Positions 1-64,000 of a stretch of 64,000 nt of DNA are shown piece after piece. The number at the start of each line of letters is the position of its first letter. Positions within the stretch are counted from its first letter, which is position 1. Under the pieces are notes generated by a model. That model had not been told where the DNA came from, did not search any database, and was given only the letters and a program-made list of their open reading frames with translations. The stretch is from Halolamina sp. (GTDB lineage: Archaea; Halobacteriota; Halobacteria; Halobacteriales; Haloferacaceae): positions 3,554 to 67,553 of the forward strand of contig JBDGTQ010000019.1 in the NCBI GenBank assembly GCA_042216705.1. The letters are read 5' to 3'. Both the position numbers and the translations under genes were made by a program.

Positions 1-1
1 G

Positions 2-361
2 CACGGGTACACCGGTCGCAGCGAGGTCGTCCGCGAGGCGGCGCGCAACCTGCTGGGCGAGTTCGAGGACAGGCGCCTGGAGGGCCGGGAACTGATGGGA
101 CTGGTGACGGTCGTCTTCGACTACGAGACGACGTCCGTCGAGGAGCGGCTGATGGGACTGCGCCACGACCACGACGAGCTCGTCGCCTCGAACGTCCACA
201 GCCACGTCGGCGACCGCCGCTGCATGGAGCTGTTCGTTCTGGAGGGCCATCTGGACGAGATCTCGGAGTTCGTCGGCGGGGTCCGTGCGACCCGCGAGAC
301 GCTGAGCGTGAACTACTCGGTGGTTCCGGTCGACGAGTTCGACGGGACGGTGACGGACTGA
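2..361 (+). CDS. nikR: NikR-like nickel-responsive transcriptional regulator (5' end cut by window edge)
   Basis: Frame is open from nt 2: ...[19 protein letters not shown] (end of ribbon-helix-helix), then C-terminal metal-binding domain VTVVFDYE...[18 protein letters not shown]. Track ORF 95..361 is only its internal-Met part. Confidence 0.7.
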
Positions 362-384
362 ACGGCGCCTTCGAGGCGACCCTG

Positions 385-684
385 TCAGGCGGCTTCGTCG
401 GGGTCGTCCTCACCGCGCCAGGTTCGCACCGCGTCGCGGACGGCCCGCAGGTCGTCCGGGTCGCCGGCGGTCCGGGTGGTCACGACCGTCCAGCCGTCGT
501 CGTAGCCGAGGCCGTACAGCGTCTCCTCGCGCTGGACGGCGAGGGCGGCGACGGTCTGAGCCTCCTCGTCTTCGTCGTCAGGGACCACCCCGAGCGGGGC
601 GGCCTCGACGACGGCGTCGGCCGTGCGAAGCGACCGCAGTTCGGAGCGCGAGAGCGGCCGATCCGGCAGCGAATCGAGATCCAT
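385..684 (-). CDS. hypothetical acidic protein (99 aa)
   Basis: Internal ATG (MDLDSLPDRPLS...) of track ORF 385..975. The part upstream of this Met is Arg/Pro/Ser-rich and overlaps the zinc-ribbon gene. The downstream part has normal acidic haloarchaeal composition. Confidence 0.5.
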   Translation of the reverse strand: MDLDSLPDRPLSRSELRSLRTADAVVEAAPLGVVPDDEDEEAQTVAALAVQREETLYGLGYDDGWTVVTTRTAGDPDDLRAVRDAVRTWRGEDDPDEAA

Positions 685-751
685 GGCCGTCGCTGGCGGG
701 GCGACGCTGAAACAGCTACCGATGCGACGGTCGACTGGGTCGGCCGGGGGC

Positions 752-907
752 TCAGTCCTGCCCGTTCTTCTTCTTCCGGACGTCAGTCCCGCGTCGGACC
801 ATGTCGTCACAGTGCGGGCAGACCCGCGGCTGCGTGATGCCGTCCGGCTCGAAAACCTTGACGTACCGCTCGGTGACGAACGAGCCGCAGTTCTGGCAGG
901 TGGGCAT
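752..907 (-). CDS. small zinc-ribbon protein (51 aa, two CxxC knuckles)
   Basis: Hand translation of minus strand: MPTCQNCGSFVTERYVKVFEPDGITQPRVCPHCDDMVRRGTDVRKKKNGQD*, ATG at 907, TGA at 752-754. Absent from the ORF track, presumably below its length cut-off. Confidence 0.6.
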   Translation of the reverse strand: MPTCQNCGSFVTERYVKVFEPDGITQPRVCPHCDDMVRRGTDVRKKKNGQD

Positions 908-975
908 ACGGCGTCACGCGGTCGCCGTCGGCGAAAAGCGTTCTGACTCTCGGTGGCTTCGTGGGGCCGTCTCAT

Positions 976-1082
976 AGCGATTACTGCGAGTAGTCTTCAT
1001 CGGGGGTGTCGAAAGACAGCGGTTCAGTAGCTCTCGTCACCGGCACGAATCACCACGGCGTGAAAGGCTCGCAGTAATCGCT
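976..1082. repeat. perfect 15-bp inverted repeat (agcgattactgcgag / ctcgcagtaatcgct) around a 77-nt spacer
   Basis: Read directly: 976-990 is the exact reverse complement of 1068-1082. Lies in the non-coding gap between two minus-strand genes. Confidence 0.9.
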
Positions 1083-1144
1083 GTCTGGAGTCGTTCGCGG
1101 CCGGCTCTGGCTCCAGCGTCGACGCTATCCACGACGACGACCGC

Positions 1145-1543
1145 TCACGACTCGACCACCTCGCGCCACCCCTCGAAGTAGCGGTCGTAGTGGGCCCGGC
1201 AGCCGGGGTTGAACGCGGCCCCGCACTCGGGACAGGCGAACCCGGCCATGAGGTACGCCCGAGCGGTCAGCGCCGTCGCACAGACCCCACAGAGAACCGC
1301 CGGCTCGTCGAGTCGCTCTCGCGGCCAGGGCTCGTGGGTGTGGTCGGCAACTGCCTCGTGGCAGGCGTGACACGGGTAGAACCGCCCGCAACAGCCCCCG
1401 CGGAGGGCGATGACGTCGCGGTCGTCCGCCCAGTGAGCGCAGCGCGTCTCGGGACCGACGTCGACGCCGGACACGACGGACTCGCCGACGACGACCGCGT
1501 CGGCGTTCCCGGCGCAGTCAGGGTCGTCACCGTCGCCGGTCAT
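1145..1543 (-). CDS. CHY zinc-finger domain protein
   Basis: Internal ATG (MTGDGDDPDC...) of track ORF 1145..1705. Cys/His-rich pattern CAHW...CCGRFYPCHACHE...CGVC...CPECG typical of the CHY zinc-finger family. Confidence 0.8.
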   Translation of the reverse strand: MTGDGDDPDCAGNADAVVVGESVVSGVDVGPETRCAHWADDRDVIALRGGCCGRFYPCHACHEAVADHTHEPWPRERLDEPAVLCGVCATALTARAYLMAGFACPECGAAFNPGCRAHYDRYFEGWREVVES

Positions 1544-1628
1544 GGTTCGATCGAGTGGGCGAGCCCGCTTCGGCCTATCTGTTCCATCGGCCGGCGGCAG
1601 CGTCCGCCGGGAACGGTAACGACGGCGC

Positions 1629-3065
1629 TCACGCCGGGCCGGCGTCGTCGAGGTCGGCCGTCGGCAGTCGGCGGAGCAGCTCGACGGTCGTCCGCGCGCC
1701 GGCACGGTGGCAGTCGAGGACGATGTTCTCGTCCGACGAGTGGTTGTTCTCGTCGCTGTTGGCGTACGGGAGAACGACGACCGGCGCGTCGAGTTCGCGC
1801 TCGAACACCGCCGTCGGCAGCGACCCGCCGAGCGTCGGCTTCACTACGGGGTCGTCTTCCCAGGCCAGGCGCGTGACCGTCTCCGCGAGGTTCTGCACCG
1901 GACCGGTGAGCGGCGTCCGCTGGGGGTGCATCATGCCGTGATGTCGGACCGACACCGCACAGCGCCCAGAGGCGTGGCGGTCGAGGTGACGCCGGACCTT
2001 CTCGTAGAGGGCGTCGGGCTCTTGATCGGCGACGAGCCGAAAGTCGAGCTTCGCCGTCGCCGAGGCCGGGAGCACCGTCTTCGACCCCTCGCCGCCGTAG
2101 CCGGCGGCCAGCCCGGCGATGTTGGCGGTCGGCCACGAGAGCAGCTTCTCGCCGTAGCTCTCGCCCGGGCCGTCGGCGAGAGCGTCGACGCCGACCTCGG
2201 CCATCGCCTCGTCGAACGACAGCGCCGCGACCGCGTCGCGGTCGGCCGCCGTCGGCGAGCGCACGTCCTCGTAGAAGCCGTCGACGGCGACCCGGCCGTC
2301 GGCGTCTTTCAACGAGCCGACCAGCCGGACGAGTTCCCAGGCCGGGTTCGGCACCGGGCCGCCGTAGTTCCCCGAGTGGAGGTCGCGGTTCGGCCCCTCG
2401 ACGTCGATCTGGACGTACAACAGCCCGCGGGCCCCGAGCAGGACTGTCGGCCGGCCGGAGACGTCGATGGGACCGTCGGCGACGACCGCGAGGTCGGCCG
2501 CGAGCAGGTCAGCGTGATCGGCGACGATCGAATCGAGGTTGGGGCTGCCGGACTCCTCTTCGCCCTCCAGCAGGAGGACGACGTTCGCCGGGAGGCCGGT
2601 CGTCGCTCGCAGGGCGTCGACCGCACGGAGGTGGGCGAACCACTGCCCCTTGTTGTCGCCGGCGCCGCGGGCGTACAGCCGCTCGCGGCCGTCCGGACCC
2701 TCCCGGACGGTCGGCTCGAACGGCGGCGACTCCCACTCCGCCGGGTCGGCCGGCTGGACGTCGTAATGACCGTACAGCAGCACCGTCGGCGTCGATTCTG
2801 GGTCGTCGTCGGGCATCGCCTCGGCGTCGGTGTCGGCGTCGGCGCGTGCGAGCACCGCCGGTGCGCCGTCGGTGGGCGTTTTGACGGCCTCGTCGAAGCC
2901 ATACGACGTACAGAGGTCGGCGGCGAGGTCGGCGCAGGGGTCGACCCCCTCGCCGGTGGCCGACAGCGACGGCTGGGCGAGCAGTTCGAACAGATCCTCG
3001 AAGTGGTCGGCCTCGCGGGCGGCGAGGGCCTCGGTCGGCGTCTCGGTGGCGCGGTCCGTGGTCAC
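1629..3065 (-). CDS. M20-family metallopeptidase / dipeptidase (ArgE/DapE/ACY1/CPG2 family)
   Basis: 478 aa, GTG start. Motifs LLYGHYDVQP, ARGAGDNKGQ, LLLEGEEESGS are characteristic of M20 peptidases. Confidence 0.9.
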   Translation of the reverse strand: MTTDRATETPTEALAAREADHFEDLFELLAQPSLSATGEGVDPCADLAADLCTSYGFDEAVKTPTDGAPAVLARADADTDAEAMPDDDPESTPTVLLYGHYDVQPADPAEWESPPFEPTVREGPDGRERLYARGAGDNKGQWFAHLRAVDALRATTGLPANVVLLLEGEEESGSPNLDSIVADHADLLAADLAVVADGPIDVSGRPTVLLGARGLLYVQIDVEGPNRDLHSGNYGGPVPNPAWELVRLVGSLKDADGRVAVDGFYEDVRSPTAADRDAVAALSFDEAMAEVGVDALADGPGESYGEKLLSWPTANIAGLAAGYGGEGSKTVLPASATAKLDFRLVADQEPDALYEKVRRHLDRHASGRCAVSVRHHGMMHPQRTPLTGPVQNLAETVTRLAWEDDPVVKPTLGGSLPTAVFERELDAPVVVLPYANSDENNHSSDENIVLDCHRAGARTTVELLRRLPTADLDDAGPA

Positions 3066-3132
3066 GTGTGGCGTCGACGACGGCCCGGACCAAGGAGTTG
3101 TCGCCTCCGGCGACCGGGGGGCTGGGAGCCGC

Positions 3133-4248
3133 TCAGGTCGCCGATTCCTGCACGTCGCCGGCGTCGTCGCGCAGCCGCGCGCTGAGCTTGCGCCGGAGCC
3201 GAGGGACCAGCACCTCGTCGACGGAGTACGGCCCGCTGCCGACGACCATGATGGCCGAGGCCAGCCCGAACAGCGAGACGTGTGCCAGCACGGGGTCGTC
3301 GGGCAGGCCGAACAGCGTCAGCGTCATCATCATGAACGCGACGGCGGCGACCCCGCGGGAGAGGAAGCCGACGACGAGCAGCGTACCGACCGCGAGCTCG
3401 GTCAGCCCGGCGCCGACGACCCACAGCTCCGGCGCGACGGGGACCACCGCGGTCAGGTCGTACTTCTCGACGACCTGCAACGCGCGGCCGGGTTCGAGCA
3501 GCTTCTGGCTGACGCCCAGGTACGCGAAGTTCAATCCGACGAACACCCGGAGGATGACCGCCGCCGCTCGCCGACCCCCTTCGGGGTCGGCCCAGCTCAG
3601 GTCGACCCCCTCGGCCAGCCGGCCGGTAACGGTTCCGTCGGTCTGTGCGAGGCGTTTGATGAGCATGTCCGCCGAGGGTTGGCCTGGCCCCATCACGGCG
3701 ACGGCGAGGAAGCCGGCGACGTACTCGCTGGCGTGGAACGCGAGGGGGTACTGGATCGCCGTGAGCGAGTACGCGACGACGCCGACGACGGCGACCGCGC
3801 GGGTCGCCAACCCGAACAGCAACAGGAAGCCGACCCCGACCTGCAGGAACCGTGCCTCGACGGCGATCGCCGGCGAGAAGAGGTAGCCAGTGAAGCCGGC
3901 GCCGACGAGCGGCAGCCCCAGCGACAGTCGGAGCATCCAGGGGAGATAAGGCCCGTACGACCGAAGCGTCCGCCGGGCGACCTCGACGTCGGGGACGAGG
4001 TCGGCGAAGGTCAGGTAGCCGACGATCGTGACCCCGGCGGCGACCCCGCCGCCGGCGAGCAGCGCGGCGTTCATCGGGTCGGTTAGCGTTTCGAGCAGGA
4101 AGCGAACGACGTCGCCCACCGTGTTTTCTCCGTCCGTGACGTAGTCGACGTGTGCGGCCGCCCGACCGGAGACGACGCTCGCTGCCACCGCCGCCACGAC
4201 CCCCCACCGTATCGCGGCCGACAGCGGCCGCGAGCGAGATTGGTTCAC
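3133..4248 (-). CDS. polytopic membrane protein, DoxX-like C-terminal half
   Basis: 371 aa, GTG start, N-terminal signal/TM (VVAAVAASVVSGRAAAHV) and many hydrophobic helices. The DoxX assignment is by general resemblance only. Confidence 0.75.
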   Translation of the reverse strand: MNQSRSRPLSAAIRWGVVAAVAASVVSGRAAAHVDYVTDGENTVGDVVRFLLETLTDPMNAALLAGGGVAAGVTIVGYLTFADLVPDVEVARRTLRSYGPYLPWMLRLSLGLPLVGAGFTGYLFSPAIAVEARFLQVGVGFLLLFGLATRAVAVVGVVAYSLTAIQYPLAFHASEYVAGFLAVAVMGPGQPSADMLIKRLAQTDGTVTGRLAEGVDLSWADPEGGRRAAAVILRVFVGLNFAYLGVSQKLLEPGRALQVVEKYDLTAVVPVAPELWVVGAGLTELAVGTLLVVGFLSRGVAAVAFMMMTLTLFGLPDDPVLAHVSLFGLASAIMVVGSGPYSVDEVLVPRLRRKLSARLRDDAGDVQESAT

Positions 4249-4333
4249 GGCTTGTCTCGGGGCAGCGACGCTCTTAACCCCCTCGCTGGCGCTCCGAGCT
4301 AGCGTCGGACGCCGCTTACCGCCTCGGGCCGAT

Positions 4334-4340
4334 TTATATG
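4334..4340 (+). promoter_or_regulatory. TATA-like box (tttatat) about 26 nt upstream of the SDR start codon (leaderless-type promoter)
   Basis: AT-rich heptamer in an otherwise GC-rich spacer. The spacing to ATG 4363 fits haloarchaeal leaderless transcripts. Confidence 0.4.
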
Positions 4341-4362
4341 TTCGGCCCGCGTTGACTCGGAC

Positions 4363-5154
4363 ATGGACCTCGAACTCGACGGAACGACAGCATTGGTGAC
4401 GGCTTCATCGAGCGGTCTCGGCAAGGCGTCGGCGACGGCGCTCGCTCGCGAGGGGGCCGACGTCGTCGTCAACGGTCGCGACTCCGACCGACTGGCCGAC
4501 GCCGCAGCGGAGGTACGGGCGGCCGGCACGGGCGAGGTCGTCGCCGTCGAGGCCGACCTGACCGACGCCGACGACATCGAGCGCCTGGTCGACCGGACGG
4601 TCGAAGAGTTCGGCACCATCGACTCGCTGGTCACCTCCGCCGGCGGGCCGCCCTCGGGACCGTTCCTCGAAACCACCGACGAGGACTGGTACGACGCCTT
4701 CGACCTGCTGGTGATGAGCGTTGTCCGGCTGGTCCGCGAGGCCGAGCCGTACCTCTCGGAGGGCGGCGACGGCACCGTCGTCAACGTCACCTCGCGGTCG
4801 GTGAAGGAGGCCATCGACTCGCTGGTGCTGTCGAACTCCGTCCGCATGGCCGTCATCGGCCTCGAAAAGACGCTCTCGAAGGAGCTCGCGCCCGAGGTTC
4901 GCGCGAACGCCGTCCTCCCCGGCCCCCACGAGACGAGCCGCATCGAGGACCTCGTTGACCAGGCCGTCGAGCGCGGCGACTACGACGACTACGAGGAGGG
5001 GCTGGCCGACTGGGGCGAGGGCGTCCCGCTGGAGCGCATCGGCGACCCGATGGAACTCGGCGACACCGTCGCCTTCCTCTCCTCGTCGAAGTCCTCCTAC
5101 ATCAACGGCGTCGCGCTGCCCATCGAGGGCGGGGCGGGCGCCGCGAACCTCTGA
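4363..5154 (+). CDS. SDR-family oxidoreductase
   Basis: 263 aa. Rossmann motif ALVTASSSGLGKA, NGRD, typical SDR length and C-terminal YINGVALPIEGG. Confidence 0.9.
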   Translation: MDLELDGTTALVTASSSGLGKASATALAREGADVVVNGRDSDRLADAAAEVRAAGTGEVVAVEADLTDADDIERLVDRTVEEFGTIDSLVTSAGGPPSGPFLETTDEDWYDAFDLLVMSVVRLVREAEPYLSEGGDGTVVNVTSRSVKEAIDSLVLSNSVRMAVIGLEKTLSKELAPEVRANAVLPGPHETSRIEDLVDQAVERGDYDDYEEGLADWGEGVPLERIGDPMELGDTVAFLSSSKSSYINGVALPIEGGAGAANL

Positions 5155-5180
5155 GGCCGAGAGGCGCCCGCAGTCGCCCG

Positions 5181-5996
5181 TCAGCGCCGGTCGCGCCGGA
5201 CCACGTCGGCGCCGACGCTGCCGACGCCCTCGACCTCGGCGCGGACCCGGTCGCCCGGCTCGACGGCGACCGCCCCGGGCGTCCCCGTCAACAGCACGTC
5301 GCCGGGTTCGAGCGTCATCACGCGGGAGTGATACGCCACCAGCTCTCGCGGCGGGAACGCCATGCCGTCGACCTCGCCGGCGGCGACCGTCTCGCCGTTG
5401 CGGACGGTTCGGACCGTCACGTCGTCGAGCTCGACCGCGTCGCCGGTCCGAATCCACGGACCGACGACGAGGAAGGAGTCGAAGCTCTTTGCCCGGGTGA
5501 GAAACCGCGGGTTGCGGTCGAGCACGTCCTCGGCCGTGCAGTCCACGACCGGGAGGTAGCCGGCGACGACGCGGTCGACCGCGGATTCGGCCACGTCCCG
5601 GCACGTTCGACCGACGACGACGGCCAGTTCCGCCTCGGCGGTGACTCGGCCGGTCAACTCGGGGTCGGGCAGCCGAATGGGCCCGCCGGGGGGCGCCGCC
5701 GTCGACGGCGGCTTGAAGAAGCTCGCCGGCGCCTCCGGGCGGTCTTCGTCCAGATCGGCGGCGTGGTCGCGGTAGTTCAGTCCGATGCCGAACAGCTTGC
5801 CGAACGTCGCCAGCGGCGCCCCGAATCGCACCTCCTCAGCCGGGGTCCTCGACGCCGTCGCGTCGTCGACGGTCGGCGGGTCCGCGAGCGCGTCGGCGAC
5901 GCCGTCGGCGTCGGGAGCGGCGGCCGACAGCGGGACGAACCCCTCGTCGTCCCCGACCAACGGGGTGCCGTCGACGGCGCGTGCGAGCCGGGTCAT
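5181..5996 (-). CDS. fumarylacetoacetate hydrolase (FAH) family protein
   Basis: Internal ATG (MTRLARAVDG...) of track ORF 5181..6239. GIGLNYRDHA, FFKPPST, EAELAVVVG, PGDVLLTGTPGAV are FAH-family hallmarks. ATGA overlap with the upstream cupin gene. Confidence 0.9.
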   Translation of the reverse strand: MTRLARAVDGTPLVGDDEGFVPLSAAAPDADGVADALADPPTVDDATASRTPAEEVRFGAPLATFGKLFGIGLNYRDHAADLDEDRPEAPASFFKPPSTAAPPGGPIRLPDPELTGRVTAEAELAVVVGRTCRDVAESAVDRVVAGYLPVVDCTAEDVLDRNPRFLTRAKSFDSFLVVGPWIRTGDAVELDDVTVRTVRNGETVAAGEVDGMAFPPRELVAYHSRVMTLEPGDVLLTGTPGAVAVEPGDRVRAEVEGVGSVGADVVRRDRR

Positions 5997-6394
5997 TCGG
6001 GGTCGCTGGCGGCGGTGTCGTCGCCGGCGTCGGCCTCGCCGCCCCCGTCGTCGGCCCGGTCCGTCCAGAAGTCGAACGACCGACCGGGGGCGAACACGTC
6101 GAGGCCGACGGCTGGCTCGTCGCTTTCGTTCTCGACGCGGTGGGGTTCGTCGGCGCCGAGGTGGACGGAGTCGTACGCGCCGAGCGTGACCGACCGCTCC
6201 TCGGTATGGACGGTGAGCTCGCCCGACAGGCAGAGACACACTTGTTCGTTCTCGTGGCTGTGCATCGGCGAGGAGTGGCCCGGCGGCTTCTCAAACCACT
6301 CGAAGCTGAACCGTTCCGAGCCCGCCAGGGCGCGTCGCTGCCATCCCTCGTCGGGCTCGTACGTCTCCGCCTCGTCGAAGTCGACTCGCTCCAT
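5993..6394 (-). CDS. cupin domain protein
   Basis: 133 aa. Cupin motifs PGHSSPMHSHENEQVCLCLSGEL ... PHRVEN. Its stop overlaps the FAH start. Confidence 0.85.
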   Translation of the reverse strand: MERVDFDEAETYEPDEGWQRRALAGSERFSFEWFEKPPGHSSPMHSHENEQVCLCLSGELTVHTEERSVTLGAYDSVHLGADEPHRVENESDEPAVGLDVFAPGRSFDFWTDRADDGGGEADAGDDTAASDPE

Positions 6395-6540
6395 GGAGTC
6401 GATGGCGACCCGGAGGGTACAAAGCGTTGCGCCGCGGCGAGCGATGCCGACGCCGACCGGCGCGTCAGTGGCCCGCGACCGGGTGCTCGCCGCCGGGAGA
6501 TGGCATAGGATAATATAGGGTGAGGCAAAAAGAGAGGCCT

Positions 6541-7854
6541 ATGTCACGCGAGACGACGACTGGAACCGACAGACGCACGCTGCTGAAGCTGGCGGGGGCG
6601 ACGGGCGCGGCGAGTCTCACCGGCCTCGCTGGCTGTACGACGACCGATAGCGGGAGTACGGCCACGGCCACTCCGACCGAGACGGAAAGCGAGTCAACCG
6701 GCGAGACCGACACGGCCACCGAGGGCGATGGCGGGGGCGACCCGTACAGAATCGGGATGGTGGACGCCCTCACCGGCTCGCTCTCGGCGTTCGGCCAGCG
6801 CAACCAGCGCGGCAAGGACCTCGCGCTGGCCACGGTCAACGAGGCCGGCATCGATGGTCGTGAGCTCGAAATCGTCGTCGAGGACTCCACCAGTCAGAGC
6901 TCCGGCGGCGTCTCGGCGGCCCAGAAGCTCGTCAATCAGAACGGCGTCCCCTTCCTCATCGGCGCGGTCGGCTCCGGCGTCTCACTGTCCATCTACGAGA
7001 GCGTCGTTCAGGACACCGACGTGGTCCAGTTGAGTCAGAACTCGACGGGACTGGGCCTCACCGACTTCCCGGGGCTGGCCCGCATCTCGCCGACCGGCCG
7101 GACCCAATCGACCGCGCTCGCGGACATCGTCGCCGAGGACGGCTACGACGACGTGGCGCTGACATACGTCAACAACAACTACGGCCAGAGCCTGGCCGAC
7201 GCGTTCGTCGAGGCCTGGGACGGCTCCGTCGCCTACAACAACCCTCACGACCAGGACCAGCAGTCGTACTCGGGCGTGGTTAGCGAGATGAACGACTCGG
7301 GGGCCGACGCCTGGCTGTTCGTCACCTACCAGGCCGAGTTCGCCACGCTCGTCAACGAGATCTATTCGAGCGGCTACGACCCGCAGCTGTACGGCGCCGA
7401 CTCCGTCTCCGGCGACCAGGTTCTGGAGAACACCCCCGAAGGCAGCATGGACGGAATGAAAATCGCCGTCCCCTCGGCACCGCTGGAGCAGGACAACTAC
7501 CAGGAGTTCGTCTCGCGGTTCGAGGGGGAGTACGACGAGTCGCCGACGGTCTGGTCGACGTACGCCTACGACGCCGTCGTCACGGCCGCGCTCTCGGTTC
7601 AGGCGGCCGATGAGTTCACCGGCGCCGCCCTCGGCGACGTCGTCCGCGACGTGACCCGCCCGGAGGGCCAGACGGTCACCACCTATCAGGCCGCGAGCGA
7701 TATCCTCGCCGACGGCGGCGGCCCGAGCGACGTCGACTACCAGGGCGTCAGCGGGCCCCTGAACCTCGACGAGAACGGCGACCCGGAGGGGTTCCTCCAG
7801 ATTCTGGAGGTCCGGAACCACAGCTACGAGCCCATCGGCTTCGTCGAGTCCTGA
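6541..7854 (+). CDS. branched-chain amino-acid ABC transporter substrate-binding lipoprotein (LivJ-like)
   Basis: Tat/lipobox-like N-terminus RRTLLKLAGATGAASLTGLAGC, Thr/Glu/Ser linker, then a type-I periplasmic-binding fold (YRIGMVDALTGSLSAFG...). First gene of the liv-type operon. A TATA-like 'ataatatagg' sits upstream. Confidence 0.9.
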   Translation: MSRETTTGTDRRTLLKLAGATGAASLTGLAGCTTTDSGSTATATPTETESESTGETDTATEGDGGGDPYRIGMVDALTGSLSAFGQRNQRGKDLALATVNEAGIDGRELEIVVEDSTSQSSGGVSAAQKLVNQNGVPFLIGAVGSGVSLSIYESVVQDTDVVQLSQNSTGLGLTDFPGLARISPTGRTQSTALADIVAEDGYDDVALTYVNNNYGQSLADAFVEAWDGSVAYNNPHDQDQQSYSGVVSEMNDSGADAWLFVTYQAEFATLVNEIYSSGYDPQLYGADSVSGDQVLENTPEGSMDGMKIAVPSAPLEQDNYQEFVSRFEGEYDESPTVWSTYAYDAVVTAALSVQAADEFTGAALGDVVRDVTRPEGQTVTTYQAASDILADGGGPSDVDYQGVSGPLNLDENGDPEGFLQILEVRNHSYEPIGFVES

Positions 7855-7863
7855 GCGGCCACG

Positions 7864-8805
7864 ATGGTACTGGACCTCATCGCCAGCGGCCTCGTGTTCA
7901 GCAGCATCATTATCCTGGGGAGCATCGGCCTCTCGCTCATCTACAGCATCGCCGACTTCGCCAACTTCGCTCACGGCGACACGATGACCCTCGGCGCCTA
8001 CGCGGCGCTGCTCGCGCTGAGCACTACCGGCGACCTCGGCGGGTCGCTGCTGGGTCTGCCCTACGGCTTCTTCCTGGCGCTTCCGGTCGGCATCGCGACG
8101 CCCGCCGTCGTCGCCGTCGCCACCGAGGAACTCGTCTACGACGGGATGGACGTCGACTCCATCGGCCTGCTCATCGCCTCCATCGGGGTCGCCTTCGTCT
8201 ACCGCGCCCTCGTCCAGCTCCAGTTCGGCGCGGAGTTCACCCGCTACGACGTGCCGGTCCAGCGACCGATTGAGGGGCTGGTGCCCTACGGGGTCCGGAT
8301 CACCGAACACGACGTGGTCATCGTCGCCGTGACGGTCGCGCTGGTCGTCGGCTTGCACGTGCTGTTGCAGTACACCGACCTCGGGCGGAAGATGCGCGCC
8401 ATGTCCGACAACCCGGACCTGGCTCGCGTCAGCGGCATCCGGACCGCCCGAGTGAAACGCTGGACGTGGGTCATCGGCGGCGGCCTCGCCGGCGCCGGCG
8501 GGGTCTTCCTCGGCCTGTTCAGCCGGCTGGCCCCGCGGATGGGGTTCGACCTCCTGCTCATCGTCTTCGCCGCGGTGATTCTCGGCGGCATCGGCTCGGT
8601 GTACGGGGCGATGCTGGGCGGGTTCCTCATCGGAATGATAAACCGGCTCACGCCCGCGCTCTCCGAGTTGGGCGCGCTGGTCCCGCTGGTGCCCGACGCC
8701 TGGGGCATCCCGATCGGTATCGAGTACGCCAACGCCATCGCGTTCGTCATCATGGTGGTCGTCCTGCTCGTCCGCCCGCAGGGTATCGCCGGGGAGGCGG
8801 TCTGA
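7864..8805 (+). CDS. livH: branched-chain amino-acid ABC transporter permease (LivH-type)
   Basis: 313 aa, hydrophobic. SDNPDLARVSGI permease motif and operon position. Confidence 0.9.
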   Translation: MVLDLIASGLVFSSIIILGSIGLSLIYSIADFANFAHGDTMTLGAYAALLALSTTGDLGGSLLGLPYGFFLALPVGIATPAVVAVATEELVYDGMDVDSIGLLIASIGVAFVYRALVQLQFGAEFTRYDVPVQRPIEGLVPYGVRITEHDVVIVAVTVALVVGLHVLLQYTDLGRKMRAMSDNPDLARVSGIRTARVKRWTWVIGGGLAGAGGVFLGLFSRLAPRMGFDLLLIVFAAVILGGIGSVYGAMLGGFLIGMINRLTPALSELGALVPLVPDAWGIPIGIEYANAIAFVIMVVVLLVRPQGIAGEAV

Positions 8806-9992
8806 TGGCGGGTCCCGGGTCGTCGTCGGACCTCGGCGGTCGCTGGGCGACACTCACTCGCGCCGAACGGGGCGTCGTCGGCGTCGTCGTCGCCTTCGGT
8901 CTCCTCCTCGTCGGCGGCCTCCTGACGGGCGGGCTCGCACCGACGTACTTCCTGTTCCTCGTCGGGCTGGCCGGGATGTACGCCCTGATGTCGCTCGGAC
9001 TCACCGTCCAGTGGGGGTACACCGGGCTGATAAACTTCAGCGTCGCCGCGTTCTTCGGCATCGGCGCCTACGGCACGGCCCTCGCCAGCGCCGACTCCTC
9101 GCCGATAGCCGGGAGCCTCCCGCCGGTCGTGGGGCTGTTCATCGCGCTGGGACTGTCGGCGGTGCTGGCCCTCGCCATCGCCGTCCCGACGCTCCGACTG
9201 CAGGCCGATTACCTCGCCATCGCCTCCATCGGCCTCGCCGAGGTCGTTCGGATCGTCATCCTCAACGAGCGCCCGTGGACGAACGGCAGCGCCGGTCTAC
9301 GCGGCATCCCGACGTTCTTCGACGGCTGGCCGGTTCTGGGGACGTTCCCGCAGGCGATGCCGGGCGTCGTCGTCGGGTGGATTCCGGGTCAGCGAATCGT
9401 GCTTCGGACGCCGTTCTGGCAGGCGCTGCTCAACGTCGCGCTCGTGTTCGCGTTCATCGCCGTCAGCTACGCCGTGTTGCGACGCGCTCACCGATCGCCG
9501 TGGGGACGGCTCCTCCGGACCATCCGATCGGACGAGGACCTCGCCCGCGCCCTCGGAAAGAACACCTACCGATACAAGATGCAAGCGTTCGTCCTCGGGA
9601 GCCTCATCATGACGCTTGCGGGCGTGTTCTACGCGCATCTGAACCTGTTCGTCGCCCCCGGCGACCTCGACCCCATCACGACGTTTTACGTCTGGGTCGC
9701 CGTCATCCTCGGCGGCAGCGGCTCCAACCGCGGGGCGGTCTTCGGCGGCGTCGTCATCGTCGCGATTCGCGAGGGGACGCGGTTCCTCACCGGCGCCCGG
9801 TGGCTGCCCGTCGACGCCGCCCCGCTGCGGCTCCTACTCATCGGCGTCACCATCGTCGCGTTGATGAAGTTCCGCCCCCAAGGTATTCTTCCCCCGCAGC
9901 GCGAACTCATCTGGCCGGACGTCGTCGACGAGGCGCCGACCGAGCCGGAGACGGGCGTGCGGGCCGCCAGAGGAGGCGAGAGCGATGACTGA
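8805..9992 (+). CDS. livM: branched-chain amino-acid ABC transporter permease (LivM-type)
   Basis: Internal ATG (MAGPGSSSDL...) overlapping the livH stop (TGATG). Hydrophobic, with motif RSDEDLARALGKN. Confidence 0.9.
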   Translation: MAGPGSSSDLGGRWATLTRAERGVVGVVVAFGLLLVGGLLTGGLAPTYFLFLVGLAGMYALMSLGLTVQWGYTGLINFSVAAFFGIGAYGTALASADSSPIAGSLPPVVGLFIALGLSAVLALAIAVPTLRLQADYLAIASIGLAEVVRIVILNERPWTNGSAGLRGIPTFFDGWPVLGTFPQAMPGVVVGWIPGQRIVLRTPFWQALLNVALVFAFIAVSYAVLRRAHRSPWGRLLRTIRSDEDLARALGKNTYRYKMQAFVLGSLIMTLAGVFYAHLNLFVAPGDLDPITTFYVWVAVILGGSGSNRGAVFGGVVIVAIREGTRFLTGARWLPVDAAPLRLLLIGVTIVALMKFRPQGILPPQRELIWPDVVDEAPTEPETGVRAARGGESDD

Positions 9993-10833
9993 GGAACCCG
10001 TGGCATCAACGACGGGCGCAGACGAGGAGAGCCAACGCCCGGAGCCCACCCCGGCGGACATGCGGAAAGACAACGCCGTCCTCAGGGTCGAGAACCTCCG
10101 GAAGTCCTTCGGTGCGCTGGTCGCCGTCGACGGCGCCTCCCTCGCGGTCGAGCGCGGCACCATCACCGGGCTCATCGGTCCGAACGGAGCCGGCAAGTCG
10201 ACGCTTTTCAACCTCATCTCCGGCTTCTACGAGCCCGACGGCGGCCGCGTCGAGGTGAACGGCGCGGACGTGGCTGGCCTCGAACCGTACGAGATCGCCG
10301 CCCGAGGGCTGATGCGGACGTTCCAGACCCCCCGAAAGCTGGAGGGGATGACCGTCCGCGAGGCCATGCTCGTCGGGCCACGGAACCAGCCGGGGGAGTC
10401 GTTCCACAAGCTGTTCACCGACACCGACGCGGTCCGCGAACGGGAGCGACGGCATCTCGCCGCCGTCGAACGCATCCTCGAGGAGTTCGAGATCGACCAC
10501 CTCGCGACCCAACCCGCGACGCAGATCTCCGGGGGGCAGATGAAGCTGGTCGAACTCGCCCGGGCGATGCTGGCCGAGCCCGAGGTCCTCCTGCTCGACG
10601 AGCCGGCCGCGGGGGTAAACCCCACGCTGCGACAGCAACTGGCGGCCCAGATTCGCCGACTCAGAGCGGAGGGAACAACCTTCCTGCTCATCGAACACGA
10701 CATGGACTTCGTGATGGAACTGGCCGACCCCGTCGTCGTCCTCAACCGGGGCAGCGTCCTCACCGAGGGGACGCCGGCGGAGGTACGGAACGACGACCGC
10801 GTCATTGACGCGTACCTCGGAGGGGCGCCGTGA
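9985..10833 (+). CDS. livG: ABC transporter ATP-binding protein (LivG-type)
   Basis: Walker A GPNGAGKST, signature ISGGQMKLVELARA, Walker B LLLDEPAAG. Confidence 0.9.
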   Translation: MTEEPVASTTGADEESQRPEPTPADMRKDNAVLRVENLRKSFGALVAVDGASLAVERGTITGLIGPNGAGKSTLFNLISGFYEPDGGRVEVNGADVAGLEPYEIAARGLMRTFQTPRKLEGMTVREAMLVGPRNQPGESFHKLFTDTDAVRERERRHLAAVERILEEFEIDHLATQPATQISGGQMKLVELARAMLAEPEVLLLDEPAAGVNPTLRQQLAAQIRRLRAEGTTFLLIEHDMDFVMELADPVVVLNRGSVLTEGTPAEVRNDDRVIDAYLGGAP

Positions 10834-11573
10834 ACGCCGGCGACGCCGCGGCCGCCGACGGGAGCGAACACGTCATCGAACTCGACGGGGTCGACGGCGG
10901 CTACGGCGACGTCCAGGTGCTCGACGACTGCTCGCTCCACCTCGACGCGGGCGAGGTCGTCTGCCTCATCGGCCCGAACGGCGCGGGGAAGTCCACGGTC
11001 CTGCGGACGGTGTTCGGGATGCTGACGCCGTGGACCGGGACCGTCACCTACCACGGCGAGGACATCGGCGGGATGGACCCCGCGGACGTCGTCCGCGAGG
11101 GGATCGGCTATGTCCCACAGACCGACAACGTGTTCGGCTCGCTCAGCGTCGCTGAGAACCTCCGGATGGGCGGCGTCGCCCGCAAATCGGGGCTGGACGA
11201 CGTCATCGGGACTCTCTACGAGCGGTTCCCGCTGCTCGACGACAAGCGCGGGGCGAAGGCGCGGACGCTCTCCGGCGGCCAGCGACAGGTGCTGGCGTTT
11301 GCCCGCGCCCTGATCATGGAGCCGGACGTGCTGCTCATCGACGAGCCCTCGGCCGGACTGGCCCCGAACACCGCAGCGGAGGTGTTCGGCCACGTCGAGG
11401 CGGTCAACGACACGGGTACGGCCATCCTGATGGTCGAGCAGAACGCCACCGAAGGGCTCGGCATCTCCGACCGCGGGTACGTCCTCGACCAAGGGACCGT
11501 CCGCTTCGAGGGGCCGGCCGAGACGCTCCTCGACGACGACGAGGTGTCGCGGCTGTACCTCGGCGGCGGGTAA
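10830..11573 (+). CDS. livF: ABC transporter ATP-binding protein (LivF-type)
   Basis: GTG start overlapping the livG stop (GTGA). Walker A GPNGAGKST, signature LSGGQRQVLAFARA, Walker B LLIDEPSAG. Confidence 0.9.
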   Translation: MNAGDAAAADGSEHVIELDGVDGGYGDVQVLDDCSLHLDAGEVVCLIGPNGAGKSTVLRTVFGMLTPWTGTVTYHGEDIGGMDPADVVREGIGYVPQTDNVFGSLSVAENLRMGGVARKSGLDDVIGTLYERFPLLDDKRGAKARTLSGGQRQVLAFARALIMEPDVLLIDEPSAGLAPNTAAEVFGHVEAVNDTGTAILMVEQNATEGLGISDRGYVLDQGTVRFEGPAETLLDDDEVSRLYLGGG

Positions 11574-11686
11574 TCGAGACGCGACTGCCGCCGATGCGCG
11601 TCGAGAGGGCGGCGCGGGACCGCGACGACGTGGCGCTCCGTCCGAGTCTCCGAGGGTGTCAAAGGCGTCGGGCGCGGACGACTCGT

Positions 11687-12586
11687 ATGCTCGGATACGC
11701 GGCGATGAACCACACGCTTCGGGAGGCGGAGCCGGCGCGGCGGTGTAATCGGGACATGCGAAAGCGGACGTGGGAGAGGAAAGGGCTGGCATACGCCGGC
11801 GAGTTGGCCGCGCAGAACTTCGCCGACCTCCGAGCCGTTCTGCGGTGGAACCTCGACCACGGCATCCGTTTCTATCGGTGTAGCTCTACGCTCGTTCCGT
11901 GGAACTCCCAGTTCGACATCGCCGAGCTTCCGAACTTCGAACGCATCCGCTCGCTCGCAGAGGAATGTGGCGACATCCTCAGGAACAACGAGATGCGGCT
12001 CACCTTCCACCCGAGTCACTGGTGTAAGCTCGCCAGCGAGTCCGCGGACACCGTCGACCGCGCCGTCGAGTCGGTCTCTCATCACGGTCGGTGGCTGGAC
12101 CTCATGGAGCTCGCACGGTCACCGGAGTACGCCATCAACGTCCACATCGGCGCCCATTACGGCGACAAGGCGGCTACCGCCGACCGATTCTGTGAGGTCA
12201 TCCGTAACCTGCCGCCGCGCGCACGGGAGCGACTGGTCGTCGAGAACGACGATACCGAGTCCCTATGGAGCGTCAGCGAACTCGTCGACAACGTCGCGTC
12301 CCGCGCGGACGTTCCGGTCACGTTCGACTACCACCACCACAGCTTCACCGACCGCGGGCTCACGTATCGCGAGGGCTTCGAACTGGCTCGAGACACGTGG
12401 GGGGACGTCCGGCCGGTGACCCACTACTCCGAGCCGGCCCGCCTGCACGGGGAGCCGGACGCCAGCCCGCAGAATCACTCCGAGCACGTCGCGACGGTCC
12501 CGGAGTGGCTCCGGCGAGGGTCGGACGTGATGATAGAATCTCACGGCAAGGAGCGGTCGATCCTGCGTCTTCGCGAGTCGCAGTGA
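11687..12586 (+). CDS. uvdE: UV-damage endonuclease (UvdE/UvsE)
   Basis: Internal ATG (MLGYAAMNHTL...). RFYRCSSTLVPW, RLTFHPSHW, NVHIGAHYGDK, VVENDD, FDYHHH match the UvdE TIM-barrel family. Confidence 0.85.
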   Translation: MLGYAAMNHTLREAEPARRCNRDMRKRTWERKGLAYAGELAAQNFADLRAVLRWNLDHGIRFYRCSSTLVPWNSQFDIAELPNFERIRSLAEECGDILRNNEMRLTFHPSHWCKLASESADTVDRAVESVSHHGRWLDLMELARSPEYAINVHIGAHYGDKAATADRFCEVIRNLPPRARERLVVENDDTESLWSVSELVDNVASRADVPVTFDYHHHSFTDRGLTYREGFELARDTWGDVRPVTHYSEPARLHGEPDASPQNHSEHVATVPEWLRRGSDVMIESHGKERSILRLRESQ

Positions 12587-12622
12587 GCCCGTCCGAGGAA
12601 TTAACTCCGGACTGCGTCGCCC

Positions 12623-13381
12623 TCAGACCCTTTCCCCGTCGCTCAGCGCCCGTTCGGTCCGCGCCGCCGAGTCGGCGAGCAACGGCATGTCGTCGGTGAA
12701 CACCTCGATAGAGACCGTCGGCTCGGAGAGCTCCGACGCGAGTTCCTCGCCGAGGCTTTCGAGCGGGACATCGCCGCTTCCGACCGGGATGTGCGTATCT
12801 CCTCGGCGACGCGCGTCGTGAACGTGGAGGTGTTGGACGCGGTCGCCGTGGCTCGACAGAGCGGTCCTTATCCCTTCGGTCCCGGCTTCGAGGTAGGCGT
12901 AACCGACGTCGAGACACAGCGCGACGTCGGCCTGCTCCGCGAGGGATCCGAGTCGGGAGAGTTCGATGCCGCCGGCGTAGCCGGTCGTCTCGAAGCAGAC
13001 CGTGACGTCGTGGTCGCGGCCGAGCGCGGACAGCGAGGCCAACCGCTCGACGAGCGCGTCCGTCCGGTGGCCCGCTCCGCGTGCGCTCGGATGCGCGACC
13101 GCCGTGCGAGCGCCGGCCGTCGCGGCCGCCGCCAACACGTCGTCGAGGTACGACAGCGTCGCCTCGTCGATGCGGTCGACTGGGGTCGAGAGCGGTTGCC
13201 GATACGGGAGGTGAACCGCCACGTCGAGCCCGTTCGCGGTCGCTCGCTCCCGCAGCGCAGCCGGGTCGAACTCCGACAGCGGGCGTTCCCCTTCGCCGAG
13301 CCCGACTTCGACGTAGTCGAATCGGTCCGGAAGGTCGCCGACGTGGTCGATGTGCGGGCCGACCGTCGCCCCGAGTTTCAT
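12623..13381 (-). CDS. sugar phosphate isomerase/epimerase (xylose-isomerase-like TIM barrel)
   Basis: 252 aa. VAHLPY, VAHP, VCFET, LCLDVGYAY, HLHVHD metal-ligand pattern of the AP-endonuclease-2/xylose-isomerase-like TIM family. Confidence 0.8.
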   Translation of the reverse strand: MKLGATVGPHIDHVGDLPDRFDYVEVGLGEGERPLSEFDPAALRERATANGLDVAVHLPYRQPLSTPVDRIDEATLSYLDDVLAAAATAGARTAVAHPSARGAGHRTDALVERLASLSALGRDHDVTVCFETTGYAGGIELSRLGSLAEQADVALCLDVGYAYLEAGTEGIRTALSSHGDRVQHLHVHDARRRGDTHIPVGSGDVPLESLGEELASELSEPTVSIEVFTDDMPLLADSAARTERALSDGERV

Positions 13382-13502
13382 ACCGCATGAAACGTCGCCG
13401 GACGGAAACTCCCGGCGGTGTGTCGCCCGTGATACGCCGCCGGAAGCATCGTGACAGCTTCAAGCGGGTTCCGGAGCGGCCCAGGACGGCGTCAGAGCGC
13501 CC

Positions 13503-14708
13503 TCACCGCTCGGGAGCGAGACGGTAAATCGGGGCGTCGTCGGCGTCGACCGCGACGTACAGCTCACCCGAGGCTGGCGCGACCGTCACGTCGCGAATCC
13601 GTCGGTCGCGGTCGGCGAGCAACGGCTCCAGCTCCGTCACCTCGCCCCCGTCGACGGCGAAGTGCGCGAGCGACCGCTTGGCGAGGCCGGCCACGAAGAG
13701 GTCGCCGTCCCAGTCGGGGAACGCGTCCCCGTCGTAGAACGTCGCTCCGCTCGGCGGGAACCCGCCCGAACCGCACGGCCACCCGTAGGCCGGGGCCACC
13801 ACGTCGTCGCGGTCGTCGTGGGCGACGCCCACCGGGTCGTCGGAGTTGTACTGACAGGAGTTGTCGGCGACGGGCCACCCGTAGTTCCCGCCCGCCTCGA
13901 GGACGTTCACCTCGTCGCCGTCTCGCTCGCCGAACTCCGTTTCCCACACGGCACCGGTGTCGGGGTGGACCGCGAGGCCCTGCGGGTTGCGGTTGCCGTA
14001 TGTGAACACCGCGTCGCTCGCGCCTGCGTCGTCGACGAACGGGTTGTCCGCTGGAATCGTCCCGTCGTCGTGCAACCGGAGCACCGAGCCGAGGTCGTCG
14101 TCGAGCCGCTGAGCGACGTGGTCCGGACCGAAGTTCTTGAACTGTCGGTCGCCGACGCTGACGTACAGGTAGCCCTCGGCGTCGAACGCCGCGCGTGAAC
14201 CGTAGTGGGCGGTTGAGTCGACGAACGGGCGAGCGGTGTAGATGGGGGTAAAATCGGCGAGGCGGTCGTTCGCGGCGTCGAGGCGGCCGCGACCGACCCG
14301 CGTCGTGGAGCCGCCGTCGCCGGCGACGGAGAACGTGAGATACACCAGTCGATTGGCGTCGAACTCGGGGTGGACGGTCACGTCGAGCAGGCCACCCTGT
14401 CCGCGGGCGAGGACCTCCGGCACCCCGGAGAGGGCGACTCCCTCGCCGGTCTCGGGGTCGGCCAGCCGGAGCGTGCCGTTCTGTTCGGTCACCAACAGCC
14501 CGGACTCGTCGGGGAGAAACGCGAGCCCCCACGGGTTCGAGAGGCCCGTGAACGCCTCGGTGACGGTGACCCCGGTACCGGCGTCGATGTCGGCGTCTGC
14601 GTCGCTGGGAGAGCGCTCGTCACTGGCGGACCGCGGCGCGGACGAACAGCCGGCCACCGACCCGAGCGCGCCGGCGCCGGCGAGCGCGAGGTAGCGTCGT
14701 CGGTTCAT
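13503..14708 (-). CDS. PQQ-dependent (soluble glucose/sorbosone-type) sugar dehydrogenase, secreted lipoprotein
   Basis: Internal ATG with Tat/lipobox N-terminus MNRRRYLALAGAGALGSVAGCSS. LSNPWGLAF, YVSVGDRQ, YGNRNPQGLAVHP, DEVNVLEAGGNYGWP are GSDH-family motifs. Confidence 0.85.
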   Translation of the reverse strand: MNRRRYLALAGAGALGSVAGCSSAPRSASDERSPSDADADIDAGTGVTVTEAFTGLSNPWGLAFLPDESGLLVTEQNGTLRLADPETGEGVALSGVPEVLARGQGGLLDVTVHPEFDANRLVYLTFSVAGDGGSTTRVGRGRLDAANDRLADFTPIYTARPFVDSTAHYGSRAAFDAEGYLYVSVGDRQFKNFGPDHVAQRLDDDLGSVLRLHDDGTIPADNPFVDDAGASDAVFTYGNRNPQGLAVHPDTGAVWETEFGERDGDEVNVLEAGGNYGWPVADNSCQYNSDDPVGVAHDDRDDVVAPAYGWPCGSGGFPPSGATFYDGDAFPDWDGDLFVAGLAKRSLAHFAVDGGEVTELEPLLADRDRRIRDVTVAPASGELYVAVDADDAPIYRLAPER

Positions 14709-14752
14709 GAGACGGATTGGACCGGCACGGACAAGAGTCGCGCGGCTGATAC

Positions 14753-15904
14753 TCAGTCGTCCGCGGTCGAGGGGGCGGTGGGACCGTCCTCCAGCGGCGA
14801 CGAGACGAGTTCGGCCACCGGCGTTCCGGCCGACTGTGCACGGTCGAGCGACAGTGAAGCGACTGTCCCCTCGGCGGTTCGGAAGCGAACCGTTCCGCCA
14901 GAGGCGTCGACGAGCCACGAAACCAGCCAGAGGCCGAGCCCGGTGTTGTGGTCGAGCGACATCTCGTACCCCCGGTCGAGCGTCTCGACGACCGGTTCCG
15001 GAATCCCCGAGCCGTCGTCGACGACGTGGAGTTCGACGCCGTCAGCGCCCGGTCCGTCGCGGAGTTCGACGCCGGGGTTCTGAGTGTCGCCGTGTTCGAC
15101 GGCGTTTTCGAGTAACTCCTCGACCGCCAGTTCGAGCCGTGGGTGTGCACGGACCAGACAGGTGTCGACGTCCGGTTCGTCGACCTGAGCCTCCGGATAC
15201 GCCTCGCGAACGCTGGCGGCCGCCCGTTCGACCGCCACGGTGAGGTCGAGTACCTGCCGAGTGGCGTACGTGCTCCCGACGAGCATCTCGACGTCCTCGG
15301 CTTGCCTGCTGATGGCGTTGAGGTCGTCGACGGCTCGGTCTATGGCTCGCACGTGGTCGGCGGACGCGGCCGGGTCCCTCACAGCGGTCTCCGCGAGCAG
15401 CTCCGCACGGCCCTGTATCACGTTCATCCGGTTCCGGAGGTTATGACGGAGCACGCGATTGAGCACGGTCAGCTTGTTGTTGGCCTGTCTCGCCCGGTCG
15501 CCCTCGCGACGTTGCTGGGCGTCGTAAACGTCGACGAGGGTGCCGGCGGGCATCCCGAGCGAAACCGCACCCAGCCCGGAGGCGATCGGGTCGGCTATTA
15601 TGACGCCGTGGGTGGCCTGGTAAACGATGGCGGAGCTGACGCCGACCCCGAGAATCCCCCCGCCGATGACGCCCCAGACGGCCACCCTGAACGACCGTTC
15701 GGGCCCGAGCGACGACCGATGGAGCCAGTAGCTGCCGTACGTGACGAGCAGACTCAGTGCGATCGGAACGAGGACGCCGGTCGCGAGCCCCAGCAGCGAC
15801 TCGTCGGCTTCGAGCGCATGTGCTCCGTGGAAGAGCGTGAGAACGAGGCCCGTCCCAACCAGCACGAGCGGACCCACGTCGTGCTGAACCTCGCTGGTTG
15901 CCAT
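14753..15904 (-). CDS. membrane sensor histidine kinase
   Basis: 383 aa. N-terminal TM helices, H-box VLRHNLRNRMNVIQGRAELL, HATPase ENAVEHG...DDGSGIP...GLGLWLV. No adjacent response regulator. Confidence 0.85.
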   Translation of the reverse strand: MATSEVQHDVGPLVLVGTGLVLTLFHGAHALEADESLLGLATGVLVPIALSLLVTYGSYWLHRSSLGPERSFRVAVWGVIGGGILGVGVSSAIVYQATHGVIIADPIASGLGAVSLGMPAGTLVDVYDAQQRREGDRARQANNKLTVLNRVLRHNLRNRMNVIQGRAELLAETAVRDPAASADHVRAIDRAVDDLNAISRQAEDVEMLVGSTYATRQVLDLTVAVERAAASVREAYPEAQVDEPDVDTCLVRAHPRLELAVEELLENAVEHGDTQNPGVELRDGPGADGVELHVVDDGSGIPEPVVETLDRGYEMSLDHNTGLGLWLVSWLVDASGGTVRFRTAEGTVASLSLDRAQSAGTPVAELVSSPLEDGPTAPSTADD

Positions 15905-15990
15905 TCATCTGCTGATTACGATTGGCGGTAATAAAATCACGCCGAAATTTCGGACATGATAATGGCCTCGCGAGTCCGGAAGCGGGCCCG

Positions 15991-16428
15991 TTAAATCCCC
16001 TCGTGGTCGACGATGGCCTCCCGCCACGACTCGGGCAACGGCCGGGCCGCGGCGGCGTCGCTGTCGTAGGCGACCTGGACCGTTTCGCCGGTGGCCGCGA
16101 GCCGTCCCGCGGGGTCGTACACCTCGTACTCCATCGGAACGCTGCTGTCGCCGAGCCGGGGGACGGAGACGGTGACGCGAACCGTTTGGTCGCCGTCGTT
16201 GACGCCGTCACGAGCGTCGCCAGCGTCGCCGTCTTTCCGAATCGGACGCTCGTAGTCGAGGGACAGCGTCGCGAGCACGGAGTCGACCGCCGACAGCGAC
16301 ACGCCGACGACCCGCTCGAAGTACTCAACCCGGGCCTGTTCGAGGTAGGTCGCGTAGACGGCGTTGTTCACGTGACCCAGCGCGTCGAGGTCGCGGAACC
16401 GGACGTCGAGTTCTGTCTCGAAGGGCAC
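15991..16428 (-). CDS. acyl-CoA thioesterase (4HBT/YbgC hot-dog family)
   Basis: 145 aa, GTG start. VRFRDLDALGHVNNAVYATYLEQAR is the typical 4HBT N-terminal motif. Confidence 0.85.
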   Translation of the reverse strand: MPFETELDVRFRDLDALGHVNNAVYATYLEQARVEYFERVVGVSLSAVDSVLATLSLDYERPIRKDGDAGDARDGVNDGDQTVRVTVSVPRLGDSSVPMEYEVYDPAGRLAATGETVQVAYDSDAAAARPLPESWREAIVDHEGI

Positions 16429-16475
16429 GGGCGAGCCCAGAGGCGGCGGGGATTTGTGCGGTTCGGTTCCGCCGG

Positions 16476-17735
16476 CTACCGCGTCTGGACCGCCTCGGCG
16501 GCCGGCACCGCGAGGTGAGTCGTCGACAGCGGCGCCCGGTCGGGTTCGTCCCGACGGGCGGCGACCAGCGTCGCCACCAGGTCGCGGGCGAACGCCGTCG
16601 CCGCCTCGTCGTTCAGGACCGGCTTCAGCGCGTCGACGACCGGCGAGAGCTTCCGGCCGTGGTCGGCGACGATTCGCGCCGGCGAGCGGTGGTCGGTCCC
16701 GTCGTCGGCCAGCTCGGCCGCCACTCGCCAGCCGAAGACGGCGGTCGCGGCGAGCTCGCGAGCGCGGGGCTTCGGCTCGTCGGTCGTCGGCTGCGTTGCG
16801 AGATACGACGCCGCCGTCTCGGGGTCGTAGGCATTACCGACCCACTCGCGGACGACCTCGGGGTCGGCCGCGAGCCCGGCGTCGTCGGCGGCCGAAAGCA
16901 GCGACGCCTCCGCCTCGGCGACGCGGTGGAAGGCGTCGCCGACGACGACCGTCTCGGCGCCGGCAGCCCGGACCGCCGCGGCCTTTGTGGCGTCGTCGAC
17001 CCCGCCGCCGTACCACAGTCGGGCCTCCCCAAGAGCGTCGTCCAGTTCGCGAAGCGTCGTCAGCGCCGCCTCGCCGCCGTAGGTGCCGGAGTATTCGAGG
17101 TAGACGACTTCGCTGTCGAGGTGGCGCTCCGCGGCGACGGCCCGCCGACGGGCCTCGACGGCGTCGAGCACGTCGTCGGCGCCGACGCCGGACTCCCGGG
17201 CGGCGGCGCTGTCGGGGTTCTGGACGATGTACGCCTCGAAGGCGGCCCCGCCCAGCAGCACGTCGGTGCCCCAGTCTGCCAGCCGCCGGCGGACGACGCC
17301 GGGCAGCCAGGGGGCGGCGTCGTCGAGCACCGCAGGGACGAACGCCTCGTGAACTCGCTCGACGGCGGCGCCGAGTTCGCCGACGAGCGCGCCGGTGTCG
17401 CCGTTGAGCACCTCCGGCACCGCCAGGAGGTCGGCGGCGGCGACGGTCTCGGGAGTCACCTGCGCCGGACCGGAGGGCTCCTGCAGCGTCGGCGTCGGCG
17501 TCGCCCTGAGCAGGTCGAACGTCGCGATCGCGTCGGCGGCGGTCACCCCGCGAGAGCCGCCGACCTCGACGGCGTCCGTTCCGTCGAGGTACAGCGGAAA
17601 CAGCAGCGACAGCCGTTTGGCCGGCTCGGGGTCGACCTTGGTGACGTGGTCCCACGACCGCGGCACCGGGTTGCGGTCGAGGAGCCGCCGCGACAGCAGC
17701 CGCCCGAGACCGGCGGCGGCGGTTCGCGCGTTCAT
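16476..17735 (-). CDS. GGGPS/PcrB-family prenyltransferase-like protein with about 150-aa C-terminal extension
   Basis: Internal ATG (MNARTAAAGLG...). WDHVTKVDPE, VEVGGSRGV, YLEYSGTYGG, LWYGGGVDD...ETVVVGDAFH resemble (hepta/geranylgeranyl)glyceryl-phosphate synthases. The C-terminal third has no motif I recognise. Confidence 0.7.
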   Translation of the reverse strand: MNARTAAAGLGRLLSRRLLDRNPVPRSWDHVTKVDPEPAKRLSLLFPLYLDGTDAVEVGGSRGVTAADAIATFDLLRATPTPTLQEPSGPAQVTPETVAAADLLAVPEVLNGDTGALVGELGAAVERVHEAFVPAVLDDAAPWLPGVVRRRLADWGTDVLLGGAAFEAYIVQNPDSAAARESGVGADDVLDAVEARRRAVAAERHLDSEVVYLEYSGTYGGEAALTTLRELDDALGEARLWYGGGVDDATKAAAVRAAGAETVVVGDAFHRVAEAEASLLSAADDAGLAADPEVVREWVGNAYDPETAASYLATQPTTDEPKPRARELAATAVFGWRVAAELADDGTDHRSPARIVADHGRKLSPVVDALKPVLNDEAATAFARDLVATLVAARRDEPDRAPLSTTHLAVPAAEAVQTR

Positions 17736-17838
17736 CGTCGGGGAGGCGGGCGAGCGCGAACAAAAGCCCCCCGGTCGGCGGTCGGCACCCCCAGCCCGAA
17801 CGACAGCTTTGATTGCCCCCGGCGACCGACTGAGCGCC

Positions 17839-19113
17839 ATGACGGATTCGGGGACCGGGCCGGTCGCGGGACCGCTGCGCGCCGGCGCCGCCGGGCTCGC
17901 CGCGGTCGACGCACTCCCGACGGCCGTGCGCGCCGTCGTCGGCAACTACGCCGAGACCGGGACCTTCGACCCCGCGGCGCTGTCGCTCAAGCGCCGCGTC
18001 GACGCCCGCATGGACGAGATTCTGCGCGAGGCCCACGGCAGGGTCGAGGACGCCCTCGAAGCGGAGTTCGACCGCGAGTCGGTGTCGTTCCGCTACGACA
18101 CCAAGCTCACGATGCCGGTCGAGCTGACGCTGGGGTACGTATACAGCCGGGCGACCGCGGCGGCACCGCCGGGGGTCGACGCCGTCGACGGCACTCGCCG
18201 GACGGACGCGCTCTCGCGGCTGCGGCGACGGCGCTACGACGGGCCCGACGCCGAGGCCGTCGTCGCCGACGTCCAGCGCGCGGAGTCCGTGACCACCCTC
18301 GTCGTCGAGGCGCTGCTGGACGGCGACATGCGCGACGCCATCAACGACGAGGAGTTCGGCGACTTCGAGGTCGACTTCCCCGTCGCCGGGCCTGACCAGC
18401 GCCGGCGCGTCGCCGAGGTCGCGCAGTCGACGCTGCAGACGGCCGTCGAGCGCCGGTTCGACGCCTTTCCCGACGCCGTGAGCGAGGCCTACGACGAGGC
18501 CGTCGCCGTCTCGGAGGCCCACCAGGACCGCGACGAGCGGTTCCGGGCGCTGATGGCCGCCGCCGTCGGCGAACCTGAGCGGGTCGCCGGCGAGACCGGC
18601 GAGGGAAGCGAGCGCGGGACCGTCGCGGACGTGACCGACGCCGACGACGCCCGCGAGCGCCTGCGGGAGACTTACAAGCACGCCGAGTTCGCGGAGCCGC
18701 CGGCGCTGTTCACCGACGAGGAGCTGACGCTGCCGTACCTCAAGACCCAGTACGGCCGGGTCGGCGTCATCTACGAGGGGATGGTCGAGATGTTCCGCGC
18801 CGCCGGCGTCGACGTCGAGCGCGCCTTCGAGCGGGCGGTCGTCCTCGCCATCGTCGGCGCCCAGCTGTGGCTCGACGACGTGGACGACTTCGCGGCGGAC
18901 ATGGAGGAGGGCCAGCTCACCCCGGTGACCGCCGAGTACGTCCTCGCCGAGGACGACCGCACGGCCTACCGAAACGTGGTCGAACTCACCGAGCGGTACT
19001 TGGATCGTGCGCGGACGGCCGCCGTCGCCTCCGATTCGACGATGACCGGCATCGGGGTGGAGTACATCTATCGCGCCGGCGAGCCCGAGCGACTGCCGGG
19101 CAGCGACGGGTGA
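17839..19113 (+). CDS. hypothetical acidic protein (424 aa) with a DDxxD-type motif
   Basis: Internal ATG (MTDSGTGPVAG...) of track ORF 17395..19113. Acidic composition. AQLWLDDVDDFAADMEEGQ near the C-terminus. Divergent from the GGGPS-like gene. Confidence 0.7.
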   Translation: MTDSGTGPVAGPLRAGAAGLAAVDALPTAVRAVVGNYAETGTFDPAALSLKRRVDARMDEILREAHGRVEDALEAEFDRESVSFRYDTKLTMPVELTLGYVYSRATAAAPPGVDAVDGTRRTDALSRLRRRRYDGPDAEAVVADVQRAESVTTLVVEALLDGDMRDAINDEEFGDFEVDFPVAGPDQRRRVAEVAQSTLQTAVERRFDAFPDAVSEAYDEAVAVSEAHQDRDERFRALMAAAVGEPERVAGETGEGSERGTVADVTDADDARERLRETYKHAEFAEPPALFTDEELTLPYLKTQYGRVGVIYEGMVEMFRAAGVDVERAFERAVVLAIVGAQLWLDDVDDFAADMEEGQLTPVTAEYVLAEDDRTAYRNVVELTERYLDRARTAAVASDSTMTGIGVEYIYRAGEPERLPGSDG

Positions 19114-19117
19114 CCGG

Positions 19118-19501
19118 TTACTCGGCCGGGCCGGCGACCGCCTCGGCGTCGGTCTCGGAGTCCGCCGGCCCCTCGGCCTCGTCCTCCCCGAGCCACTCCT
19201 CGGCCCACGTCTCGATGACGTCGAACACCGGACACAGCGACCGCCCCTTCTCGGTGAGCGAGTAGTACGTCGCCACCGGCGCGTCCTCCTCTAGCCGCCG
19301 GTCGACGAGGTCGCCCTCCTGAAGATCGTCGAGCACGCGAGAGAGCGTCCGCGAGCTGGCGCCGGTCGCTCGCTCCAGCTCGTTGAACCGCTTCTCGCCG
19401 TCGTTGAGGCTGTTGAGCACGACGAGGCGCCATTTCGAGCCGACCTGTTCCAGCGCGTCGACGACGGGGCAGGCGTCGTCGGCTGGCTCGGAAGATGACA
19501 T
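19118..19501 (-). CDS. HxlR-family winged-helix transcriptional regulator
   Basis: 127 aa. CPVVDALEQVGSKWRLVVLNSL...RFNELERATGASSRTLSRVLDDL...Y.LTEKG is the HxlR signature. Confidence 0.9.
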   Translation of the reverse strand: MSSSEPADDACPVVDALEQVGSKWRLVVLNSLNDGEKRFNELERATGASSRTLSRVLDDLQEGDLVDRRLEEDAPVATYYSLTEKGRSLCPVFDVIETWAEEWLGEDEAEGPADSETDAEAVAGPAE

Positions 19502-19585
19502 ACGTCTGCTTGGGCCGGCTCACCTTTCAGTCGTTCGTCCGCGACGCGGAACGCTTTTGTCCTCACGCCGCAGGCAGTCTGGACG

Positions 19586-19993
19586 ATGGCACCGAGGTCG
19601 AGCGGAGGCGGGGGCAAGCGACCGTGGCTGGCGGGGGTGTTGTGCCTGCTTGCCACGGGGCTGGGACACCTGTATCTCCGGCGCTGGGTGCGCGCGCTGG
19701 GCTGGTTCCTGCTCTCGTACGCCGTCGCCGTGGCGGTCGTGCCGACGGAGACGCTGTCGACCGTCCTCGACGGTGGCGTCCTCGCGCTGGAGACGCTGTG
19801 GCCGGTGCTGGTCGTCCAGGCCGCCGCCGCGGTCGACGCCTACCGCATCGCGGCCGTCGCGCCGGTCGCGTCGGCGGACGGCGAGGACGAGGAGTGTCCC
19901 CACTGCGGCAAGGAGCTCGACTCCGACCTCGAGTTCTGCCCCTGGTGTTCGGCGGAGCTGCGGCCGGAGTCCGAGGTCGAACCGTCCGGCTGA
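19586..19993 (+). CDS. membrane protein with C-terminal zinc ribbon
   Basis: 135 aa. Two or three TM segments, then CPHCG...CPWCS. Confidence 0.7.
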   Translation: MAPRSSGGGGKRPWLAGVLCLLATGLGHLYLRRWVRALGWFLLSYAVAVAVVPTETLSTVLDGGVLALETLWPVLVVQAAAAVDAYRIAAVAPVASADGEDEECPHCGKELDSDLEFCPWCSAELRPESEVEPSG

Positions 19994-20044
19994 GGGCGCT
20001 CGGTCCGCGGAGCTTTTGTGGCGGGGCGGCCGAGCCCCGGGACG

Positions 20045-20674
20045 ATGCTGGTGCTCGGTGACGCCCACGCCGACGACCCCGACAACCGCGAGGCGTTGCT
20101 CGCGGCCTACGCCGCCAGCGACGCCGAGCGGGCGCTGCAGCTCGGTGACCTCCTCCACTACGATCTCCCGACGCCGACGTGGTTCGTCGCCGGCAACAAC
20201 GAGGACTTCGACCGCATCGAGTCGCTGCGCGCGGGCGATCCCGCCGGCACGTCGAACCTCACGCTGCTCGCCAGCGACACCGCGACCGTCGAGGGCGTCT
20301 CCGTCGGCGGGCTCTCGGGGAATCACGCCCCGACGCGGTACGAGCGCGACCGCGACGCGCTCGTCGGCGACCGCCGCCGCCACTTCGTCCGTGACGACGT
20401 GGACCGGGCGGCCGCCCTCGACGCCGACGTACTGCTGTTTCACGAGGCGCCTCACGGCCTCGTCGAGTACGAGACCTACGACCCTGGCTGTCGGCACGTG
20501 GACCGCATCGTCGAGACGGTCGACCCCGAGCTCTGTCTGGTCGGCCATCACCACACTCACGCCGAGATGTCGTTCGACGGCGTGCCGGTCGTCTCGCTCG
20601 CCCCCGCCTGGGAGTCGTACTACGAGCTCGACCCGGAGACGCTGTCGCTCAGTCGATACGAAACGCCGGTCTGA
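20045..20674 (+). CDS. metallophosphoesterase
   Basis: ATG at 20045 (MLVLGDAHADD...); the track start at 20018 is GTG. Motifs LGDAH, QLGDL, GNNED, FHEAPHG, GHHH typical of calcineurin-like phosphoesterases. Confidence 0.8.
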   Translation: MLVLGDAHADDPDNREALLAAYAASDAERALQLGDLLHYDLPTPTWFVAGNNEDFDRIESLRAGDPAGTSNLTLLASDTATVEGVSVGGLSGNHAPTRYERDRDALVGDRRRHFVRDDVDRAAALDADVLLFHEAPHGLVEYETYDPGCRHVDRIVETVDPELCLVGHHHTHAEMSFDGVPVVSLAPAWESYYELDPETLSLSRYETPV

Positions 20675-20785
20675 TGGCACCGTCACCGGCGCGGTCGGCG
20701 ACGGGCGGCGGGGGCTGTCGAGTCGGCGACCGGGGTCGAGCGGGCGCCGCCAGTCGGCGACCGGAACCCGGCGGGCGCGACGACG

Positions 20786-21847
20786 TCAGCTCCCGGCGAG
20801 TTCGAACCGGGCGCCGCCGGCATCGCTTTCTGTGACGACGAGCTCCCAGCCGTGGACCTCCGCGATGCGAGTCACGATGCTGAGCCCCAGCCCGGAGCCG
20901 TCGCCGCCGGTCGAGTAGCCGCGTTCGAGCACCCGCTCGCGGTCCTCGGGCGGAATCCCAGGCCCGTCGTCGCCAACGTACAGCCGCCCGGTGTCGGGCC
21001 CTCGGCCGACGGTGACCGTCACGTCCGCCGGGCCGTGGTCCAGCGCGTTCCGGAAGAGGTTCTCGAACAGCTGGGCGAGCAGGGAGTCGTCGGCGGACAC
21101 GTCGTCGTCGGCGGCGACGTCGACGACGAGGTCGGCCTCCGGAGCGTCGACGTTCGCCCACGCTCGGGACGCGGCCTCGCCGACGGCGACCGGCTCCCGC
21201 TCGACGGCGTCGTCGTCGAGCGACGCCAGCATCTGCGTGTCGTCGATGATTTCGTCCATCCTGTTCACCGCGTCGACGACGTTGTCGGCCGCCGAGGAGT
21301 CGTCCTCGGCGAGCATCGAGGCGTACCCCGTGGCGACGTTCATCGGGCTTCGGAGGTCGTGTGAGATGATGCTCGTCACCGCTTCGAGGCGGTCGCGTTC
21401 GGCCTCTAACTCCCGCTCTCGCCGCCGGAGGAGCTGTTCGCGCTCGTTTCGGAGCTCCGCCCACCGGAGGAACGCCGCCAGGAGAAGGACGGTACCGAGA
21501 ATGAGCGGGCCGTCCTCGGCGACGATGGCGGCCCAGCGAGGGTAGATGACGTACTCGTCGACGATGTCGTTAGCGCCGTACAGTACCAGCACCGCCAGCG
21601 CCGGGAACAGCAGTCGGTCGACCCGATCGGGGATGTGCCAGCGGTGGATAGCGACCAGCCCGCCCAGCGCGATGGCGACGAAGACGAACTCGACGGTCGC
21701 CTGATACGGGTTCGGCTCGTCCGGCACGAACGCGAGTAACGGTATCGGCGCAAGCAGCGCTATGACGGCGACGGCCGCGAGCAGTCGTCTCTGCTTTCGA
21801 ACGGCCCCTCTCATCGTCGATGTCTTATGATGAAGCTGGATGGTCAT
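20786..21847 (-). CDS. membrane sensor histidine kinase
   Basis: 353 aa. N-terminal TM helices, coiled coil, H-box SIISHDLRSPMNV, HATPase NALDHG...GDDGPGIPPEDRERVLERGYST...GSGLGLSIV. Divergent from the first gene of the tubulin-like cluster. Confidence 0.85.
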   Translation of the reverse strand: MTIQLHHKTSTMRGAVRKQRRLLAAVAVIALLAPIPLLAFVPDEPNPYQATVEFVFVAIALGGLVAIHRWHIPDRVDRLLFPALAVLVLYGANDIVDEYVIYPRWAAIVAEDGPLILGTVLLLAAFLRWAELRNEREQLLRRRERELEAERDRLEAVTSIISHDLRSPMNVATGYASMLAEDDSSAADNVVDAVNRMDEIIDDTQMLASLDDDAVEREPVAVGEAASRAWANVDAPEADLVVDVAADDDVSADDSLLAQLFENLFRNALDHGPADVTVTVGRGPDTGRLYVGDDGPGIPPEDRERVLERGYSTGGDGSGLGLSIVTRIAEVHGWELVVTESDAGGARFELAGS

Positions 21848-21936
21848 AACAGCGAGGGGCGACGAAGTCGACGATGCACTCAGTCCTTCTTACAGTCGGG
21901 TAACAGTTTAGTGATTCCGTCGTTCACGGTTTCCTG

Positions 21937-23829
21937 ATGAAACTGAGGTCGTCCGAGCCCAGGGCGGAGGTAGACGTCCCGACCGGAGCGTGGCTTTTGG
22001 CGGGGGTTCCGTTGGCGGTGTCGTTCGTTCAGACGCTGATGGCGCTGTTCGGGTACACGTCGTCGGCGGCGGGTATCAAGCCGATCGCCGAGCCGGTGTT
22101 GTCGATCCCGATCCTGTACGAGGCCGCGGTCGTGTTCAAGACCCGGTCGGTCATCGTGATGGGACTGTTCGTGCTCATCGCCGGGGCGTGGATCGCACAG
22201 GGCCTGAGCATGCGGCTGTTCGAACACCGGGAGGCGACATACGGATTCGCCACCCTCGCCGCGTTGCTGTTCTTCTCGCTGTTTTTCGGCGTCTACTCGC
22301 CGCTGCTCGGGGCCGAAATCTCCGCGGCACAGCGTCTCGGCTTCTTCCTCGTCCCTCTCGTCGCCGCCGGAGCGATGCTGTACGCCGCGACCGCCTACGA
22401 CTGGTCGGACGTCGTCCTCGAAGAGGCCGGCGCCGACCTCGCCACGGTCAAGCGCGACCTCGCGAACGTCCGCCAGCGCTTCGAGTCGGCCTACGAGACT
22501 CGCTTCGCCGACCTCGACGCCCTCTCCGATCTGGCGCCTGAGGGCGTCACCGCCGTCCGCGAGGGACGGACGGAGTTCGAGGCGGAGCTCTCGGACATCG
22601 CCGACGACGTCGCCGCCGCACAGGCTGGCACGGGCGCCGACGAGGTGAGCCGTCGAGCGACAGAACTCCGGGAGACGGTGGCGTCGCTCGACCCTGTTGG
22701 CCGCGTCGACGCCCTCGACGCCGCGTTCCGGGAACGCCTCGAATCCGGCGTTCGGACCACGTACGGTACCGTCACGATACGGTCGCGCTACGGCGACACG
22801 TACACCCTCGTGAACCTCCCGACGGAACTTCGGGAGGCCGACCTCCCGGGGTCGTCGTCACCGGTCCACGTCGATTACCTCGCGGACGAGCTGATCGACG
22901 CGGTTCGGGGCGACGCGTCGATTTCGGCGCTGGCCGACCGCATCGAGGCCGTCGAGAGCCACCTGGACGACGTGCGTGCTCACCTCGACCGCGCGGAAAG
23001 CGAGATCGCGGACGACATCGACACCGCCGAGGAGGAGCTCGCGACCGCCGAGTCGCAGGTCGAGGCGCTCCGGGCTGGCTACGCCGAGCGGGTGGAAGAA
23101 ATCGCCGTGGACGGACGACGCGACGGGCTGACCGGCGTCGACGAGGTTCGCGACGAGCTCGACCGCGCGAAGGAGGCGTTGCACGACTGTCGGGCAGAGC
23201 AAGCGCGCGCTCTCGCCGACGACGCCCGCGCCGCGGCCGGCAAACTCGTCCCTTTCGTCGAGTTCGTGAGTACGCTGTCGGCGAGCATCGATCACGGCCA
23301 CGAGACGGTCTCCATTCCTGACGCGGTAGATACGGACGCCGTCGGGGCGCTGGCACCGGCCATCGAGGCGGCGAATCCCGCCGTCGAGGTCGCGGTCGAC
23401 GACGGCGAACTGCGGCTACGCTACGGCGAAGGGACGGCGTCGACGGAGTCCGAGTCGGACGCGAGTGACGACGCGGGCGAGGAGCGCGATGCCGTCGGAA
23501 CGTCCGAAACGACCGACCGGCGCCAGTCGGTCGCGCCCGCAAGCGACGTGGTCGACGAGGTGCTGTACGTGTTTCGGGAGTTCGAGGACGGCGCCGCCGA
23601 CGAGCCGTTCGTCCAGTACGACCTTTCGGAACTGCCCGACACCGTCGCGACCCGCGACGCGCTCGTCAACGTCCGCCGGTTCGCCGAGCGCCAGACCGAC
23701 CTCTTCGACGACGTCGAGCTCCAGGCCCCCGAACCCCCGGGGTTCGTCGAGTTCGACGTCTCTGATGGGGTGTCGGCACCGCGAGCGATAAAACAGACGC
23801 GCCGGCGGTTCAGGGAGAAGTACGCGTGA
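21937..23829 (+). CDS. polytopic membrane protein (about 5 TM) with long acidic coiled-coil cytoplasmic domain
   Basis: 630 aa, ATG. About 150 hydrophobic N-terminal aa, then heptad-like acidic helices (DLATVKRDLANVRQRFESAYE..., EAVESHLDDVRAHLDRAESEIADDIDTAEEELATAESQVEALR). TATA-like 'agtttag' about 28 nt upstream. Confidence 0.8.
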   Translation: MKLRSSEPRAEVDVPTGAWLLAGVPLAVSFVQTLMALFGYTSSAAGIKPIAEPVLSIPILYEAAVVFKTRSVIVMGLFVLIAGAWIAQGLSMRLFEHREATYGFATLAALLFFSLFFGVYSPLLGAEISAAQRLGFFLVPLVAAGAMLYAATAYDWSDVVLEEAGADLATVKRDLANVRQRFESAYETRFADLDALSDLAPEGVTAVREGRTEFEAELSDIADDVAAAQAGTGADEVSRRATELRETVASLDPVGRVDALDAAFRERLESGVRTTYGTVTIRSRYGDTYTLVNLPTELREADLPGSSSPVHVDYLADELIDAVRGDASISALADRIEAVESHLDDVRAHLDRAESEIADDIDTAEEELATAESQVEALRAGYAERVEEIAVDGRRDGLTGVDEVRDELDRAKEALHDCRAEQARALADDARAAAGKLVPFVEFVSTLSASIDHGHETVSIPDAVDTDAVGALAPAIEAANPAVEVAVDDGELRLRYGEGTASTESESDASDDAGEERDAVGTSETTDRRQSVAPASDVVDEVLYVFREFEDGAADEPFVQYDLSELPDTVATRDALVNVRRFAERQTDLFDDVELQAPEPPGFVEFDVSDGVSAPRAIKQTRRRFREKYA

Positions 23830-23890
23830 GCTCGGGCGGAAACGGCGGGAAAGATTCTCATGATAGCCCCCGCATCACCACGCAAGGACA

Positions 23891-25519
23891 ATGACAGAAG
23901 AATGTGAAATCTGCTTTACCCCCGCCCCCGACTGGCAGGCGGACTCGCTGGAGGGGCACATCCGGGAGGTGCACGTGAACGACGAGGCGTCGGTCCGTGC
24001 CATCTACGGCGGGCGATTCGGCCACGTCTTCGACGCGAGCGGGGAGGCGCCGGCGGACGCGGCCGCCGACGACGGCCACGAGGACGAGGACGACGGCGTC
24101 GTCCCCGGCGGGACGACCGACATCCCCGTCGGCGACGACGCCGCGGACGACGACGAGTTGTACGGGCGCAAGTGGTACGCCATTGGCGTCGGGGGCGCCG
24201 GCAACAACATCATCGACGCGATACTGATGCGCCGGGACACGCTGTTGCGCAACGACGAGGACCGCGCACGTATCTGGCGCGGCGGTCTAGCCGGCTACGG
24301 CATCCTCAACACGAACATCGCCGAGCTCGAACAGACGTACTACGCCCGCGAGCTGAAGGAGTACTCCCGCAACGACCTCCTGAGCAACGCCATCATCGGC
24401 ATGGGCGAACACGGCTACAGCGGGATGGGCTACCGCTGGAGCAACGGGGCTGAGGTCGCGGCCACCGACTTCGAGGACGCAGGAAACCCGTTCCGAGACC
24501 GCTGGGACATCAAACAGCAGGACGTCCGCGACGCCCAGGCCATCATGCTCGCACACAGCGTCACCAAGGGAACCGGGTGCGGCTCGACGCCGGTCATCGT
24601 CGACAGGCTCCGCGACGAGGTGCTCAACGACGACGGCGTCATCGGCAAGGCGGTGCTGAGCACGGTCGTCATCCCCTCGGAGGGAGGCAAACAGTCCGAT
24701 ATCGGCGGTCGTGCCAAGAGCAACGGCGTCGTCGGACTCGCCCGGCTCTCGCAGTCGGTCGACGCGGTCATCCCGTTCAACAACGACCACCTCCGCCGTG
24801 CGAGCACGGACATCACGCCGCGAATCGACGCGTTAGAGGAGTACAACCCCCCGGAGTACGCCGATCTCAACAAGCCGCTGGTCGCGTTCTTGGAGGCGTT
24901 CACGATGTCGTCGACCCCGCAGTTCGTCGACCGGGACGCGACGATGACCGTCCGGGGCAGCGTCTTCGACGTGGCCGACAGCTTCCGTCTCGTCGAGGAC
25001 AAGTACCCCTCCGAGATGGACACCGACGAACAGCCGGCGGTGGTGTTGGCTCCGGCGCTCGGTCGGCTCCACTCCGAGGAGATATCCCGGTCGAACCTCG
25101 AACTGCTGGCGCGTAACACGCTGTTGCAGAACAGGCTGGCCGACTTCGACCCGTCGACGGCCTGGGGCGGGAACTTCATGATTTACGGGCCGGCCGAGAA
25201 GATGGAGCGCGTCTCCTCGTTCGTCAACGACGGGACGGTCCAGCGAATCCTCAACGGCGAGGAGTTCCTCGACAGCACCGAGAGCCAGTCCGTGGAGTCC
25301 ATCGACGTTCAGCTCAACCAGATCGTCATCCCGTATCTCGACGACGTGTTCATGTGGGGAACGCTGTGGAACCCGCGGATGCCGGCACTGGAAGAGATGT
25401 ACGAACACACTCGCCAGCTGAAGGAGGAAGGCGGCACCAGACAGGCCGAGAACCTCCGCGAGACCTGGGACGACGTGGAGAAGCTGTTCTCCTGTCTCGG
25501 CCGAGAGAACCTCCTGTAA
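23891..25519 (+). CDS. tubulin/FtsZ-superfamily protein 1 with N-terminal C2H2-like zinc finger
   Basis: 542 aa. CEIC-x14-H-x4-H at aa 5-28, acidic linker, then T1 YAIGVGGAGNNIIDAIL, T3-like GMGEHGYSGMGY, degenerate T4 AHSVTKGTGCGSTPVIVD, VIPFNNDHL, T7-like GSVFDVADSF, all in the canonical order. Confidence 0.8.
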   Translation: MTEECEICFTPAPDWQADSLEGHIREVHVNDEASVRAIYGGRFGHVFDASGEAPADAAADDGHEDEDDGVVPGGTTDIPVGDDAADDDELYGRKWYAIGVGGAGNNIIDAILMRRDTLLRNDEDRARIWRGGLAGYGILNTNIAELEQTYYARELKEYSRNDLLSNAIIGMGEHGYSGMGYRWSNGAEVAATDFEDAGNPFRDRWDIKQQDVRDAQAIMLAHSVTKGTGCGSTPVIVDRLRDEVLNDDGVIGKAVLSTVVIPSEGGKQSDIGGRAKSNGVVGLARLSQSVDAVIPFNNDHLRRASTDITPRIDALEEYNPPEYADLNKPLVAFLEAFTMSSTPQFVDRDATMTVRGSVFDVADSFRLVEDKYPSEMDTDEQPAVVLAPALGRLHSEEISRSNLELLARNTLLQNRLADFDPSTAWGGNFMIYGPAEKMERVSSFVNDGTVQRILNGEEFLDSTESQSVESIDVQLNQIVIPYLDDVFMWGTLWNPRMPALEEMYEHTRQLKEEGGTRQAENLRETWDDVEKLFSCLGRENLL

Positions 25520-25523
25520 GACG

Positions 25524-26984
25524 ATGATCCCGCTACTCACCGTGTTCGGCCTGTTCGGCGGCGACGACGACGACGGCAACGACCTCGCGCGGGTGGCCGA
25601 CAGACTCGGAACGAGGCCGGACCCACGCCGGGTCGAGTCTCGGCTCGACGACCTGGCGGCCGCGGCCGACGAGCTGACGTCGGCCGCCGACGTCTCCGGT
25701 CCGGCCGGCCGCGTGTCGCCGGACGCGACGCCGGTCGAGAAGATCGAGGCGCTGGCGGCGGCCGTCGAAGCCGGGGAGCTCACCGTATCTCGGGAGTCGC
25801 CGACCGGGACTCGGACCGAAGACGGCGCCGTCGCGACCGCCGCGAGTGAGGTGCGCCGGACCGAGCGCCCGGGCGGCGTCGCGGCCGACCTGCTGGAGCG
25901 GCTCGCGGCGGCCCGGACCGTCGACGACGCGGAGCTTCTGAGCAGTCTCCGCGACGCGACCCGACGGCTGGAAACGTGTCGGACCCTCACCGACCGCGTC
26001 GACGAGACGACGACGGCGGCGGAGTACCGACGCCTCGCGGAGCGGTTGGACGCCCGCGACGACGACGTGGCGAGGACGCTCGCCGATGTCGTTGCCGACG
26101 CCGCGGAGAACTCGGATTCGGTCGCCGCCGACGAGCGCGACGAGAGGCTCATGATGGAGCTCCAGCGCGCCCTCGACGCGGTGGCACTCGACCGCCAGGT
26201 CGGCGACGGCGGCGTCGACCCCACGGTGGCGGCCACCGAGCTGGCCGACCACTTGGGGGGTCGAGCGGACGGCGAGAGGCCGACCGCGGCCGCGGCTCGG
26301 GCGGTCCGGCAGTCGGCCAACGCGGGAAGCGCGACTGCGCGACGGCTACTGGGCGACCTCGCTGACGACCGCTCGGGCGGCGACGCCGTCGAGGAGACGC
26401 TGCGAGCGGTCGTTGAGGAGCTCGACGAGGCGGCGACCGTTCGGAGCGTCGTCGGCGACGTGGACCACGACAGCGTCCGCGACCTCGCCGACGACGTCGC
26501 GGCAGCAACCGACAGGCTGGGAGACCCAGAGACCGCCGCGGCGCTCGGAGACCGGGTCGAGCAGCTCCGGCAGACGGTCGACCGCGCCGACGAGTCGAAC
26601 TCCGTCGTCGCTTACGCCGCCCGACGAGAGTTGCGCTTCTACGAGCGCGACCTCCTGCCGAGGCTCGACGGCGTCGACGGGAGTCAGGGGACGACAGACG
26701 ACGGCGCCGACGACGCCGCGGCCGCCGTCGAACGACTCGGGGACCGAACCGAACGCATCCGGGCGGAGTTCATCGAGGGCGTCGCGGACCACAACCACAG
26801 CATCCCGCTGCATTTCCTCTCACTGGTGGAGTCACTGCGTGAGGACGCCGACGACGCGCTGGCCCGAGGGGAGCCGAAACGAGCCGCCGGTTTCGCGGCT
26901 GCGGCGGGGTCGCTGCTCGACCACGTCCGTGACCTGTACGAGCGCAACGAGTACAGCGTGATGCTGCGTCGGCTCCGGGGCTAA
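25524..26984 (+). CDS. hypothetical highly acidic helical protein with short hydrophobic N-terminus
   Basis: 486 aa. Starts 4 nt after the preceding stop. MIPLLTVFGLFGG followed by Asp/Ala/Leu/Arg-rich predicted helices. No motif recognised. Confidence 0.7.
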   Translation: MIPLLTVFGLFGGDDDDGNDLARVADRLGTRPDPRRVESRLDDLAAAADELTSAADVSGPAGRVSPDATPVEKIEALAAAVEAGELTVSRESPTGTRTEDGAVATAASEVRRTERPGGVAADLLERLAAARTVDDAELLSSLRDATRRLETCRTLTDRVDETTTAAEYRRLAERLDARDDDVARTLADVVADAAENSDSVAADERDERLMMELQRALDAVALDRQVGDGGVDPTVAATELADHLGGRADGERPTAAAARAVRQSANAGSATARRLLGDLADDRSGGDAVEETLRAVVEELDEAATVRSVVGDVDHDSVRDLADDVAAATDRLGDPETAAALGDRVEQLRQTVDRADESNSVVAYAARRELRFYERDLLPRLDGVDGSQGTTDDGADDAAAAVERLGDRTERIRAEFIEGVADHNHSIPLHFLSLVESLREDADDALARGEPKRAAGFAAAAGSLLDHVRDLYERNEYSVMLRRLRG

Positions 26985-27060
26985 CGACCGCGAGACGGTG
27001 GGTGCGGCCGCCGCCGAAATGGGTGAGGTCGGCGGCCCGTTCGACTGGCAGGCCACGGTG

Positions 27061-27137
27061 TTAATTTCATAACAACTATTTCCGGAAAGTGTCGTTACAT
27101 ATATGAGGTATTCCCGACATTTGAGCCTCGTAACCAA
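27061..27137 (+). promoter_or_regulatory. AT-rich promoter island upstream of tubulin-like gene 2 (TATA-like 'acatatatg' at 27097-27105)
   Basis: Clearly A/T-rich non-coding stretch by eye (ttaatttcataacaactatttcc...ttacatatatgagg), immediately upstream of ATG 27138 and after a 153-nt gap. A possible 8-bp hairpin at 27010-27036 follows the previous gene. Confidence 0.45.
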
Positions 27138-28304
27138 ATGCCATATCTCTTCGTCGGCGCGGGCCAAGCGGGGTGTGCAATCGTCGACGCGGTGTTCGAC
27201 CACCAGCGCATCGCACAGCTCGCGACACCGGTGGCGATAAACTCGACCATCAGGGACCTCCAGAACCTCTCGAACGTTGACCGAGACGCGTGGTACGGAG
27301 TCGCGAGCGGTGAAGGGCTGGTTCCGGGGACCGTCCCTGGCTTCGAGGAACAGGTGACGGGTGGGTTCGGGCGCGATCCGCGAGCGGCGGCCGACGCCGT
27401 CGCCGACGCCGGGCCGGAGCTGCGGGACGCCTTCGCCGAGCAGTACGGCGAGGACGCCCCGCCGTTCGCGTTCGTCTTTCTCGGACTCGGCGGAGGAACC
27501 GGCTGCGGAATCGCGCCGCGGGTCGCCGAGGCGGTCAAGTCCTTCGGGGGGCCGTCGACGGACGTCATCGCAGTCGGCGTGTTGCCGAACACCGCCGGAT
27601 CGACGACCGACGGCGACGATGCGTCCGCGGTTCGCCAGGCCGAGAACACGGTGTACGGGCTCGACCGTCTGGAGGACGCCGTCGACGGCGTCGTGCTCGT
27701 CGACAACCAGCGCCTCGCCTACGAGGACGCCGCGGAAGGACGGTTCAGCGAGTACAACGAGTACGTCGCCGCGGCGATAGTCGACCTCATCTCCGGGCCG
27801 GTGCTCGAACGCATCGACCCGAGTTCCTACGAGGACCTGGACGCGCCAGTCATCGACCTGCAGGACGTGGTGACGTCGCTGACGCTGTCCGACGGCGGCC
27901 CTGGGTACGCGACGCTGGGTCGGTCGGTGACGATGACGAAGTCGATGCTGGGGTATCTGCTCCCGTTCGTCGGCAACGAGACGGTCGACGGGGCGACGCT
28001 GTCACGGCTGGCGGTGAGCAAGCGGAGCGTCGCCGACATCGCACCGGACGATGCGATCAAGGCGATCGGGCAGGTCCGGGCACCGGCGCGATACATCACC
28101 GACGACAGCTACCGCATCGAGGTGTCGATGATACGAGGCCTGCTCGACTCGTACTGCCCCGAGGTGAACATCGGCATGACGCTGACCGAGCGCAACCTGG
28201 CGTCGTTCACGACGCTGTTGACCTTCGAACGTGAAGACGTTTCCCGCATCCAGGAGCTGGAGGAAATCGCCGACCGAGCGACCCGCGCGGAGGCGTCGCC
28301 GTGA
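27138..28304 (+). CDS. tubulin/FtsZ-superfamily protein 2 (CetZ/tubulin-like)
   Basis: 388 aa. T1 LFVGAGQAGCAIVD at aa 4-17, T3-like TGGFGRDPRAAADA, T4 FLGLGGGTGCGIAP (aa 115-127), VVLVDNQRLAYE (compare tubulin DNEAL), T7-like APVIDLQDVVTSL (compare FtsZ NVDFADV). Confidence 0.85.
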   Translation: MPYLFVGAGQAGCAIVDAVFDHQRIAQLATPVAINSTIRDLQNLSNVDRDAWYGVASGEGLVPGTVPGFEEQVTGGFGRDPRAAADAVADAGPELRDAFAEQYGEDAPPFAFVFLGLGGGTGCGIAPRVAEAVKSFGGPSTDVIAVGVLPNTAGSTTDGDDASAVRQAENTVYGLDRLEDAVDGVVLVDNQRLAYEDAAEGRFSEYNEYVAAAIVDLISGPVLERIDPSSYEDLDAPVIDLQDVVTSLTLSDGGPGYATLGRSVTMTKSMLGYLLPFVGNETVDGATLSRLAVSKRSVADIAPDDAIKAIGQVRAPARYITDDSYRIEVSMIRGLLDSYCPEVNIGMTLTERNLASFTTLLTFEREDVSRIQELEEIADRATRAEASP

Positions 28305-28558
28305 CCCGACTGCGGACGCTCCTCACGGGCGCCGTCGTGGTCGTCGGAGCGCTGGCGCTGGCGACGCCGACCGCCGGCGGCGGCCCCGCCACGACGGCCG
28401 AACTCGTCCAGTCGGTCGCGACGACCCACCAGGCCGCGCTCGACGCGCGGCGTCTCGCAGGCGACCCGCTGGTGGCCGTCGCCGGCGGCGCGCTCGGACT
28501 GGGTGCGGGTTTCGTCGGCGGCGGCGTGGTCGCGTACAGCCGTCGGGGGTTGCGATGA
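28301..28558 (+). CDS. small membrane protein (85 aa; N-terminal signal/TM plus C-terminal Gly-rich TM)
   Basis: GTG start overlapping the upstream stop (GTGA), and its stop overlaps the next ATG (ATGA). LLTGAVVVVGALALA and VAVAGGALGLGAGFVGGGVVAY are hydrophobic segments. Confidence 0.6.
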   Translation: MTRLRTLLTGAVVVVGALALATPTAGGGPATTAELVQSVATTHQAALDARRLAGDPLVAVAGGALGLGAGFVGGGVVAYSRRGLR

Positions 28559-29643
28559 CGCCGGCGACGCGACTGCTCGCGGTCGTCGTCACGGTGGCGG
28601 TGCTCGCCGTCACGGGGGTCAGCCAGCCGGTTAGCGGCGCAGCACCGACCGCCAACGAGAGTTCCGTCGGCGTCTCTGCTCCCGACGCACCTTGTGCCGG
28701 CGTCTCCGAGACGCGGCTCGTCGGCTACCTGCCGACGAACGAGCGTGTCGAAAGCGACAGGTCGCTGTACGCCGGTTCGGAAATCGAACTGTTCCTCTGT
28801 CAGAGCGGCGACACCGAGCCGACCACCACGTGGTCGATAACCGGCGCCGACGGCTTCAAGATCGAAACGGAGGGGGAGTCGTCGGTCACAGTCGTCGTCA
28901 CCGCCGCCGACGGTGCGGTGTCGCTCGCCGACCACGTCGAGACCGACTACTCCCTTTCGGGTGCACCGTCGTTCACCCCCGTCTCGGCGTACCGAGCGAC
29001 ATCGGAACTCGGAGACGAGAGCCGAACGCTGACGTTCCCGTCTGCGGAGAGTCGGTCGGCGTTCGTCAGCAACGAGACGGCGTTCCAAAACGAGTTGCGG
29101 GAGCTCGAAACCGTCCGTGAGGAGATCAACTCGACGAACGCGACCGTCGACGGCTCGCTCGGAGCGCTCCCCGAGGACGAACTCGAACGCATCAACGGGA
29201 GCATCGGTCCGAGTGGGAAGCTGGCGACGACCGCCTCCGAACTCAACAGAAGCGCCTTCGCCGCGGTCGACGCCGGCGACGGCGGCGACGCGAGCGCCGT
29301 CATCGAAGCCGCCGGTCAGCGGCAGGCGACCGCCCGTTCGGAGACGGTCGCAGCGCTTCGGGCGTACCGGGAGCGGCTGAGCGACGTTCGTCGCGACGCG
29401 ACGCGCACGGTCCGACTCATGTTCGTGCTTCCGCTGCTCGGTCTGGCGCTCGTCGGCGCCGGCGGCGGATACGCCCTGGGCCGGCGGGTACTCGCCGGAG
29501 TGGAGTACGACCAACAGGTGTCGGCGCGGGAGTTCAGTCTCGCCGACGTCAAACTCCCGCTCGGAATCGGGACGGCGCTTCTGCTCGTCGGCGTCGGCGC
29601 GCTCGCCGTCCTCGGCAGGGCGTTCTTGGGGGTAATCGCATGA
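28555..29643 (+). CDS. secreted, sequon-rich protein anchored by two C-terminal TM helices
   Basis: Internal ATG (MTPATRLLAVVVTVAVLAVTG...) of track ORF 28231..29643. Signal peptide. Sequons NESS, NETA, NSTN, NATV, NGSI, NRSA. C-terminal VRLMFVLPLLGLALVGAGGGYAL and LPLGIGTALLLVGVGALAVLG. Confidence 0.8.
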   Translation: MTPATRLLAVVVTVAVLAVTGVSQPVSGAAPTANESSVGVSAPDAPCAGVSETRLVGYLPTNERVESDRSLYAGSEIELFLCQSGDTEPTTTWSITGADGFKIETEGESSVTVVVTAADGAVSLADHVETDYSLSGAPSFTPVSAYRATSELGDESRTLTFPSAESRSAFVSNETAFQNELRELETVREEINSTNATVDGSLGALPEDELERINGSIGPSGKLATTASELNRSAFAAVDAGDGGDASAVIEAAGQRQATARSETVAALRAYRERLSDVRRDATRTVRLMFVLPLLGLALVGAGGGYALGRRVLAGVEYDQQVSAREFSLADVKLPLGIGTALLLVGVGALAVLGRAFLGVIA

Positions 29644-31718
29644 AACGACAGTGGAGAGCCGCGCTCGGAATCGGTGGCATCGTTCTCGGAACGGCCGTCC
29701 TGGGAGCCGTCGTCTTCCTCTACGTGAGCTCCCGAGTTGGCGTGTTCGTCATCGGCGGGGGCGTCCCACTGGCACTCGTCGCCTCGGTGGCAGTGTACGC
29801 GCGAGGAGTGACGACAAGCACCACCGGCGAGAGCGACTTCGTTCGTCAGGCCGCCCGCGACGCCGCCGAGTCGTTCCGCGAGGCGGTGACGACGACGGAC
29901 CGCCTCATGACGGAGTATCCACGGTGGGACGACGACCGCGTTCAGACCCGCGGCGAGCAACTCGCCCACGACTTCGCCGACGCGGGCGTCGACTTCGACC
30001 TGTCGGCGGCGACGTTCACCGTCGACTCGCCCGAGCGGGTTCAGCAGTTCGACCGCCTCCGGGAGGACGTCGACGACTATCGTGACGTCCGGGACGAATC
30101 CTTCCGTGAGTTCGCACGGACGGAGGTCCAGCGGCTGAACGACCTCGCGGCCGACATCAGCGAGGAGTTCCTCGACGGCGGTGGACCGATGGTCACGGAC
30201 GCCACGGCGGTTCCAGGCACGGGCGACTACGTCGACGTCGAGGCAGTCATCTCGACGACCGAGGACGACGTGAGGGCCGTCGTGAAGTCCGCGCTCGACC
30301 GGCTCGAACGGTCGGTCGGCGAGTACGACGCGAGCGGCGACGCGAGCCACAGGAACGCGAAGAAAGCGCGCGAACGCGCCGACGAGGGTGACTTCGACGG
30401 AGCGGTGTCGGCGCTCCGAGAGAGCGCCGAGGCGGCCAGCGGTGAGGTCGGCGGCTCGTTCGAGGCCGATCGGAAGGCACTCGAACGCCTCCTGCAAACG
30501 GTCGACTCCACAGGCGTCGCCGACCGGGTGTCACGGGAGTACGTCGAGACCGTCGAAGAGGTCCGCGAGACGGTGACCGACCTCGATTCGCCGCTGCAGG
30601 CGACGGAGCTCAACGACGCGGCGGCGACGGCGCGGCAGGCCTGCATCCGGATGGCGGCGGAGCTCGAAGGCGACCTCGCGGCGCACGTCGACAGTATCCG
30701 CGCGGCGGAGATGCCGATGGGGTTCTACACGGCGCCGCCGGCAGTCGGGACGGAGTACGAGTCGACGCTCGCCGCGACCGAGACGCTCACCGCGTTCCGC
30801 CAGGAGTGGCTCGCAGCGGTCGGCGACCTCATGGAGGCCGTGGAGACGGCCGAGCGCAAGGCGGCGGTCGCGGACAGCTATGTTCCCGTCTCCGAGCGAA
30901 TCGGGGAGGAGCTTCGCCGCGACGGACGCGCCGCTGCGGCCGACCTCCCCGTCCACGACCCCGAGCCGTTCCTCGAGCTGTACGCCGAGCAACACGACGA
31001 GGCGGAGTACGACCCGTCGGGGCCGGCAGTCACCGCTCCCGGCGGCGACGAGACGTACGCGCTGACGGTGACCGCGCGGACCGAGGGCAGCATGGGTGCC
31101 AAGGAACGGCTCACCGTCGCTGTCGAGGGGTCCGGATACGACGACGAGCGGACGACGGAGACGTTCGCGGCGGTCGAGGAGACGTTCGAAGACGTCCCCT
31201 ACGGCGACGTCACGGTCACGGCGACCGCCGACCCGGCCGACTTCGGCGACGCCGAGGACTCCGTCCACGTCGACGGCGACCAGACGGTCGAGTTGCTGTT
31301 GCCGGAGCGGAGCCTCCGAGAGCAGGTCTGCGGCGCCGAACTCGACGCTGTACAGTCACAGCTCTCGACGGTCGGCGAGGTGCTCGCAGAGCGCTTCGAC
31401 GAGGAGGAGCATCTCTCGACCGACCAGGAGTTCCCCATCGTAGACGAGTACATCCCCTGTCTGCTGGTCCTCTGGGCGGAGCAGGAGGGACACACCGCCC
31501 GCCGCGACGACGGGAGGGTGCTCGTCTACGACGACGACCAGTTCGGATCTAGATTGGAAACCATCGTGAACCACAACATCACCGACGGCGATTCGATGAC
31601 GTTCGACGAGATGCGAGCGAAGTTTCTCTCGGTGCCGGCCTCGGACGAGCTACTGGCCGACATCGTGACCGATATCGACGGGTCAGTCACCGTGCGTGAC
31701 GGGGAGGTGTACGCCTGA
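29640..31718 (+). CDS. membrane protein (two N-terminal TM) with large acidic soluble domain
   Basis: 692 aa. ATGA overlap upstream, TGATG overlap downstream. AALGIGGIVLGTAVLGAVVFLYV and GVFVIGGGVPLALVASVAVYA, then about 620 acidic aa without recognisable motifs. Confidence 0.8.
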   Translation: MKRQWRAALGIGGIVLGTAVLGAVVFLYVSSRVGVFVIGGGVPLALVASVAVYARGVTTSTTGESDFVRQAARDAAESFREAVTTTDRLMTEYPRWDDDRVQTRGEQLAHDFADAGVDFDLSAATFTVDSPERVQQFDRLREDVDDYRDVRDESFREFARTEVQRLNDLAADISEEFLDGGGPMVTDATAVPGTGDYVDVEAVISTTEDDVRAVVKSALDRLERSVGEYDASGDASHRNAKKARERADEGDFDGAVSALRESAEAASGEVGGSFEADRKALERLLQTVDSTGVADRVSREYVETVEEVRETVTDLDSPLQATELNDAAATARQACIRMAAELEGDLAAHVDSIRAAEMPMGFYTAPPAVGTEYESTLAATETLTAFRQEWLAAVGDLMEAVETAERKAAVADSYVPVSERIGEELRRDGRAAAADLPVHDPEPFLELYAEQHDEAEYDPSGPAVTAPGGDETYALTVTARTEGSMGAKERLTVAVEGSGYDDERTTETFAAVEETFEDVPYGDVTVTATADPADFGDAEDSVHVDGDQTVELLLPERSLREQVCGAELDAVQSQLSTVGEVLAERFDEEEHLSTDQEFPIVDEYIPCLLVLWAEQEGHTARRDDGRVLVYDDDQFGSRLETIVNHNITDGDSMTFDEMRAKFLSVPASDELLADIVTDIDGSVTVRDGEVYA

Positions 31719-32920
31719 TGGCCCGAGCTGACACCTACACGCGCTGGGGCATCGTCGCCGCCGGCGAGGGCGGCGGCCGCATCGCCGCCGAGTTCTTCGC
31801 CCGCAGCGACAACCCGGGAATCGACGACCGCATCGTCCTGTTGAACACGAACCGCGCCGACATTCGTAACACCATCGAGCAGGCCAACATCGAGGACTCG
31901 CTGGACGAGTACACGACGGTCTTCGGGTCGAAACGCGGCGTCGGCAACTCGTTCCTCGCCGGCGAGGAGTGCGCCAGGGAGGGCCTCGACGACATCGCTA
32001 GACAGATCGACGACAGAGCGCCCGACGCCGACGCGTTCCTCCACACGACGACGCTGGGCGGCGGCACGGGCAACGGCACCATCCCGTATCTGATGCGACA
32101 GTTCGACGCCGGGTCGGAGATGGAGACGCGACGGCCCTGGATGGACAGCGCGGTCCACATCGCTCTGGCGGCGTGGCCGTACTACGACGAGCCGGCTCAC
32201 AGACAGTTCAACGCCATCTGCGGTCTCTCCCGACTCCTCCGCCGGCGCGACGGCGAACAGAACGCCGACATGGTGTTGCTGGCGGCGAACTCCCACCTCG
32301 ACGAGAGCGGTGCTGCCGACAGCTACGACGCGGTCAACAGGCGGATTCTTTCGGCCATCGACCTGCTCATCAGCGCCGGTCGAGAGGCCCACGGCGTCGT
32401 CGACGTCGAAGATTACGTCGCCAAGCCGTCGGAAATCGGGGCGTATCACTTCACCCCGGCGGTCGGCGAGGGGCTGAACGCGAAGATGCTCGAGTTCGAA
32501 CTCCTGTTCGACCGCGCCGCCGAGAACGCGTTCGTTCCGATGGACGTGGGGACTTCGCGGGCAGCCTACGCCATCGTACGCGCTCCCGAGAGGCTGATCG
32601 ACAGCGGCGAGGTGACCACGAACGACGTCAAGAGCGCGTTCAACGACTGGAAGCGCAAGCACGGGCTGGGTGCGGCGGTCGGCATGTCCACGCTGGCCCC
32701 CAAAGACGACCGCAGCAACGACGTCGACGTGTTGTTACTGCTCGGCGGCTTCGATCTGAACCCCCTGTTGGAGCACGCGCGGGGGCGGTTCGAGGAGCAC
32801 AAGGAGAACCTCGAAACGGCCAGACAGCTCGGCACCCAGGCCGAGTCCGCGGTTTCGGAGGCGTACCTCGCCGACCTCGAGGACAACCTCCAGACGTACG
32901 TCGACTTGAACGCGAGGTGA
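31718..32920 (+). CDS. tubulin/FtsZ-superfamily protein 3
   Basis: 400 aa. T1 WGIVAAGEGGGRIAAEF, T3-like FGSKRGVGNSFLAGEE, T4 FLHTTTLGGGTGNGTIPYL, MVLLAANSHL, T7-like HGVVDVEDYV, in canonical order. Confidence 0.8.
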   Translation: MARADTYTRWGIVAAGEGGGRIAAEFFARSDNPGIDDRIVLLNTNRADIRNTIEQANIEDSLDEYTTVFGSKRGVGNSFLAGEECAREGLDDIARQIDDRAPDADAFLHTTTLGGGTGNGTIPYLMRQFDAGSEMETRRPWMDSAVHIALAAWPYYDEPAHRQFNAICGLSRLLRRRDGEQNADMVLLAANSHLDESGAADSYDAVNRRILSAIDLLISAGREAHGVVDVEDYVAKPSEIGAYHFTPAVGEGLNAKMLEFELLFDRAAENAFVPMDVGTSRAAYAIVRAPERLIDSGEVTTNDVKSAFNDWKRKHGLGAAVGMSTLAPKDDRSNDVDVLLLLGGFDLNPLLEHARGRFEEHKENLETARQLGTQAESAVSEAYLADLEDNLQTYVDLNAR

Positions 32921-32926
32921 CCGCGC

Positions 32927-35740
32927 GTGAGAGCCAGCACACCACGACTGCCCGCGGCGGTGACGGCGGCTCTCGTCGCCGCCGTCGTCGCCGGCGCCGC
33001 GATGGGAGGTGCCGTGACGACCCTCGCCGGCGTCGCTCCCGCGAGCGCCACCTCGGCGACGGCTCAGGCCGACGGCGACGTCCGACAGGCGGCCAACGGT
33101 GACCTGGTCGTGGAACTCGACGCCAGCGAGGTGAACGAGAGCAACGCAGTCACCATCGCCGTCGCCGACCAGACGTACGAGCGGCCGGGGTCGGGGAACC
33201 AGACGCTCACGTACACGGTCGCAGCCGGCGAGCTCCCGGACGGCGGCGTCGCGGACACGAACGTGACTGTCACTCAGGACGGGGACCGACTGGCGACGGC
33301 GACGCTCGACCTGCGGTACCTCCGTCTGAGCGACGGCCCGCGGTTTGACGACCGAGGGCGACTGGTGCTCAACGTCGACCGGAGCGTCGGCGTCGCGGGT
33401 GCAACAGTCAACCTGACGGTAACCGGCAACGGCGCGACCGAGCAGGTCCCGGTCGACGTTGGCGCTGACGGGTCGACGGTCCGGCTGGCCCGGACGCAGT
33501 CGTTCGTCGAGACGGCGTTGCTCCCTCCGACGTCGATAACGGTGGGTGATGCCGACGGCGGAGCGACCGTCCCGAACGAGGTCACGGTACCCATCCCAGA
33601 GACGGTGTCGTCGGGGACAACCGTCAGCGTCGTCGGCGACACGGTCGTCGTGGAAAGTCCGCTGCTCGTCGGGGGGGCGGAGTACGACGTGACGGTGCAG
33701 ACGACGGAGCCGAGCGGTGAGTACCAGGACCGTGCGACCGCCGGACAGCCGGATAACGGAATCGCACGACTGACCGTGGAGAACGGAGAGGTCACTGCGG
33801 CCAGCGAACTCACGGCGAGCGTGACGTACCGCGGTACGGACGTCACGTCGGCGACCGCGACGACGACCACCGCTCCGCTGTCGGCCACGCTGGAATATAA
33901 CGGATCCGGCGATAACGCGACGGTGATCAACGTCTCGGGGATGGGCGACGTCGGAACGGTCGAGAAGGTGCTCCTCAAGACAGCTAACGACGTCTACGCC
34001 GTCAACGAGGTGAATCGAGACGGGAGTCTGCTCCGCTTCCCGAATCTGTCGGTCACCTCGGGGCGGTACGAACTCGCTGTGATAGGCGCCGACGGGACGG
34101 CTCGGCTCACCGTCGGCGAGGGAGCACTCGGCGAGGTCGGCGGAGACGAAGCGATATCGTCGGGGAGCGACTCGGGCGTCGGCCGCTCATCCGGCACGTC
34201 GCTGTCGCCGCGGAACGTTCTCGTCGTGCTGGTGGCGCTTGTTCTCGGCGGTGGTGGCGTGTACGCCTTGCTCTCCGTGGCACCTGGAGGGTCGGGCGGA
34301 CGACGCAGGTCACGACGGGCCGGCGGCGCTCGGACCGCCTCGGTGCAGGTGACGGTCCGGGACGAACAGACCGGCCACCCGGTCGACGGGGGCCGCGTCG
34401 TCGCCCGGAAGGCGGGGCGCAACGAGTTCAATACCGAGGGGCCGGCTGCGTCGGCCGAACTCGTCGACGGGACGGCCGACCTCACGCTCGAACCCGGCCC
34501 CAGCTACAGGGTCGAAGCTCAGTACGGCGGCACGACCGCCGTCGAGCGGGTCGAAAATCTCGCGAGCGACCGCCAGTTGTCGATTTCGTTGCCGCCACTG
34601 CGGACGCAGTTGTCCGTCGTCGACGACCGCAGCGAGCCGGTGACCGAGGCGGACGTGTCGTTGACGGGCGCCGACGTGTCGGGCGAGCGTGCCGTCCGGG
34701 ACGATGGCACCATTCAGCTGAAGCTGTCGCCGGTGCAACGCGACATCACTCTCACGGTCGAACACGACCGCCTGACCGACGAGACGGTCCACGTGGACGA
34801 GCCCGCGGACCTGCCGAGCAGAGTCGTGCTCGGCGTCCCGACCGGGTCGGTGACGGCGTCGCTGTCGATAGACGGCGAGGCGACCGACTGCGGGCGGATC
34901 GAGCTCGAACCTGCCGAAGGGTGGTTACGCGACCGCGTCGACGTCGAGTACGCCGAGGTCTCCGACGGGGAGGTCAGCTTCGAGAGCCTCCCGGCCGGGG
35001 CGTACGAGGTGACCACCGCCGTCGGGGGCGAACAGTTCGACACGGCGACGGAGACGGTGCGCGTCCAGAACGGGGGTCGCGCTCGGGCACGGCTGGACGT
35101 CAGCTTCGAGTACGACCTCTCGGCCGACCAGCGGAACCGACTCGCGGAACTGCAGACGGCCGCGGACGACCTCGTGCCGACGAGTCAGCTCGACGGGGCC
35201 GTCCACCGCTACTACGCCAGCGTCGTTCGGTCGCTGGTGAGCGAAATCGAGCGGGTGCCGCGGCTCGGCGCGCGCTTCGCCGGCGCGGACGTCGGCCCCG
35301 ACGAGACCGTCGAGGCGCTGCTGTGGGCCGGCGAGTCGCTGCTGGACATCATCGACCCGGCGCTGAACACGAAGCACAACGTCGACCTCTTCAGCGCGTG
35401 TGCGAACATGCGCCAGGCGGACATCCGCTGGGAAAGTGGTTACGAGCTCGACTCGTTCTTCGAGTTGGCCGCGGCCGACCGCGGCGAACAGCGGTCCCGG
35501 CTGCGGGCGGCGCTGTCCGAGGCCGAGTCGACGGTCGAGGCGGAGCGGTCGGAGGTGACCGTCGCCTCCCCGGCCCGGGCCGTCATGGACGAGCTTCAGT
35601 CGCACGTTCAGGACACGCGGGAGTCCGACGAGGTCCGCCACGCGGCGCTGACCGTCGTCGTCGTCGGCCTGGCCGACGCGGTGGAAACGCTGTTCGACCA
35701 TCCGGAACTCCGGGACCGACTCAACAGGACGGTGTACTGA
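32927..35740 (+). CDS. large bitopic envelope protein: signal peptide, about 420-aa sequon-rich ectodomain, one TM, about 490-aa cytoplasmic domain
   Basis: 937 aa, GTG start. Signal AAVTAALVAAVVAGAAMGGAV. Sequons NESN, NQTL, NVTV, NLTV, NGSG, NATV, NVSG, NLSV all precede the TM VLVVLVALVLGGGGVYALLSV, which is followed by RRRSRRAGGAR (positive-inside). Then beta-sandwich-like repeats (VQVTVRDEQTGHPVDGGRVVA...) and a helical tail. Confidence 0.85.
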   Translation: MRASTPRLPAAVTAALVAAVVAGAAMGGAVTTLAGVAPASATSATAQADGDVRQAANGDLVVELDASEVNESNAVTIAVADQTYERPGSGNQTLTYTVAAGELPDGGVADTNVTVTQDGDRLATATLDLRYLRLSDGPRFDDRGRLVLNVDRSVGVAGATVNLTVTGNGATEQVPVDVGADGSTVRLARTQSFVETALLPPTSITVGDADGGATVPNEVTVPIPETVSSGTTVSVVGDTVVVESPLLVGGAEYDVTVQTTEPSGEYQDRATAGQPDNGIARLTVENGEVTAASELTASVTYRGTDVTSATATTTTAPLSATLEYNGSGDNATVINVSGMGDVGTVEKVLLKTANDVYAVNEVNRDGSLLRFPNLSVTSGRYELAVIGADGTARLTVGEGALGEVGGDEAISSGSDSGVGRSSGTSLSPRNVLVVLVALVLGGGGVYALLSVAPGGSGGRRRSRRAGGARTASVQVTVRDEQTGHPVDGGRVVARKAGRNEFNTEGPAASAELVDGTADLTLEPGPSYRVEAQYGGTTAVERVENLASDRQLSISLPPLRTQLSVVDDRSEPVTEADVSLTGADVSGERAVRDDGTIQLKLSPVQRDITLTVEHDRLTDETVHVDEPADLPSRVVLGVPTGSVTASLSIDGEATDCGRIELEPAEGWLRDRVDVEYAEVSDGEVSFESLPAGAYEVTTAVGGEQFDTATETVRVQNGGRARARLDVSFEYDLSADQRNRLAELQTAADDLVPTSQLDGAVHRYYASVVRSLVSEIERVPRLGARFAGADVGPDETVEALLWAGESLLDIIDPALNTKHNVDLFSACANMRQADIRWESGYELDSFFELAAADRGEQRSRLRAALSEAESTVEAERSEVTVASPARAVMDELQSHVQDTRESDEVRHAALTVVVVGLADAVETLFDHPELRDRLNRTVY

Positions 35741-35742
35741 TC

Positions 35743-36789
35743 ATGGTCCCGACAGACGCACGCGTCGCGGTGGGTGCGGTCGTCGCCCTCGTGTTGACGA
35801 CGACGGTCGCGTCGGGCGCGGTCGCCGGAGCAGCGACGGCGACGACGGCGACGGCGACGACGGCAGTCCCGCCGCCGACGGCGGACGAACTGCTCACGCG
35901 GCTCCAGTCCTTCGAGGAGGAGCCGGCGCTGAGCGAGTACAGCGAGTTGGAGGTGATGCGGAGTCAGGCGGTTTCGACGGTACAGGTCGGCAACGCATCC
36001 CTCGCCGAGCGACGCCGTATCGCCGGCATCGTGACGGTGCTCTCGGAGTTCGTCGAGGCGTACGAGCTGGCCGCCGCCGGCGACCGCATCGAGAGCCTCG
36101 AAGCGGCGAACGAGACGCAGACGGCCATCGACTCGGTGAGGGAAGCGGGCGGCGACCAGTACGCGCGACTGGCGCAGGTGGCTCTGGAGCGGTTCTATCG
36201 CGACCAGGGAGACGAGCTCTACCAGCGCGGACAGGAGTCCACGAACACCACGGCGAAGCTCGAACTGTACGGCGCCGCACGTGAGGCGTACGAGGCCGGC
36301 GGTGCTGACCGACGGCTCGCGGAGATAACGGTGGTTTCCCAGGAGCTCCGAGCCGAGTTCGCCGTCGACAGCCGACGGTTGTCGGGGGCGCTGGCGAACG
36401 CCTCGGCGTTCGTCGCCGACTGTGGCGACGGCTGTGACGGTCCGCTCGCCGCGCTCGCCGCGCTCGGACCGAACGTCTTCGCCGCCTACACCGACGCCCG
36501 TCGCGCCCACGCCGCCGCTCGACAGGCCCAGCGCCTGTCGGACAAACACGGCCTGACCGCCCGCTCCGAGCGCGCCGCGACGCTGGTCGACGAGTCCGGG
36601 ACGGCGCTCGGCAGCTTCGCGGTCGCGAGCGTCCTCCTCGCGCTCGGCTACGGCGGTGCCGTTGCTCTCGTCGGTGCCGTCGTGAGCCACCGGCTCGCAA
36701 CGTGGGCGCTCGAAGTCGAGGGCGCACGAGTCGGACGCATCGTCCCACAGGCGACCGTCGAAGTCGAGCCGGAGGTGACCGAGTCGTGA
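35743..36789 (+). CDS. secreted helical protein with C-terminal TM anchor
   Basis: Internal ATG (MVPTDARVAVGAVVALVLTTTVASGAVAG...) 3 nt after the upstream stop. Sequons NASL, NETQ, NTTA, NASA. C-terminal FAVASVLLALGYGGAVALVGAVV. Confidence 0.75.
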   Translation: MVPTDARVAVGAVVALVLTTTVASGAVAGAATATTATATTAVPPPTADELLTRLQSFEEEPALSEYSELEVMRSQAVSTVQVGNASLAERRRIAGIVTVLSEFVEAYELAAAGDRIESLEAANETQTAIDSVREAGGDQYARLAQVALERFYRDQGDELYQRGQESTNTTAKLELYGAAREAYEAGGADRRLAEITVVSQELRAEFAVDSRRLSGALANASAFVADCGDGCDGPLAALAALGPNVFAAYTDARRAHAAARQAQRLSDKHGLTARSERAATLVDESGTALGSFAVASVLLALGYGGAVALVGAVVSHRLATWALEVEGARVGRIVPQATVEVEPEVTES

Positions 36790-39500
36790 GGGGGCGCCGT
36801 CCGCTCGCGGCGCTGGCGATGGTCGCGCTGCTGGTCGCGGGGGCATCGACGGGCGCCGTCGCCGCGTCCGGGAGCGTCGAACTCGACGCCGCGCTGTCGG
36901 AGCAATCGAAGACCGACGAGCTGACGTTCACTTTCACCCCGTCACAGGACGCGACCGTCACCGCCACCGACCGCATCGAGCGCGCGAACGGTAACGTCAC
37001 GTTCGCGTTCGACGAGTGGGAGCGGACCGACGGCCAGGGGTCGGGGACGAACAACAGCTGGGATGTCGTCGCCGGCGTCGAGTACCGAGTGACGTACGTC
37101 GCCACCGCACGGTCCGGCGCCGCCGAGGACACCTACTTCGGGACGGCGGAGGTCACCGCCAGCGACGGGTCGTTGGTGGCCGACGAGTCGCTGTCGCTGC
37201 AGGTCGACGTGTTGTATCCGCAGTTCGGCTTCGTCGACAGGCAGTCCACCGAGGTCGTGTTCGACGACGCGGACCTGCAATCGGCTTCGAGCCAGGTGTC
37301 GTTTCCGGTGCCGAACTCCGGCCAGGGGGTGATGAAGCCGACGGACGTCTCGGTGAGCAACCTCCCTCAGGGGTTCACCGTCGCCTCGACGGCGCTGCCC
37401 GACACCGTCTCGCCCGGCAGCGAGGGCGAAGGGACCGTCGAACTCGCCGTCGACGACGACGTCAACGAGGGAACATATAGCTTCGACGTGACGGTGACGG
37501 ACTCGCTGGGCAACCAGCGGTCGTTCGCCGTCGACGCCACGGTTTCGAAGCCGCCGATCGCCGACGTCTCCGACACGGAGGCGAACCTCGGCGACGTGCT
37601 CGTCGGGCAGACGAGCCGGAAGACGTTCAGCGTCTCCGAGACGGCCGGATTCGAGGGTCTGAGCGGCGTCACCGTCGACGACTCGTCGGCGGAGCAGGAC
37701 GCCACGCTCGACTTCGAAGGACTGTCGCGGGTGTCGACGCAGCCGAGCGGCTCCGACACCGCGACGGCAGTCGTCGACGTCAGCAGCGACGCGAGACAAC
37801 ACGAGACGCTGTCGTGGACGGTGCAGCTCAGCGGCGAGGCGCCCGACTCGCCGACGCGGCAGGTCGAGTTCGAGGCGCGGGTCATCTATCCGGCGCGACT
37901 GGGCACCGTCGAGGCGTCGTCGACGACGCTTCCTTTCGACGAGCCCCGCGACCAGGTGTCGGCTCAGGACGGGTCGACGACGGTCAGCGTCGAGAACACC
38001 GGGGACCTGGAGATGGACGTCACGGGCGTCGACGTGACGATGCAGAGCGGAAGCCAGGACATCTCCGCCAGGGCCGTCGACGTGCCCGACACGGTGGCCG
38101 GACTCTCCAGCCAGAACGTGACGATACGGTACCGCGCCGACGCGGACACTCCCGAGGGGAGTTACGACGCGGTGGTGACGGTCAGGACGGCCGACGCCGG
38201 GACGCAGACCGTCGAAACCACCGTCGAGGTGACCCAATCGGCCGAGCTCGTCGTCGACGACCGAATGCAGTTCGGCGAGGTGACGATAACCAGCAACCAG
38301 ACCCGGTCCGCAGACGTCGCCGAGCGACTCGGCTACGAGGACGTGACCGGGCTGACGGTCGAGGTGGTATCGGGGCCCGAAGAGTGGCTGACGCTGGTCC
38401 AGCAGCCGCCATCGCGCCTCGACGCCGGGACGGAGTCGTCGCTGGTCGCCGCCGTCCGCTTCGACACCGAGGCCGAACTGTACACGGAGTACACCTGGAC
38501 CATCCGGGTCGACGGCGAGGACGTCGAGCCTCAGACCGTCACCATCTCCGCGACGGCGAAGCCCTACTCCTTCGACCGCGTCACGGAGCCGCTCGGGGAG
38601 TACTCCGACCGAGGCGACTGGCGGGCGGAGACGGCCAGCGGTACGCTCTCGGCGCTTTCGACGCTCGAATCCGATCTCCGCGGCGACGGATCGGTCGCCG
38701 ACGGCGACCTCTCGTCGGCGCTGGCGGCCGGCCGCGCGACGCTACTGTTCATCGAATCCATCGAGGACGCCCGTACCGCCCAAGAGGACGGGGAGTACGC
38801 CGGCGCCCAGGAGAACCTCACCCGAGCGGCGGCAGCCAGGGATCTGCTGGTGCAGTACGTAGACGCGATTCAGTCCGATGAGGTCCGCTCGGCGGCGCGG
38901 GAGTCGCTCCAGGCCGCGAACGCGTCGCTGTCGGAAAGCGTCGCCGCGCAGCGCGGCCACTACCAGGACGTTCTCGCGGACGACCCGAGCGCGTTCGAAC
39001 GGGCCAGGGCCCACCGCGCTCTGGCCAGGCTCGCGACCATCACCGGCGACGAGACGACCGCGAGCGAACACCGCGAGCAGTACGAGGCCGCCTCCGACCG
39101 GTACGTGACGCTGGTGCAGAACGCTTCGACCGCCCGCGCCGAGGCCGGCAGCGCCTGGACCGCCTACCGAGCGGAGGCGACGCTGGTGGTCGCCGGCTAT
39201 CCGCTCGTCCTCAACCCCGCCAGGCTCGACACCACGCTGGCGCGAACGAGCCGAGTGAATCGGCTTTATGCCGAGGCCGAGACGATGTACGCCGAGGCGG
39301 GCGCGACCGCAGAGGCTGAGGCGGTGAACCAGCGCGCCGCGACGGTGTCGAGCCGAGCGACCGTATCGCGGTACGTTCTGTACGGGACGACGGGCGCCTA
39401 CGGCATTGGGTTCCTCGCCGTCGTCGCCAGACTGTCGCTGAACGCCTACGCGTTCGTCCAGGACACGGCCGCGGCCGCGACCGGCGACTTCCTCCGCTGA
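36786..39500 (+). CDS. large secreted sequon-rich surface protein (Ig/CARDB-like repeats plus helical region) with C-terminal TM anchor
   Basis: GTG at 36786 overlapping the upstream stop (GTGA); alternative ATG at 36819. Signal LAALAMVALLVAGASTGAVAASG. Repeated beta-rich modules (VELAVDDDVNEGTYSFDVTVTD, TVSVENTGDLEMDVTGVDV, YDAVVTVRT). Sequons NVTF, NNSW, NQTR, NVTI, NLTR, NASL, NAST. C-terminal GAYGIGFLAVVARLSL. Confidence 0.8.
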   Translation: MRGRRPLAALAMVALLVAGASTGAVAASGSVELDAALSEQSKTDELTFTFTPSQDATVTATDRIERANGNVTFAFDEWERTDGQGSGTNNSWDVVAGVEYRVTYVATARSGAAEDTYFGTAEVTASDGSLVADESLSLQVDVLYPQFGFVDRQSTEVVFDDADLQSASSQVSFPVPNSGQGVMKPTDVSVSNLPQGFTVASTALPDTVSPGSEGEGTVELAVDDDVNEGTYSFDVTVTDSLGNQRSFAVDATVSKPPIADVSDTEANLGDVLVGQTSRKTFSVSETAGFEGLSGVTVDDSSAEQDATLDFEGLSRVSTQPSGSDTATAVVDVSSDARQHETLSWTVQLSGEAPDSPTRQVEFEARVIYPARLGTVEASSTTLPFDEPRDQVSAQDGSTTVSVENTGDLEMDVTGVDVTMQSGSQDISARAVDVPDTVAGLSSQNVTIRYRADADTPEGSYDAVVTVRTADAGTQTVETTVEVTQSAELVVDDRMQFGEVTITSNQTRSADVAERLGYEDVTGLTVEVVSGPEEWLTLVQQPPSRLDAGTESSLVAAVRFDTEAELYTEYTWTIRVDGEDVEPQTVTISATAKPYSFDRVTEPLGEYSDRGDWRAETASGTLSALSTLESDLRGDGSVADGDLSSALAAGRATLLFIESIEDARTAQEDGEYAGAQENLTRAAAARDLLVQYVDAIQSDEVRSAARESLQAANASLSESVAAQRGHYQDVLADDPSAFERARAHRALARLATITGDETTASEHREQYEAASDRYVTLVQNASTARAEAGSAWTAYRAEATLVVAGYPLVLNPARLDTTLARTSRVNRLYAEAETMYAEAGATAEAEAVNQRAATVSSRATVSRYVLYGTTGAYGIGFLAVVARLSLNAYAFVQDTAAAATGDFLR

Positions 39501-39516
39501 CGTCGCCCGCCCGCAC

Positions 39517-42315
39517 TCAGCGGAACCCGGTTGAGAGCCGGTCGTTGACCGGCGGGGGCCCACCGTCGTCGTCGCGCCGAAGCTCCCAATCGTACTCCTC
39601 TCCGCGGTCCGTGCCGTGGAACGACACCGACCCCGAGTCGGGCTCGGGTCCTCGTACTTCGAGGTCGAGGCCGACCGTCACGTCGCCGTCGACGTCCACC
39701 AAGTCGACATCGTCGGTGACCGTCTCGCCCGGCTCGACCGTCTCGAACTGGTAGCCGTCGTAGAGGAAGTCGTCGACGGCCTCGCCGGTCGCCAGCGTCT
39801 CCAGTCCGGTGAGCGATCGGTCGCCGTCGTTGGTCAGTTCCACCTCCAGAAACCCCGTGTCGCCCTCGATACGAGACGCCGCTCCGGCGGCGACGGTCAG
39901 CTCCGACAGCGGGGCGGACTCGGCCCAGCGGTCGACCTCGTGTCGGGGGGCAAGCGTCCGAACTGTCCGCGAGCCGTCGGGGCCGTCGACCTGTAGCTCG
40001 ACGGTGGCGGTCTCGACGTCGGGCGACTGCGTCAACTCGCGCTCGACGAGCCTGACGTCGTCGATTCGTTCGTCGACCGTGACGCGTTCGGCCGTCTCGC
40101 CGACCGTCGCGTGGGCGACGCTCAGTTGCGGGTCGGACCCGTCGAGGACGACGGTGAGTTCGTTCCCGTCGTCGCCTGCGAGCAGGCGCGCGTACGGCGT
40201 TAACGGGTTCTCGGTGACCGGGAGCGTTCGACCGCGGGCGCTGGCCGTCTCCGTCGGCGTCGCCGTTTCGGCCTCGGTCTCGCTTTCGGCCCCGCGGTCG
40301 GATACCGGCCTAGCCTCGGCGGTGAACTGCGGGATGTCGACCTCGTCGTCGTACGAGACGTGACGTCTGGTCGCTCCGGTGGAGTCGTCCGGCTGGATAC
40401 CGACGGTCGTCTCGAACTCTCCGTCGTCGGTCCAGAGCGTCGCCCGCACCGGGTCGTCGCTCTCGTTGGTGACGCGGACCGTCTCCTCGAAGACGTGCCC
40501 GCGGACCGCCCGCTCCGTCGAGAGCTCCCGGACGACCGACAGCGACGACGCCGACTCGTCTTCGTTGGTCGGGACGGATGCCGAGCCGAACGAATCGGCC
40601 GAGTCCGTCGAGTTAGCCGAGGTAGCCGAGGTAGTGGAGTCCGGGGTCGGCGGGCCGGCGTCGCGGCGCGGCTCGGTCGGCGGTTCCACCGTCGGTTCGG
40701 AGACCGCAACCGACTGTGACAGGGTCCCGGCAGCGGTGTCGACGACGACCTCGCGTTCGCCGGCCGCCGTGGTCGGAACCGCGAGGACGGCCGCACCATC
40801 GGCCGGGAGCGTGAGTTCGCGCTCGACGCGCTCGCCGTCGGCCGGCACTCCCTCGACGGCGACGGTGTCGACCGCGGCCGCGGGAACCCCGTTCGAGAGG
40901 TGAACGTCGACGAAGCCGTCTGCGGCGGCGTCGACGCGTATCTCCGTCGGCGTGACGGGGTAGTCGAGCGCGACGGTCCGACGGTCGACCTCGGCGGCGT
41001 CGACGGCCACCTCGCCGGTCGGCAACGAGCGGCTGAGGCCGACGGTCTCAGTCTCTCCGGGGGGGAGGCCGCCGAGGACGGTCCCGTCGACGGTTACCTC
41101 CGAGAGCGGTGCTTCGCCGGCGTTCTCGACGGTCACGTCGACGTCGACGGCGCCGTGGTCGACCGCCGTCGCCGTCGCCTCGGAGACCAGTGCGGTCTCG
41201 TTTTCGACCACCGGGAGCGTGACACTTCGCTCGTCGTCCGGCTCCCGGACGGTCACCGTCACCGCCTCGGCGTCCGCTCGAATCGACCGCACGCCGACGC
41301 GTCGGGTCGTCGACTCCTCGGGGCCGAGGGTGGCGTCGAGCCGGGTCGTCGACAGGGTCGCCCCCTCGGCCGTCACCTCGATGGTCGCGTCGACCGACGT
41401 CGGCGCCTCGTTGGAGACGGTCATCGGGATAGCGCCCGTGGACTCGTCCACCTCGTTGACGTCGACGGCGACGCCGACTTCGTCGGTCGCGTCGACGGTT
41501 CGGGAGAACACGCTCACCGTCTCCTCGGTGACCCGACAGGCGACCCCGCCGTCCGCGCTAACCACGATTCGGTCGCCGGGGTCCAGTCCGCCGACGTCGA
41601 CGGTGTCGCCCTCGACGCCGAGGGCGAAAATGTCGCTGTCGGCGTGACACAGCAGCTCTCTCGACCCCCGTGGCGCGAGCCAGTCGACGGCGACGTCGGT
41701 CGACCACCGGCGGTCGCCGTCCGACCCGAGCGCGACCGTTCGACCGTCCCGTAACGCCGTGACGACGACGTCGTCGACGACGCCGACCGCGTCGATGGCA
41801 CCGTCCAGCGTCTCGTCGGCCAGAACCTCCCCGTTCCAGTCGACGACCGAGACGAACGACCAGGCGGCGACGACGATGAACGGCTCCGCGGCCACCACCG
41901 CCGGGTCCGCCGTCACGTCCGAGTGAGGCTGCTCGAACCGGCGGCGCTCGACTCCGGTCTCGCCGTCGAGGACGGCGAGCGCGGCGTCTTCCGTCCGGAC
42001 CACGACCCGGGTGGTCGCCGGGTCGACGTGAACGGCGGCGGCGCCGAGGTCGTCGACGCGCCAGACCCTGCTTCCCGCCTGACTGTAGGCCGTGAGTCCG
42101 GCCTCGGTGAGGGCGTACACCCGGTCGCTCAGTGCCACGTCCGTGACCGACTCCCCCTGAGCGACCGTCCGCCGGTCGCGGGAGTCGGCGACGACGACGC
42201 CGTCGTCGGTGCCGAGCGCGACCGCGTCGGTGCCGACCGCCGTCGCGCGGACGGCGGGAGCCTCGAACGCCCCTCGCTGAGCGAAGCGTCCCTCCGTGCG
42301 CTCCCCGGCGTTCAT
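39517..42315 (-). CDS. large signal-less protein: N-terminal beta-propeller-like repeats plus Ig/CARDB-like repeat array
   Basis: 932 aa, ATG overlapping the AAA gene stop (ATGA). No hydrophobic N-terminus or TM. The first 270 aa or so show repeated 'D..VVV...DG.V.AL....G...W' strands (PQQ/WD-like). These are followed by VDVDVTVENAGEAPLSEVTVDG-type CARDB-like modules and a Ser/Thr/Pro linker. Confidence 0.8.
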   Translation of the reverse strand: MNAGERTEGRFAQRGAFEAPAVRATAVGTDAVALGTDDGVVVADSRDRRTVAQGESVTDVALSDRVYALTEAGLTAYSQAGSRVWRVDDLGAAAVHVDPATTRVVVRTEDAALAVLDGETGVERRRFEQPHSDVTADPAVVAAEPFIVVAAWSFVSVVDWNGEVLADETLDGAIDAVGVVDDVVVTALRDGRTVALGSDGDRRWSTDVAVDWLAPRGSRELLCHADSDIFALGVEGDTVDVGGLDPGDRIVVSADGGVACRVTEETVSVFSRTVDATDEVGVAVDVNEVDESTGAIPMTVSNEAPTSVDATIEVTAEGATLSTTRLDATLGPEESTTRRVGVRSIRADAEAVTVTVREPDDERSVTLPVVENETALVSEATATAVDHGAVDVDVTVENAGEAPLSEVTVDGTVLGGLPPGETETVGLSRSLPTGEVAVDAAEVDRRTVALDYPVTPTEIRVDAAADGFVDVHLSNGVPAAAVDTVAVEGVPADGERVERELTLPADGAAVLAVPTTAAGEREVVVDTAAGTLSQSVAVSEPTVEPPTEPRRDAGPPTPDSTTSATSANSTDSADSFGSASVPTNEDESASSLSVVRELSTERAVRGHVFEETVRVTNESDDPVRATLWTDDGEFETTVGIQPDDSTGATRRHVSYDDEVDIPQFTAEARPVSDRGAESETEAETATPTETASARGRTLPVTENPLTPYARLLAGDDGNELTVVLDGSDPQLSVAHATVGETAERVTVDERIDDVRLVERELTQSPDVETATVELQVDGPDGSRTVRTLAPRHEVDRWAESAPLSELTVAAGAASRIEGDTGFLEVELTNDGDRSLTGLETLATGEAVDDFLYDGYQFETVEPGETVTDDVDLVDVDGDVTVGLDLEVRGPEPDSGSVSFHGTDRGEEYDWELRRDDDGGPPPVNDRLSTGFR

Positions 42316-43916
42316 TCGGGGCGGTCACCTCCGTCGTCGAAGGTCCCCGCCGGGACCATCCCGAGGTCCACTGCCTGCTCCTGGACGTACTCCTTCATCT
42401 CCGGGTACCCTTCGAGCTCCGCCGCCTCGTTGAGGACGCTCGAAACGTACTGACTGACCGTCTTGGGCTCGGTCCCCCGGAGCTGGTCGAGCAGGTACTC
42501 CGTGTCCGGGACGATCGGGTCGGAATCGTCGTGAACGATGCTCTCGACGAGTTCGCGCTGGAGCTCGCTGCCGAGGATGCGGTCCGCGACCTCGGCGGGC
42601 GTGTAGCCGACCGACGCCTCGCCAAGCCGCTCGAAGTCCACGTCGTCGCGCTCGGCGATGCGTCCGAGCGACTTCCGCCAGACGTCCGCCATCACCGTCT
42701 CGTCCGGCTGAGGGATGAACTGCTGAATCGGGAACCGCCGAGTCGCCGCCGGATCGATGGAGAAGGGCATGTTCGTCGCGCCGATGACCAGCAGGTTGTC
42801 CTCGACGTCGTTCATTTCCTGAAGGAAGGCGTTCGTGAGCGCTCGCTCGTGGCGCTGGAGGTTGTCGTCCGAGCGGTCCGGAATAAGCGTCTCCACCTCG
42901 TCGAAAAAGAGCACGCCGAAGCCCCCGTTCCCGACCGCCTCGTGGGCCTGCTCGAACGCCGCGTGGACGTTCTTTTCGGACTCGCCGGCGTACTTCGAGA
43001 CCACGTCGCTGCCCCGAACCTCCAGAAAGACGACGTTGCCGTAGCTCTCTTCGATGTCCGTGTTGTACTTGGCCTCGTGGGCGATGGCCTCCGAGACGAG
43101 CGTCTTCCCACACCCAGGCGGCCCGTACAGGAGCATCCCGCCGCCGCGGTCGACGAACTCCTCACCGTACCGGTCGAGAACCTCCTCGCGCACCGTCGGG
43201 TCGAACAGCGACAGCACCATCTGGGCCGTGCGCCGGACCTCCGACAGACCGGCGACGTCCTCCTCGAAGCTCACCTGCGGATTCGTCGGCGTGATGTCGA
43301 TTGAGGCCTCGGCCTCCTCGCCGGGAGCGCCGCCGGAGCCGTTGCCGCCGGAGCCGTTGCCGCCGGAGCCGTTGCCGCCGGAGCCGTCGCCGCCGGAGCC
43401 GTCGCCGCCGGGGTCGAACTCCGCCTCGGCGGTTTCGGTCGTGAACTCGAACTCCGTCCCGACGTCGACCCGGAGCGTGGTCGCGTCCGCCGGTTCCATC
43501 GCGGTGACGACGAACTCGACGGTTTGAGAGCCGAGGTCGTAGCGCTCGTGTATCGGGTGCAACAGCGCGTTTCGGTCCTGGAGCGCCGTGGCGAGGGCGG
43601 ATTCGTCAGCGCCGAGCGGATTGAGTTCGACGTGGGTCGCGCTTCGGACGGAGCTGCGCTGGACGGAGTCGTCGACGTAGAACGGCTGCTGTTCGATGCC
43701 GCCGAACAGCGCAGCCGCCTCCGGAGCGATGCGGGCTTTCCCCTTGATCGTCGAGGCGACGCGGTCCATCTCGGTTTCGACCTCAAAGAACGCCTTCCGG
43801 TTCCCGCAGCGGACGCGGACGACGTCGGCGCTCGACTGGACAGTGCTCTGTCCGACGGTGACGTGTGAGGTCGGCTGGTCGGGGGTCTCTATCGGAGTGA
43901 GGTTGAACGAGCTCAT
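42312..43916 (-). CDS. AAA+ ATPase, single AAA domain with beta-rich N-domain (CDC48-N-like) and Vps4/spastin-like SRH
   Basis: Internal ATG (MSSFNLTPIE...) of track ORF 42312..44165. Walker A LLYGPPGCGKTL, pore loop SKYAGESEK, Walker B VLFFDEVE, SRH ATNMPFSIDPAATRRFPIQQFIPQPD. G(D/N)GSG x5 linker between the N-domain and the ATPase. Confidence 0.9.
   Translation of the reverse strand: MSSFNLTPIETPDQPTSHVTVGQSTVQSSADVVRVRCGNRKAFFEVETEMDRVASTIKGKARIAPEAAALFGGIEQQPFYVDDSVQRSSVRSATHVELNPLGADESALATALQDRNALLHPIHERYDLGSQTVEFVVTAMEPADATTLRVDVGTEFEFTTETAEAEFDPGGDGSGGDGSGGNGSGGNGSGGNGSGGAPGEEAEASIDITPTNPQVSFEEDVAGLSEVRRTAQMVLSLFDPTVREEVLDRYGEEFVDRGGGMLLYGPPGCGKTLVSEAIAHEAKYNTDIEESYGNVVFLEVRGSDVVSKYAGESEKNVHAAFEQAHEAVGNGGFGVLFFDEVETLIPDRSDDNLQRHERALTNAFLQEMNDVEDNLLVIGATNMPFSIDPAATRRFPIQQFIPQPDETVMADVWRKSLGRIAERDDVDFERLGEASVGYTPAEVADRILGSELQRELVESIVHDDSDPIVPDTEYLLDQLRGTEPKTVSQYVSSVLNEAAELEGYPEMKEYVQEQAVDLGMVPAGTFDDGGDRPE
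43329..43403 (-). repeat. five tandem copies of a 15-nt unit (gccgccggagccgtt/c) encoding (GDGSG)2(GNGSG)3 linker of the AAA ATPase
   Basis: Read directly from the sequence: three identical ...gtt units followed by two ...gtc units. In frame inside the CDS. Confidence 0.9.
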
Positions 43917-44545
43917 GATTCGGTTGTCTGAATGACTCGTTTGAGGAACGATTCGACGCGGTCGTAGTCGGCATCGACCAACCCGTCGGGCGGGTACAAC
44001 CACAGCATCTCGGCGGTCAACCTGTCGAGGACGCCGGCGAACGTCGCGAACGCCTCGGCGATGTCGCCGAACGTCGCCGGGAGATGCTCCCCGGCGACGA
44101 GGTCGAGTCGCCGTCGGAGGCGCCGGCACTCCCCTGCGAGCTCGCGGAGCCGCTCGCTCGTCCACGGGAGCACGACGTACCAGTTCGCGGTCGTCGGGCC
44201 GTCCCGGCGGAGGGGCACGATCAACGACCCCGTCGGACGGTCACAGCGGTCGTCCTGACACGCGCGGTCAACCGCCTCTGCGACGGCGTCGGTCGGGGCG
44301 CGGTCGTCGTACCGCGCGTCGAGGATCTGCCTCACCGCGAGGTCGGCCGCGTCGGTCGGCTGTGACTCCAGTCGCGGCGGCGGGCCGATGCCGGCCGTCA
44401 GCGTTCCCAACTCCCACAGCACGTCCGTGAGGCGCTGGGCTCGCTTCCACGCCGCATCCTGGTCGCCCAGCCGGCGCCGCTCGTGAAGCACGCTCAGTTC
44501 CTCCCGGAGGACACGAACCCTGTCGGTCCACGAAGCGGCGTACAT
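43913..44545 (-). CDS. hypothetical protein (210 aa)
   Basis: ATG start. Its stop overlaps the AAA ATPase start (ATGA). Normal composition, no recognisable motif. Confidence 0.65.
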   Translation of the reverse strand: MYAASWTDRVRVLREELSVLHERRRLGDQDAAWKRAQRLTDVLWELGTLTAGIGPPPRLESQPTDAADLAVRQILDARYDDRAPTDAVAEAVDRACQDDRCDRPTGSLIVPLRRDGPTTANWYVVLPWTSERLRELAGECRRLRRRLDLVAGEHLPATFGDIAEAFATFAGVLDRLTAEMLWLYPPDGLVDADYDRVESFLKRVIQTTES

Positions 44546-44556
44546 AGTCGTCGAGC

Positions 44557-45573
44557 TCAGTTGGTCTGGCTCTGTGCGAGGTCGGGGCCTTCTATCTGTT
44601 CGGCCTGCTCGCTGAGCTCATCGATCTGGTCGCCGCCGACGCCGATGTCGTCCAAGAACCCGCCGAGGGACTCCTCTTTCATCCGATCGGCGGGGGCCAT
44701 CGTGTCGCTCATCGCCGAGAGGAAGCTCGAGTACTGCTCCGAGAGGTCGACGAGGTCTTCCGGGAAGATGGCCTCGCCGAGCGCGAGTTCGCGGAACTCC
44801 TCGCGGCGCTTTTTCATCTCCGCTCGCATCCTCTCGAACCGCTCCATCACGAACCCGAGTTCCTCAGCGTTGTCCGCCACTTCGGTGACGTCGACACCCT
44901 CGGCCTCCTCCATCGACTCGTGGAAGTGATACTGCTTGCGCAGGTTCTGAACGCGCTGACGTTCCTGGTCGCTGAGCTCGTTCGGCGACCGGTTGCCGAC
45001 GATGCGGTCGATCTCCTGGCGAATCTCGTCCATCCGCTGTGCGGAGTCGACGTCGGTGGTGGCCGCCTCGGTCTCGCGTTCGCGCTGCTCGAAGCGGTTT
45101 TTCGCCTGCTCGACCCGGTCGCGGGCGACGTCGATGCGTTCGATGCAGGTGTCGAACATCGCCGCCCAGTTGTTGTACATCCTAGTGTAGCCGCTCTCTT
45201 TGATGTTCTTGAAATCCTTCAGGACGGTCACCCGGTCGTCCTCGGTCTCGATGATGTCCTGCTCGTGGAGGTAGTCGATGACGGCCTCGGCCTGGTAGCC
45301 GGTGGAGGCGAACTCGTCGTCGGCCTCGACCAGCGCCGACTGGGCCTCTTGACGGCCGATGACGGCCTCGCCGTCGTCGTTGATGTCGAGGGCCTCCCCA
45401 AGCTCGTAGTCCATCAGGTCGCTGATGAGCTCCTCCCAGTTGCCCTCCTCCTCTTTGTCCTCGTTGCGTTCGGCGATGGACGCCTCGAACCGGACCGGTT
45501 CGTCGTTCTGGCTCCGCGGGTACGCGGTAACTGTGCCGTCGTCGTTCGGCTGGAAGTCGGTGAACGTTCGCAT
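44557..45573 (-). CDS. hypothetical coiled-coil protein (338 aa) with acidic tail
   Basis: ATG start 3 nt after the upstream gene's stop. Central heptad-like Arg/Glu/Gln-rich helices (ERIDVARDRVEQAKNRFEQRERETE..., RMRAEMKKRREEFRELA). Acidic C-terminal DDIGVGGDQIDELSEQAEQIEG. Visibly more A/T-containing codons than neighbouring genes. Confidence 0.8.
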   Translation of the reverse strand: MRTFTDFQPNDDGTVTAYPRSQNDEPVRFEASIAERNEDKEEEGNWEELISDLMDYELGEALDINDDGEAVIGRQEAQSALVEADDEFASTGYQAEAVIDYLHEQDIIETEDDRVTVLKDFKNIKESGYTRMYNNWAAMFDTCIERIDVARDRVEQAKNRFEQRERETEAATTDVDSAQRMDEIRQEIDRIVGNRSPNELSDQERQRVQNLRKQYHFHESMEEAEGVDVTEVADNAEELGFVMERFERMRAEMKKRREEFRELALGEAIFPEDLVDLSEQYSSFLSAMSDTMAPADRMKEESLGGFLDDIGVGGDQIDELSEQAEQIEGPDLAQSQTN

Positions 45574-45575
45574 TG

Positions 45576-46700
45576 TTAGAAGTTCTCCTGGATCAGCTCT
45601 TCTGCCCGGTCCCGAACGCGGTCGCGGGCGTATCCGTTGCCCGCTTCCGTCGTCGCGAGCCTGAGGTCCTCGATGTCGGATTCGATCTCCTCGAGCATGC
45701 TCGACGGGGTGTTCGCCGTCGTGTCCGCGAGCACCGGTCGCGTCAGCTCCTCGGCCTGTGCCTCTATCTGCTCGTCGAAGGGGTCGCGATGCACCGCGAG
45801 ATCGGTGCGTTCCAGCGTCTCGATCTGTGGGGCGTCCTTGCTCGCGAACTCCTCGCGGACGGCCGAGAGAACGTCACTCTCGGAGGTGTCGCCGCGGGTC
45901 GACCGCGCCGCCGACAACACGGGCGTTCGGGCCTCGATTTCGTCGCTCAGCAGCGACTCGTACTCCCGTTCGGGGAGCAGGTAGCCGGCGTCGTCGAACG
46001 CCGCCACGATGTCGTCCTCGATCTCCGAGGCGATGTGGCGAGCGAACTCCGACAGCGCGGCCCGAACGAGGTACTCGCCGTCCATGTCGACGATGTACCC
46101 CTCGCTCTGGAGATATGAGATGACGTCCGAGGTGGCAGCGACCGAGATGGCGTCTTCCAGCTGGTCATGTGAAATCTTGCCGTGAATGCTGCGTCGGCGA
46201 AGCTTGTCGTCGAGGTCCCCGCCGCCCAGATGCTCCCGGAGCTTCTTTCCGACGATGTAGTACTCGCGGTTCCCCGCCGAGATGCGCTCGACGAGTTCTC
46301 GGCCGCGAAGCTCGCTCGCGAAGAAGCCGGCGTCGTCGTGGGAGATGTTGAACGCCTCTCGTAAGTCCTCGGTCGTGACCACGATGCGGTCTCTGAACAC
46401 GTCCTCCAGCTTCTCCTTGATGCCGGCTTCCCCTCGACCGAAGGGGTCGCGGTAGTAGACGCCCGACCGGATGCGCTCGAAGGCGAAGGTCTCGTCTTCG
46501 GCGATCGACTGCAGTGCCTCCTTCAGCTGCGACGTCGACGGCGAACTCGCCTTCAGGACGCTCTTTTCCTGGGCCTCGTAGCGGTCCCGGAGCCGGTCGC
46601 GCTCGGCGTCGACGTACACGAACCCGAAGCTGTCCTGTGCGATCGTCCTGGCGACGTCCGCCAGGGCGTCGCGGTCGACTGGACGAAGAGGCATGTCCAT
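45576..46700 (-). CDS. hypothetical protein (374 aa), possibly containing winged-helix-like segments
   Basis: Internal ATG (MDMPLRPVDRD...) of track ORF 45576..46826. TATA-like 'aagtttagtatt' (minus strand, 46716-46727) about 20 nt upstream. First gene of the minus-strand operon. Confidence 0.75.
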   Translation of the reverse strand: MDMPLRPVDRDALADVARTIAQDSFGFVYVDAERDRLRDRYEAQEKSVLKASSPSTSQLKEALQSIAEDETFAFERIRSGVYYRDPFGRGEAGIKEKLEDVFRDRIVVTTEDLREAFNISHDDAGFFASELRGRELVERISAGNREYYIVGKKLREHLGGGDLDDKLRRRSIHGKISHDQLEDAISVAATSDVISYLQSEGYIVDMDGEYLVRAALSEFARHIASEIEDDIVAAFDDAGYLLPEREYESLLSDEIEARTPVLSAARSTRGDTSESDVLSAVREEFASKDAPQIETLERTDLAVHRDPFDEQIEAQAEELTRPVLADTTANTPSSMLEEIESDIEDLRLATTEAGNGYARDRVRDRAEELIQENF

Positions 46701-46861
46701 CAAACGACGCGTCGGAATACTAAACTTTGCCCCTCTTTCACAACCGCGCCGGGGAAAGAGCGAACTCGTCCCGAGCGAATCGACGCCTGCCCTTCCCTCG
46801 GCCGCCGACCGCCCGAGCGCCATCACCCTTTAACGACCGCGACGGCTACGAGACACTTGTA
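46701..46861. promoter_or_regulatory. divergent promoter region (minus-strand AAA operon / amidohydrolase)
   Basis: 161-nt non-coding gap with TATA-like elements on both strands: aatactaaactt at 46716-46727 and ccctttaacga about 22 nt before ATG 46862. Confidence 0.4.
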
Positions 46862-48229
46862 ATGCTTCTTCAGGGCACCGTCGTCGTCGACGAGGAGACC
46901 GTCCGCCACGACGGCGCGGTCGTCGTCGACGGCGACCGCATCGCGGCCGTCGGCGACGCGACGACGCTGCGTGAGCGCTACCCCGACCGCGAGCGCCTCT
47001 CGTTCGACGTGATCGCACCGGGACTGGTCGGCGCACACGTCCACTCGGTACAGTCGCTCGGCCGCGGCGTCGCCGACGATGTGTCGTTGCTCTCGTGGCT
47101 GTACGACGCCGTCCTCCCGATGGAAGCCGAACTCGACGCCGAGGGCGTCCGGGTCGCGGCCGCGCTGGGCTACCTCGAACTGCTGGCGTCGGGCACCACC
47201 ACCGTCGTCGACCACCTGACGGTCCACCACGCCGAGGAGGCGTTCGCGGCCGCCGGCGACCTCGGGATTCGCGGCGTGCTCGGAAAGGTGCTGATGGACC
47301 AAGAGTCGCCGGCGGGGTTGGAGGAAGACACCGACGCGGCGCTGGCCGAGAGCCGCCGGCTCGTCGACCGCTTCCACCGGAGCCACGACGACCGCCTGCG
47401 GTACGCGGTCACGCCGCGGTTCGACGTGACCTGCTCGGAGGCGTGTCTGCGCGGTGCCCGAGACGTCGCCGACGCCCACGACGACGTTCGCATCCACACG
47501 CACGCGGCCGAGCGGCCACCCAAGGGGGTCGACCCAGCCGACGGGGACCGCGTCGACGCCGAGGACGCCCCCGAAACGGACACCGAGACCGGCGGAGTTC
47601 GCTGGCTCCACGAGGTCGGACTCACCGGCGAGGACGTGGTGCTGGCTCACTGCGTGCACACCACCGAGGCCGAGCGCGAACTCCTCGTCGAGACGGGCAC
47701 GAACGTCTGTCACTGCCCGTCGGCGAACATGAAGATCGGCTCCGGGGTCGCGCCGGTTGCCGAGTACCGCGACCGCGGCATCACGGTGGCCCTCGGCAAC
47801 GACGGCCCGCCGTGTAACAACGCTCTCGACGAGTTCACCGAACTCCGGCAGGCGGCGCTACTGCAGTCGGTAGCCGCCCGCGACCCGACGGCGCTGTCGG
47901 CCGCGGCCGCCTTCGAGATGGCGACCACCGAGGGGGCGACCGCCGCCGGGTTCGACCGCCTCGGGGAGCTGCGGGAGGGATGGCGCGCCGACGTCGTCGG
48001 TCTCGACGCCGACCACGCTCGCGCGACGCCGCTGCACGACGTCGTCTCACACCTCGTCTACGCCGCTCACGGCGACGACGTGCGGTTCACGATGGTCGGC
48101 GGCGACGTCGTTTACCGCGACGGCGACCTGGTCGCCGCCGACCGAACCGCCGCGGAGATACGCGAGCGGGCCGCCGAGTACGCCGCCGGCCTCGACGCGC
48201 TCCCGGACCGCCCGCACGCTAACGGTTAA
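46862..48229 (+). CDS. amidohydrolase (MtaD/SsnA/chlorohydrolase-type nucleoside or aminohydrolase deaminase)
   Basis: Internal ATG (MLLQGTVVVDE...). PGLVGAHVHSVQS (HxH), HTHAAE, VLAHCVH, ALGNDG metal-ligand pattern of the amidohydrolase superfamily. Confidence 0.85.
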   Translation: MLLQGTVVVDEETVRHDGAVVVDGDRIAAVGDATTLRERYPDRERLSFDVIAPGLVGAHVHSVQSLGRGVADDVSLLSWLYDAVLPMEAELDAEGVRVAAALGYLELLASGTTTVVDHLTVHHAEEAFAAAGDLGIRGVLGKVLMDQESPAGLEEDTDAALAESRRLVDRFHRSHDDRLRYAVTPRFDVTCSEACLRGARDVADAHDDVRIHTHAAERPPKGVDPADGDRVDAEDAPETDTETGGVRWLHEVGLTGEDVVLAHCVHTTEAERELLVETGTNVCHCPSANMKIGSGVAPVAEYRDRGITVALGNDGPPCNNALDEFTELRQAALLQSVAARDPTALSAAAAFEMATTEGATAAGFDRLGELREGWRADVVGLDADHARATPLHDVVSHLVYAAHGDDVRFTMVGGDVVYRDGDLVAADRTAAEIRERAAEYAAGLDALPDRPHANG

Positions 48230-48438
48230 ACGGGGCACCCGTGAGCGCCGACGAGAGGACGCAACCCCCCAAGCCGCGACCCCTCGCCGGGACGGGTGGT
48301 GCGATTTATTTCGGTGGCCCGCGGAGGAGAGGACGATGAGTCGAGACGGCGACGCGAGGGGAGGGTCGGGAAAGCGGCGAGGGGCGTCATCGCCGCGGAG
48401 CGACGCGCGTCCGCCCGGTCGGAGGCGACGAGACTGAG

Positions 48439-48627
48439 ATGTTCGCGTTCCTGCCAGAGCGACTGCGGTCGGCGTATCTCTGGCTCGCCTTCTTTGCGGT
48501 CCCCGGCGCAGGGTTCGTGCTCTCCGGGGTCCCGGGCGCCGACCCGGCGGCGAAGTCGGTCCTCGCGGTCGTGGTCGTTCACCACTCGCTATTCCTCCTG
48601 TACGCGGTCCTCTCGGGGGTGCGATAG
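48439..48627 (+). CDS. possible small membrane protein (62 aa)
   Basis: ATG start, two hydrophobic segments (YLWLAFFAVPGAGFVLSGV, VLAVVVVHHSLFLLYAVL). No other support. Confidence 0.35.
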   Translation: MFAFLPERLRSAYLWLAFFAVPGAGFVLSGVPGADPAAKSVLAVVVVHHSLFLLYAVLSGVR

Positions 48628-48632
48628 CCGGC

Positions 48633-49175
48633 TCAGTCGGCGGTGTGGCCCTCGGCGAGTGCCTCGCGGGCCTTCTCGATCTTCGGCTCGGCGTGGAACT
48701 GACAGTAGCGGTCGTTGGGATTCTTTTCGTAGTAGTCCTGGTGTTTCTCCTCGGCGACGTAGAACTTCTCCAGCGGTTCGACCTCCGTGACGATGGGGTC
48801 GTCGTAGGCGCCCTCGGCCTCCAGGCGGTCGACGAACGCCTCGGCCCGGTCGCGCTGGTCGTCGTCGTGGTAGAAGATGGCCGGACGGTACTGCGAGCCG
48901 ACGTCCGGACCCTGTTTGTTGGCGCTCGTCGGGTCGTGGATGCGGAAGAACACCGCCAGCAGGTCGACGTAGCTCACGACCTCGGGGTCGTATTCGAGCT
49001 GGACGACCTCGGCGTGGCCGGTGGTGCCCGAACAGACCTCCCGGTAGCTGGGCTGGTCGACGTGGCCGCCCGCGTAGCCGCTGGTCGCCGATTCGACGCC
49101 GTCGACCTCCTTGAACGCCGCCTCGATGCACCAGAAACAGCCCCCGCCGAGCGTCGCGGTCCGTGTCATGAACAT
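48633..49175 (-). CDS. msrA: peptide-methionine (S)-S-oxide reductase
   Basis: Internal ATG (MFMTRTATLGGGCFWCIEAAF...; alternative ATG at 49169). GCFWC active site, GHAEVVQLEYDP, QGPDVGSQYR. Confidence 0.9.
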   Translation of the reverse strand: MFMTRTATLGGGCFWCIEAAFKEVDGVESATSGYAGGHVDQPSYREVCSGTTGHAEVVQLEYDPEVVSYVDLLAVFFRIHDPTSANKQGPDVGSQYRPAIFYHDDDQRDRAEAFVDRLEAEGAYDDPIVTEVEPLEKFYVAEEKHQDYYEKNPNDRYCQFHAEPKIEKAREALAEGHTAD

Positions 49176-49329
49176 TGATTGGCGTCCCAGCCGCTTGGAG
49201 GTTCCGCCGTCGGCAGCTTGGAAAGCCCTCGGGCACGCAGCCGGCGGCCGGTCCGCCACCGCGCGTGCGCCGAGCGATCGTCGACTTCCCCCACCGAACC
49301 CCGCTCCGTCGTTGTCGCCGGCGATCGCG

Positions 49330-49487
49330 AACGCAGGCCGATATAAGGGTATATAATCACACGCCGATTCCTGGTACCCGACGCAGTGGTGCGATTTTCT
49401 CATCCTTTATTATCGTTCATCGCAATTGTCGACGCGAGGCGGTCTGTCACAGGGGAACCCTTTTATGTGAGTTCTCACCATCGACAG
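49330..49487. promoter_or_regulatory. AT-rich intergenic promoter region upstream of leuA/cimA
   Basis: atataagggtatataat (49341-49357) and cttttatg (49460-49467, about 24 nt before ATG 49488) in an otherwise GC-rich genome. Confidence 0.4.
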
Positions 49488-50729
<1,242 letters not shown>

Positions 50730-50843
50730 CGATGCTGGGGCCGACGACCGCTACCGACCAGCGACGGCTCAGCGGGCCCCGACCGTCAGGCTCGTGCCGA
50801 ACGCCCCAGCCCGTCTGTCGCAACGGTTGCACGACCACCAAGG

Positions 50844-50973
50844 TCTATATGCGTTGCCGCGGTAGCAGTGCCCATGCAGTCGACCGACGACGTGACGGCG
50901 CCCGCCTCGCGCGGCACGTCAGCCGTCGGTGTCGGGCGGTCGCTCGGTATCGTAGGGGCCGCATAGCCCCTAC
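50844..50973 (+). promoter_or_regulatory. candidate ilv-leu leader: TATA-like box, 30-codon leaderless uORF (50874-50966) and 8-bp hairpin (50952-50973)
   Basis: tctatat at 50844-50850. ATG at 50874, about 27 nt downstream, encodes MQSTDDVTAPASRGTSAVGVGRSLGIVGAA*. Hairpin gtaggggc-cgcata-gcccctac contains the uORF stop. Located in the 376-nt gap before ilvB. Confidence 0.3.
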
Positions 50974-51105
50974 ACCACCTCGTTCTCGTTGCGGTTTCGC
51001 ACAGCCTTCGACGACCACCGACCGGCCCGTGTCGCGTCCGCGCCACGGAACTGACCCCACACCGAATGACCGACCGACCACCGACACGACGCGGAGGACC
51101 GACCG

Positions 51106-52926
51106 ATGAGTGAACGCGCGACGACCGCCGCCACGGAGGCGGCCGAGGCCGAAACTGACGCTGACGCCGACACCGACGCCGCGGCGGAAGCGAGCGGCGA
51201 GACGTCGTCGACGGCGACGGCGGGCGACCCCGACTCGGGGGCCGCGGCCGCGGTGGCCGCTTTGGAGGCGGCCGGCGCCGATACCGCCTTCGGCGTCCAG
51301 GGCGGGGCCATCATGCCCGTCTACGACGAACTGGGCGCCTCGGACGTGCGCCATTACACGATGGCCCACGAGCAGGGCGCCGCCCACGCGGCCGACGCCT
51401 ACGGCGTCGTCGCCGGCGAGCCGGGCGTCTGCCTGGCGACCTCCGGCCCCGGGGCGACGAACCTCGTGACCGGTATCGCCGACGCCAACATGGACTCCGA
51501 CGCGGTGGTGGCGCTAACCGGCCAGGTGCCGACCGACATGGTCGGCTCCGACGCCTTCCAGGAGACCGACACCACCGGCGTCACCGACCCCATCACGAAG
51601 TACAACTACTTCGCCGAGTCGCCGGCCGAGGCGGGCGACGCCGTCGGCGAGGCGTACGCCCTCGCCGGCGAGGGTCGCCCCGGCCCGACGCTGGTCGACC
51701 TACCGAAGGACGCGACGATGGGCGAGCCGGCGCGACCGACCGCGCCGCCGGAGACCCCCGACAGCGCGAAGCCGCCGACCGACCCCGACCCCGAGTCGGT
51801 CGCCGCGGCCGCCCGAGCGGTCGAGCGCGCCGAGAAGCCGCTGCTGCTGTTCGGCGGCGGCGTCGTCAAGGGCGAGGCCACCGCGGAGGCGCGGGCGTTC
51901 GCCACCGACCACGGCATCCCCGTGGTGACGACCATGCCCGCCATCGGGACGATGCCCGAGGACCACGACCTCTGCCTGTCGTGGGCGGGGATGCACGGCA
52001 CCGGCTACGCCAACATGGCCATCACCCACACCGACTGCCTCATCGCGGTCGGCACCCGGTTCGACGACCGCCTGACCGGCGGCGTCGAGGACTTCGCGCC
52101 CGCGGCCGAGGTCGTCCACGTCGACATCGACCCCGCGGAGATCTCGAAGAACGTCTACGCCGACTACCCAGTCGTCGGCGACGCCGCGACCGCCGTCGAG
52201 ACCATCGACGCCGAGATGGCCGCCTCGCCGGACGCCCGCGAGTGGCGCGAGCAGTGTCGGCAGTGGCGCGAGGAGTATCCGCTGACCTACGCCGCCCCCG
52301 AGGACGAGCCGCTGAAGCCGCAGTTCGTCGTCGAGGCGTTCGACGCCGCGACGCCCGAGGAAACCGTCGTGACCACCGGCGTCGGCCAGCACCAGATGTG
52401 GGCCGCCCAGTACTGGACGTACGCCGAGGCCCGAACCTGGGTCTCCAGTCACGGCCTGGGGACGATGGGGTACGGGCTGCCCGCCGCCATCGGCGCGCGA
52501 GCGGCGCTGGACGAGCGCGGCGACGAGGACACGCCGGTCGTCTGCTTCGACGGCGACGGCTCGTTCCTCATGACGATACAGGAGCTGGCGGTCGCCGTCC
52601 GCGAGAACATGGACGTCACCGTCGCCGTCCTGAACAACGAGTACGTCGGGATGGTCCGCCAGTGGCAGGACGCCTTCTTCGAGGGGCGCCACACCGCCGC
52701 GGAGTACGGCTGGTGTCCGGAGTTCGACACGCTGGCCGAGGCCTTCGGCGCCCGCGGCTGGGCCGTCGAGGAGTACGACGAGGTCGCCGACACCGTCCAG
52801 GCGGCCCTCGACTACGACGGCCCCTCCGTCGTCGACTTCCGCATCGACCCCGAGGAGAACGTTTACCCGATGGTCGCAAGCGGCGGCGCCAACGGGGAGT
52901 TCGCGCTGTCGGAGGACCACCTGTGA
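51106..52926 (+). CDS. ilvB: acetolactate synthase large (catalytic) subunit
   Basis: 606 aa. About 50-aa acidic N-terminal extension, then [13 protein letters not shown], ThDP motif [15 protein letters not shown]...DGDGSFLM...NN. Confidence 0.9.
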
Positions 52927-53045
52927 GCGACCGCGAGTCCGACTCCCCGCGAGACGACGGGCCGGCCGGCGCGGAGATTCCCGCCGGCCCCGCCGACAGC
53001 GAGTACGCCGAGGTCGAACCCGACTCGGTGCCGCCCGAGCAGGGG

Positions 53046-53762
53046 ATGCCTGGCCCGGCACCCGAGGAGCGTCCCCAGCCGAGCGGTCGGCGCACTCCCG
53101 AGGGCGTCCGGGTCGACCCGGAGGCCGCGGTCAGCGCCGAGGCGCGCACCGCGACGCTGTCGGTGCTGGTCGACCACGAGCCCGGCGTGCTCTCGGCCGT
53201 CTCGGGGCTGTTCTCCCGCCGACGGTTCAACATCGAGAGCCTCACCGTCGGACCGACCGCCGACCCGGACCACGCCCGCATCACCGTCGTCATCGAGGAG
53301 CCCGAGCCGGGCATCGAGCAGGCGAAGAAACAGCTCGCCAAGCTGGTGCCGGTGGTCACCGTCGCCGAACTCGACGACGAGGCCACCCGCCGGGAGCTGG
53401 CGCTGGTGAAAGTCGACGCCGGTCGCCCGGACGAGGTCGCGGCCGTCGCCGACATGTACGACGCGGAGGCCGTCGACGCCTCGCCGGAGGCCATCACCCT
53501 GGAGGTGACCGGTCGCCGGCGCAGCGTCGAGGCCGCCATCGCCGCCTTCGAGCGCTTCGGCGTGCGCGAGGTCAAGCGCACCGGCACGGCCGCCCTCGCC
53601 GGTGGCGCCGCCCCGACCACCCCCGACCACGTCCCGCAGGCGCCGGCGACCGACGGCGGACGAGCGCCCACCGACCGCCGCGACGACGCCGACCCGCCGG
53701 CGGACGCATCGACCGACCGACCGACGACCGACTCCGACTCCGAATTCGAATCCGACTCTTGA
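53046..53762 (+). CDS. ilvN: acetolactate synthase small (regulatory) subunit
   Basis: ATG at 53046 ([12 protein letters not shown]...). An alternative GTG at 52923 overlaps the ilvB stop (GTGA) and would add 41 acidic aa. ACT domain [34 protein letters not shown]. About 60-aa low-complexity C-terminal tail. Confidence 0.85.
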
Positions 53763-53767
53763 CAGCT

Positions 53768-54812
<1,045 letters not shown>

Positions 54813-54820
<8 letters not shown>

Positions 54821-55172
54821 CGTACGCACGCGACGAAACCGCTCCCACTCTCGACGCGACGACCGAGCCGAGGAACCGAGCCGCCCGCGACCGACGATGG
54901 GCGACCTGAGCCACGTGAACCCGCGGACGCGGGAGACGTTCGGCGCCGCCTTCCAGCGCGGTCCGGCGGTCGCCGACGGCGGGGAACGACGGCGCACCGA
55001 CGCTGACGACGCGGCCGACGCCGGTGCTGACGACTCGACAGCCAACGCTGACGACGACACCGACACCGACACCGAGGAGCGGCACGCCCGCGAGACGATG
55101 CGCGACCTGAAACACACGCCGCCGTACGGCGAGTCGGTCGCCGAGGTGTGGGAACGGGGCGTCGACGGATGA
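54813..55172 (+). CDS. hypothetical charged or disordered small protein embedded in the ilv-leu operon
   Basis: 119 aa. Its ATG overlaps the ilvC end and its stop overlaps the leuC ATG (ATGA). Only the C-terminal [21 protein letters not shown] looks non-low-complexity. Confidence 0.5.
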
Positions 55173-56647
55173 GTCGCGGCACGCTGTACGACAAGGTATG
55201 GGAGCGCCACAAGGTCGCCGATCTGCCGAACGGGCAGGACCAGCTGTTCATCGGGCTGCACCTGATGCACGAGGTGACCAGCCCGCAGGCGTTCGGGATG
55301 CTCGAGGAACGCGACGTCGACGTCGCCTTCCCCGAGCGGACGGTCGCCACGACCGACCACATCGTCCCCACGGAGCCCGAGGCCCGCGAGCGACCGTTCG
55401 CGGACGACCGCGCGGAGACGATGCTGTCGGCGCTCGAACGCAACACCAGCGACAGCGGCGTGACCTTCTTTGGCCTGGACTCCGACAAGCAAGGAATCAC
55501 CCACGTCGTCGCCCCCGAACTCGGGCTGACGGAGCCGGGGACGACCGTCGTCTGTGGCGACTCACACACCTCGACTCACGGCGCCCTCGGCGCGGTGGCG
55601 ATGGGCATCGGCACCTCCCAGATTCGAGACGTGCTGGCGACGGGCTGTATCGCCGCCGACAAGCAGGACGTGCGCCGCGTCCAGGTCGAGGGATCGCTCG
55701 ACGACGGCGTCGGCGCGAAAGACGTCGTCCTCCACATCATCCGCGAACTGGGCGTCGACGGCGGCGTCGGTCACGTCTACGAGTACGGCGGCCCGGCCAT
55801 CCGCGAGATGGACGTTCAGGGCCGGCTGGCCGTCTGCAACATGTCCATCGAGGGCGGCGCCCGCGCCGGCTACGTCAACCCCGACGAGACGGTGTACGAC
55901 TACCTGCGGGGCAAACCCTACGCTCCCGAGGGCGAGGCCTTCGAGCGCCGCACGGAGTACTGGGAGGCCGTCAAGTCCGACCCCGACGCCGAGTACGACG
56001 ACTACGTCGAAATCGACGCCAACGAGCTCTCGCCGATGGTCACCTGGGGCACCAACCCCGGTCAGGCCGTCGGCGTCGACGAGCCGGTGCCCCACCCCGA
56101 AGAGTTCGAGGGCTCGACCCGCGAGGCGGCCGCGGAAGCCCAGGACCACACCGGCGTCACGCCCGGCGAGACGATGGCGGGCCACGAGGTCGACGTCGCC
56201 TTCCTGGGCACCTGTACGAACGGCCGGTTCGCCGACTTCCGGGCCGCCGCAGAGGTGCTCGCGGGCAACGAGGTCGACGACGACGTGCGGGCGCTGGCGG
56301 TCCCCGGCAGCGAGACGGTCAAGCGTAAATGCGAGGCCGTCGGCATCGACGAGGTGTTCCGGGAGGCGGGTTTCCAGTGGCGCGAGGCCGGCTGTTCGAT
56401 GTGTCTCGCGATGAACGGCGACCGCCTCGTCGGCGACGAGGTGTGTGCCTCCTCCTCGAACCGCAACTACGTCGGCCGCCAGGGGTCGACCGAGGGCCGG
56501 ACGGTGCTGATGTCGCCGGCGATGGTCGCCGCCGCGGCTGTCGAGGGCGCCATCACCGACGCCCGGGCCTTCGACCGCGACGACGTCGGCGACGTCGACG
56601 GCGAGCCGGTCGTCCACGGCGACGACGCTGCTGAGGAGGTAGCCTGA
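55169..56647 (+). CDS. leuC: 3-isopropylmalate dehydratase large subunit
   Basis: Internal ATG ([14 protein letters not shown]...). HLMHEVTSPQAF, VCGDSHTSTHGA, GTCTNGR, CSMCLAMN aconitase-family Fe-S ligand motifs. Confidence 0.92.
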   Translation: MSRGTLYDKVWERHKVADLPNGQDQLFIGLHLMHEVTSPQAFGMLEERDVDVAFPERTVATTDHIVPTEPEARERPFADDRAETMLSALERNTSDSGVTFFGLDSDKQGITHVVAPELGLTEPGTTVVCGDSHTSTHGALGAVAMGIGTSQIRDVLATGCIAADKQDVRRVQVEGSLDDGVGAKDVVLHIIRELGVDGGVGHVYEYGGPAIREMDVQGRLAVCNMSIEGGARAGYVNPDETVYDYLRGKPYAPEGEAFERRTEYWEAVKSDPDAEYDDYVEIDANELSPMVTWGTNPGQAVGVDEPVPHPEEFEGSTREAAAEAQDHTGVTPGETMAGHEVDVAFLGTCTNGRFADFRAAAEVLAGNEVDDDVRALAVPGSETVKRKCEAVGIDEVFREAGFQWREAGCSMCLAMNGDRLVGDEVCASSSNRNYVGRQGSTEGRTVLMSPAMVAAAAVEGAITDARAFDRDDVGDVDGEPVVHGDDAAEEVA

Positions 56648-57351
56648 TGTCCGACCTCCCCACCCAGCGCTCGGAGCCGACCATCCGCCGGGTCGCCGGC
56701 ACGGGCGTTCCGCTCCGAGGCGACGACGTCGACACCGACCAGATAACCCCGGCGCGGTTCCTGAAGGAGGTGACCTTCGACGACATGGGCGAGTACGTCT
56801 TCTACGACGAGCGCCACGACGACGACGGCGCCGAGGTCGCACACCCGTTCAACGACTACCGCGGCGGCTCCATCCTGGTCGTCAACGAGAACTTCGGCTG
56901 TGGCTCCTCGCGCGAACACGCCCCGCAGGGGCTGATGCGCTGGGGGGTCCGCGCCATCGTCGGCGAGTCCTTCGCCGAAATCTTTCAGGACAACTGCAAG
57001 TCACTGGGTATCCCAACCGCGACGACCGACGCCGACACCGTCGCCGAGATTCAGAGCCGCATCGAGAGCGACCCCGACGCCGGGATGGAACTCGACGTCG
57101 AGAAGGAGCGGTTCGTCTTCCCCGACGGCGACGACGGCCAGCGCGAGACCGCAGTCTCGATTCCGGACGCGATGCGCGAGGCGCTCGTCGAGGGGGTCTG
57201 GGACACGACCGCCGTGATGCGGGCCAACCTCACCGAAGCCGCCGAGACGGCCGCGGACCTGCCGTACACCGACGTGGCGGCCGCCGAGGCGGCGAGCGTC
57301 GACGGCGAACCCGACGGGGACGACGACCCGACCGGGGGCGACGATGGCTGA
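56647..57351 (+). CDS. leuD: 3-isopropylmalate dehydratase small subunit (with acidic C-terminal tail)
   Basis: TGATG overlap with leu[27 protein letters not shown]. Confidence 0.9.
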
Positions 57352-58330
57352 GTCGGAGCCAACCGTCGCGGTCGTCCCCGGCGACGGCATCGGCCGCGAG
57401 GTGACGCCGGCGGCCCAGCGGGTGCTCGACGCCGTCGCGGACGTCAAGTTCGTCACCGCAGCGGCCGGCGACGCGGTGAAGGCGGCCACCGGCGAGGCGC
57501 TGCCCGAGGAGACCGTCGACGTGGTCGCCGAAGCCGACGCGACGCTGTTCGGCGCCGCCGGCGAGACGGCGGCCGACGTTATCCTCCCGCTGCGGGCGGC
57601 CGTCGACTCGTTCGTGAACGTTCGGCCGGCCCGGGCCTACCCCGGCGTCGACGCGCTCCAGCCGGAGACCGACCTCGTCGTCCTCCGCGAGAACACCGAG
57701 GGCGTCTACGGCGGCCACGAGGACCGCCTGACCGAGGACGTCTCCACGCTCACGCGGGTCGTCACCGACTCGGCCTCGCGCCGGCTCGCGGCGTTCGCCT
57801 GCGACTACGTCGCCGACGAGGCCGACCCGTCGTTCACGGTCGCGCACAAGGCCAACGTGATGCGCGAGACGGACGGACGGTTCCTCGACGCCGTCACCGA
57901 CGTGGCCGAGCGCCGCGGGGTCGCCGCCGAGCCGGCGCTGATGGACGCGCTGGCGACGCACCTCTGTCGGTCGCCCGGGGAGTTCGACACCGTCGTCACG
58001 CCGAACCTCGCCGGCGACGTGCTCTCGGACCTCGCAGCGGGCCTGGTCGGCGGGCTCGGCCTCCTCCCCTCCGCCAACGTCGGTCCCGAGCGGGCGGTGT
58101 TCGAGCCGGTCCACGGCTCCGCGCCCGACATCGCCGGCGAGGGCGTCGCCAACCCGGCGGCGGCGGTACTCTCGGGAGCGATGCTACTCGAGTTCCTCGA
58201 CCGTGAGGAGGCCGGTAGGAGGGTCAGAGCGGCGGTCGAGGAGACGCTGGCCGACGGACCGACGACGCCCGACCTCGGCGGCGACGCGACGACCGAGGAG
58301 ATGACCGACGCCGTTCTCGATCGGCTCTGA
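57344..58330 (+). CDS. leuB: 3-isopropylmalate dehydrogenase
   Basis: Overlaps the leuD end. [54 protein letters not shown]. Confidence 0.9.
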
Positions 58331-58403
58331 GCGGTTCTCGGACGACTCTCGAGCCATCGACGCTCCTCTGCGCCATCACCCGTCGCCGAGCCGTTCGCGG
58401 GCG

Positions 58404-58859
58404 TTACTCCTGGTAGGCGACCCTGACCTGCTCCCATTTGCCGCTGTTTTCCAGCTCCCGCTGGAGCTGGTCGGCGTACGTCTGTGCGAGCTCCTCGGCG
58501 GCCCGGAGCTCGGCGTTGTTGCCGCCGTCACCGTCGCCGAACCCGAGCGCGCTCTTCACCGAGTCGACGAGACCGTCGCCCGACCCGGAGCCGCCCGACC
58601 CAGGGCCGTCGGTCGGGCCTCCCATCGCCCCCATCCCCTGACGGACGTTCTCCAGTTCGGGCAACACCGACGGGACGCTCTCGGTGTCGGCGACGACCCG
58701 TGCCGACTCCGGGTCGTCGGCGTTCTCGATTTCGAACTCGACGGCGGTCATGATGAGCCCCCACTCCTGGTTTGAGAAGCGGGACTGGCGGACGTGGTCG
58801 CTGAACTGCTGGTCGACCGTCATCCGCTCGCCGACGATGGCGTCGGTCCAGTCTGACAT
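58404..58859 (-). CDS. conserved-looking hypothetical cytoplasmic protein (151 aa)
   Basis: Internal ATG (MSDWTDAIVGERMTVDQQFSDHV...) of track ORF 58404..58988. Acidic, with a Gly-rich central linker. No functional motif. Confidence 0.7.
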   Translation of the reverse strand: MSDWTDAIVGERMTVDQQFSDHVRQSRFSNQEWGLIMTAVEFEIENADDPESARVVADTESVPSVLPELENVRQGMGAMGGPTDGPGSGGSGSGDGLVDSVKSALGFGDGDGGNNAELRAAEELAQTYADQLQRELENSGKWEQVRVAYQE

Positions 58860-59164
58860 GTGCCGCCGTAGGCGAACCGACCTGAAGAGGGTTTCCCACC
58901 CGACGACGCTCGGCGACCCGGGACGACGCGACCGCCGACGACCTCGCCGGGCGGCCAGGTCCGCGCACGATACCGAGGGAATCGGCATAAGTTACGGCGA
59001 TACACTCTCGACGAGGCGCCGAAGGTCACCGAAACCTCGGCGACCGGCCGCGCTCGCCGAGAAGAACCGTGATAGATTCTCGAATAGGCAGACGGCGGCG
59101 GGATGGCGACGCCTGTCCGTCCGCCACGCTTTTATACCAGGCTCCGCTGCGAACGTGGTATCGG

Positions 59165-59332
59165 ATGTTCGCCACCGCTCGCAGACTCCTCGCGCTGACG
59201 GTTTACCAGCTCACGGTCGTTCTCGGACTGCTGATGCTGCCGGTCGCGGTACTGGCCCGGCGGGTCGGGCTCACGCTCCCGGTCGGTCGGCTCGTCACGG
59301 CCGTCAACGACGCCTACGGCGTCCCGGAGTGA
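59165..59332 (+). CDS. possible small membrane protein (55 aa)
   Basis: Internal ATG (MFATARRLLALTVYQLTVVLGLLMLPVAVLA...). One clear TM segment. Confidence 0.4.
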   Translation: MFATARRLLALTVYQLTVVLGLLMLPVAVLARRVGLTLPVGRLVTAVNDAYGVPE

Positions 59333-59338
59333 CGACAG

Positions 59339-60880
59339 TCACGCCAGCCAGTCGGCGAACTGGCCGTCGAGCAGCGTCGCGGCCTGGTTCTCCACGTACG
59401 CCCGGTGGGTGCCACGGACCGCCGTCTCGAAGTCCTCTCCCGCGCTGAGACGGTCACGGACGCGGTCGCGCTTCCAGGCGGCCGGCGTGATTCGCCTCTC
59501 GGCGCGGACCCTGAGCGGTTCGAGATACCGCTTCGCGCCGGATTCCGAGAAGCCGGCGCTTTCCAGCCCGGCGCGGGCGTGAGCGAGCAGGTCCTCGAAC
59601 AGTTCGTCGTGGTCGGTCGTCGCCGCCCCGTCGTGGCCGATCCACTCCAGTTCCGCGTCGAGGCCGTCGCGAGCGGCGTTGTAGAAGTTCCGTTCGGCCA
59701 CCGCCCAGTCCATGTCCAGCGCCGGGTGGTGTCGCTGCGGGAGGCTCTCCATCAGCCCGGCGAAGGCGGCCTGAAACGCTATCGAGTCGGCGACCGTCGG
59801 CTGGCCGGCGACGGGGCGGAACTCGATGCGGGCGTTAGCCTGTGAGCGCGAGGCGCCGCCGAACACCGGACGCACCCACCGCCAGTAGGTGCCGTGTTTC
59901 AGCCGGAGCGTCGCGAACCTGTCGTCGAAGCGGTCGCCCGTCTCCTCGGCCGGCATCGGCACGACTACGGGGTCCTCGACGACGCGGTCGACCGCCTCCG
60001 CCGCCGAGTCGAGGTCACGCGGGAACCGCACCTTGTCGGGGTCGTCGGTCGCGTTGAGCACGGATTCGAAGACGGCGATGCGGTTCTCGGCCCACCCGTC
60101 CGCGAGGATGGCCTCGGGGGCGGCGTCGTCGCGGTAACAGTCCGGCGGGAACAGCGGTGAGTTCACGCCCAGCGCGAGCAACGGTCCGGCGACCCGGAGC
60201 GCGTAGTTGAAACACTGCGGCAGGTCGTGGGCGTGGCTCATCTGGTAGTGCGGTTGGATGGAGGTGATGAGGCTCTCGGGCATCACGGTCTGAGCCTCCA
60301 GGTCGACGAACGGTACGTCGACCGACATCGGGGAGTTCAGCGCGCCGCTGTTGGCCATTCCGTGATAGCGCACGGCGTCGCTCATGTTCGTCGCGATGCG
60401 GACGCCGTCGTCGACGACGGAGTCCGAGAGATAGCCGCGAGCGGCCTCGCCGGCCGGCGGGGTTAGCCAGATGCCGTCGCTGACGAGGCGCATCCCCTCG
60501 GTCGCGGTGCAGGAAAGGGCCGCCTCCAGCCGAGCACGGACCTCCGACCGCTGAGCGCGCAGGCCCGCCGGGTTGAACGGCTGCGGGCTGGTCCGCATCT
60601 CGGCGTTGTGCAGGCCTAGCTCCTTCTCGAAGCCGATGTGTTCGAGCAGCCGCCGCGGGACCCGCGTCAGTTCTCCTTCCGTCGACCCGTCGTCGGTCCA
60701 GCGACCGTCGGCGACGGCGTAGAACTCGTACTCCAGTCCGATAATGGACTGGTGGTTGTCGAAGGCGCCCTCCCGGAGCTCCGATTTGACCACCTCGGCG
60801 TCGGCGGCCGCCCGCTCGCGGAACGCTTCGACGTCCGTCGCGAGCGCCTCGTCGACGTCGCCGGCGAGGTCCTCGCTCAT
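59339..60880 (-). CDS. glutamate-cysteine ligase family protein (GshA-like carboxylate-amine ligase)
   Basis: Internal ATG (MSEDLAGDVDE...), coordinate derived from the track frame. IIGLEYEFYAV and overall length resemble the haloarchaeal gamma-glutamylcysteine ligase family. The assignment is moderate. Confidence 0.75.
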   Translation of the reverse strand: MSEDLAGDVDEALATDVEAFRERAAADAEVVKSELREGAFDNHQSIIGLEYEFYAVADGRWTDDGSTEGELTRVPRRLLEHIGFEKELGLHNAEMRTSPQPFNPAGLRAQRSEVRARLEAALSCTATEGMRLVSDGIWLTPPAGEAARGYLSDSVVDDGVRIATNMSDAVRYHGMANSGALNSPMSVDVPFVDLEAQTVMPESLITSIQPHYQMSHAHDLPQCFNYALRVAGPLLALGVNSPLFPPDCYRDDAAPEAILADGWAENRIAVFESVLNATDDPDKVRFPRDLDSAAEAVDRVVEDPVVVPMPAEETGDRFDDRFATLRLKHGTYWRWVRPVFGGASRSQANARIEFRPVAGQPTVADSIAFQAAFAGLMESLPQRHHPALDMDWAVAERNFYNAARDGLDAELEWIGHDGAATTDHDELFEDLLAHARAGLESAGFSESGAKRYLEPLRVRAERRITPAAWKRDRVRDRLSAGEDFETAVRGTHRAYVENQAATLLDGQFADWLA

Positions 60881-60966
60881 GGCACCCTCTGTGGGCCGCA
60901 CCGTGTAAAACGTCGTGGCTCCGACAGTCCGTGTCGATTAAGAGTCGTCCGCGGGTAGCGCCGTCG

Positions 60967-62931
60967 ATGAACTTCGCCGCCTTCGCCGACCGCGCCGCGG
61001 ACATCGAGGCCGAATCCGGCGACCTCGCCACCGGGGCGCTGGTCGCCGCGCTGTTTTCCGACGCCGGCGCCGACCTCCCGGCGCTCGTCCGGTTCCTCCA
61101 GGGACGGGTGTTCCCGGCCCACTCCGACCGGACGCTCGACGTGGGGCCGTCGCTGTGTTACGAGGCGCTGGCGCGGGCGGCCGGTCCCAACGTCGCTACC
61201 GACGACGTGGAGGACCGCCTCGCCGAGGCGGGCGAAATCGGCGCGGTCGCCGCCGACCTCGACCTGGGCGGCCAGCGCGGACTCGGCGCCTTCGCCGGCG
61301 ACGGCCGGGACGACCTCACCGTCGCGGCGGTCGACGACCGGCTCCGGGAGCTCGGGGCCGCCGACGGCGACGGGAGCGAGGACCGCAAGCGACAGCTCCT
61401 GTTCGACCTGTTCAACCGGGCCGCCCCGGCGGAGGCGAAGTACCTCGCTCGACTGGTGCTCGGCGAGATGCGCGTCGGCGTCGGCGAGGGGACGGTGCGA
61501 GACGCGGTCGCGCTGTCGTTCGTCGACGACGGGAGCGACCGCGTCGACGACGATGCGAGCGACGGCGACAGCGACGACGCCGACGACGCCCGAACCGCGA
61601 CGCTGGCCGCCTTCGCCGGAGGCGACGAGTCGCCGGGCGAGACGGCGGGTGAGGAGACAGAGGAGGGAATAGCGGCGGACGAAGGGGAGGCGGACGCGAC
61701 GGGCGACGACATCGACGACGCCGACGGCGCGGACGATGCGAACGAGAGCGCGGCTGCGGACGCAGATGCGGGGGAGGCGGAGCCGCCGGCGCCCGGCGCG
61801 GACGCCGTCGCCGTCGTCGAGCGCGCGCTGCAGGTGACCAACGACTACGGCCGAGTGGCAGAACTCGCCCGCGACGGCGGGCGAGCGGCCCTCGAAGACG
61901 TCGGCCTCGAAGTCGGCCGGCCGGTGCAGGCGATGCTCGCACAGGCCGGCAGCGTCGCCGGTGCCCTCGAGGAGTGGGACCGCGCCGCCGTCGAGGTGAA
62001 GTTCGACGGGGCGCGCGTCCAGGTGCACCACGACCCCGACAGCGAGACGCGAGTGTACTCCCGGAACATGGAGGACGTGACGGGGGCGCTCCCGGAGGTG
62101 GTCGAGACGGTTCGGGACGCCGTCTCGGTGCCGGTCATCCTCGACGGCGAGGTCGTCGCCGTCGACGACGACGACGGCGATCCACTGCCGTTCCAGGCCG
62201 TGTTGCGGCGGTTCCGCCGGAAGCACGACGTCGACCGGATGCGCGAGGAGGTCGCCGTCCGGTTCCGGGCGTTCGACTGCCTCCACCACGACGGCGACGA
62301 CCTCCTCGACGAGCCGCTGACGACCCGCCACGACCGCCTCGACATCGCGGTGCCGTCGGCCGTCGCCGACCTGCTGTGCAGCGACGACCCCGAAGAGATA
62401 GAGGCCTTCGCCGACGAGGCGCTCGCGGCCGGCCACGAGGGCGTGATGCTGAAACGACCCGACTCCGCGTACTCCCCGGGCAAGCGCGGCAAGCGGTGGC
62501 TGAAGCGCAAACCCGACGTGGAAACGCTGGACCTCGTCGTCACCGGCGCCGAGTGGGGCGAGGGTCGCCGGGCGAACCTGCTGGGCACGTTCCTGCTGTC
62601 GGTCCGGCGCGAGGACGGGACCGCCGACGGAGACGGCGGAACCGCCGACCGCTTCGAGACCGTCGGCAAGGTCGCGACCGGCATCACCGACGAGACGCTG
62701 GCCGACCTGACCGAGCTGCTGGAGCCCGAAATCGTCGCCGAGGACGGCACCGAGGTCGACCTGCGGCCGTCGGTCGTCTTCGAGGTCGGCTACGAGGAGA
62801 TTCAAGCGTCGCCGACGTACTCCGCGGGCTACGCGCTGCGGTTCCCGCGGTTCGTCGCCGTCCGCGAAGACAAGCCCCCGGCCGACGCCGACTCCCTCGC
62901 CCGCGTCGAGCGTCTGGCCGAGCGACAGTGA
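60967..62931 (+). CDS. lig: ATP-dependent DNA ligase (with about 90-aa acidic insertion)
   Basis: Internal ATG (MNFAAFADRAADIE...). Adenylation motif I EVKFDGARVQVH, SRNMEDVT, LDGEVVA, EGVMLK, WLKRK, OB-domain LRFPRF. Confidence 0.9.
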   Translation: MNFAAFADRAADIEAESGDLATGALVAALFSDAGADLPALVRFLQGRVFPAHSDRTLDVGPSLCYEALARAAGPNVATDDVEDRLAEAGEIGAVAADLDLGGQRGLGAFAGDGRDDLTVAAVDDRLRELGAADGDGSEDRKRQLLFDLFNRAAPAEAKYLARLVLGEMRVGVGEGTVRDAVALSFVDDGSDRVDDDASDGDSDDADDARTATLAAFAGGDESPGETAGEETEEGIAADEGEADATGDDIDDADGADDANESAAADADAGEAEPPAPGADAVAVVERALQVTNDYGRVAELARDGGRAALEDVGLEVGRPVQAMLAQAGSVAGALEEWDRAAVEVKFDGARVQVHHDPDSETRVYSRNMEDVTGALPEVVETVRDAVSVPVILDGEVVAVDDDDGDPLPFQAVLRRFRRKHDVDRMREEVAVRFRAFDCLHHDGDDLLDEPLTTRHDRLDIAVPSAVADLLCSDDPEEIEAFADEALAAGHEGVMLKRPDSAYSPGKRGKRWLKRKPDVETLDLVVTGAEWGEGRRANLLGTFLLSVRREDGTADGDGGTADRFETVGKVATGITDETLADLTELLEPEIVAEDGTEVDLRPSVVFEVGYEEIQASPTYSAGYALRFPRFVAVREDKPPADADSLARVERLAERQ

Positions 62932-62983
62932 GCCCCCGCCGAAGTTCGGAAACGCCTTGAGGCGGCCGGGCGAAGCCGGAGTC

Positions 62984-63187
62984 GTGTCAGACCTCCGCGC
63001 GCTCGTCTCCGACAACCCGGTCGCCGTCGCGCTGACCGCCGCGGCCGTCGTCGCCTCGGCGGCCGCAGCGCTCACCCTCGGCGGCGCCGCCTCGACGCAG
63101 GCGTTGCTGAACGACATCGCGCTCGCGGTCGTGCTGTGGGTGTTCGCCGCCGGCTTCTGGGCGGGCGAACTCGCCGACCGGCTGTGA
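62984..63187 (+). CDS. possible small membrane protein (67 aa)
   Basis: GTG (VSDLRALVSDNPVAVALTAAAVVASAAAALTLGG...). The track start at 62957 is TTG. Two hydrophobic segments, weak support. Confidence 0.35.
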   Translation: MSDLRALVSDNPVAVALTAAAVVASAAAALTLGGAASTQALLNDIALAVVLWVFAAGFWAGELADRL

Positions 63188-63206
63188 GCCGGCCGCAGTC
63201 CAAACG

Positions 63207-63950
63207 GTGAAGGGCGTCTCCCGCGAGGTGTCGAGCGTGACCATCCACCACCAGAGTCTTGCCGTCGAGTGGCTCGGCTACGCGACCGTCCGCGTCGAGA
63301 CGCCTTCGGGATACGTCGCCTACCTCGACCCCGGTCGCTACGGCGTCCTCGACGGCCACTACCCGAAAGACGCCGACCTCGTCTGCGTCACCCACGACCA
63401 CCACTACGACAGCGACGGGGTCGACCACGTCGCCGGCGACGACGCCACGGTCGTCGTCTACGACGGCGTTGACGCCGGCCGCATCGACCGCGACGCGACC
63501 CCGCCCGAGGAGTTGGCTCACGAGGTGGTCCGCGTCGGCGAGAACGACCGCCTCGACATCGACGACGTGACGCTGTGGACCGTCGCCGCCTACAACGACC
63601 CCGACGGCCCCCACGTCGACGCCGACGGCGACCCCCACCACCCAGAGGGGTTCGGCGTCGGCTACCTGCTCTCGCTGGCCGGAACGACCGTGTTCTGGCC
63701 CGGCGACGGCGACGCGCTGGACGCCTACGCCGAGCTCGACGTGTCGCTGTACCTCGCAAACGTCGGCGGCACGGTCGTCTCGAACGCCGCGGAGTCGGCC
63801 GCGCTCGCGGAGTCGATGGCGCCGGACCTCGTGCTCCCGGTCCACTACGACACCTTCGAGATGCTCACCGCCGACGCCCAGGGGTTCGCCGCCGACGTCG
63901 CCGAGCGCGGGATACCGGTCGTCCTCGACGAGCGCGACCTCAAGCAATAA
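63207..63950 (+). CDS. MBL-fold metallo-hydrolase
   Basis: GTG start (alternative GTG at 63237). VEWLGYATVRVE, VCVTHDHHYDSDG (HxHxDH), FWPGDGD, LPVHYDTF. Confidence 0.8.
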   Translation: MKGVSREVSSVTIHHQSLAVEWLGYATVRVETPSGYVAYLDPGRYGVLDGHYPKDADLVCVTHDHHYDSDGVDHVAGDDATVVVYDGVDAGRIDRDATPPEELAHEVVRVGENDRLDIDDVTLWTVAAYNDPDGPHVDADGDPHHPEGFGVGYLLSLAGTTVFWPGDGDALDAYAELDVSLYLANVGGTVVSNAAESAALAESMAPDLVLPVHYDTFEMLTADAQGFAADVAERGIPVVLDERDLKQ

Positions 63951-64000
63951 AAAGGCCTGACCCGGGACGGCTCGGGCGGCCTGGCACTCACCCGACTTCG

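Follow-up and report, generated by a model that had tools for sequence, protein, structure and literature searches.

The type of haloarchaeal locus considered here has been described before, in two papers (2023 and 2024) that each covered half of it; no experimental study of it turned up in the literature. The 'Halo_adaptin' ESCRT-like loci of Makarova et al. (2024, mBio 15:e00335-24, PMC10936438) are the same locus type. Entries in their Table S2 include OE_RS12000-12040 (Hbt. salinarum pHS2) and HQRW_RS02535-02575 (Hqr. walsbyi), and the Halo_adaptin ATPase was characterized as Vps4-like, with a single AAA+ domain, no MIT domain, and a Cdc48/VAT-like N-domain. The operon encoding it (h5-h1 below) was read as a divergent ESCRT-like system, with a predicted role in protein sorting or vesicle formation. 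The other half was covered by Santana-Molina et al. (2023, PMC9871819), who reported the Halo.Tub and CetZ-like tubulin groups without treating neighbouring genes, membrane topology, the ESCRT-like operon, or a core shared across phyla.

Among solved structures, CetZ1 and CetZ2 of Haloferax volcanii (4b46, 4b45) and Methanosaeta thermophila CetZ (3zid) come closest, by sequence profile and Foldseek, to g4 and g8, two of the three tubulin-family proteins of our locus. They follow the same T1, T4, and T7 logic, but identity is only ~20% and the gene context of cetZ1 and cetZ2 is unrelated. Brown and Duggin (2023) take the Thermococcales CetZs as the boundary of the CetZ clade. A further comparison is the FtsZl-1 system (Makarova and Koonin 2010), which combines a Tubulin_2 protein with vWA, distinct GTPase, and OmpA neighbours.

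We analysed a 64,000-nt stretch of Halolamina DNA (the window). Here h5, h4, h3, h2, h1, g11, g10, g9, and g8 match the Table S2 loci of Halo_adaptin in both gene order and orientation. That description stops at g8, a single CetZ-like protein, whereas the locus here continues through g7-g1, which add a further two tubulin-family genes and four membrane proteins. Because the published tables end at g8, these two tubulins were missed. A preliminary description of the region had held that tubulin-type genes were not known in operons with envelope proteins; this is outdated, given that the locus type was partly published in 2023 and 2024. New here is the finding that two tubulins occur together with g7 and g10/g11, and often g9 as well, across phyla.

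Gene content and arrangement

All eleven ORFs originally proposed as a cluster (g1-g11) are present, with coding-type GC3 of 0.86-0.90. They are the larger part of a conserved haloarchaeal locus of ~25 kb and 16 genes (21937-46700), organized in three blocks of transcription (g1-g3, g4-g11, and h5-h1, the last convergent). In the list below, topologies are predictions from hydropathy, and the basis of each entry is given in brackets.

21937..23829, + strand: g1, 630-aa protein, 4-5 N-terminal transmembrane (TM) segments, long cytoplasmic domain of acidic coiled-coil type (ORF, GC3, hydropathy)
23891..25519, + strand: g2, 542-aa tubulin-family GTPase, 'Halo.Tub' group (PF00091, 48.9 bits)
25524..26984, + strand: g3, 486-aa acidic helical cytoplasmic protein (sequence, hydropathy, synteny)
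27061..27137, + strand: AT-rich intergenic island with a TATA-like element (sequence)
27138..28304, + strand: g4, 388-aa CetZ-like tubulin-family GTPase, core paralogue A (PF00091, 48.9 bits)
28301..28558, + strand: g5, 85-aa protein, two hydrophobic segments, Gly-rich C-terminal TM (sequence, hydropathy)
28555..29643, + strand: g6, 362-aa protein, signal peptide, sequon-rich outside domain, two C-terminal TM segments (hydropathy, sequon count)
29640..31718, + strand: g7, 692-aa putative 2-TM adaptor (hydropathy; AF2 mean pLDDT 82)
31718..32920, + strand: g8, 400-aa CetZ-like tubulin-family GTPase, core paralogue B (PF00091, 37.6 bits)
32927..35740, + strand: g9, 937-aa bitopic protein, signal peptide, TM at residues 431-449 (hydropathy, profile matches, sequon count)
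35743..36789, + strand: g10, 348-aa protein, signal peptide, helical outside domain, C-terminal TM anchor (hydropathy; arCOG12846)
36786..39500, + strand: g11, 904-aa protein, signal peptide, helical stalk, C-terminal anchor (profile matches, hydropathy)
39517..42315, - strand: h1, 932-aa protein, BamB/PQQ-like beta-propeller followed by Ig-like domains, without signal peptide (profile vs PDB)
42312..43916, - strand: h2, ~534-aa single-domain AAA+ ATPase with N-domain and (GGNGS)n linker (PF00004, 108 bits)
43913..44545, - strand: h3, 210-aa protein, arCOG15282 (synteny in pHS2 and a Halobaculum plasmid)
44557..45573, - strand: h4, 338-aa very acidic coiled-coil protein, arCOG11741 (hydropathy, sequence)
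45576..46700, - strand: h5, ~374-aa protein, arCOG11740, start set at 46700, downstream of a TATA-like box (sequence)

The cluster had been thought to end at 39500. We find instead that the unit extends further: the conserved locus includes the convergent, tightly coupled five-gene operon at 39517-46700. The junctions reported within g4-g11 are as described (GTGA at 28301, ATGA at 28555, ATGA at 29640, TGATG at 31718, a 6-nt gap at 32927, a 2-nt gap at 35743, and GTGA at 36786), and start/stop overlaps of -4, -1, and -8 are kept across genera. The AT-rich island ahead of g4 is likewise present, and by its sequence is a probable internal promoter for g4-g11. In 28 orthologous loci an AT-rich gap recurs at this position, with a lowest 40-nt GC of 0.20-0.42 versus a locus median of 0.69. 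GC content of the locus is that of its flanks, and its neighbours in the window are housekeeping genes. The locus is chromosomal in the Halolamina window and in many other genomes.

Tubulin-family GTPases and their membrane and surface partners

The preliminary identification of three tubulin/FtsZ-superfamily proteins holds: g2, g4, and g8 all score above the Pfam gathering cut-off of PF00091 (Tubulin, 33 bits), contain the motif strings quoted, and are mutually homologous (hhalign E-values of 8.5e-14 to 3e-9). Loops were judged against G-x-G-x-x-G for T1, a GGGTG[ST]G-type signature for T4, and for T7 the acidic D-x-x-D/E that activates GTP hydrolysis in the neighbouring subunit. All three motifs are kept in 29-32 Halobacteria orthologues per family, and for g4 and g8 also in 24-26 orthologues from non-halophiles. 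The conserved strings are GAGQAG, GGGTGCG, and DLxD in g4, and GEGGG, GGGTGNG, and DVxD in g8; outside halophiles T7 reads IDLKD in g4 orthologues and IDIADY in g8 orthologues. In g2, T1 is a conserved GGAGNN, T4 is TKGTGCG (conserved, though off signature), and T7 is FDVxDSFR. In each family the C-terminal tail is conserved as well, as would be expected of docking peptides.

By sequence comparison g2 is a member of the 'Halo.Tub' group (Santana-Molina 2023). Its C-terminal half is 51% identical over 228 residues (E 2e-87) to WP_014555346.1 of the Halo.Tub-C alignment. It is very remote from solved structures, and has a long conserved C-terminal extension and a conserved N-terminal C-x2-C-x14-H-x4-H motif that resembles a zinc finger. 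The three tubulin genes lie within 9 kb in quasi-tandem, alongside g1, g3, and g7, which matches Halo.Tub with coiled-coil neighbours.

CetZ structures are the top PDB matches of the g4 family profile (E 7e-20 to 3e-16), and CetZ1 is the best PDB sequence match of g8 (4e-8). For the two-domain fold (GTPase domain, helix H7, C-terminal domain), the AF2 model of g8 has low confidence (mean pLDDT 46.6); with it, Foldseek places CetZ1, CetZ, and CetZ2 on top at TM scores of 0.44-0.52, and the best 50 matches listed for this pLDDT 46.6 model are all tubulin-superfamily structures. Orthologues of g8 fall in arCOG02202, 'FtsZ3' (OE_RS12040 in Table S2; Makarova 2024, PMC10936438), and the Hqr. walsbyi orthologue was placed outside the main CetZ branch (PMC10936438). 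A tubulin homologue on pNRC200, 'cetZ5' (VNG6260G), is growth-phase regulated (Darnell et al. 2020, PMC7439475), and we infer that it is identical with a gene of this cluster.

None of the three is FtsZ proper: TIGR00065 gives 37.3, 49.3, and 20.1 bits for g2, g4, and g8, versus an equivalog cut-off of 295.2. On these sequence scores the database names 'cell division protein FtsZ' are over-annotations; curated names for g4- and g8-type proteins read 'FtsZ family protein, noncanonical'. The FtsZl-1 system was also considered and rejected. PF13809 (Tubulin_2) matches only g4, at 15.6 bits versus a cut-off of 27, and none of the FtsZl-1 neighbour families (vWA, distinct GTPase, OmpA) was found among the locus proteins.

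Other paired tubulins are alpha/beta-tubulin, BtubA/B with BtubC, and Asgard AtubA/B. By analogy, the fact that the diverged paralogues g4 and g8 are always encoded as a pair flanking a dedicated partner gene suggests obligate hetero-assembly. The parallel has its differences, as the T7 acidic residues are retained in both g4 and g8, and g7, a membrane protein, bears no detectable resemblance to BtubC.

The partner gene g7 always lies between the two core tubulins. Its product comprises an N-terminal 2-TM hairpin, a helical domain of ~370 aa, a beta-sandwich, and a C-terminal alpha/beta domain, with ~640 soluble residues predicted to be cytoplasmic. No PDB entry matches the fold below E 0.01, and the family is rare (79 clusters among 1.84 billion representatives). 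It is nevertheless homologous to a 457-aa Hydrothermarchaeota protein encoded between tubulins (hhalign probability 98%, E 8e-14). The system would probably work much as FtsZ does with its tethers (SepF, ZipA, EzrA, FtsA), with cytoplasmic filaments kept at the membrane by TM proteins such as g7 and g1, whose cytoplasmic domains are long and helical. The systems differ in that g2, g4, and g8 are not FtsZ and the locus also has outside partners; g7 shows no sequence or fold similarity to solved FtsZ tethers.

The other eight ORFs of g1-g11 had all been called membrane-associated. This stands for seven, which have a predicted membrane or secreted topology, and fails for g3, which by hydropathy has no TM segment and only a short hydrophobic N-terminal motif (GLFGG); g3 has no family match in Pfam or NCBIfam scans. 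The coiled-coil protein g1 (pI 4.3, zero sequons) is syntenic in Halobacteria and has only weak SMC/ASRP-type coiled-coil matches. The small g5 has a positional orthologue in 29/29 loci, mostly overlapping the g4 stop codon.

For the signal-peptide proteins, the anchored topologies proposed earlier were recovered, and sequon richness was recovered in part. Outside parts, as placed by predicted topology, have 1.20 sequons per 100 aa versus 0.30 elsewhere, a 4-fold difference. Both g6 and the N-terminal portion of g9 are strongly enriched, whereas g11 shows no enrichment. In g9, a sequon-rich outside domain of ~400 aa is followed across the membrane by a cytoplasmic domain of transthyretin/CarboxypepD_reg-like beta-sandwiches and then a conserved helical C-terminus; a beta-sandwich is common to g7 and g9 (hhalign probability 87%). 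The g11 protein has beta-sandwich domains of Ig-like or choice-of-anchor-D-like type and was named an 'adaptin (TRAP-beta) appendage domain' protein (Makarova 2024, PMC10936438). Its C-terminal hydrophobic segment is weaker, and clear in distant orthologues. g10 is homologous to the C-terminal part of g11 (hhalign probability 71%).

The convergent operon

Of the Halo_adaptin features, we confirm the AAA ATPase, the protein with beta-propeller and Ig domains, and the proteins anchored in the membrane. Annotated 'adaptin-like' by Makarova (2024, PMC10936438), h1 combines a beta-propeller with Ig-like domains (PDB profile matches to BamB/PQQ propellers at 2e-6 and to Ig-like designs at 7e-7), and g11 adds Ig-like/choice-of-anchor-D matches. 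The start of h2 was set at 43916, where ATGA overlaps the h3 stop; the mechanical ORF reaches 44165, and orthologues are 529-579 aa. This protein, described as Vps4-like, arCOG01307 (PMC10936438), has a single PF00004 domain, no MIT match in the Pfam scan, and a CdvC score of 105 bits versus a cut-off of 650. Its best PDB matches are to the Cdc48/p97 D2 domain (2e-48), ahead of Vps4 (1.5e-25).

The ESCRT-III and winged-helix assignments of Halo_adaptin were not reproduced with Pfam or NCBIfam. h3 was called ESCRT-III-like with an HHpred probability to PspA of only 33 (Makarova 2024, PMC10936438); we found no Pfam match at E <=1 and no NCBIfam match at E <=0.1, Snf7/PspA included. h4 was described as a winged helix plus coiled coil, and the orthologue of h5 (OE_RS12000 in pHS2, 371 aa) as a Vps36-like winged-helix protein with an HHpred probability of 95 (PMC10936438); the Pfam scan of h4 and h5 gave no matches. 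From sequence, the ESCRT-like assignment is weak where it matters, with h3 unmatched and h2 nearer the Cdc48 D2 domain than Vps4.

Distribution and possible function

The genes are co-localized rather than scattered, as the preliminary description had left to be surveyed: 10-11 of the 11 genes occur in the same order in all 27 Halobacteria loci with full flanks, on chromosomes or megaplasmids, and h1 converges on g11 in 25 of these. On Halobacterium salinarum pHS2 all 16 genes are present, and h5-h1 plus g11-g8 match OE_RS12000-12040 in order and strand at 26-57% identity. A Halobaculum roseum plasmid has all genes but the tiny g5 (annotated in both replicons, and not matched). Megaplasmid copies occur in Halobacterium, Halobaculum, and Natrinema, and the locus is patchy among Halobacteria; the model haloarchaeon Haloferax is absent from the genera recovered in the survey. 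Outside Halobacteria, g4-g7-g8 with divergently transcribed g10 and g11, and often g9, were identified in Hydrothermarchaeota and further euryarchaeal MAGs. In Micrarchaeota just the tubulin-g7 part is retained (g7-g8, with g4 nearby).

With moderate confidence, we consider the best explanation to be membrane-tethered tubulin-family filaments coupled to surface proteins, acting in local membrane remodelling or protein sorting. We infer polymerization, heteropolymer formation, protein-protein contacts, glycosylation, and cellular output alike. With their nucleotide loops and T7 acidic residues, g2, g4, and g8 would polymerize on the cytoplasmic face of the membrane. Candidate tethers are g7 with its two TM segments, the coiled-coil protein g1 with its several, and the half of g9 that lies in the cytoplasm; through them the filaments may couple to a set of anchored outside proteins rich in sequons, namely g5, g6, g10, g11, and the N-terminal part of g9. 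To this, Halobacteria add the cytoplasmic operon (Vps4/Cdc48-like AAA+ h2, beta-propeller/Ig h1, and helical or winged-helix h3-h5; ESCRT-like in the literature), which may supply ATP-driven remodelling or disassembly.

Alternatively, the locus could encode a static or force-bearing trans-envelope cytoskeleton that anchors or moves a surface adhesin complex and serves shape, adhesion, or motility on surfaces; membranes would not bud, and the AAA operon would do no more than turn over filaments or anchors. The cross-phylum core without ESCRT-like genes fits this, as do bitopic proteins whose large predicted domains face both the cytoplasm and the outside, outside proteins carrying adhesin-like domains of Ig or beta-sandwich type, and the roles of CetZ relatives in shape and motility reported in the literature. 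We nonetheless think it somewhat unlikely, since remodelling is suggested both by the ESCRT-like operon convergent in 25/27 Halobacteria loci and by an AAA gene directly upstream of g4 in a non-halobacterial locus (L033). We also know of no gliding or similar behaviour in these organisms. The earlier proposal of a filament system linked to envelope proteins gains from the cross-phylum co-occurrence, while the adjacent ESCRT-like operon favours remodelling of membranes over a cytoskeleton that is purely mechanical. If the ESCRT-like genes were instead the centre, as in the vesicle or protein-sorting system of Makarova et al. (2024), the tubulin-like proteins would be peripheral accessories. The Vps4-clade ATPase, Vps36-like winged helix (HHpred 95), and adaptin/TRAP-beta-like Ig domains (PMC10936438) speak for this, and the gene-by-gene match to the published loci is confirmed here. 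However, the published neighbourhood windows end at g8, without g1-g7 and two tubulins, the ESCRT-III candidate h3 finds no support in Pfam or NCBIfam, and in other phyla the tubulin, g7, and g10/g11 module occurs without h2-h5. We regard this reading as unlikely.

Patchy spread and occasional megaplasmid location (Halobacterium, Halobaculum, Natrinema) fit an accessory or conflict function equally well. A horizontally spread module for contact-dependent antagonism, exclusion, or anti-virus defence would also accommodate the resemblance of h2 to the IetA and TRIP13 AAA proteins of defence systems. That resemblance is limited to a generic AAA domain: in PADLOC searches of ten proteins (g1-g3, g7, g9, g11, h1, h2, h4, and h5), only the h2 AAA matched IetA/TRIP13, and g1 gave just weak coiled-coil matches. 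No toxin, nuclease, or immunity domains appeared in Pfam/NCBIfam scans and no phage homologue was found, and GC like that of the flanks and housekeeping neighbours in the window also count against a role in conflict, which we judge distinctly improbable. Segregation of megaplasmids by a TubZ-type system is very improbable. TubZ-TubR-tubC and phage PhuZ are likewise diverged prokaryotic tubulins, sometimes plasmid-borne; tubulin relatives occur here on megaplasmids, g2 has a zinc-finger-like N-terminus, and TubZ and RepX are among the weaker PDB matches. But here, as in many genomes, the locus sits on the chromosome, domain scans revealed no TubR-type protein, and no centromere-like intergenic iterons or phage relatives were found. 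The context is rich in membrane proteins, with eight products counted as membrane or secreted translationally coupled to the tubulins. The preliminary judgement that this is not a TubZ-type plasmid or virus module is upheld, and its interpretation overall is partly supported.

For tethered filaments coupled to surface proteins, the most likely output would be to remodel membrane and envelope locally and to sort or position the surface proteins that the locus itself encodes. This could take the form of a vesicle, a protrusion, or a specialized envelope patch; cell division is not likely. Only one cross-phylum locus, L033, has an AAA gene, which suggests that the tubulin-membrane-surface module is the older or primary unit. 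That two tubulins, g7, and g10/g11 travel together across phyla supports their functional coupling, and, as judged from sequence, the association of tubulins with envelope proteins predates Halobacteria.

The gene cluster and its three tubulin-family proteins

The eleven (+) strand genes g1-g11 (window 21937-39500) all proved to be present as first delimited, with GC3 of 0.86-0.90 in a window of ~70% G+C. Both flanks consist of housekeeping genes. Upstream lie those for a branched-chain amino-acid ABC transporter, UvdE, several histidine kinases and a regulator of the HxlR type; on the downstream side are leu/ilv genes and genes for an amidohydrolase, MsrA, aconitase and DNA ligase. tRNA and Rfam scans of the window gave no match, and the window contains neither a composition shift nor, as the preliminary description stated, an integrase. 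The locus is therefore chromosomal in the Halolamina genome. The g4 product is 100% identical to the NCBI entry "MAG: cell division protein FtsZ [Halolamina sp.]"; in the same MAG g7 is ABEJ79_06485 and g8 is ABEJ79_06490.

A membrane histidine kinase gene (20786-21847, (-) strand) is divergent from g1. A different gene is annotated upstream of g1 in plasmid pHS2 of Halobacterium salinarum R1 and in a Halobaculum plasmid, so this pairing is probably local. Elsewhere in the window, long ORFs overlap on opposite strands at 16476-17945 (-) and 17395-19113 (+), and over the overlap at most one is a real gene; the second (572 aa, GC3 0.93) has no Pfam match. The ORF at 59339-60901 (-) (520 aa, coding-type GC3), which adjoins the DNA ligase gene, also has no Pfam match.

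The products of g2, g4 and g8, assigned to the tubulin/FtsZ superfamily from their loop motifs, all score above the PF00091 cut-off:

g2: PF00091 48.9 bits (cut-off 33); solved relatives very remote (gamma-tubulin, 3e-5 with the single sequence, ~1e-3 with a profile)
g4: PF00091 48.9 bits (cut-off 33); with the family profile, CetZ structures (7e-20, 9e-18, 3e-16), then FtsZ (1e-12) and TubZ (1e-10)
g8: PF00091 37.6 bits (cut-off 33); best solved relative CetZ1 (4b46), 4e-8

The three are also homologous to each other by hhalign (g2-g4, E 8.5e-14; g4-g8, 2.9e-12; g2-g8, 3e-9). The GTPase motifs first read from the DNA are kept in 29-32 orthologues, including the acidic T7 pair in all three families. 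Outside Halobacteria, relatives of g4 keep GVGQCG, GGGTGSG and IDLKD, and those of g8 keep GEGAN, GGGTGNG and IDIADY. Scores against TIGR00065 are 20-49 bits, far under the cut-off of 295, so these proteins are not FtsZ proper, and database entries that call them "cell division protein FtsZ" over-annotate them; the curators' name for such proteins is "FtsZ family protein, noncanonical". The AF2 model of g8 is poor (pLDDT 46.6, from a 13-sequence alignment), and a Foldseek search with it lends weak support: the 50 best matches listed are exclusively tubulin-superfamily structures, with CetZ at the top.

The g2 N-terminus (residues 1-30; window 23891-23980) has a C-x2-C-x14-H-x4-H pattern conserved across orthologues, with C5, C8, H23 and H28 each conserved in at least 80%. 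Judging from the sequence, this motif looks like a zinc finger preceding the tubulin domain, after an acidic linker.

Membrane and surface partners

The preliminary description regarded the other eight genes as encoding membrane-associated proteins. Hydropathy and charge support the predicted topologies except for g3, an acidic helical protein with just a short, GLFGG-type hydrophobic N-terminus; a transmembrane (TM) segment there was rejected because this stretch is too short. The GLFGG motif (window 25524-25570) occurs in many g3 orthologues, and recalls the N-termini of ESCRT-III proteins. Though tiny, g5 is a genuine gene, as 29/29 loci have such a two-segment ORF (77-107 aa) after g4. The gene junctions are as originally mapped, with overlaps of -4, -1 and -8 recurring across genera, and the AT-rich island before g4 includes a TATA-like element and is found in all 28 loci examined.

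N-glycosylation sequons are denser in the predicted outside parts than in the cytoplasmic parts (1.20 vs 0.30 per 100 aa), with the highest densities in g6 and N-terminally in g9; g11 is not enriched. The AF2 model of g7 is good (pLDDT 82): it shows a TM hairpin, long helices that take up ~370 residues, a beta-sandwich and, at the C-terminus, an alpha/beta domain. A PDB fold search with this model found nothing below E 0.01 except a generic beta-sandwich, and profile searches of PDB with g7 and g11 were uninformative. Members of the g7 family are rare: a word-indexed search gave 6 proteins, and an exhaustive profile search confirmed the small size, with 79 clusters among 1.84 billion representative proteins. 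The beta-sandwich is common to g7 and the cytoplasmic half of g9, which has weak transthyretin/CarboxypepD_reg-type matches, and g10 is similar to the C-terminal third of g11, which is helical and anchored. The g9 positional orthologue on pHS2 is OE_RS12035 (L003:15209-17962). Elsewhere g9 orthologues have been assigned to arCOG04500 or arCOG10368, which means that a gene orthologous by position is distributed among three arCOGs.

The convergent operon and conservation of the locus

An operon of five (-) strand genes, in the order h5, h4, h3, h2, h1, converges on g11 and ends sixteen bases past its stop codon:

45576-46700, (-), h5, first gene of the operon
42312-43916, (-), h2, single-domain classical AAA+ ATPase
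39517-42315, (-), h1, BamB/PQQ-like beta-propeller plus Ig-like domains, without signal peptide

The starts of h2 and h5 were cut back from long mechanical ORFs according to orthologue lengths and upstream signals. A TATA-like box lies upstream of h5, and ATGA overlaps join h3 to h2 and h2 to h1. The best PDB matches of h2 are to Cdc48/p97 D2 (2e-48); Vps4 scores 1.5e-25. Pfam and NCBIfam scans of h3, h4 and h5 gave no family match. A hydropathy peak at h1 residues 140-158 was rejected as a TM segment, since h1 has no signal peptide and these residues fall within the beta-propeller. Inside h2, a 15-nt unit is repeated 5.5 times at 98% identity (43329-43411); it codes for a (GGNGS)n linker that connects the N-domain to the AAA domain.

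The Halolamina locus represents a type of which two computational studies have each published a part. What Santana-Molina et al. 2023 (PMC9871819) named "Halo.Tub", a group in Halobacteria, is the family of g2: against their supplementary alignment the identity is 51% (E 2e-87). In the ESCRT-like loci that Makarova et al. 2024 (PMC10936438) called "Halo_adaptin", the ATPase is Vps4-like and has a VAT/Ufd1-like N-domain but no MIT. The other products are Vps36-like winged-helix proteins, a weak candidate for ESCRT-III, two "adaptin-like" proteins of the beta-propeller/Ig kind, more Ig proteins, a membrane protein and one CetZ-like protein, and the paper predicted a role in protein sorting or vesicle formation. 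Table S2 of that paper contains exactly the pHS2 and Hqr. walsbyi orthologues of h5-h1 and g11-g8; it stops at the g8 orthologue, so g7-g1, including two further tubulins, are outside that description. Growth-phase regulation of pNRC200 "cetZ5", which we infer to be identical to one gene of this locus, was measured by Darnell et al. 2020 (PMC7439475). Our literature search found no experimental study of the locus, and nothing relevant under "ftsZ5" or "noncanonical FtsZ family". The present analysis unites both halves, brings the number of tubulins to three and adds the conserved adaptor g7 as well as a cross-phylum core.

A genome-wide scan seeded with g8 identified 56 loci. With family HMMs, 10-11 of the 11 genes occur in the same order in all 27 Halobacteria loci with full flanks (Halobaculum, Halorussus, Halopenitus, Halorubellus, Natrinema, Haloarchaeobius, Halorubrum, Haloarcula, Halanaeroarchaeum, Haloparvum, Haloquadratum, Natronomonas, Halobiforma, Halobacterium and one unclassified Haloferacaceae MAG), so co-localisation is the rule in related genomes; h1 is convergent on g11 in 25 of the 27. 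On pHS2 and the Halobaculum roseum plasmid, 15/16 genes match in order and orientation; g5 is too short and diverged to match, and a small ORF is annotated there in both. A shorter Halolamina locus (L027) carries g4–g11.

Hydrothermarchaeota and other euryarchaeal MAGs have a compact version: a g9-like gene, divergent g11-like and g10-like genes, then g4-like, g7-like and g8-like genes, with the signal-peptide and anchor architectures kept. Micrarchaeota have a reduced form lacking g10/g11, in which g7-g8 has g4 nearby on the opposite strand. Among non-Halobacteria loci the AAA gene occurs in L033 only, directly upstream of g4. There, two ~194-aa proteins (L033:3265-4435; starting MIPFGR and MGLFGKK) precede the 411-aa AAA ATPase; their N-termini recall ESCRT-III proteins. 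Pfam, NCBIfam and hhalign gave no support for ESCRT-III homology of g3 or of the ~194-aa proteins, and hhalign detected no relation of either g3 or h3 to the latter. L033 (JAZJZE010000005.1) is titled "MAG: bacterium" yet has an archaeal-type tubulin, g7, g10, g11 module plus the AAA gene; this could reflect a misclassified bin or transfer into a bacterium. In the Hydrothermarchaeota-type loci L035 (11393-20145) and L048 (11253-13406) the module adjoins surface proteins of the NosD/beta-helix plus Big_13 type that are very large (717, 867 and 1815 aa); L035 also has an archaemetzincin-like peptidase (M54) beside it.

Possible functions and significance

The preliminary description proposed a tubulin-like filament system linked through the membrane to surface glycoproteins. 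Coupling, synteny and co-inheritance of tubulins with surface proteins partly support this, but it was too narrow, as the ESCRT-like operon must be included. Genes that are strictly coupled and syntenic, TM proteins with large cytoplasmic domains and cross-phylum co-inheritance point to membrane-tethered tubulin-family filaments, which would be functionally coupled to the surface protein set; physical contacts, polymerisation and glycosylation are throughout what we infer for this system. Its most likely output would be to remodel the membrane and envelope locally or to sort the surface proteins that the locus itself encodes.

A static trans-envelope anchor is a live alternative, and so is a vesicle system centred on the ESCRT-like genes. 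The core occurs without h2-h5 in other phyla, and we therefore regard the tubulin-membrane module as primary; the ESCRT-like operon would be a haloarchaeal addition supplying AAA-driven remodelling. A conflict module is likewise still in contention; for a defence role, PADLOC models run on ten of the proteins gave a generic AAA match and no further support. TubZ-like DNA segregation is disfavoured by the chromosomal context and the lack of iterons and TubR, and a phage origin by the lack of any match in 50,697 phage records.

More tentatively, filaments and ESCRT-like genes may be read together, a doubtful proposal at present: an ancient archaeal trans-membrane tubulin machine, later joined in Halobacteria to a third tubulin and a Vps4/ESCRT-II/"adaptin"-like operon. 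The ancient machine would consist of two tubulins together with g7 as 2-TM adaptor and, as anchored surface proteins, g10 and g11 (with g9); it would predate the ESCRT-like genes and could work without them. Tubulin-like filaments and ESCRT-like remodelling would then act jointly on cargo-like Ig-domain membrane proteins, and a prokaryotic apparatus would have a trafficking-type combination otherwise regarded as eukaryotic.

Overall, this locus joins an ESCRT-like AAA module to three tubulin-family GTPases and to eight membrane/surface proteins in tight genetic coupling. Two papers saw its halves separately; joined, they give three tubulins instead of one, and a tubulin and membrane core that is older and more widespread than the ESCRT-like part. 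Halobacterium salinarum R1/NRC-1 is genetically tractable and has the locus on a megaplasmid, which makes deletion, tagging and cryo-ET directly feasible. If confirmed, the system would show prokaryotic tubulins in a new role at the cell envelope and would bear on the pre-eukaryotic linking of cytoskeletal and membrane-remodelling systems.

What the first reader, a model, noticed from the sequence alone, without database searches (positions are those of the whole stretch)
27138..28304. Best-conserved tubulin/CetZ-like paralogue heads the long membrane-protein operon
388 aa starting directly with the T1 loop (MPYLFVGAGQAGCAIVD, tubulin/CetZ-type GQAG). T3-like GGFGRDPRAAADA, T4 GLGGGTGCGIAP, VLVDNQRLAYE (compare tubulin DNEAL) and APVIDLQDVVTSL (compare FtsZ T7 NVDFADV) follow at plausible spacings (T1 at aa 7, T4 at aa 118, T7 at aa 239). 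It shares the unusual Cys in T4 (GTGCG) with paralogue 1, suggesting a common ancestry distinct from canonical CetZ/FtsZ (GTGSG/GTGTG). It is the first gene after the only clear promoter island in the cluster.
Basis: partly seen in the sequence, partly recalled or inferred. Interest (0 to 1): 0.7.

Follow-up and report, generated by a model that had tools for sequence, protein, structure and literature searches.

The report
Tubulin-like gene in three-tubulin envelope cluster
The ORF is a real, divergent tubulin/FtsZ-family GTPase from a salt-loving archaeon, one of three ancient tubulin paralogues in a conserved gene system of about 16 genes with membrane glycoproteins and an AAA ATPase. The protein family has been noted in the literature, but its function is unknown.

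Summary
Window 27138-28304 (+) encodes a 388-aa protein with a tubulin/FtsZ GTPase domain (Pfam 48.9 bits, cutoff 33). The window matches a Halolamina MAG.

The protein ("TubB") is neither FtsZ nor canonical CetZ. With relatives from Methanoperedens, ANME, Altiarchaeales and Undinarchaeales it forms its own clade (92% bootstrap), sister to the CetZ clade. It fits the "non-canonical"/"Halo.Tub" group described in 2023, whose function is unknown.

TubB is the first gene of a tightly coupled operon: TubB, g5, g6, g7, TubC, g9, g10, g11. An upstream module (g1, TubA, g3) precedes it. A convergent operon not reported in the papers I could read follows it (beta-propeller protein, classic-clade AAA ATPase and three acidic proteins). 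The 11-gene order holds in about 27 haloarchaeal loci. The convergent operon is present in all three megaplasmids examined.

My best inference is a polymerising GTPase in a membrane-tethered filament system coupled through glycoproteins to the cell surface and remodelled by the AAA ATPase. The biological role is unknown.

The parts
21937..23829 (+). g1: 630-aa protein with 4-5 N-terminal TM helices and a long acidic coiled-coil region. First gene of the upstream module.
   Evidence: GC3 0.87. TM segments and sequence. Weak SMC-like and coiled-coil hits only. Orthologue upstream of TubA in about 27 loci.
23891..25519 (+). TubA: 542-aa tubulin-superfamily paralogue with an N-terminal CxxC...H...H zinc-finger-like motif and an acidic linker. 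Motifs GVGGAGNN, SVTKGTGCG, FDxxDS.
   Evidence: Pfam Tubulin E=1.2e-12. Alignment A2. 25% identity to TubB, E=3e-9. hhalign probability 98%. T4 motif in 28 of 28.
25524..26984 (+). g3: 486-aa soluble, very acidic helical protein. Some orthologues carry an N-terminal zinc ribbon or a bPH_2 domain.
   Evidence: The Natrinema orthologue is annotated as a PH-domain protein.
26985..27137 (.). 153-nt spacer whose last 90 nt are 42% GC, with a TATA-like ACATATATG at 27097-27105, about 36 nt upstream of the ATG. Putative internal promoter.
   Evidence: Sequence. The lowest-GC 60-nt windows of 21700-46900 lie at 27041-27101. A TATATA/TTATAT-like element sits 30-40 nt upstream of the TubB ATG in most of the 39 loci, including loci that lack g1-g3. 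The promoter function is inferred and has not been mapped.
27138..28304 (+). TubB (the finding): 388-aa tubulin/FtsZ-superfamily GTPase of the 'non-canonical'/Halo.Tub-type family. First gene of the core operon.
28301..28558 (+). g5: 85-aa protein with two TM segments. Its GTG start overlaps the TubB stop codon by 4 nt.
   Evidence: Translation. High GC3 in its frame. Genes of 83-90 aa are called at the same position in H. walsbyi, Hbt. salinarum, Natrinema and Halobaculum.
28555..29643 (+). g6: 362-aa protein with a signal/anchor sequence, an extracellular domain of about 250 aa rich in N-glycosylation sequons, and two C-terminal TM helices.
   Evidence: Six of eight Asn residues lie in N-x-S/T sequons. 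Alignment A7.
29640..31718 (+). g7: 692-aa protein with an N-terminal TM hairpin and a cytoplasmic part of about 640 aa. That part contains long helical bundles, a prealbumin/CarboxypepD_reg-like beta-sandwich and a conserved C-terminal alpha/beta domain. It overlaps g6 by 4 nt and TubC by 1 nt.
   Evidence: AF2 model with pLDDT 82. Foldseek matches only the beta-sandwich, best E 0.013. Orthologues in Methanoperedens.
31718..32920 (+). TubC: 400-aa tubulin-superfamily paralogue with motifs GEGGG, LGGGTGNG, IDVxDY. RefSeq annotates its orthologues as 'hypothetical protein'.
   Evidence: Pfam Tubulin E=3.6e-9, 37.6 bits. Best PDB match is CetZ1 4b46, E=3.4e-13. Alignment A3. hhalign against TubB gives probability 98%. 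Annotation.
32927..35740 (+). g9: 937-aa bitopic protein. It has a signal peptide, a sequon-rich extracellular region of about 390 aa, a TM segment (aa 429-454) followed by RRRSRR, and a cytoplasmic part of about 480 aa with transthyretin/Cna-B-like beta-sandwiches and a conserved helical end.
   Evidence: Collagen-adhesin-like match at E=2e-6. Sequons: 8 of 18 Asn outside against 1 of 9 inside. The Halobaculum orthologue is named 'carboxypeptidase regulatory-like'.
35743..36789 (+). g10: 348-aa protein with a signal/anchor sequence, a Thr-rich linker, an extracellular helical domain with sequons, a C-terminal TM segment and a short tail.
   Evidence: The g10 HMM detects homologues next to TubB in Methanoperedens and ANME-2.
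36786..39500 (+). g11: about 904 aa. The probable GTG start at 36786 overlaps the g10 stop (the ORF itself opens at 36702). It has a signal peptide, Ig-like/choice-of-anchor-D beta-sandwich domains, a helical region and a C-terminal TM segment.
   Evidence: Orthologues overlap g10 by 4-8 nt.
39517..42315 (-). r1: 932-aa protein with no signal peptide. It is the last gene of the convergent operon. Orthologues have a PQQ_2-type beta-propeller and CARDB domains.
42312..43916 (-). r2: classic-clade AAA ATPase of about 534 aa counted from the ATG at 43916. It has a single AAA domain preceded by an N-terminal region of about 210 aa with a Gly/Ser/Asn linker.
   Evidence: Pfam AAA E=8.6e-31. Best PDB matches are CDC48/p97 D2 at 1e-48 and Vps4. 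NCBIfam CDC48 109 bits and CdvC 106 bits, both below cutoff. 54-65% identical orthologues sit next to the cluster on three plasmids.
43913..44545 (-). r2b: 210-aa protein. Its stop codon overlaps the r2 start (ATGA).
44557..45573 (-). r3: 338-aa very acidic helical protein with no family match.
45576..46700 (-). r4: about 374 aa counted from the internal Met (the ORF opens at 46826). First gene of the convergent operon, with no family match.
   Evidence: Orthologue lengths of 371-375 aa.

Best explanation
TubB is a cytoplasmic GTPase of the tubulin/FtsZ superfamily. It belongs to a small archaeal family that is sister to CetZ, matching the 'non-canonical TSF'/'Halo.Tub' group in the literature.

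Shown:
- It has the complete two-domain tubulin fold.
- It keeps every nucleotide-binding loop and an acidic T7 residue (D243) at the position of the T7 acidic residue of CetZ1.

Inferred:
- It binds GTP and polymerises head to tail. Hydrolysis would be triggered when the T7 loop of one subunit inserts into the GTP pocket of the next.
- It works as one of three obligatorily co-encoded paralogues (TubA, TubB, TubC). These build a homo- or heteropolymeric filament on the inner face of the membrane.
- The filament is tethered by the cluster's membrane-anchored cytoplasmic proteins: g1, g7 and the cytoplasmic half of g9.
- Through g9, and through the extracellular glycoproteins g5, g6, g10 and g11, it is coupled to a structure on the cell surface.
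- The convergent operon supplies a classic-clade AAA ATPase (r2) with cofactors (r1, r2b, r3, r4). These remodel or disassemble the filament or its adaptors, as Vps4 does for ESCRT-III and katanin/spastin do for microtubules.

The biological output (envelope or shape patterning, surface-structure assembly, or membrane remodelling) is not determined.
For: Fold and motifs:
- Pfam Tubulin scores above its gathering cutoff.
- The AF2 model has pTM 0.74. Foldseek aligns 380-400 columns to CetZ (3zid, E=9e-18; 4b46, TM-score normalised to target length (TMt) 0.75) and to FtsZ.
- T1, T3, T4 and T7 are invariant across genera, and T7 aligns with CetZ1.

A separate family:
- Only 34 clusters at 50% identity reach E<=1e-30 among 1.84 billion representatives. 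Scores drop sharply to about 57 bits for other superfamily members.
- In the NJ tree the TubB clade has 92% support, the CetZ clade 96%, and the two are sisters at 84%.

A complex:
- The gene order g1-TubA-g3-TubB-g5-g6-g7-TubC-g9-g10-g11 holds in about 27 loci from more than 15 genera.
- Start and stop codons overlap by 1-4 nt, or genes are 2-6 nt apart, from TubB to g11.
- A core of TubB, g6-like, g7, TubC, g9 and g10 is kept in Ca. Methanoperedens. ANME-2 keeps g10/g11-like genes next to a TubB-like gene.

Topology:
- TM and signal predictions.
- N-glycosylation sequons are strongly enriched only in the predicted extracellular segments.

Link to the AAA ATPase:
- The five-gene convergent operon lies next to g11 in the window and on megaplasmids of Halobacterium, Halobaculum and Natrinema.
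- Independently, the ANME-1 TubB-like gene lies in one gene string with a Vps4_C-containing AAA ATPase.
Against: - No biochemical or genetic data exist for any member.
- The C-terminal domain of the TubB model has only moderate confidence (pLDDT 45-75).
- Co-polymerisation of the three paralogues and every protein-protein contact are inferred from gene linkage alone.
- The r2 AAA domain is equally similar to CDC48 D2, CdvC/Vps4 and proteasomal ATPases, so a general unfoldase or quality-control role cannot be excluded.
- The r-operon link was verified only in the window, three plasmids and one ANME-1 contig.
- g7, g9 and the other partners have no structural or sequence analogue that points to a function.
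- The cluster is patchy and often plasmid-borne, so it is accessory, not core cell biology.
Confidence: 0.55

Rival explanations
1. [quoted passage not shown] On this reading the neighbouring genes are not functionally linked to it.
For: CetZ structures are the best matches by sequence profile (3zid, 3.7e-12) and by fold. The TubB clade is sister to the CetZ clade. Some ANME-2 relatives are auto-annotated 'Tubulin-like protein CetZ'.
Against: The best profile score against any CetZ is only 49 bits, against 400-840 bits within the family. The labelled CetZ (Halogeometricum P0192) scores 47.5 bits, E=1e-7. TubB falls outside the 96%-supported clade that holds haloarchaeal CetZ and the Thermococci sequences. 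The strict 11-gene synteny with overlapping genes is unlike the published CetZ neighbourhoods (PMC9856176).
Confidence: 0.06
2. The cluster is a TubZ-like (type III) DNA-segregation system for megaplasmids. The tubulins would form treadmilling filaments that push or pull replicons.
For: All five PLSDB hits lie on haloarchaeal megaplasmids. RepX/TubZ is the second-best PDB profile hit at 1.4e-9, and TubZ has Foldseek TM-scores of about 0.6.
Against: The cluster also sits on chromosomes, for example H. walsbyi (3.1 Mb), Halovenus salina and Halosimplex. There is no small TubR-like DNA-binding gene or centromere-like repeat array next to TubB. Most partners are membrane or extracellular glycoproteins, which a partition system does not need. 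Three paralogues plus about 13 further genes far exceed any known par locus.
Confidence: 0.05
3. The system is a membrane-remodelling machine for vesicle, tube or bridge formation, or for an accessory scission process, not an envelope-patterning cytoskeleton. The tubulins would constrict or shape the membrane, and the Vps4/CDC48-like ATPase would recycle them.
For: A classic-clade AAA ATPase is genomically linked in haloarchaea and in ANME-1, where it has a Vps4_C domain. Many partners are membrane-anchored coiled-coil proteins. There is a precedent in the FtsZl1 prediction (PMC2875224).
Against: There are no ESCRT-III/Snf7, vWA or dynamin-like partners. The large glycosylated Ig-like ectodomains (g9, g11) fit a surface structure better than a scission machine. 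Nothing distinguishes this reading experimentally from the best explanation, and the two overlap substantially.
Confidence: 0.2
4. TubB is a non-polymerising, regulatory or pseudo-enzymatic GTPase scaffold within a secretion or assembly apparatus for the surface proteins g6, g9, g10 and g11.
For: T4 carries an unusual invariant Cys (GGGTGCG), and TubA has a Lys in place of the second Gly (KGTGCG). The partners have Sec-type signals. An AAA unfoldase could act in export.
Against: The acidic T7 residues that serve only in polymer-dependent GTPase activation are invariant in all three paralogues. The full C-terminal activation domain is retained.
Confidence: 0.1

Closest known systems
'Halo.Tub' / non-canonical haloarchaeal tubulin-superfamily proteins (Santana-Molina et al. 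2023, PMC9871819; 'non-canonical TSF' of Brown & Duggin 2023, PMC9856176)
   Same: It occurs in Halobacterota. Its position in the tree is CetZ-like but outside canonical CetZ. Several tubulin-like copies lie in quasi-tandem with coiled-coil neighbours of unknown function. One source names the H. walsbyi orthologue 'FtsZ family protein, noncanonical'.
   Different: I could not compare directly with the authors' sequence set. Those papers, as far as I could read them, do not describe the fixed 11-gene order, the membrane-glycoprotein topology, the three separate paralogue families, the Methanoperedens/ANME versions or the convergent AAA-ATPase operon.
CetZ (CetZ1 and CetZ2 of Haloferax volcanii, PDB 4b46 and 4b45; M. 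thermophila CetZ, 3zid)
   Same: It is the closest solved fold and sequence relative. Both start directly at T1 with no N-terminal extension. Both have a GQAG-type T1 loop, and the acidic T7 residue aligns with that of CetZ1.
   Different: Identity is only 20-24%. TubB forms a separate clade. T4 has Cys instead of Ser. The gene context is entirely different. The role is unknown, whereas CetZ1 controls rod shape and motility.
FtsZ
   Same: It shares the superfamily fold and the T7 pattern D-x-x-D. HMMER aligns T3, T4 and the N-Q-R-L segment.
   Different: TIGR00065 scores 49 bits against a cutoff of 295. There is no FtsZ_C domain. It is not in a division-gene context. The host family is accessory and often plasmid-borne.
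TubZ/RepX-TubR plasmid partition systems
   Same: Both are divergent tubulin-like GTPases that are often plasmid-encoded, and the profile and fold similarity is comparable.
   Different: There is no TubR or centromere. Three paralogues are co-encoded. The partners are membrane and surface proteins. Chromosomal copies exist.
Cytoskeleton plus dedicated AAA remodeller pairs (Vps4/CdvC with ESCRT-III; katanin/spastin with microtubules). This is a functional analogy only.
   Same: A classic-clade AAA ATPase is genetically linked to a filament-forming protein. The ANME-1 version carries a Vps4_C domain.
   Different: No MIT domain or ESCRT-III was detected. The window's r2 is as close to CDC48 D2 and proteasomal ATPases as it is to CdvC. 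The interaction has not been tested.
FtsZl1 (Tubulin_2, PF13809) vWA operons (Makarova & Koonin 2010, PMC2875224)
   Same: Both are divergent tubulin-like proteins in an operon with many membrane proteins, and membrane remodelling was proposed for FtsZl1.
   Different: Tubulin_2 scores 15.6 bits against a cutoff of 27. There are no vWA, protein-kinase, P-loop-GTPase or OmpA partners.

Membership tests
Tubulin/FtsZ superfamily | GTPase domain with the G-box (T4, GGGTG[ST]G-like) and T1-T6 loops, recognised by Pfam PF00091 | tested here: met
   PF00091 scores 48.9 bits against a cutoff of 33, covering aa 5-193. GLGGGTGCG is invariant.
Tubulin/FtsZ superfamily | Two-domain fold: an N-terminal nucleotide-binding domain and a C-terminal activation domain joined by helix H7 | tested here: met
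   The AF2 model has pTM 0.74. Foldseek aligns 380-400 columns to CetZ, FtsZ and TubZ with target-normalised TM-score (TMt) 0.6-0.75. The C-terminal domain has only moderate confidence.
Tubulin/FtsZ superfamily | Acidic catalytic residue in the T7 loop | tested here: met
   D240 and D243 are invariant. They align with CetZ1 D-S-S-E.
Tubulin/FtsZ superfamily | GTP-dependent polymerisation and polymer-stimulated GTPase activity | not testable with these tools
   Needs biochemistry.
FtsZ (cell-division protein) | Equivalog-level match to TIGR00065 and an FtsZ_C domain | tested here: not met
   TIGR00065 scores 49.3 bits against a cutoff of 295.2. There is no FtsZ_C hit.
CetZ | Placement inside the CetZ clade, whose boundary is set by the Thermococcales CetZs (PMC9856176) | tested here: not met
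   In the NJ tree TubB and the TubB-like sequences form their own clade (92%). They lie outside the 96% clade that holds Halogeometricum CetZ and a Thermococci sequence. Caveat: this is a distance method with few labelled references.
CetZ | CetZ-type gene neighbourhood (type IV pilus, sugar epimerase or cofactor genes; PMC9856176) | tested here: not met
   The neighbours are g1-g11 and r1-r4.
Halo.Tub / non-canonical haloarchaeal TSF | A Halobacterota protein that is CetZ-like but outside canonical CetZ, with several copies in quasi-tandem and coiled-coil neighbours (PMC9871819) | tested here: met
   There are three Tubulin-domain genes within 9 kb. The neighbours are coiled-coil proteins. For distribution, and for tree position. 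One source labels the H. walsbyi orthologue 'noncanonical'. Identity with the authors' own sequences was not checked.
TubZ/RepX partition system | An adjacent TubR-type DNA-binding adaptor and centromeric repeats | tested here: not met
   No small DNA-binding gene lies next to TubB. The neighbours are membrane proteins. I did not run a dedicated repeat search of the spacer.
FtsZl1 (Tubulin_2) | PF13809 match above its cutoff and vWA-domain partners | tested here: not met
   PF13809 scores 15.6 bits against a cutoff of 27. There is no vWA domain in the cluster.
Eukaryote-like tubulins (tubulin, BtubA/B, Odin/Asgard tubulin, artubulin) | Closer similarity to tubulins than to FtsZ/CetZ, and a Tubulin_C domain | tested here: not met
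   Tubulin, Btub and Asgard tubulin profile hits are E=5e-5 to 1e-3, weaker than CetZ and FtsZ. There is no Tubulin_C hit.

The most novel reading that the evidence does not exclude
The window holds a self-contained, horizontally mobile machine of about 16 genes and 25 kb. In it, filaments built from three anciently diverged tubulin paralogues are anchored to the membrane. They are mechanically coupled through bitopic glycoproteins to a glycosylated surface assembly. A dedicated Vps4/CDC48-like AAA ATPase turns them over. This would be a previously undescribed class of prokaryotic trans-envelope cytoskeletal machine, found in Halobacteria and in reduced form in Methanoperedens and ANME archaea.
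Probability: 0.35. Interest if true: 0.85.

Novelty: new member of a known kind. Interest (0 to 1): 0.6.

Why it matters
Archaeal tubulin-superfamily biology is known experimentally only for FtsZ1, FtsZ2 and CetZ. The 'non-canonical' haloarchaeal tubulins have stayed a footnote.

This analysis shows they are not stray paralogues. They form a fixed triad inside a large conserved system with predicted trans-membrane links to the cell surface and a linked AAA ATPase. Three co-evolving tubulin-like subunits with a dedicated remodeller recall the logic of eukaryotic microtubule systems, and the system bears on how tubulin families diversified in archaea.

The system is present on plasmid pHS2 of Halobacterium salinarum R1 (OE_RS12000 to OE_RS12075). 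To my knowledge this organism is genetically tractable, so the hypotheses can be tested directly.

Tried and rejected
- FtsZl1/vWA system: rejected. Tubulin_2 is below its cutoff and there are no vWA, kinase or OmpA partners.
- Borg/Methanoperedens 'tubulin': this is a different protein of about 1057 aa with a coiled-coil insertion.
- Defence or phage origin: PADLOC and PHROGs gave nothing except generic AAA similarity (IetA/TRIP13) for r2. There was no tblastn hit in the phage collection.
- RNA elements: no Rfam family and no tRNA in the window.
- g7 homologue searches with a single sequence and with the 18-sequence profile returned the same six proteins, a limit of the word index.
- Foldseek with the g7 model matched only its beta-sandwich, best E 0.013.
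- Profile searches of g7 and g9 against the PDB gave only coiled-coil noise and Cna-B/transthyretin-like sandwiches.
- The N-terminal 215 aa of r2 against the PDB hit only Gly/Ser linkers of engineered proteins, which is an artefact.
- I tried to obtain labelled FtsZ references from the representative hits, but none reached the FtsZ cutoff and NCBIfam returned no CetZ-specific model for them. tblastn of TubC against plasmids found only the cluster itself.
- Duggin et al. 2015 (PMC4369195) is not held.
- The neighbours of the Undinarchaeales and Altiarchaeales TubB-like genes show no detectable homology to g7, g9 or g10, so the system cannot be extended to them.
Full report
OBSERVATION

The ORF at 27138-28304 (+) exists exactly as described: ATG to TGA, 388 aa. 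In this window of about 70% GC its frame has the coding signature, with GC at codon positions 1/2/3 of 0.69/0.47/0.87. The overlapping ORFs on other frames do not.

Pfam recognises a Tubulin/FtsZ GTPase domain over aa 5-193 at E=1.2e-12 and 48.9 bits, against a gathering cutoff of 33.

- GAGQAG, aa 7-12
- GGFGRDP, aa 75-81
- GLGGGTGCG, aa 116-124
- VDNQR, aa 188-192
- IDLQD, aa 239-243

In an alignment of 16 orthologues from 13 genera these residues are invariant or nearly so, at 57% mean column identity.

An AlphaFold2 model (pLDDT 70, pTM 0.74; N-domain 80-90, C-domain 45-75) was compared with the PDB by Foldseek. It aligns over 380-400 columns with CetZ (3zid, E=9e-18; 4b46 and 4b45, TM-score normalised to target length (TMt) 0.75), then with FtsZ and TubZ. 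The protein is therefore a complete two-domain member of the tubulin superfamily.

ORIGIN AND FAMILY

The protein is 100% identical to one from a Halolamina sp. MAG. Orthologues at 45-77% identity occur in Halobaculum, Halorussus, Halopenitus, Halosimplex, Haloparvum, Halorubrum, Halobacterium, Haloquadratum, Halorubellus, Haloarchaeobius, Natronobacterium, Halobiforma, Natrinema, Natronomonas, Halovenus and others. Ca. Methanoperedens has orthologues at 40-41%.

A profile search of 1.84 billion representative proteins found only 34 clusters at E<=1e-30 and 49 at E<=1e-10. Scores then fall abruptly to the superfamily background of about 57 bits or less. The more distant full-length members come from Altiarchaeales, ANME-2/Methanosarcinales, ANME-1 and Undinarchaeales.

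It is not FtsZ: TIGR00065 scores 49 bits against a cutoff of 295, and there is no FtsZ_C domain. Against the PDB the family profile scores best on CetZ from M. thermophila (3.7e-12). RepX (1.4e-9), CetZ1 (8e-8) and M. jannaschii FtsZ (1e-7) follow, and tubulins are weaker.

I built a neighbour-joining tree from 43 sequences and 340 columns, with 200 bootstraps and E. coli FtsZ as outgroup:
- TubB and the TubB-like sequences form one clade (92%).
- A separate clade holds a UniProt-labelled Halogeometricum CetZ and a Thermococci sequence (96%).
- The two clades are sisters (84%).

This matches the published description of a 'Halo.Tub'/CetZ-like group in Halobacterota. That group has an unstable position between CetZ and tubulins, several copies in quasi-tandem and coiled-coil neighbours (PMC9871819). 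It also matches the 'non-canonical TSF' class of Brown and Duggin (PMC9856176). One source names the H. walsbyi orthologue 'FtsZ family protein, noncanonical'. The family has therefore been noticed before. I found no functional study of it.

THE THREE PARALOGUES

Two more Tubulin-domain genes lie in the cluster: TubA (23891-25519, 542 aa) and TubC (31718-32920, 400 aa).

- TubA and TubB are detectably related by BLASTP (25% identity, E=3e-9).
- TubC is linked to both only by profile comparison (hhalign probability 98%).
- Each is its own orthologue family, conserved at 56-59% across genera.
- Each keeps a T7 D-x-x-D motif.
TubB has GGGTGCG in 116 of 120 and TubA has SVTKGTGCG in 28 of 28. TubC has GGGTGNG, and the distant TubB-like proteins and CetZ have Ser or Gly.
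- The tree groups TubA with TubC (84%). This may be long-branch attraction, so whether TubA is closer to TubB remains open.
- TubC is the paralogue closest to CetZ1 (3.4e-13). TubA is the most divergent, with a best PDB hit of 1e-4.

THE CLUSTER

A GC3-based gene map and the translations give, all on the + strand:
- g1: 4-5 TM helices and a coiled coil
- TubA
- g3: acidic and helical
- a 153-nt spacer
- TubB
- g5: 85 aa, 2 TM
- g6
- g7
- TubC
- g9
- g10
- g11

From TubB to g11 the genes overlap by 1-4 nt or are 2-6 nt apart.

tblastn with the window proteins against 39 loci fetched from one-genome-per-species contigs shows the same order in about 27 loci. The same order is seen in H. walsbyi C23.

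Some loci lack g1-TubA-g3 and start with TubB: Halolamina salina, Halobellus and Methanoperedens. In Methanoperedens and ANME-2 the g10- and g11-like genes lie divergently upstream of TubB.

This modularity fits an internal promoter. The spacer contains the lowest-GC stretch of the whole system (27041-27101). It also has a TATA-like ACATATATG about 36 nt before the ATG. A similar TATATA/TTATAT element sits 30-40 nt upstream of TubB in most loci. Two other spacers, upstream of g1 and between g1 and TubA, could also carry promoters.

TOPOLOGY OF THE PARTNERS

Hydropathy and charge, together with the distribution of N-x-S/T sequons, give a consistent picture.

Outside the cell: g6, the N-terminal half of g9, g10 and g11 have signal or anchor sequences, and 44-80% of their Asn residues lie in sequons.

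In the cytoplasm: the tubulins, g1, g3, g7 and the C-terminal half of g9 have 0-20% of Asn in sequons.
- g7 is held by an N-terminal TM hairpin.
- g9 crosses the membrane once in the window copy. Its TM segment is followed by RRRSRR. Its cytoplasmic half of 480 aa contains transthyretin/Cna-B-like sandwiches.

The AF2 model of g7 (pLDDT 82) shows long helical bundles, a beta-sandwich and a C-terminal alpha/beta domain. Only the sandwich has structural neighbours.

A SECOND, CONVERGENT OPERON

Directly downstream, on the minus strand, lie five genes:
- r4
- r3
- r2b
- r2: a single-domain classic-clade AAA ATPase. Its best matches are CDC48/p97 D2, with CdvC/Vps4 close behind.
- r1: no signal peptide. 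Orthologues have a PQQ_2 beta-propeller and CARDB domains.

The same five genes, in the same convergent position next to g11, occur on three plasmids:
- Halobacterium salinarum R1 plasmid pHS2
- a Halobaculum roseum plasmid
- a Natrinema plasmid

In Methanoperedens, PQQ_2 propeller genes flank the cluster. In an ANME-1 contig the TubB-like gene lies two genes downstream of, and on the same strand as, an AAA ATPase with a Vps4_C domain.

The system therefore spans about 21937-46700. It is bounded by a histidine kinase gene on one side and a 5'-deoxyadenosine deaminase gene on the other.

MECHANISM (INFERENCE)

What is shown:
- the fold
- conserved GTP-binding and T7 residues in all three paralogues
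- obligate co-occurrence
- translational coupling
- the predicted topology
- the genomic link to the AAA ATPase

What is inferred:
- GTP-dependent filaments form from TubA, TubB and TubC at the membrane.
- g1, g7 and g9 tether them.
- The filaments are coupled to an extracellular glycoprotein assembly (g5, g6, g9, g10, g11).
- r2 and its cofactors turn them over.

The cellular purpose cannot be read from the sequences. It could be envelope or shape patterning, assembly of a surface structure, or membrane remodelling. The patchy distribution, the frequent plasmid location and the mismatch between TubB similarity and taxonomy indicate an accessory, horizontally transferred module.

RIVALS

- Canonical CetZ: disfavoured by scores, tree and gene context.
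- TubZ-type plasmid partition: disfavoured by chromosomal copies, the absence of TubR or a centromere, and the membrane and surface partners.
- FtsZl1/vWA system: rejected.
- Defence or phage function: no support.
- Membrane-remodelling reading: overlaps with the best explanation and stays open.

VERDICT

The protein is a new member of a family already noted in the literature but never characterised. I did not find the following described in the papers I could read: the fixed architecture, the topology, the Methanoperedens and ANME versions, and the linked AAA-ATPase operon. With Halobacterium salinarum R1 as a host, the system is experimentally approachable.

Noticed in passing
window 39517-46700 (- strand): A five-gene operon convergent with the tubulin cluster: r4, r3, r2b, a classic-clade AAA ATPase, and a beta-propeller/CARDB protein. 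It is conserved next to g11 on plasmids of Halobacterium, Halobaculum and Natrinema. It is probably part of the same system.
   Followed up: yes
L050 477-7022 (ANME-1 / Methanophagales metagenome contig): A TubB-like gene sits in one gene string with an AAA ATPase that carries AAA_lid_3 and Vps4_C domains and an N-terminal TPR. This is an independent link between this tubulin family and a Vps4-like ATPase.
   Followed up: partly
window 31718-32920; L042 14679-15902; L044 24792-26018; L045 24574-25773: RefSeq annotates TubC orthologues as 'hypothetical protein', although they pass the Pfam Tubulin cutoff (37.6 bits against 33). The third tubulin is therefore invisible in standard annotation.
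   Followed up: yes
window 23891-24180 (TubA N-terminus): TubA carries an N-terminal C-x2-C...H-x3/4-H zinc-finger-like motif followed by a variable acidic linker of 40-150 aa. The motif is present in 12 of 15 aligned orthologues and missing in Haloarcula rubra and H. walsbyi as called.
   Followed up: partly
window 28555-29643, 32927-34210, 35743-36600, 36786-39400: N-x-S/T sequons are strongly enriched in the predicted ectodomains (up to 17 of 21 Asn in the Halorussus g9 orthologue). This suggests heavily N-glycosylated surface proteins. g10 also has a Thr-rich linker typical of O-glycosylated haloarchaeal surface proteins.
   Followed up: partly
L041 2010-3248 (Ca. Methanoperedens nitroreducens): A further ORF scores weakly on all three tubulin profiles (E 3e-5 to 5e-4). 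It lies 7 kb upstream of TubB and may be a divergent third paralogue in a lineage that lacks a recognisable TubA.
   Followed up: no
P0132/P0270, L046 10001-12154 (Altiarchaeales): A TubB-like domain (E=1.5e-98 to the profile, T4 GGGTGSG) is fused to a Lys/Glu-rich repetitive C-terminal extension of about 330 aa. No cluster partners were detectable on the short flank.
   Followed up: partly
alignment A1 columns 116-207 (Haloarchaeobius and Halorubellus TubB): Some TubB orthologues carry an acidic, Trp/Asp/Glu-rich insertion of 40-90 aa after the first 100 residues, between the T3 region and strand S4. tblastn splits these genes into two pieces.
   Followed up: no
NZ_CP126159.1 (Halobaculum halobium plasmid), hits H3 and H6: The best TubB match (record 427057-428190) and the best TubC match (record 14067-15263) lie about 50 kb apart on a 464-kb circular plasmid, and each query has two matching places. 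This suggests a duplicated or rearranged cluster.
   Followed up: no
L044 1555-2070 and 40234-40926 (Natrinema sp. SYSU A 869 plasmid): The whole system is bracketed by a site-specific integrase fragment, ArdC-like and TFB genes on one side and a recombinase gene on the other. This fits carriage on a mobile island.
   Followed up: no
window 19586-19993 and 20786-21847: Immediately upstream of the system lie a small TM2/zinc-ribbon (DUF7575) protein gene and a divergently transcribed membrane histidine kinase gene. The kinase is not conserved next to the cluster in other genomes.
   Followed up: partly

Follow-up and report, generated by a model that had tools for sequence, protein, structure and literature searches.

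The question raised by this locus is what kind of protein is encoded by the third of three tubulin-like genes lying among membrane-protein genes in the window, a 64,000-nucleotide stretch of Halolamina sp. DNA, and how this protein might act in the cell. Archaeal members of the tubulin superfamily are known to function in division (FtsZ1/2) and in cell shape and motility (CetZ). The family to which the third protein (here TubG) belongs has already been catalogued as "noncanonical FtsZ" or "non-canonical tubulin-superfamily", and TubG adds a member to it, of an uncharacterised kind. Earlier surveys counted the family, and no functional work on the cluster emerged from a literature search.

Gene content of the island

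TubG is part of an island of 16 genes (21937-46826, about 25 kb) that is rich in membrane and surface genes, 11 of which form an operon on the + strand. The topology of the neighbours was assigned from hydrophobicity, charge and N-glycosylation sequons. The genes are as follows:

A, 21937..23829, + strand: 630 aa, four TM segments at the N-terminus and a cytoplasmic domain that is acidic and coiled-coil; first gene of the operon
TubB (paralogue 1), 23891..25519, + strand: 542 aa; Pfam Tubulin, 48.9 bits
C, 25524..26984, + strand: acidic soluble protein of 486 aa between TubB and TubD, without family match
TubD (paralogue 2), 27138..28304, + strand: 388 aa; Pfam Tubulin, 48.9 bits
sm, 28301-28558, + strand: 85 aa, two hydrophobic segments
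E, about 28552-29643, + strand: signal/anchor, sequon-rich ectodomain and C-terminal TM segments
F, 29640..31718, + strand: 692 aa, two N-terminal TM segments and a cytoplasmic part of roughly 640 aa
TubG, 31718..32920, + strand: predicted cytoplasmic GTPase of the tubulin/FtsZ superfamily, 400 aa (Pfam, PDB sequences, AF2, Foldseek)
H, 32927..35740, + strand: bitopic protein of 937 aa, N-terminal hydrophobic segment and TM segment at 431-449
I, about 35743-36789, + strand: surface protein with C-terminal TM segment; start inferred from ortholog spacing
J, about 36780-39500, + strand: Ig-like/choice-of-anchor-D surface protein; start inferred from ortholog spacing
K, 39517..42315, - strand: 932 aa, converging on the + strand operon
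AAA+ ATPase, 42312..43916, - strand: single-domain, classical clade
M, 43913-44545, - strand: soluble, without family match
N, 44557-45573, - strand: soluble, very acidic, without family match
O, 45576 to about 46700, - strand: soluble, without family match

Small and medium-sized ORFs orthologous to sm and E are annotated in other genomes.

The TubG gene and its reading-frame junctions

The TubG reading frame runs from an ATG at 31718 to 32920 on the + strand and encodes 400 residues. Its translation contains AAGEGGGRIAAEF at residues 14-26, TLGGGTGNGTIPYL at 112-125, LLAANSHL at 187-194 and VVDVEDYV at 227-234; direct reading thus returns the frame, the length and all four motifs quoted in the first-pass annotation. 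The TGA stop of F, which ends at 31718, overlaps the ATG of TubG by a single A (...cgcc TGATG gcc), and 6 nt separate the end of the TubG stop at 32920 from the GTG start of H at 32927, both junctions having been described exactly. The placement of the gene between membrane-protein genes with overlapping or abutting frames is likewise borne out, and the tight spacing is conserved across loci, with at most 14 nt between the F stop and the TubG start in 35 of 41 loci and at most 9 nt between the TubG stop and the H start in 35 of 37. The further claim that synthesis of TubG is "stoichiometrically tied" to that of membrane components is over-stated, since translational coupling, though compatible with the sequence, fixes no ratio.

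Long spurious ORFs are numerous at 70% GC, and one island copy each in Halolamina salina and Halobaculum halobium looks broken, so that TubG could in principle be a chance ORF or a decaying pseudogene of a GC-rich genome. The likelihood of this is negligible, as the reading is refuted by the homologues of TubG (256 at E<=1e-3, the best 120 of the 256 all being 48-76% identical over the full length), by 60 invariant columns, by a GC3 of 0.90 on the TubG strand, with the overlapping antisense ORF failing the GC3 filter, and by a confidently predicted fold. The TubG signal is far beyond chance.

Superfamily membership, fold and catalytic residues

TubG is matched by Pfam Tubulin (PF00091) at an E-value of 3.6e-9 and 37.6 bits against a gathering cut-off of 33, and among PDB sequences by CetZ1 (4B46) and CetZ2 (4B45). 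A profile of the TubG family matches the solved structures of CetZ1 (2.7e-13), CetZ2 (3.6e-10) and phage TubZ 4XCQ (2.7e-8), the order after CetZ1 being TubZ, FtsZ and gamma-tubulin. The AF2 model (pLDDT 88.5, pTM 0.90) predicts both domains of the tubulin/FtsZ fold followed by two long C-terminal helices (348-370 and 381-399). With this model, Foldseek finds tubulins, CetZ and FtsZ at E-values of about 1e-17 and a probability of 1.00 over 350-470 columns. The best of these are gamma-tubulin, CetZ1/CetZ2 and OdinTubulin, with TMq values of 0.67-0.76 when alpha/beta-tubulin is included; gamma-tubulin is the top match by E-value, with CetZ2 essentially tied. The proposal that TubG belongs to the tubulin/FtsZ superfamily thus withstood a search for the absence of the fold.

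The GTPase elements are readily located in TubG: T1 is GEGGG (G16-G20), T4 is GGGTGNG (G114-G120), T6 contributes N165 and T7 contributes D229 and D232. In T4, the S or A of the classical signature is replaced by N. Across 54 haloarchaeal homologues there is no variation at T1, T4, N165, D229 or D232, and in a set of 68 sequences that includes ANME-2 and Methanoperedens the GTP-binding residues and D229/D232 are kept in 66-68, the T1/T4 residues in all 68 and both aspartates in 66. In hhalign alignments the segment VVD229-V-E-D232 lines up with the D-x-x-D seen in the paralogues. Direct reading shows the last helix, EAYLADLEDNLQTYVDLNAR, to be acidic, and its Y394 is invariant in 68 of 68 sequences; the acidic C-terminus does not look like a membrane-binding tail, and the invariance of Y394 fits a putative partner-binding surface. 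Judged by sequence and model together, TubG is a bona fide member of the tubulin/FtsZ superfamily with an intact catalytic set, and a predicted GTPase.

Nearly all characterised members of the tubulin/FtsZ superfamily polymerise. TubG might nevertheless be a non-polymerising GTPase subunit that serves as a switch or regulator in a membrane complex with F and H, as could be suggested by its distance from characterised polymers (20-23% identity to CetZ) and by the tight coupling of its gene to two membrane-protein genes. This is improbable in view of the established behaviour of the superfamily, the complete two-domain fold predicted for TubG and the invariance of the acidic T7 pair, which is relevant only at an interface between subunits. 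Conservation of T7 is, however, expected in any active family member and is no proof of filaments.

Relation to the two paralogues

The description of TubG as one of three tubulin-like paralogues in a single locus is confirmed by Pfam and by hhalign, in which TubB, TubD and TubG are mutually homologous over both domains (95-98%; TubD against TubG, 97.9%). TubD has GGGTGCG as T4 and D240/D243 in T7, and its profile matches CetZ 3ZID at 5e-18. TubB carries an N-terminal CxxC...HxxxxH motif, with KGTGCG as T4 and D360/D363 in T7, and its profile has no match against PDB at 1e-4. The GTP pocket and the D-x-x-D T7 loop are accordingly kept in all three proteins alike, and three intact pockets and T7 loops give no sign of a non-hydrolysing partner. 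TubG had also been called the most divergent of the three, which holds by Pfam score and pairwise BLASTP but not by profile comparison with solved structures, where TubB is the outlier.

Comparison with known tubulin-superfamily systems

Among solved structures, CetZ1 and CetZ2 of Haloferax volcanii (4B46/4B45) match TubG best in sequence, and with target-length normalisation (TMt 0.79-0.82) they also lead the structural ranking. CetZ and TubG have similar loop lengths around T5/T6, and both are cytoplasmic proteins of Halobacteria. However, they share only 20-23% identity, and TubG differs in having a pair of long helices at its C-terminus and, as read directly, an acidic C-terminal end with no obvious membrane-targeting tail. 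Furthermore, the gene neighbourhood of TubG is wholly unlike the cetZ1/cetZ2 neighbourhoods of PMC9856176.

The highest query-normalised structural similarity (TMq 0.71-0.76) is to eukaryotic-type tubulins, BtubA/B and OdinTubulin, which share with TubG a long C-terminal helix pair at the H11/H12 position and with the TubG family consensus a GAGN-type T3. Identity to these proteins is 13-17%, with profile E-values of about 1e-5 to 1e-4, and a search of TubG for Pfam Tubulin_C found no match at E<=0.1. Whereas alpha-tubulin has D-x-x-E in T7, that of TubG is of the FtsZ-like D-x-x-D type, and, unlike in BtubAB/tubulin, there is no adjacent gene for a heterodimer partner.

Like TubG, FtsZl1 is a diverged tubulin-like GTPase whose gene accompanies those of membrane proteins, and it has been proposed to act in membrane remodelling (Makarova and Koonin 2010, PMC2875224). 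It lacks T6, H7, T7 and the full C-terminal domain (PMC2875224), whereas TubG keeps all of these. Pfam Tubulin_2 (PF13809) has no match in TubG, and the vWA/OmpA partners are absent from its gene context. The FtsZl1 and FtsZl2 families (Makarova and Koonin 2010) are different proteins from TubG.

The label "FtsZ family protein, noncanonical" is carried by TubG orthologues, among them proteins of Hbt. salinarum and N. moolapensis to which TubG is 52-53% identical over its full length and whose gene order is the same. Three non-canonical tubulin-superfamily proteins are listed for Hbt. salinarum R1, in a group not classed as CetZ (Brown and Duggin, Table S1). This group is an annotation bin rather than a defined family, and TubG falls into it by orthology and by its multi-copy locus. 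The Halo.Tub/CetZ-like groups of Santana-Molina et al. (2023, PMC9871819) correspond to the same locus, the sequences labelled Halo.Tub being the TubB paralogue. The TubG motif string does not occur in the portion of the PMC9871819 supplementary text that was available, and the paper gives neither function, operon structure, core-versus-accessory analysis nor membrane partners for the locus.

Membrane and surface neighbours

F is the most constant neighbour of TubG, ANME-2 excepted. Its cytoplasmic part was modelled from a 6-sequence alignment as long helices, one beta-sandwich and two small alpha/beta modules, with locally confident domains (pLDDT 82) in a poorly defined global arrangement (pTM 0.48). 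The two C-terminal modules have a putative winged-helix-like look in the model. A Foldseek search of this model against PDB gave weak beta-sandwich matches only, none at E<=0.001. In H, the TM segment at 431-449 is directly followed by GGSGGRRRSRR, and the density of N-glycosylation sequons drops tenfold across it, from 2.0 per 100 aa in residues 27-430 to 0.2 in residues 450-937; the sequon-rich N-terminal half is assigned to the outside of the cell. The cytoplasmic half of H contains transthyretin/CnaB-like beta-sandwich repeats and, at its C-terminus, a conserved helical domain of about 190 aa. Searches of PDB sequences with H and F profiles returned such beta-sandwich repeats and nothing else.

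On the - strand, K shows weak PQQ-like beta-propeller and CARDB-like matches, in its orthologues only. The adjacent AAA+ ATPase, whose frame is open to 44165, has its likely start (MSSFNL) at 43916 in an ATGA overlap with the M stop, and scores about equally to the D2 domain of Cdc48/VCP and to CdvC/Vps4. CdvC/Vps4 is a filament disassemblase. The order M-N-O is the same in pHS2 of Hbt. salinarum and in a plasmid of Halobaculum roseum. A BLASTP comparison of the accessory proteins with one another (A, C, F, H and others) detected no internal paralogy. An anti-phage defence system was rejected as an identity for the island, PADLOC having matched the generic AAA domain only.

Distribution and conserved gene order

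Across at least 12 haloarchaeal genera, with differing flanks and often on megaplasmids, about 31 loci show the + strand operon in the same gene order, and about 31 loci carry all three paralogues. This genome census was anchored on TubG, its sole independent check being the presence of all three paralogues on one and the same set of 5 plasmids; the plasmid record AM774417 was examined as NC_010369. In every haloarchaeal locus examined the neighbours of TubG are F, H and other island genes, and K and the AAA ATPase are present wherever the retrieved flank extended far enough. The segment of the cluster retained most widely is F-TubG-H, and a core of TubD-F-TubG-H with I and J is also found outside the haloarchaea, in Methanoperedens, Ca. 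Pyrohabitans and other MAGs. Within this TubG-anchored census, TubG is retained in otherwise conserved clusters and it is TubB that is lost from some versions of the island, with TubD and TubG occurring without TubB in Halolamina, Halobellus and Methanoperedens. In ANME-2, a solo chromosomal TubG lies beside cdhC in about 24 MAGs, between which it is 86-98% identical. Since F and H are not nearby there, they are not obligatory partners family-wide, and the patchy, partly plasmid-borne distribution of the island shows that basic growth and shape do not depend on it.

These patterns bear on the possibility that the three paralogues co-assemble as a heteropolymer with divided roles in the manner of alpha/beta(/gamma)-tubulin or BtubA/B, with TubG as an obligate partner or nucleator instead of an independent filament former, an analogy already drawn in the first-pass annotation. 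Their joint presence in one conserved locus and on the same plasmids is compatible with such a polymer, as are their mutual homology across both domains and the rank of gamma-tubulin as best structural match of TubG by E-value. However, their genes are 1-3 genes apart, unlike the adjacent btubA/btubB, each protein retains a full GTP pocket and D-x-x-D T7 loop, and TubG resembles true tubulins only weakly in sequence (13-17% identity, profile E-value about 1e-5). Together with the clusters that lack TubB and the solo, strongly conserved TubG of ANME-2, this renders the heteropolymer unlikely and leaves the analogy without footing.

A filament of the TubZ/PhuZ type that segregates the DNA of its own megaplasmid or island would fit the megaplasmid-borne copies in Hbt. 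salinarum, three Halobaculum species and two Natrinema strains, as well as the match of the TubG family profile to phage TubZ. It is a very improbable function for TubG, as chromosomal copies of the island are numerous (N. moolapensis, Halopenitus, Halobiforma), the ANME-2 copies are chromosomal too, and the neighbours of TubG are large membrane proteins among which a small TubR-like DNA-binding gene is absent. In addition, TubG has no PHROGs match and viral tubulin structures fit it worse (TMq 0.50-0.67) than cellular ones. A viral or prophage origin of the island was likewise rejected, the PHROGs match being to the generic AAA domain only and viral tubulin structures being poorer matches than cellular ones.

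Proposed mechanism

We lean, by a little more than even confidence, towards TubG being a GTP-dependent filament former that is held at the membrane through F and H within an envelope-spanning machine. TubG would be a cytoplasmic, assembly-activated GTPase of a CetZ-like "non-canonical" branch, which most likely polymerises head-to-tail on GTP as its relatives do, each active site being completed by the T7 loop (D229, D232) of the neighbouring subunit. TubG appears to have no membrane-targeting sequence of its own and, in haloarchaea, would be co-produced with the membrane hairpin F and the bitopic H from one tight operon. We infer that F and H keep the filaments on the cytoplasmic side of the membrane, by which the filaments may be coupled to surface proteins, namely the H ectodomain, E, I and J. 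TubD and TubB probably act likewise with their own neighbours, and the AAA+ ATPase from the - strand probably serves to remodel the assembly or take it apart. Judging from its domain content, the 16-gene island as a whole may encode a cytoskeletal machine spanning the envelope, with the organisation or reshaping of the cell surface as its task.

A broader proposal is made tentatively and with clearly less confidence: the island may represent an undescribed envelope-spanning machine with up to three different tubulin-like filaments, each having its own TM adaptors with glycosylated ectodomains, and a dedicated AAA+ remodeller, which would have grown stepwise in Halobacterota from the solo TubG of ANME-2 via TubD-F-TubG-H-I-J of Methanoperedens to the haloarchaeal 16-gene island.

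Implications

Of all the elements of this large conserved block, rich in membrane and surface genes, TubG is retained the most widely, and a stand-alone form of it is strongly conserved in the methane-oxidising ANME-2 archaea. Because Halobacterium salinarum R1, a model amenable to genetics, carries the block on pHS2, the function of the block is directly testable. If the filaments do link to surface proteins via dedicated TM adaptors, this would be a new way for prokaryotic relatives of tubulin to act on the envelope, in which tubulin-type filaments are mechanically coupled across the membrane to the cell surface, and the locus would add a data point on the diversification of tubulin paralogues.

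TubG gene, family and fold

The ORF under study, named TubG here, is a real gene and was accurately described in the first-pass annotation. From its ATG start it codes for 400 aa, and its GC3 is 0.90 in a window of ~70% G+C, while the GC3 bias is absent from the long antisense ORF spanning it. All motifs quoted for it are found in the translation, its start shares one base with the stop of the upstream gene F (TGATG), and the downstream 937-aa ORF, H, begins with GTG at 32927, 6 nt past the TubG stop. Halobaculum species were returned as nearest relatives in a homologue search.

Features of the TubG island (window coordinates)
21937-46826, both strands: TubG island, 16 genes
+ strand genes, in order: A, TubB, C, TubD, sm, E, F, TubG, H, I, J
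Minus-strand genes: K, AAA+ ATPase, M, N, O
23891-25519, + strand: TubB, tubulin-like paralogue 1
23891-23980, + strand: N-terminus of TubB, zinc-finger-like
27138-28304, + strand: TubD, tubulin-like paralogue 2
29640-31718, + strand: F, directly upstream of TubG
31718-32920, + strand: TubG
32927-35740, + strand: H, directly downstream of TubG

The identity of TubG as a tubulin-like GTPase is secure. The Pfam Tubulin profile (PF00091) scores 37.6 bits against it (gathering score 33), and a single-sequence search of solved structures is headed by Haloferax CetZ1 (4B46, E 4e-8) and CetZ2 (4B45). With a family profile built from an alignment of 54 homologues, the E-value for CetZ1 improves to 2.7e-13, and the matches that follow are phage TubZ, Methanosaeta CetZ, M. 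jannaschii FtsZ and gamma-tubulin. The AlphaFold2 model derived from the same alignment (pLDDT 88.5, pTM 0.90) predicts an N-terminal GTPase domain, a C-terminal domain and long C-terminal helices (348-370 and 381-399). In a Foldseek comparison with the PDB, this model matches gamma-tubulin, CetZ2, CetZ1 and alpha/beta-tubulin, all at E~1e-17, with TMq reaching 0.76 (OdinTubulin) and TMt 0.79-0.82 (CetZ); viral tubulin structures are poorer matches. The nucleotide-binding residues G16, G18, G114-G118, G120 and N165, together with the T7-loop aspartates D229/D232, are invariant in 54 haloarchaeal sequences and conserved in 66-68 of 68 sequences when ANME-2 and Methanoperedens are included. Y394 in the C-terminal helix is invariant in all 68; on direct reading, this helix is acidic and lacks the look of an amphipathic membrane anchor. 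Family, fold and conserved residues are in this way established computationally.

Comparison of the three paralogues

TubB and TubD both exceed the Pfam Tubulin threshold (48.9 bits each). Profile-profile comparison shows homology over both domains for every pair: TubG-TubD (97.9%, E 6e-13), TubD-TubB (97.9%, E 4e-13) and TubG-TubB (95.1%, E 3e-8). A T7 loop of the form D-x-x-D is present in all three (D240/D243 in TubD, D360/D363 in TubB and D229/D232 in TubG). TubG had been called the most divergent paralogue, which holds by pairwise BLASTP and Pfam score. However, when the profiles are compared with solved structures, TubB is the outlier: the CetZ match reaches 5e-18 for TubD and 3e-13 for TubG, and the TubB profile gives no match at 1e-4. 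The paralogue that stands apart thus differs by measure, and 'most divergent' is measure-dependent. TubB further carries an N-terminal CxxC...HxxxxH motif (C5, C8, H23 and H28) that is invariant across all 19 orthologues compared; an acidic linker joins it to the tubulin domain.

Organization and distribution of the island

The island is flanked by an unrelated histidine kinase gene and by an amidohydrolase gene. The same + strand order is found on Hbt. salinarum R1 pHS2, the N. moolapensis chromosome, in Halobiforma lacisalsi and on a Halobaculum roseum plasmid, with different flanking genes at each of these four loci; the TubG orthologue of pHS2 is OE_RS12040. With each species represented by a single genome, scanning gave 68 TubG loci, on which tblastn and HMM censuses were then performed. 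Individual loci are referred to by L numbers below. Four classes emerge. The complete three-tubulin + strand operon (class 1) occurs at ~31 haloarchaeal loci in at least 12 genera, with K and the AAA+ gene present wherever the fetched flank extended that far; M, N and O are confirmed in two loci only, those with sufficiently long flanks. Class 2, the island minus A-TubB-C, is represented by Halolamina salina and one Halobellus species. Class 3 comprises the core genes I, J, TubD, F, TubG and H, and is seen in Methanoperedens, Ca. Pyrohabitans and a small number of MAGs. In Methanoperedens, this core is directly followed by a gene (L072, 15040-18192) for a 1050-aa protein with a Methanosarcinales S-layer domain (PF07752) and CarboxypepD_reg. 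In class 4, TubG is solo. Solo TubG is found in ~24 ANME-2 MAGs (Methanogaster and relatives; L040-L061, L069-L071), where the proteins are 86-98% identical to one another and ~37% identical to the window TubG, and where the divergent neighbour is nearly always cdhC, the CODH/ACS beta subunit gene. Because TubG served as the anchor of the census, clusters without TubG are invisible to it; the sole check independent of this anchoring is that TubB, TubD and TubG occur on an identical set of five plasmids. It follows from the four classes that F-TubG-H is the most widely kept part and that TubB is accessory.

A heteropolymer of the three paralogues, along the lines of alpha/beta/gamma-tubulin or BtubA/B, is conceivable though disfavoured: their genes do not adjoin one another, each paralogue has a complete catalytic set, and versions without TubB as well as solo TubG exist. 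A role in segregation similar to that of TubZ is unlikely, as many TubG copies are chromosomal, the TubG neighbours are membrane proteins and no viral or plasmid-specific match was obtained. Readings of the island as a defence system or as a prophage likewise obtained no support.

Halobellus ordinarius (L066) and H. marinus (L068) have a divergent TubG-like gene (36% identity), with none of the remaining island genes found within 10 kb on either side. In L051, a PF07752 protein gene lies 2.7 kb upstream of solo TubG. The Halobaculum halobium plasmid NZ_CP126159.1 contains two whole-island copies (L075/L076, ~0-29 kb and 413-442 kb), with the flanking nos/ABC genes duplicated too and several proteins having identical accessions in both; TubB and TubD are each broken into two ORFs in one copy, and TubG is annotated as 374 aa, starting 74 nt past F, in the other. 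In Halolamina salina (L030, 7489-13917), both F and H are fragmented (two and three ORFs, respectively) and the upstream A-TubB-C is missing; either this copy is decaying or the sequence contains errors.

Neighbouring genes

The synteny around TubG and the topology of its neighbours are also established computationally. F has two N-terminal TM segments followed by ~640 cytoplasmic residues. Its model, built from six sequences (pLDDT 82, pTM 0.48), combines long helices with a single beta-sandwich and a pair of small alpha/beta modules; a structure search with this model gave no informative match. The two modules are C-terminal (residues 559-691) and their predicted helix/strand order resembles that of winged-helix domains, for which the same search gave no confirming match. 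H consists of an N-terminal hydrophobic segment, ~400 residues with 2.0 N-glycosylation sequons/100 aa, a TM segment (431-449) with an arginine cluster behind it, and a last stretch of 490 residues with 0.2 sequons/100 aa and transthyretin/CnaB-like repeats. Its C-terminal helical domain is its best-conserved part. E, I and J look like membrane-anchored surface proteins.

Of 41 loci, 35 have the F stop no more than 14 nt from the TubG start, and in 13 the two genes overlap; the distance from the TubG stop to the H start is at most 9 nt in 35 of 37. Such spacing fits one transcript with translational coupling, but it does not fix a ratio, and the claim that TubG synthesis is stoichiometrically tied to membrane components therefore goes too far.

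The island ATPase has one classical AAA domain behind an N-terminal region of ~210 residues (from the MSSFNL start); its scores against Cdc48/VCP D2 and CdvC/Vps4 are nearly the same. A family search with K, M, N and O of the window gave no match; K orthologues show weak beta-propeller and CARDB hints. The mechanical ORFs of the AAA+ gene, O, I and J probably start too early (43913-44165, 46700-46826, 35707-35743 and 36702-36780, respectively), and their N-terminal extras are arginine-rich and look non-coding. Judged by ortholog lengths and spacing, the probable starts are near 43916 (AAA+, with an ATGA overlap with the M stop), 46700 (O), 35743 (I) and 36780 (J).

Proposed mechanism and relation to earlier work

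By analogy with its relatives, TubG most likely forms a GTP-dependent polymer held at the membrane via F and/or H. The polymerization, the F/H contacts, the role of the ATPase and the cellular purpose are what we infer here. TubG would polymerize on GTP. As it has no membrane anchor of its own, F and/or H would hold it at the membrane through their cytoplasmic domains and connect it to surface domains that are glycosylated. The same arrangement may apply to TubD and TubB with their own neighbours, and the AAA+ enzyme may remodel the assembly. As solo ANME-2 TubG is strongly conserved, it suggests that TubG is an autonomous filament former, with F and H as lineage-specific adaptors.

TubG orthologues carry the annotation 'FtsZ family protein, noncanonical'. 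Three 'non-canonical' tubulin-superfamily proteins were listed without analysis for Hbt. salinarum R1 (Brown and Duggin 2023), presumably the pHS2 paralogues, and the Halo.Tub sequences of Santana-Molina et al. (PMC9871819) correspond to the TubB paralogue. No published work on TubG function or the operon was found in a literature search covering only a minority of subscription journals. TubG is a new member of an already catalogued family, to which are added here a conserved island, its core-versus-accessory structure, a solo form in ANME-2 and candidate transmembrane partners.
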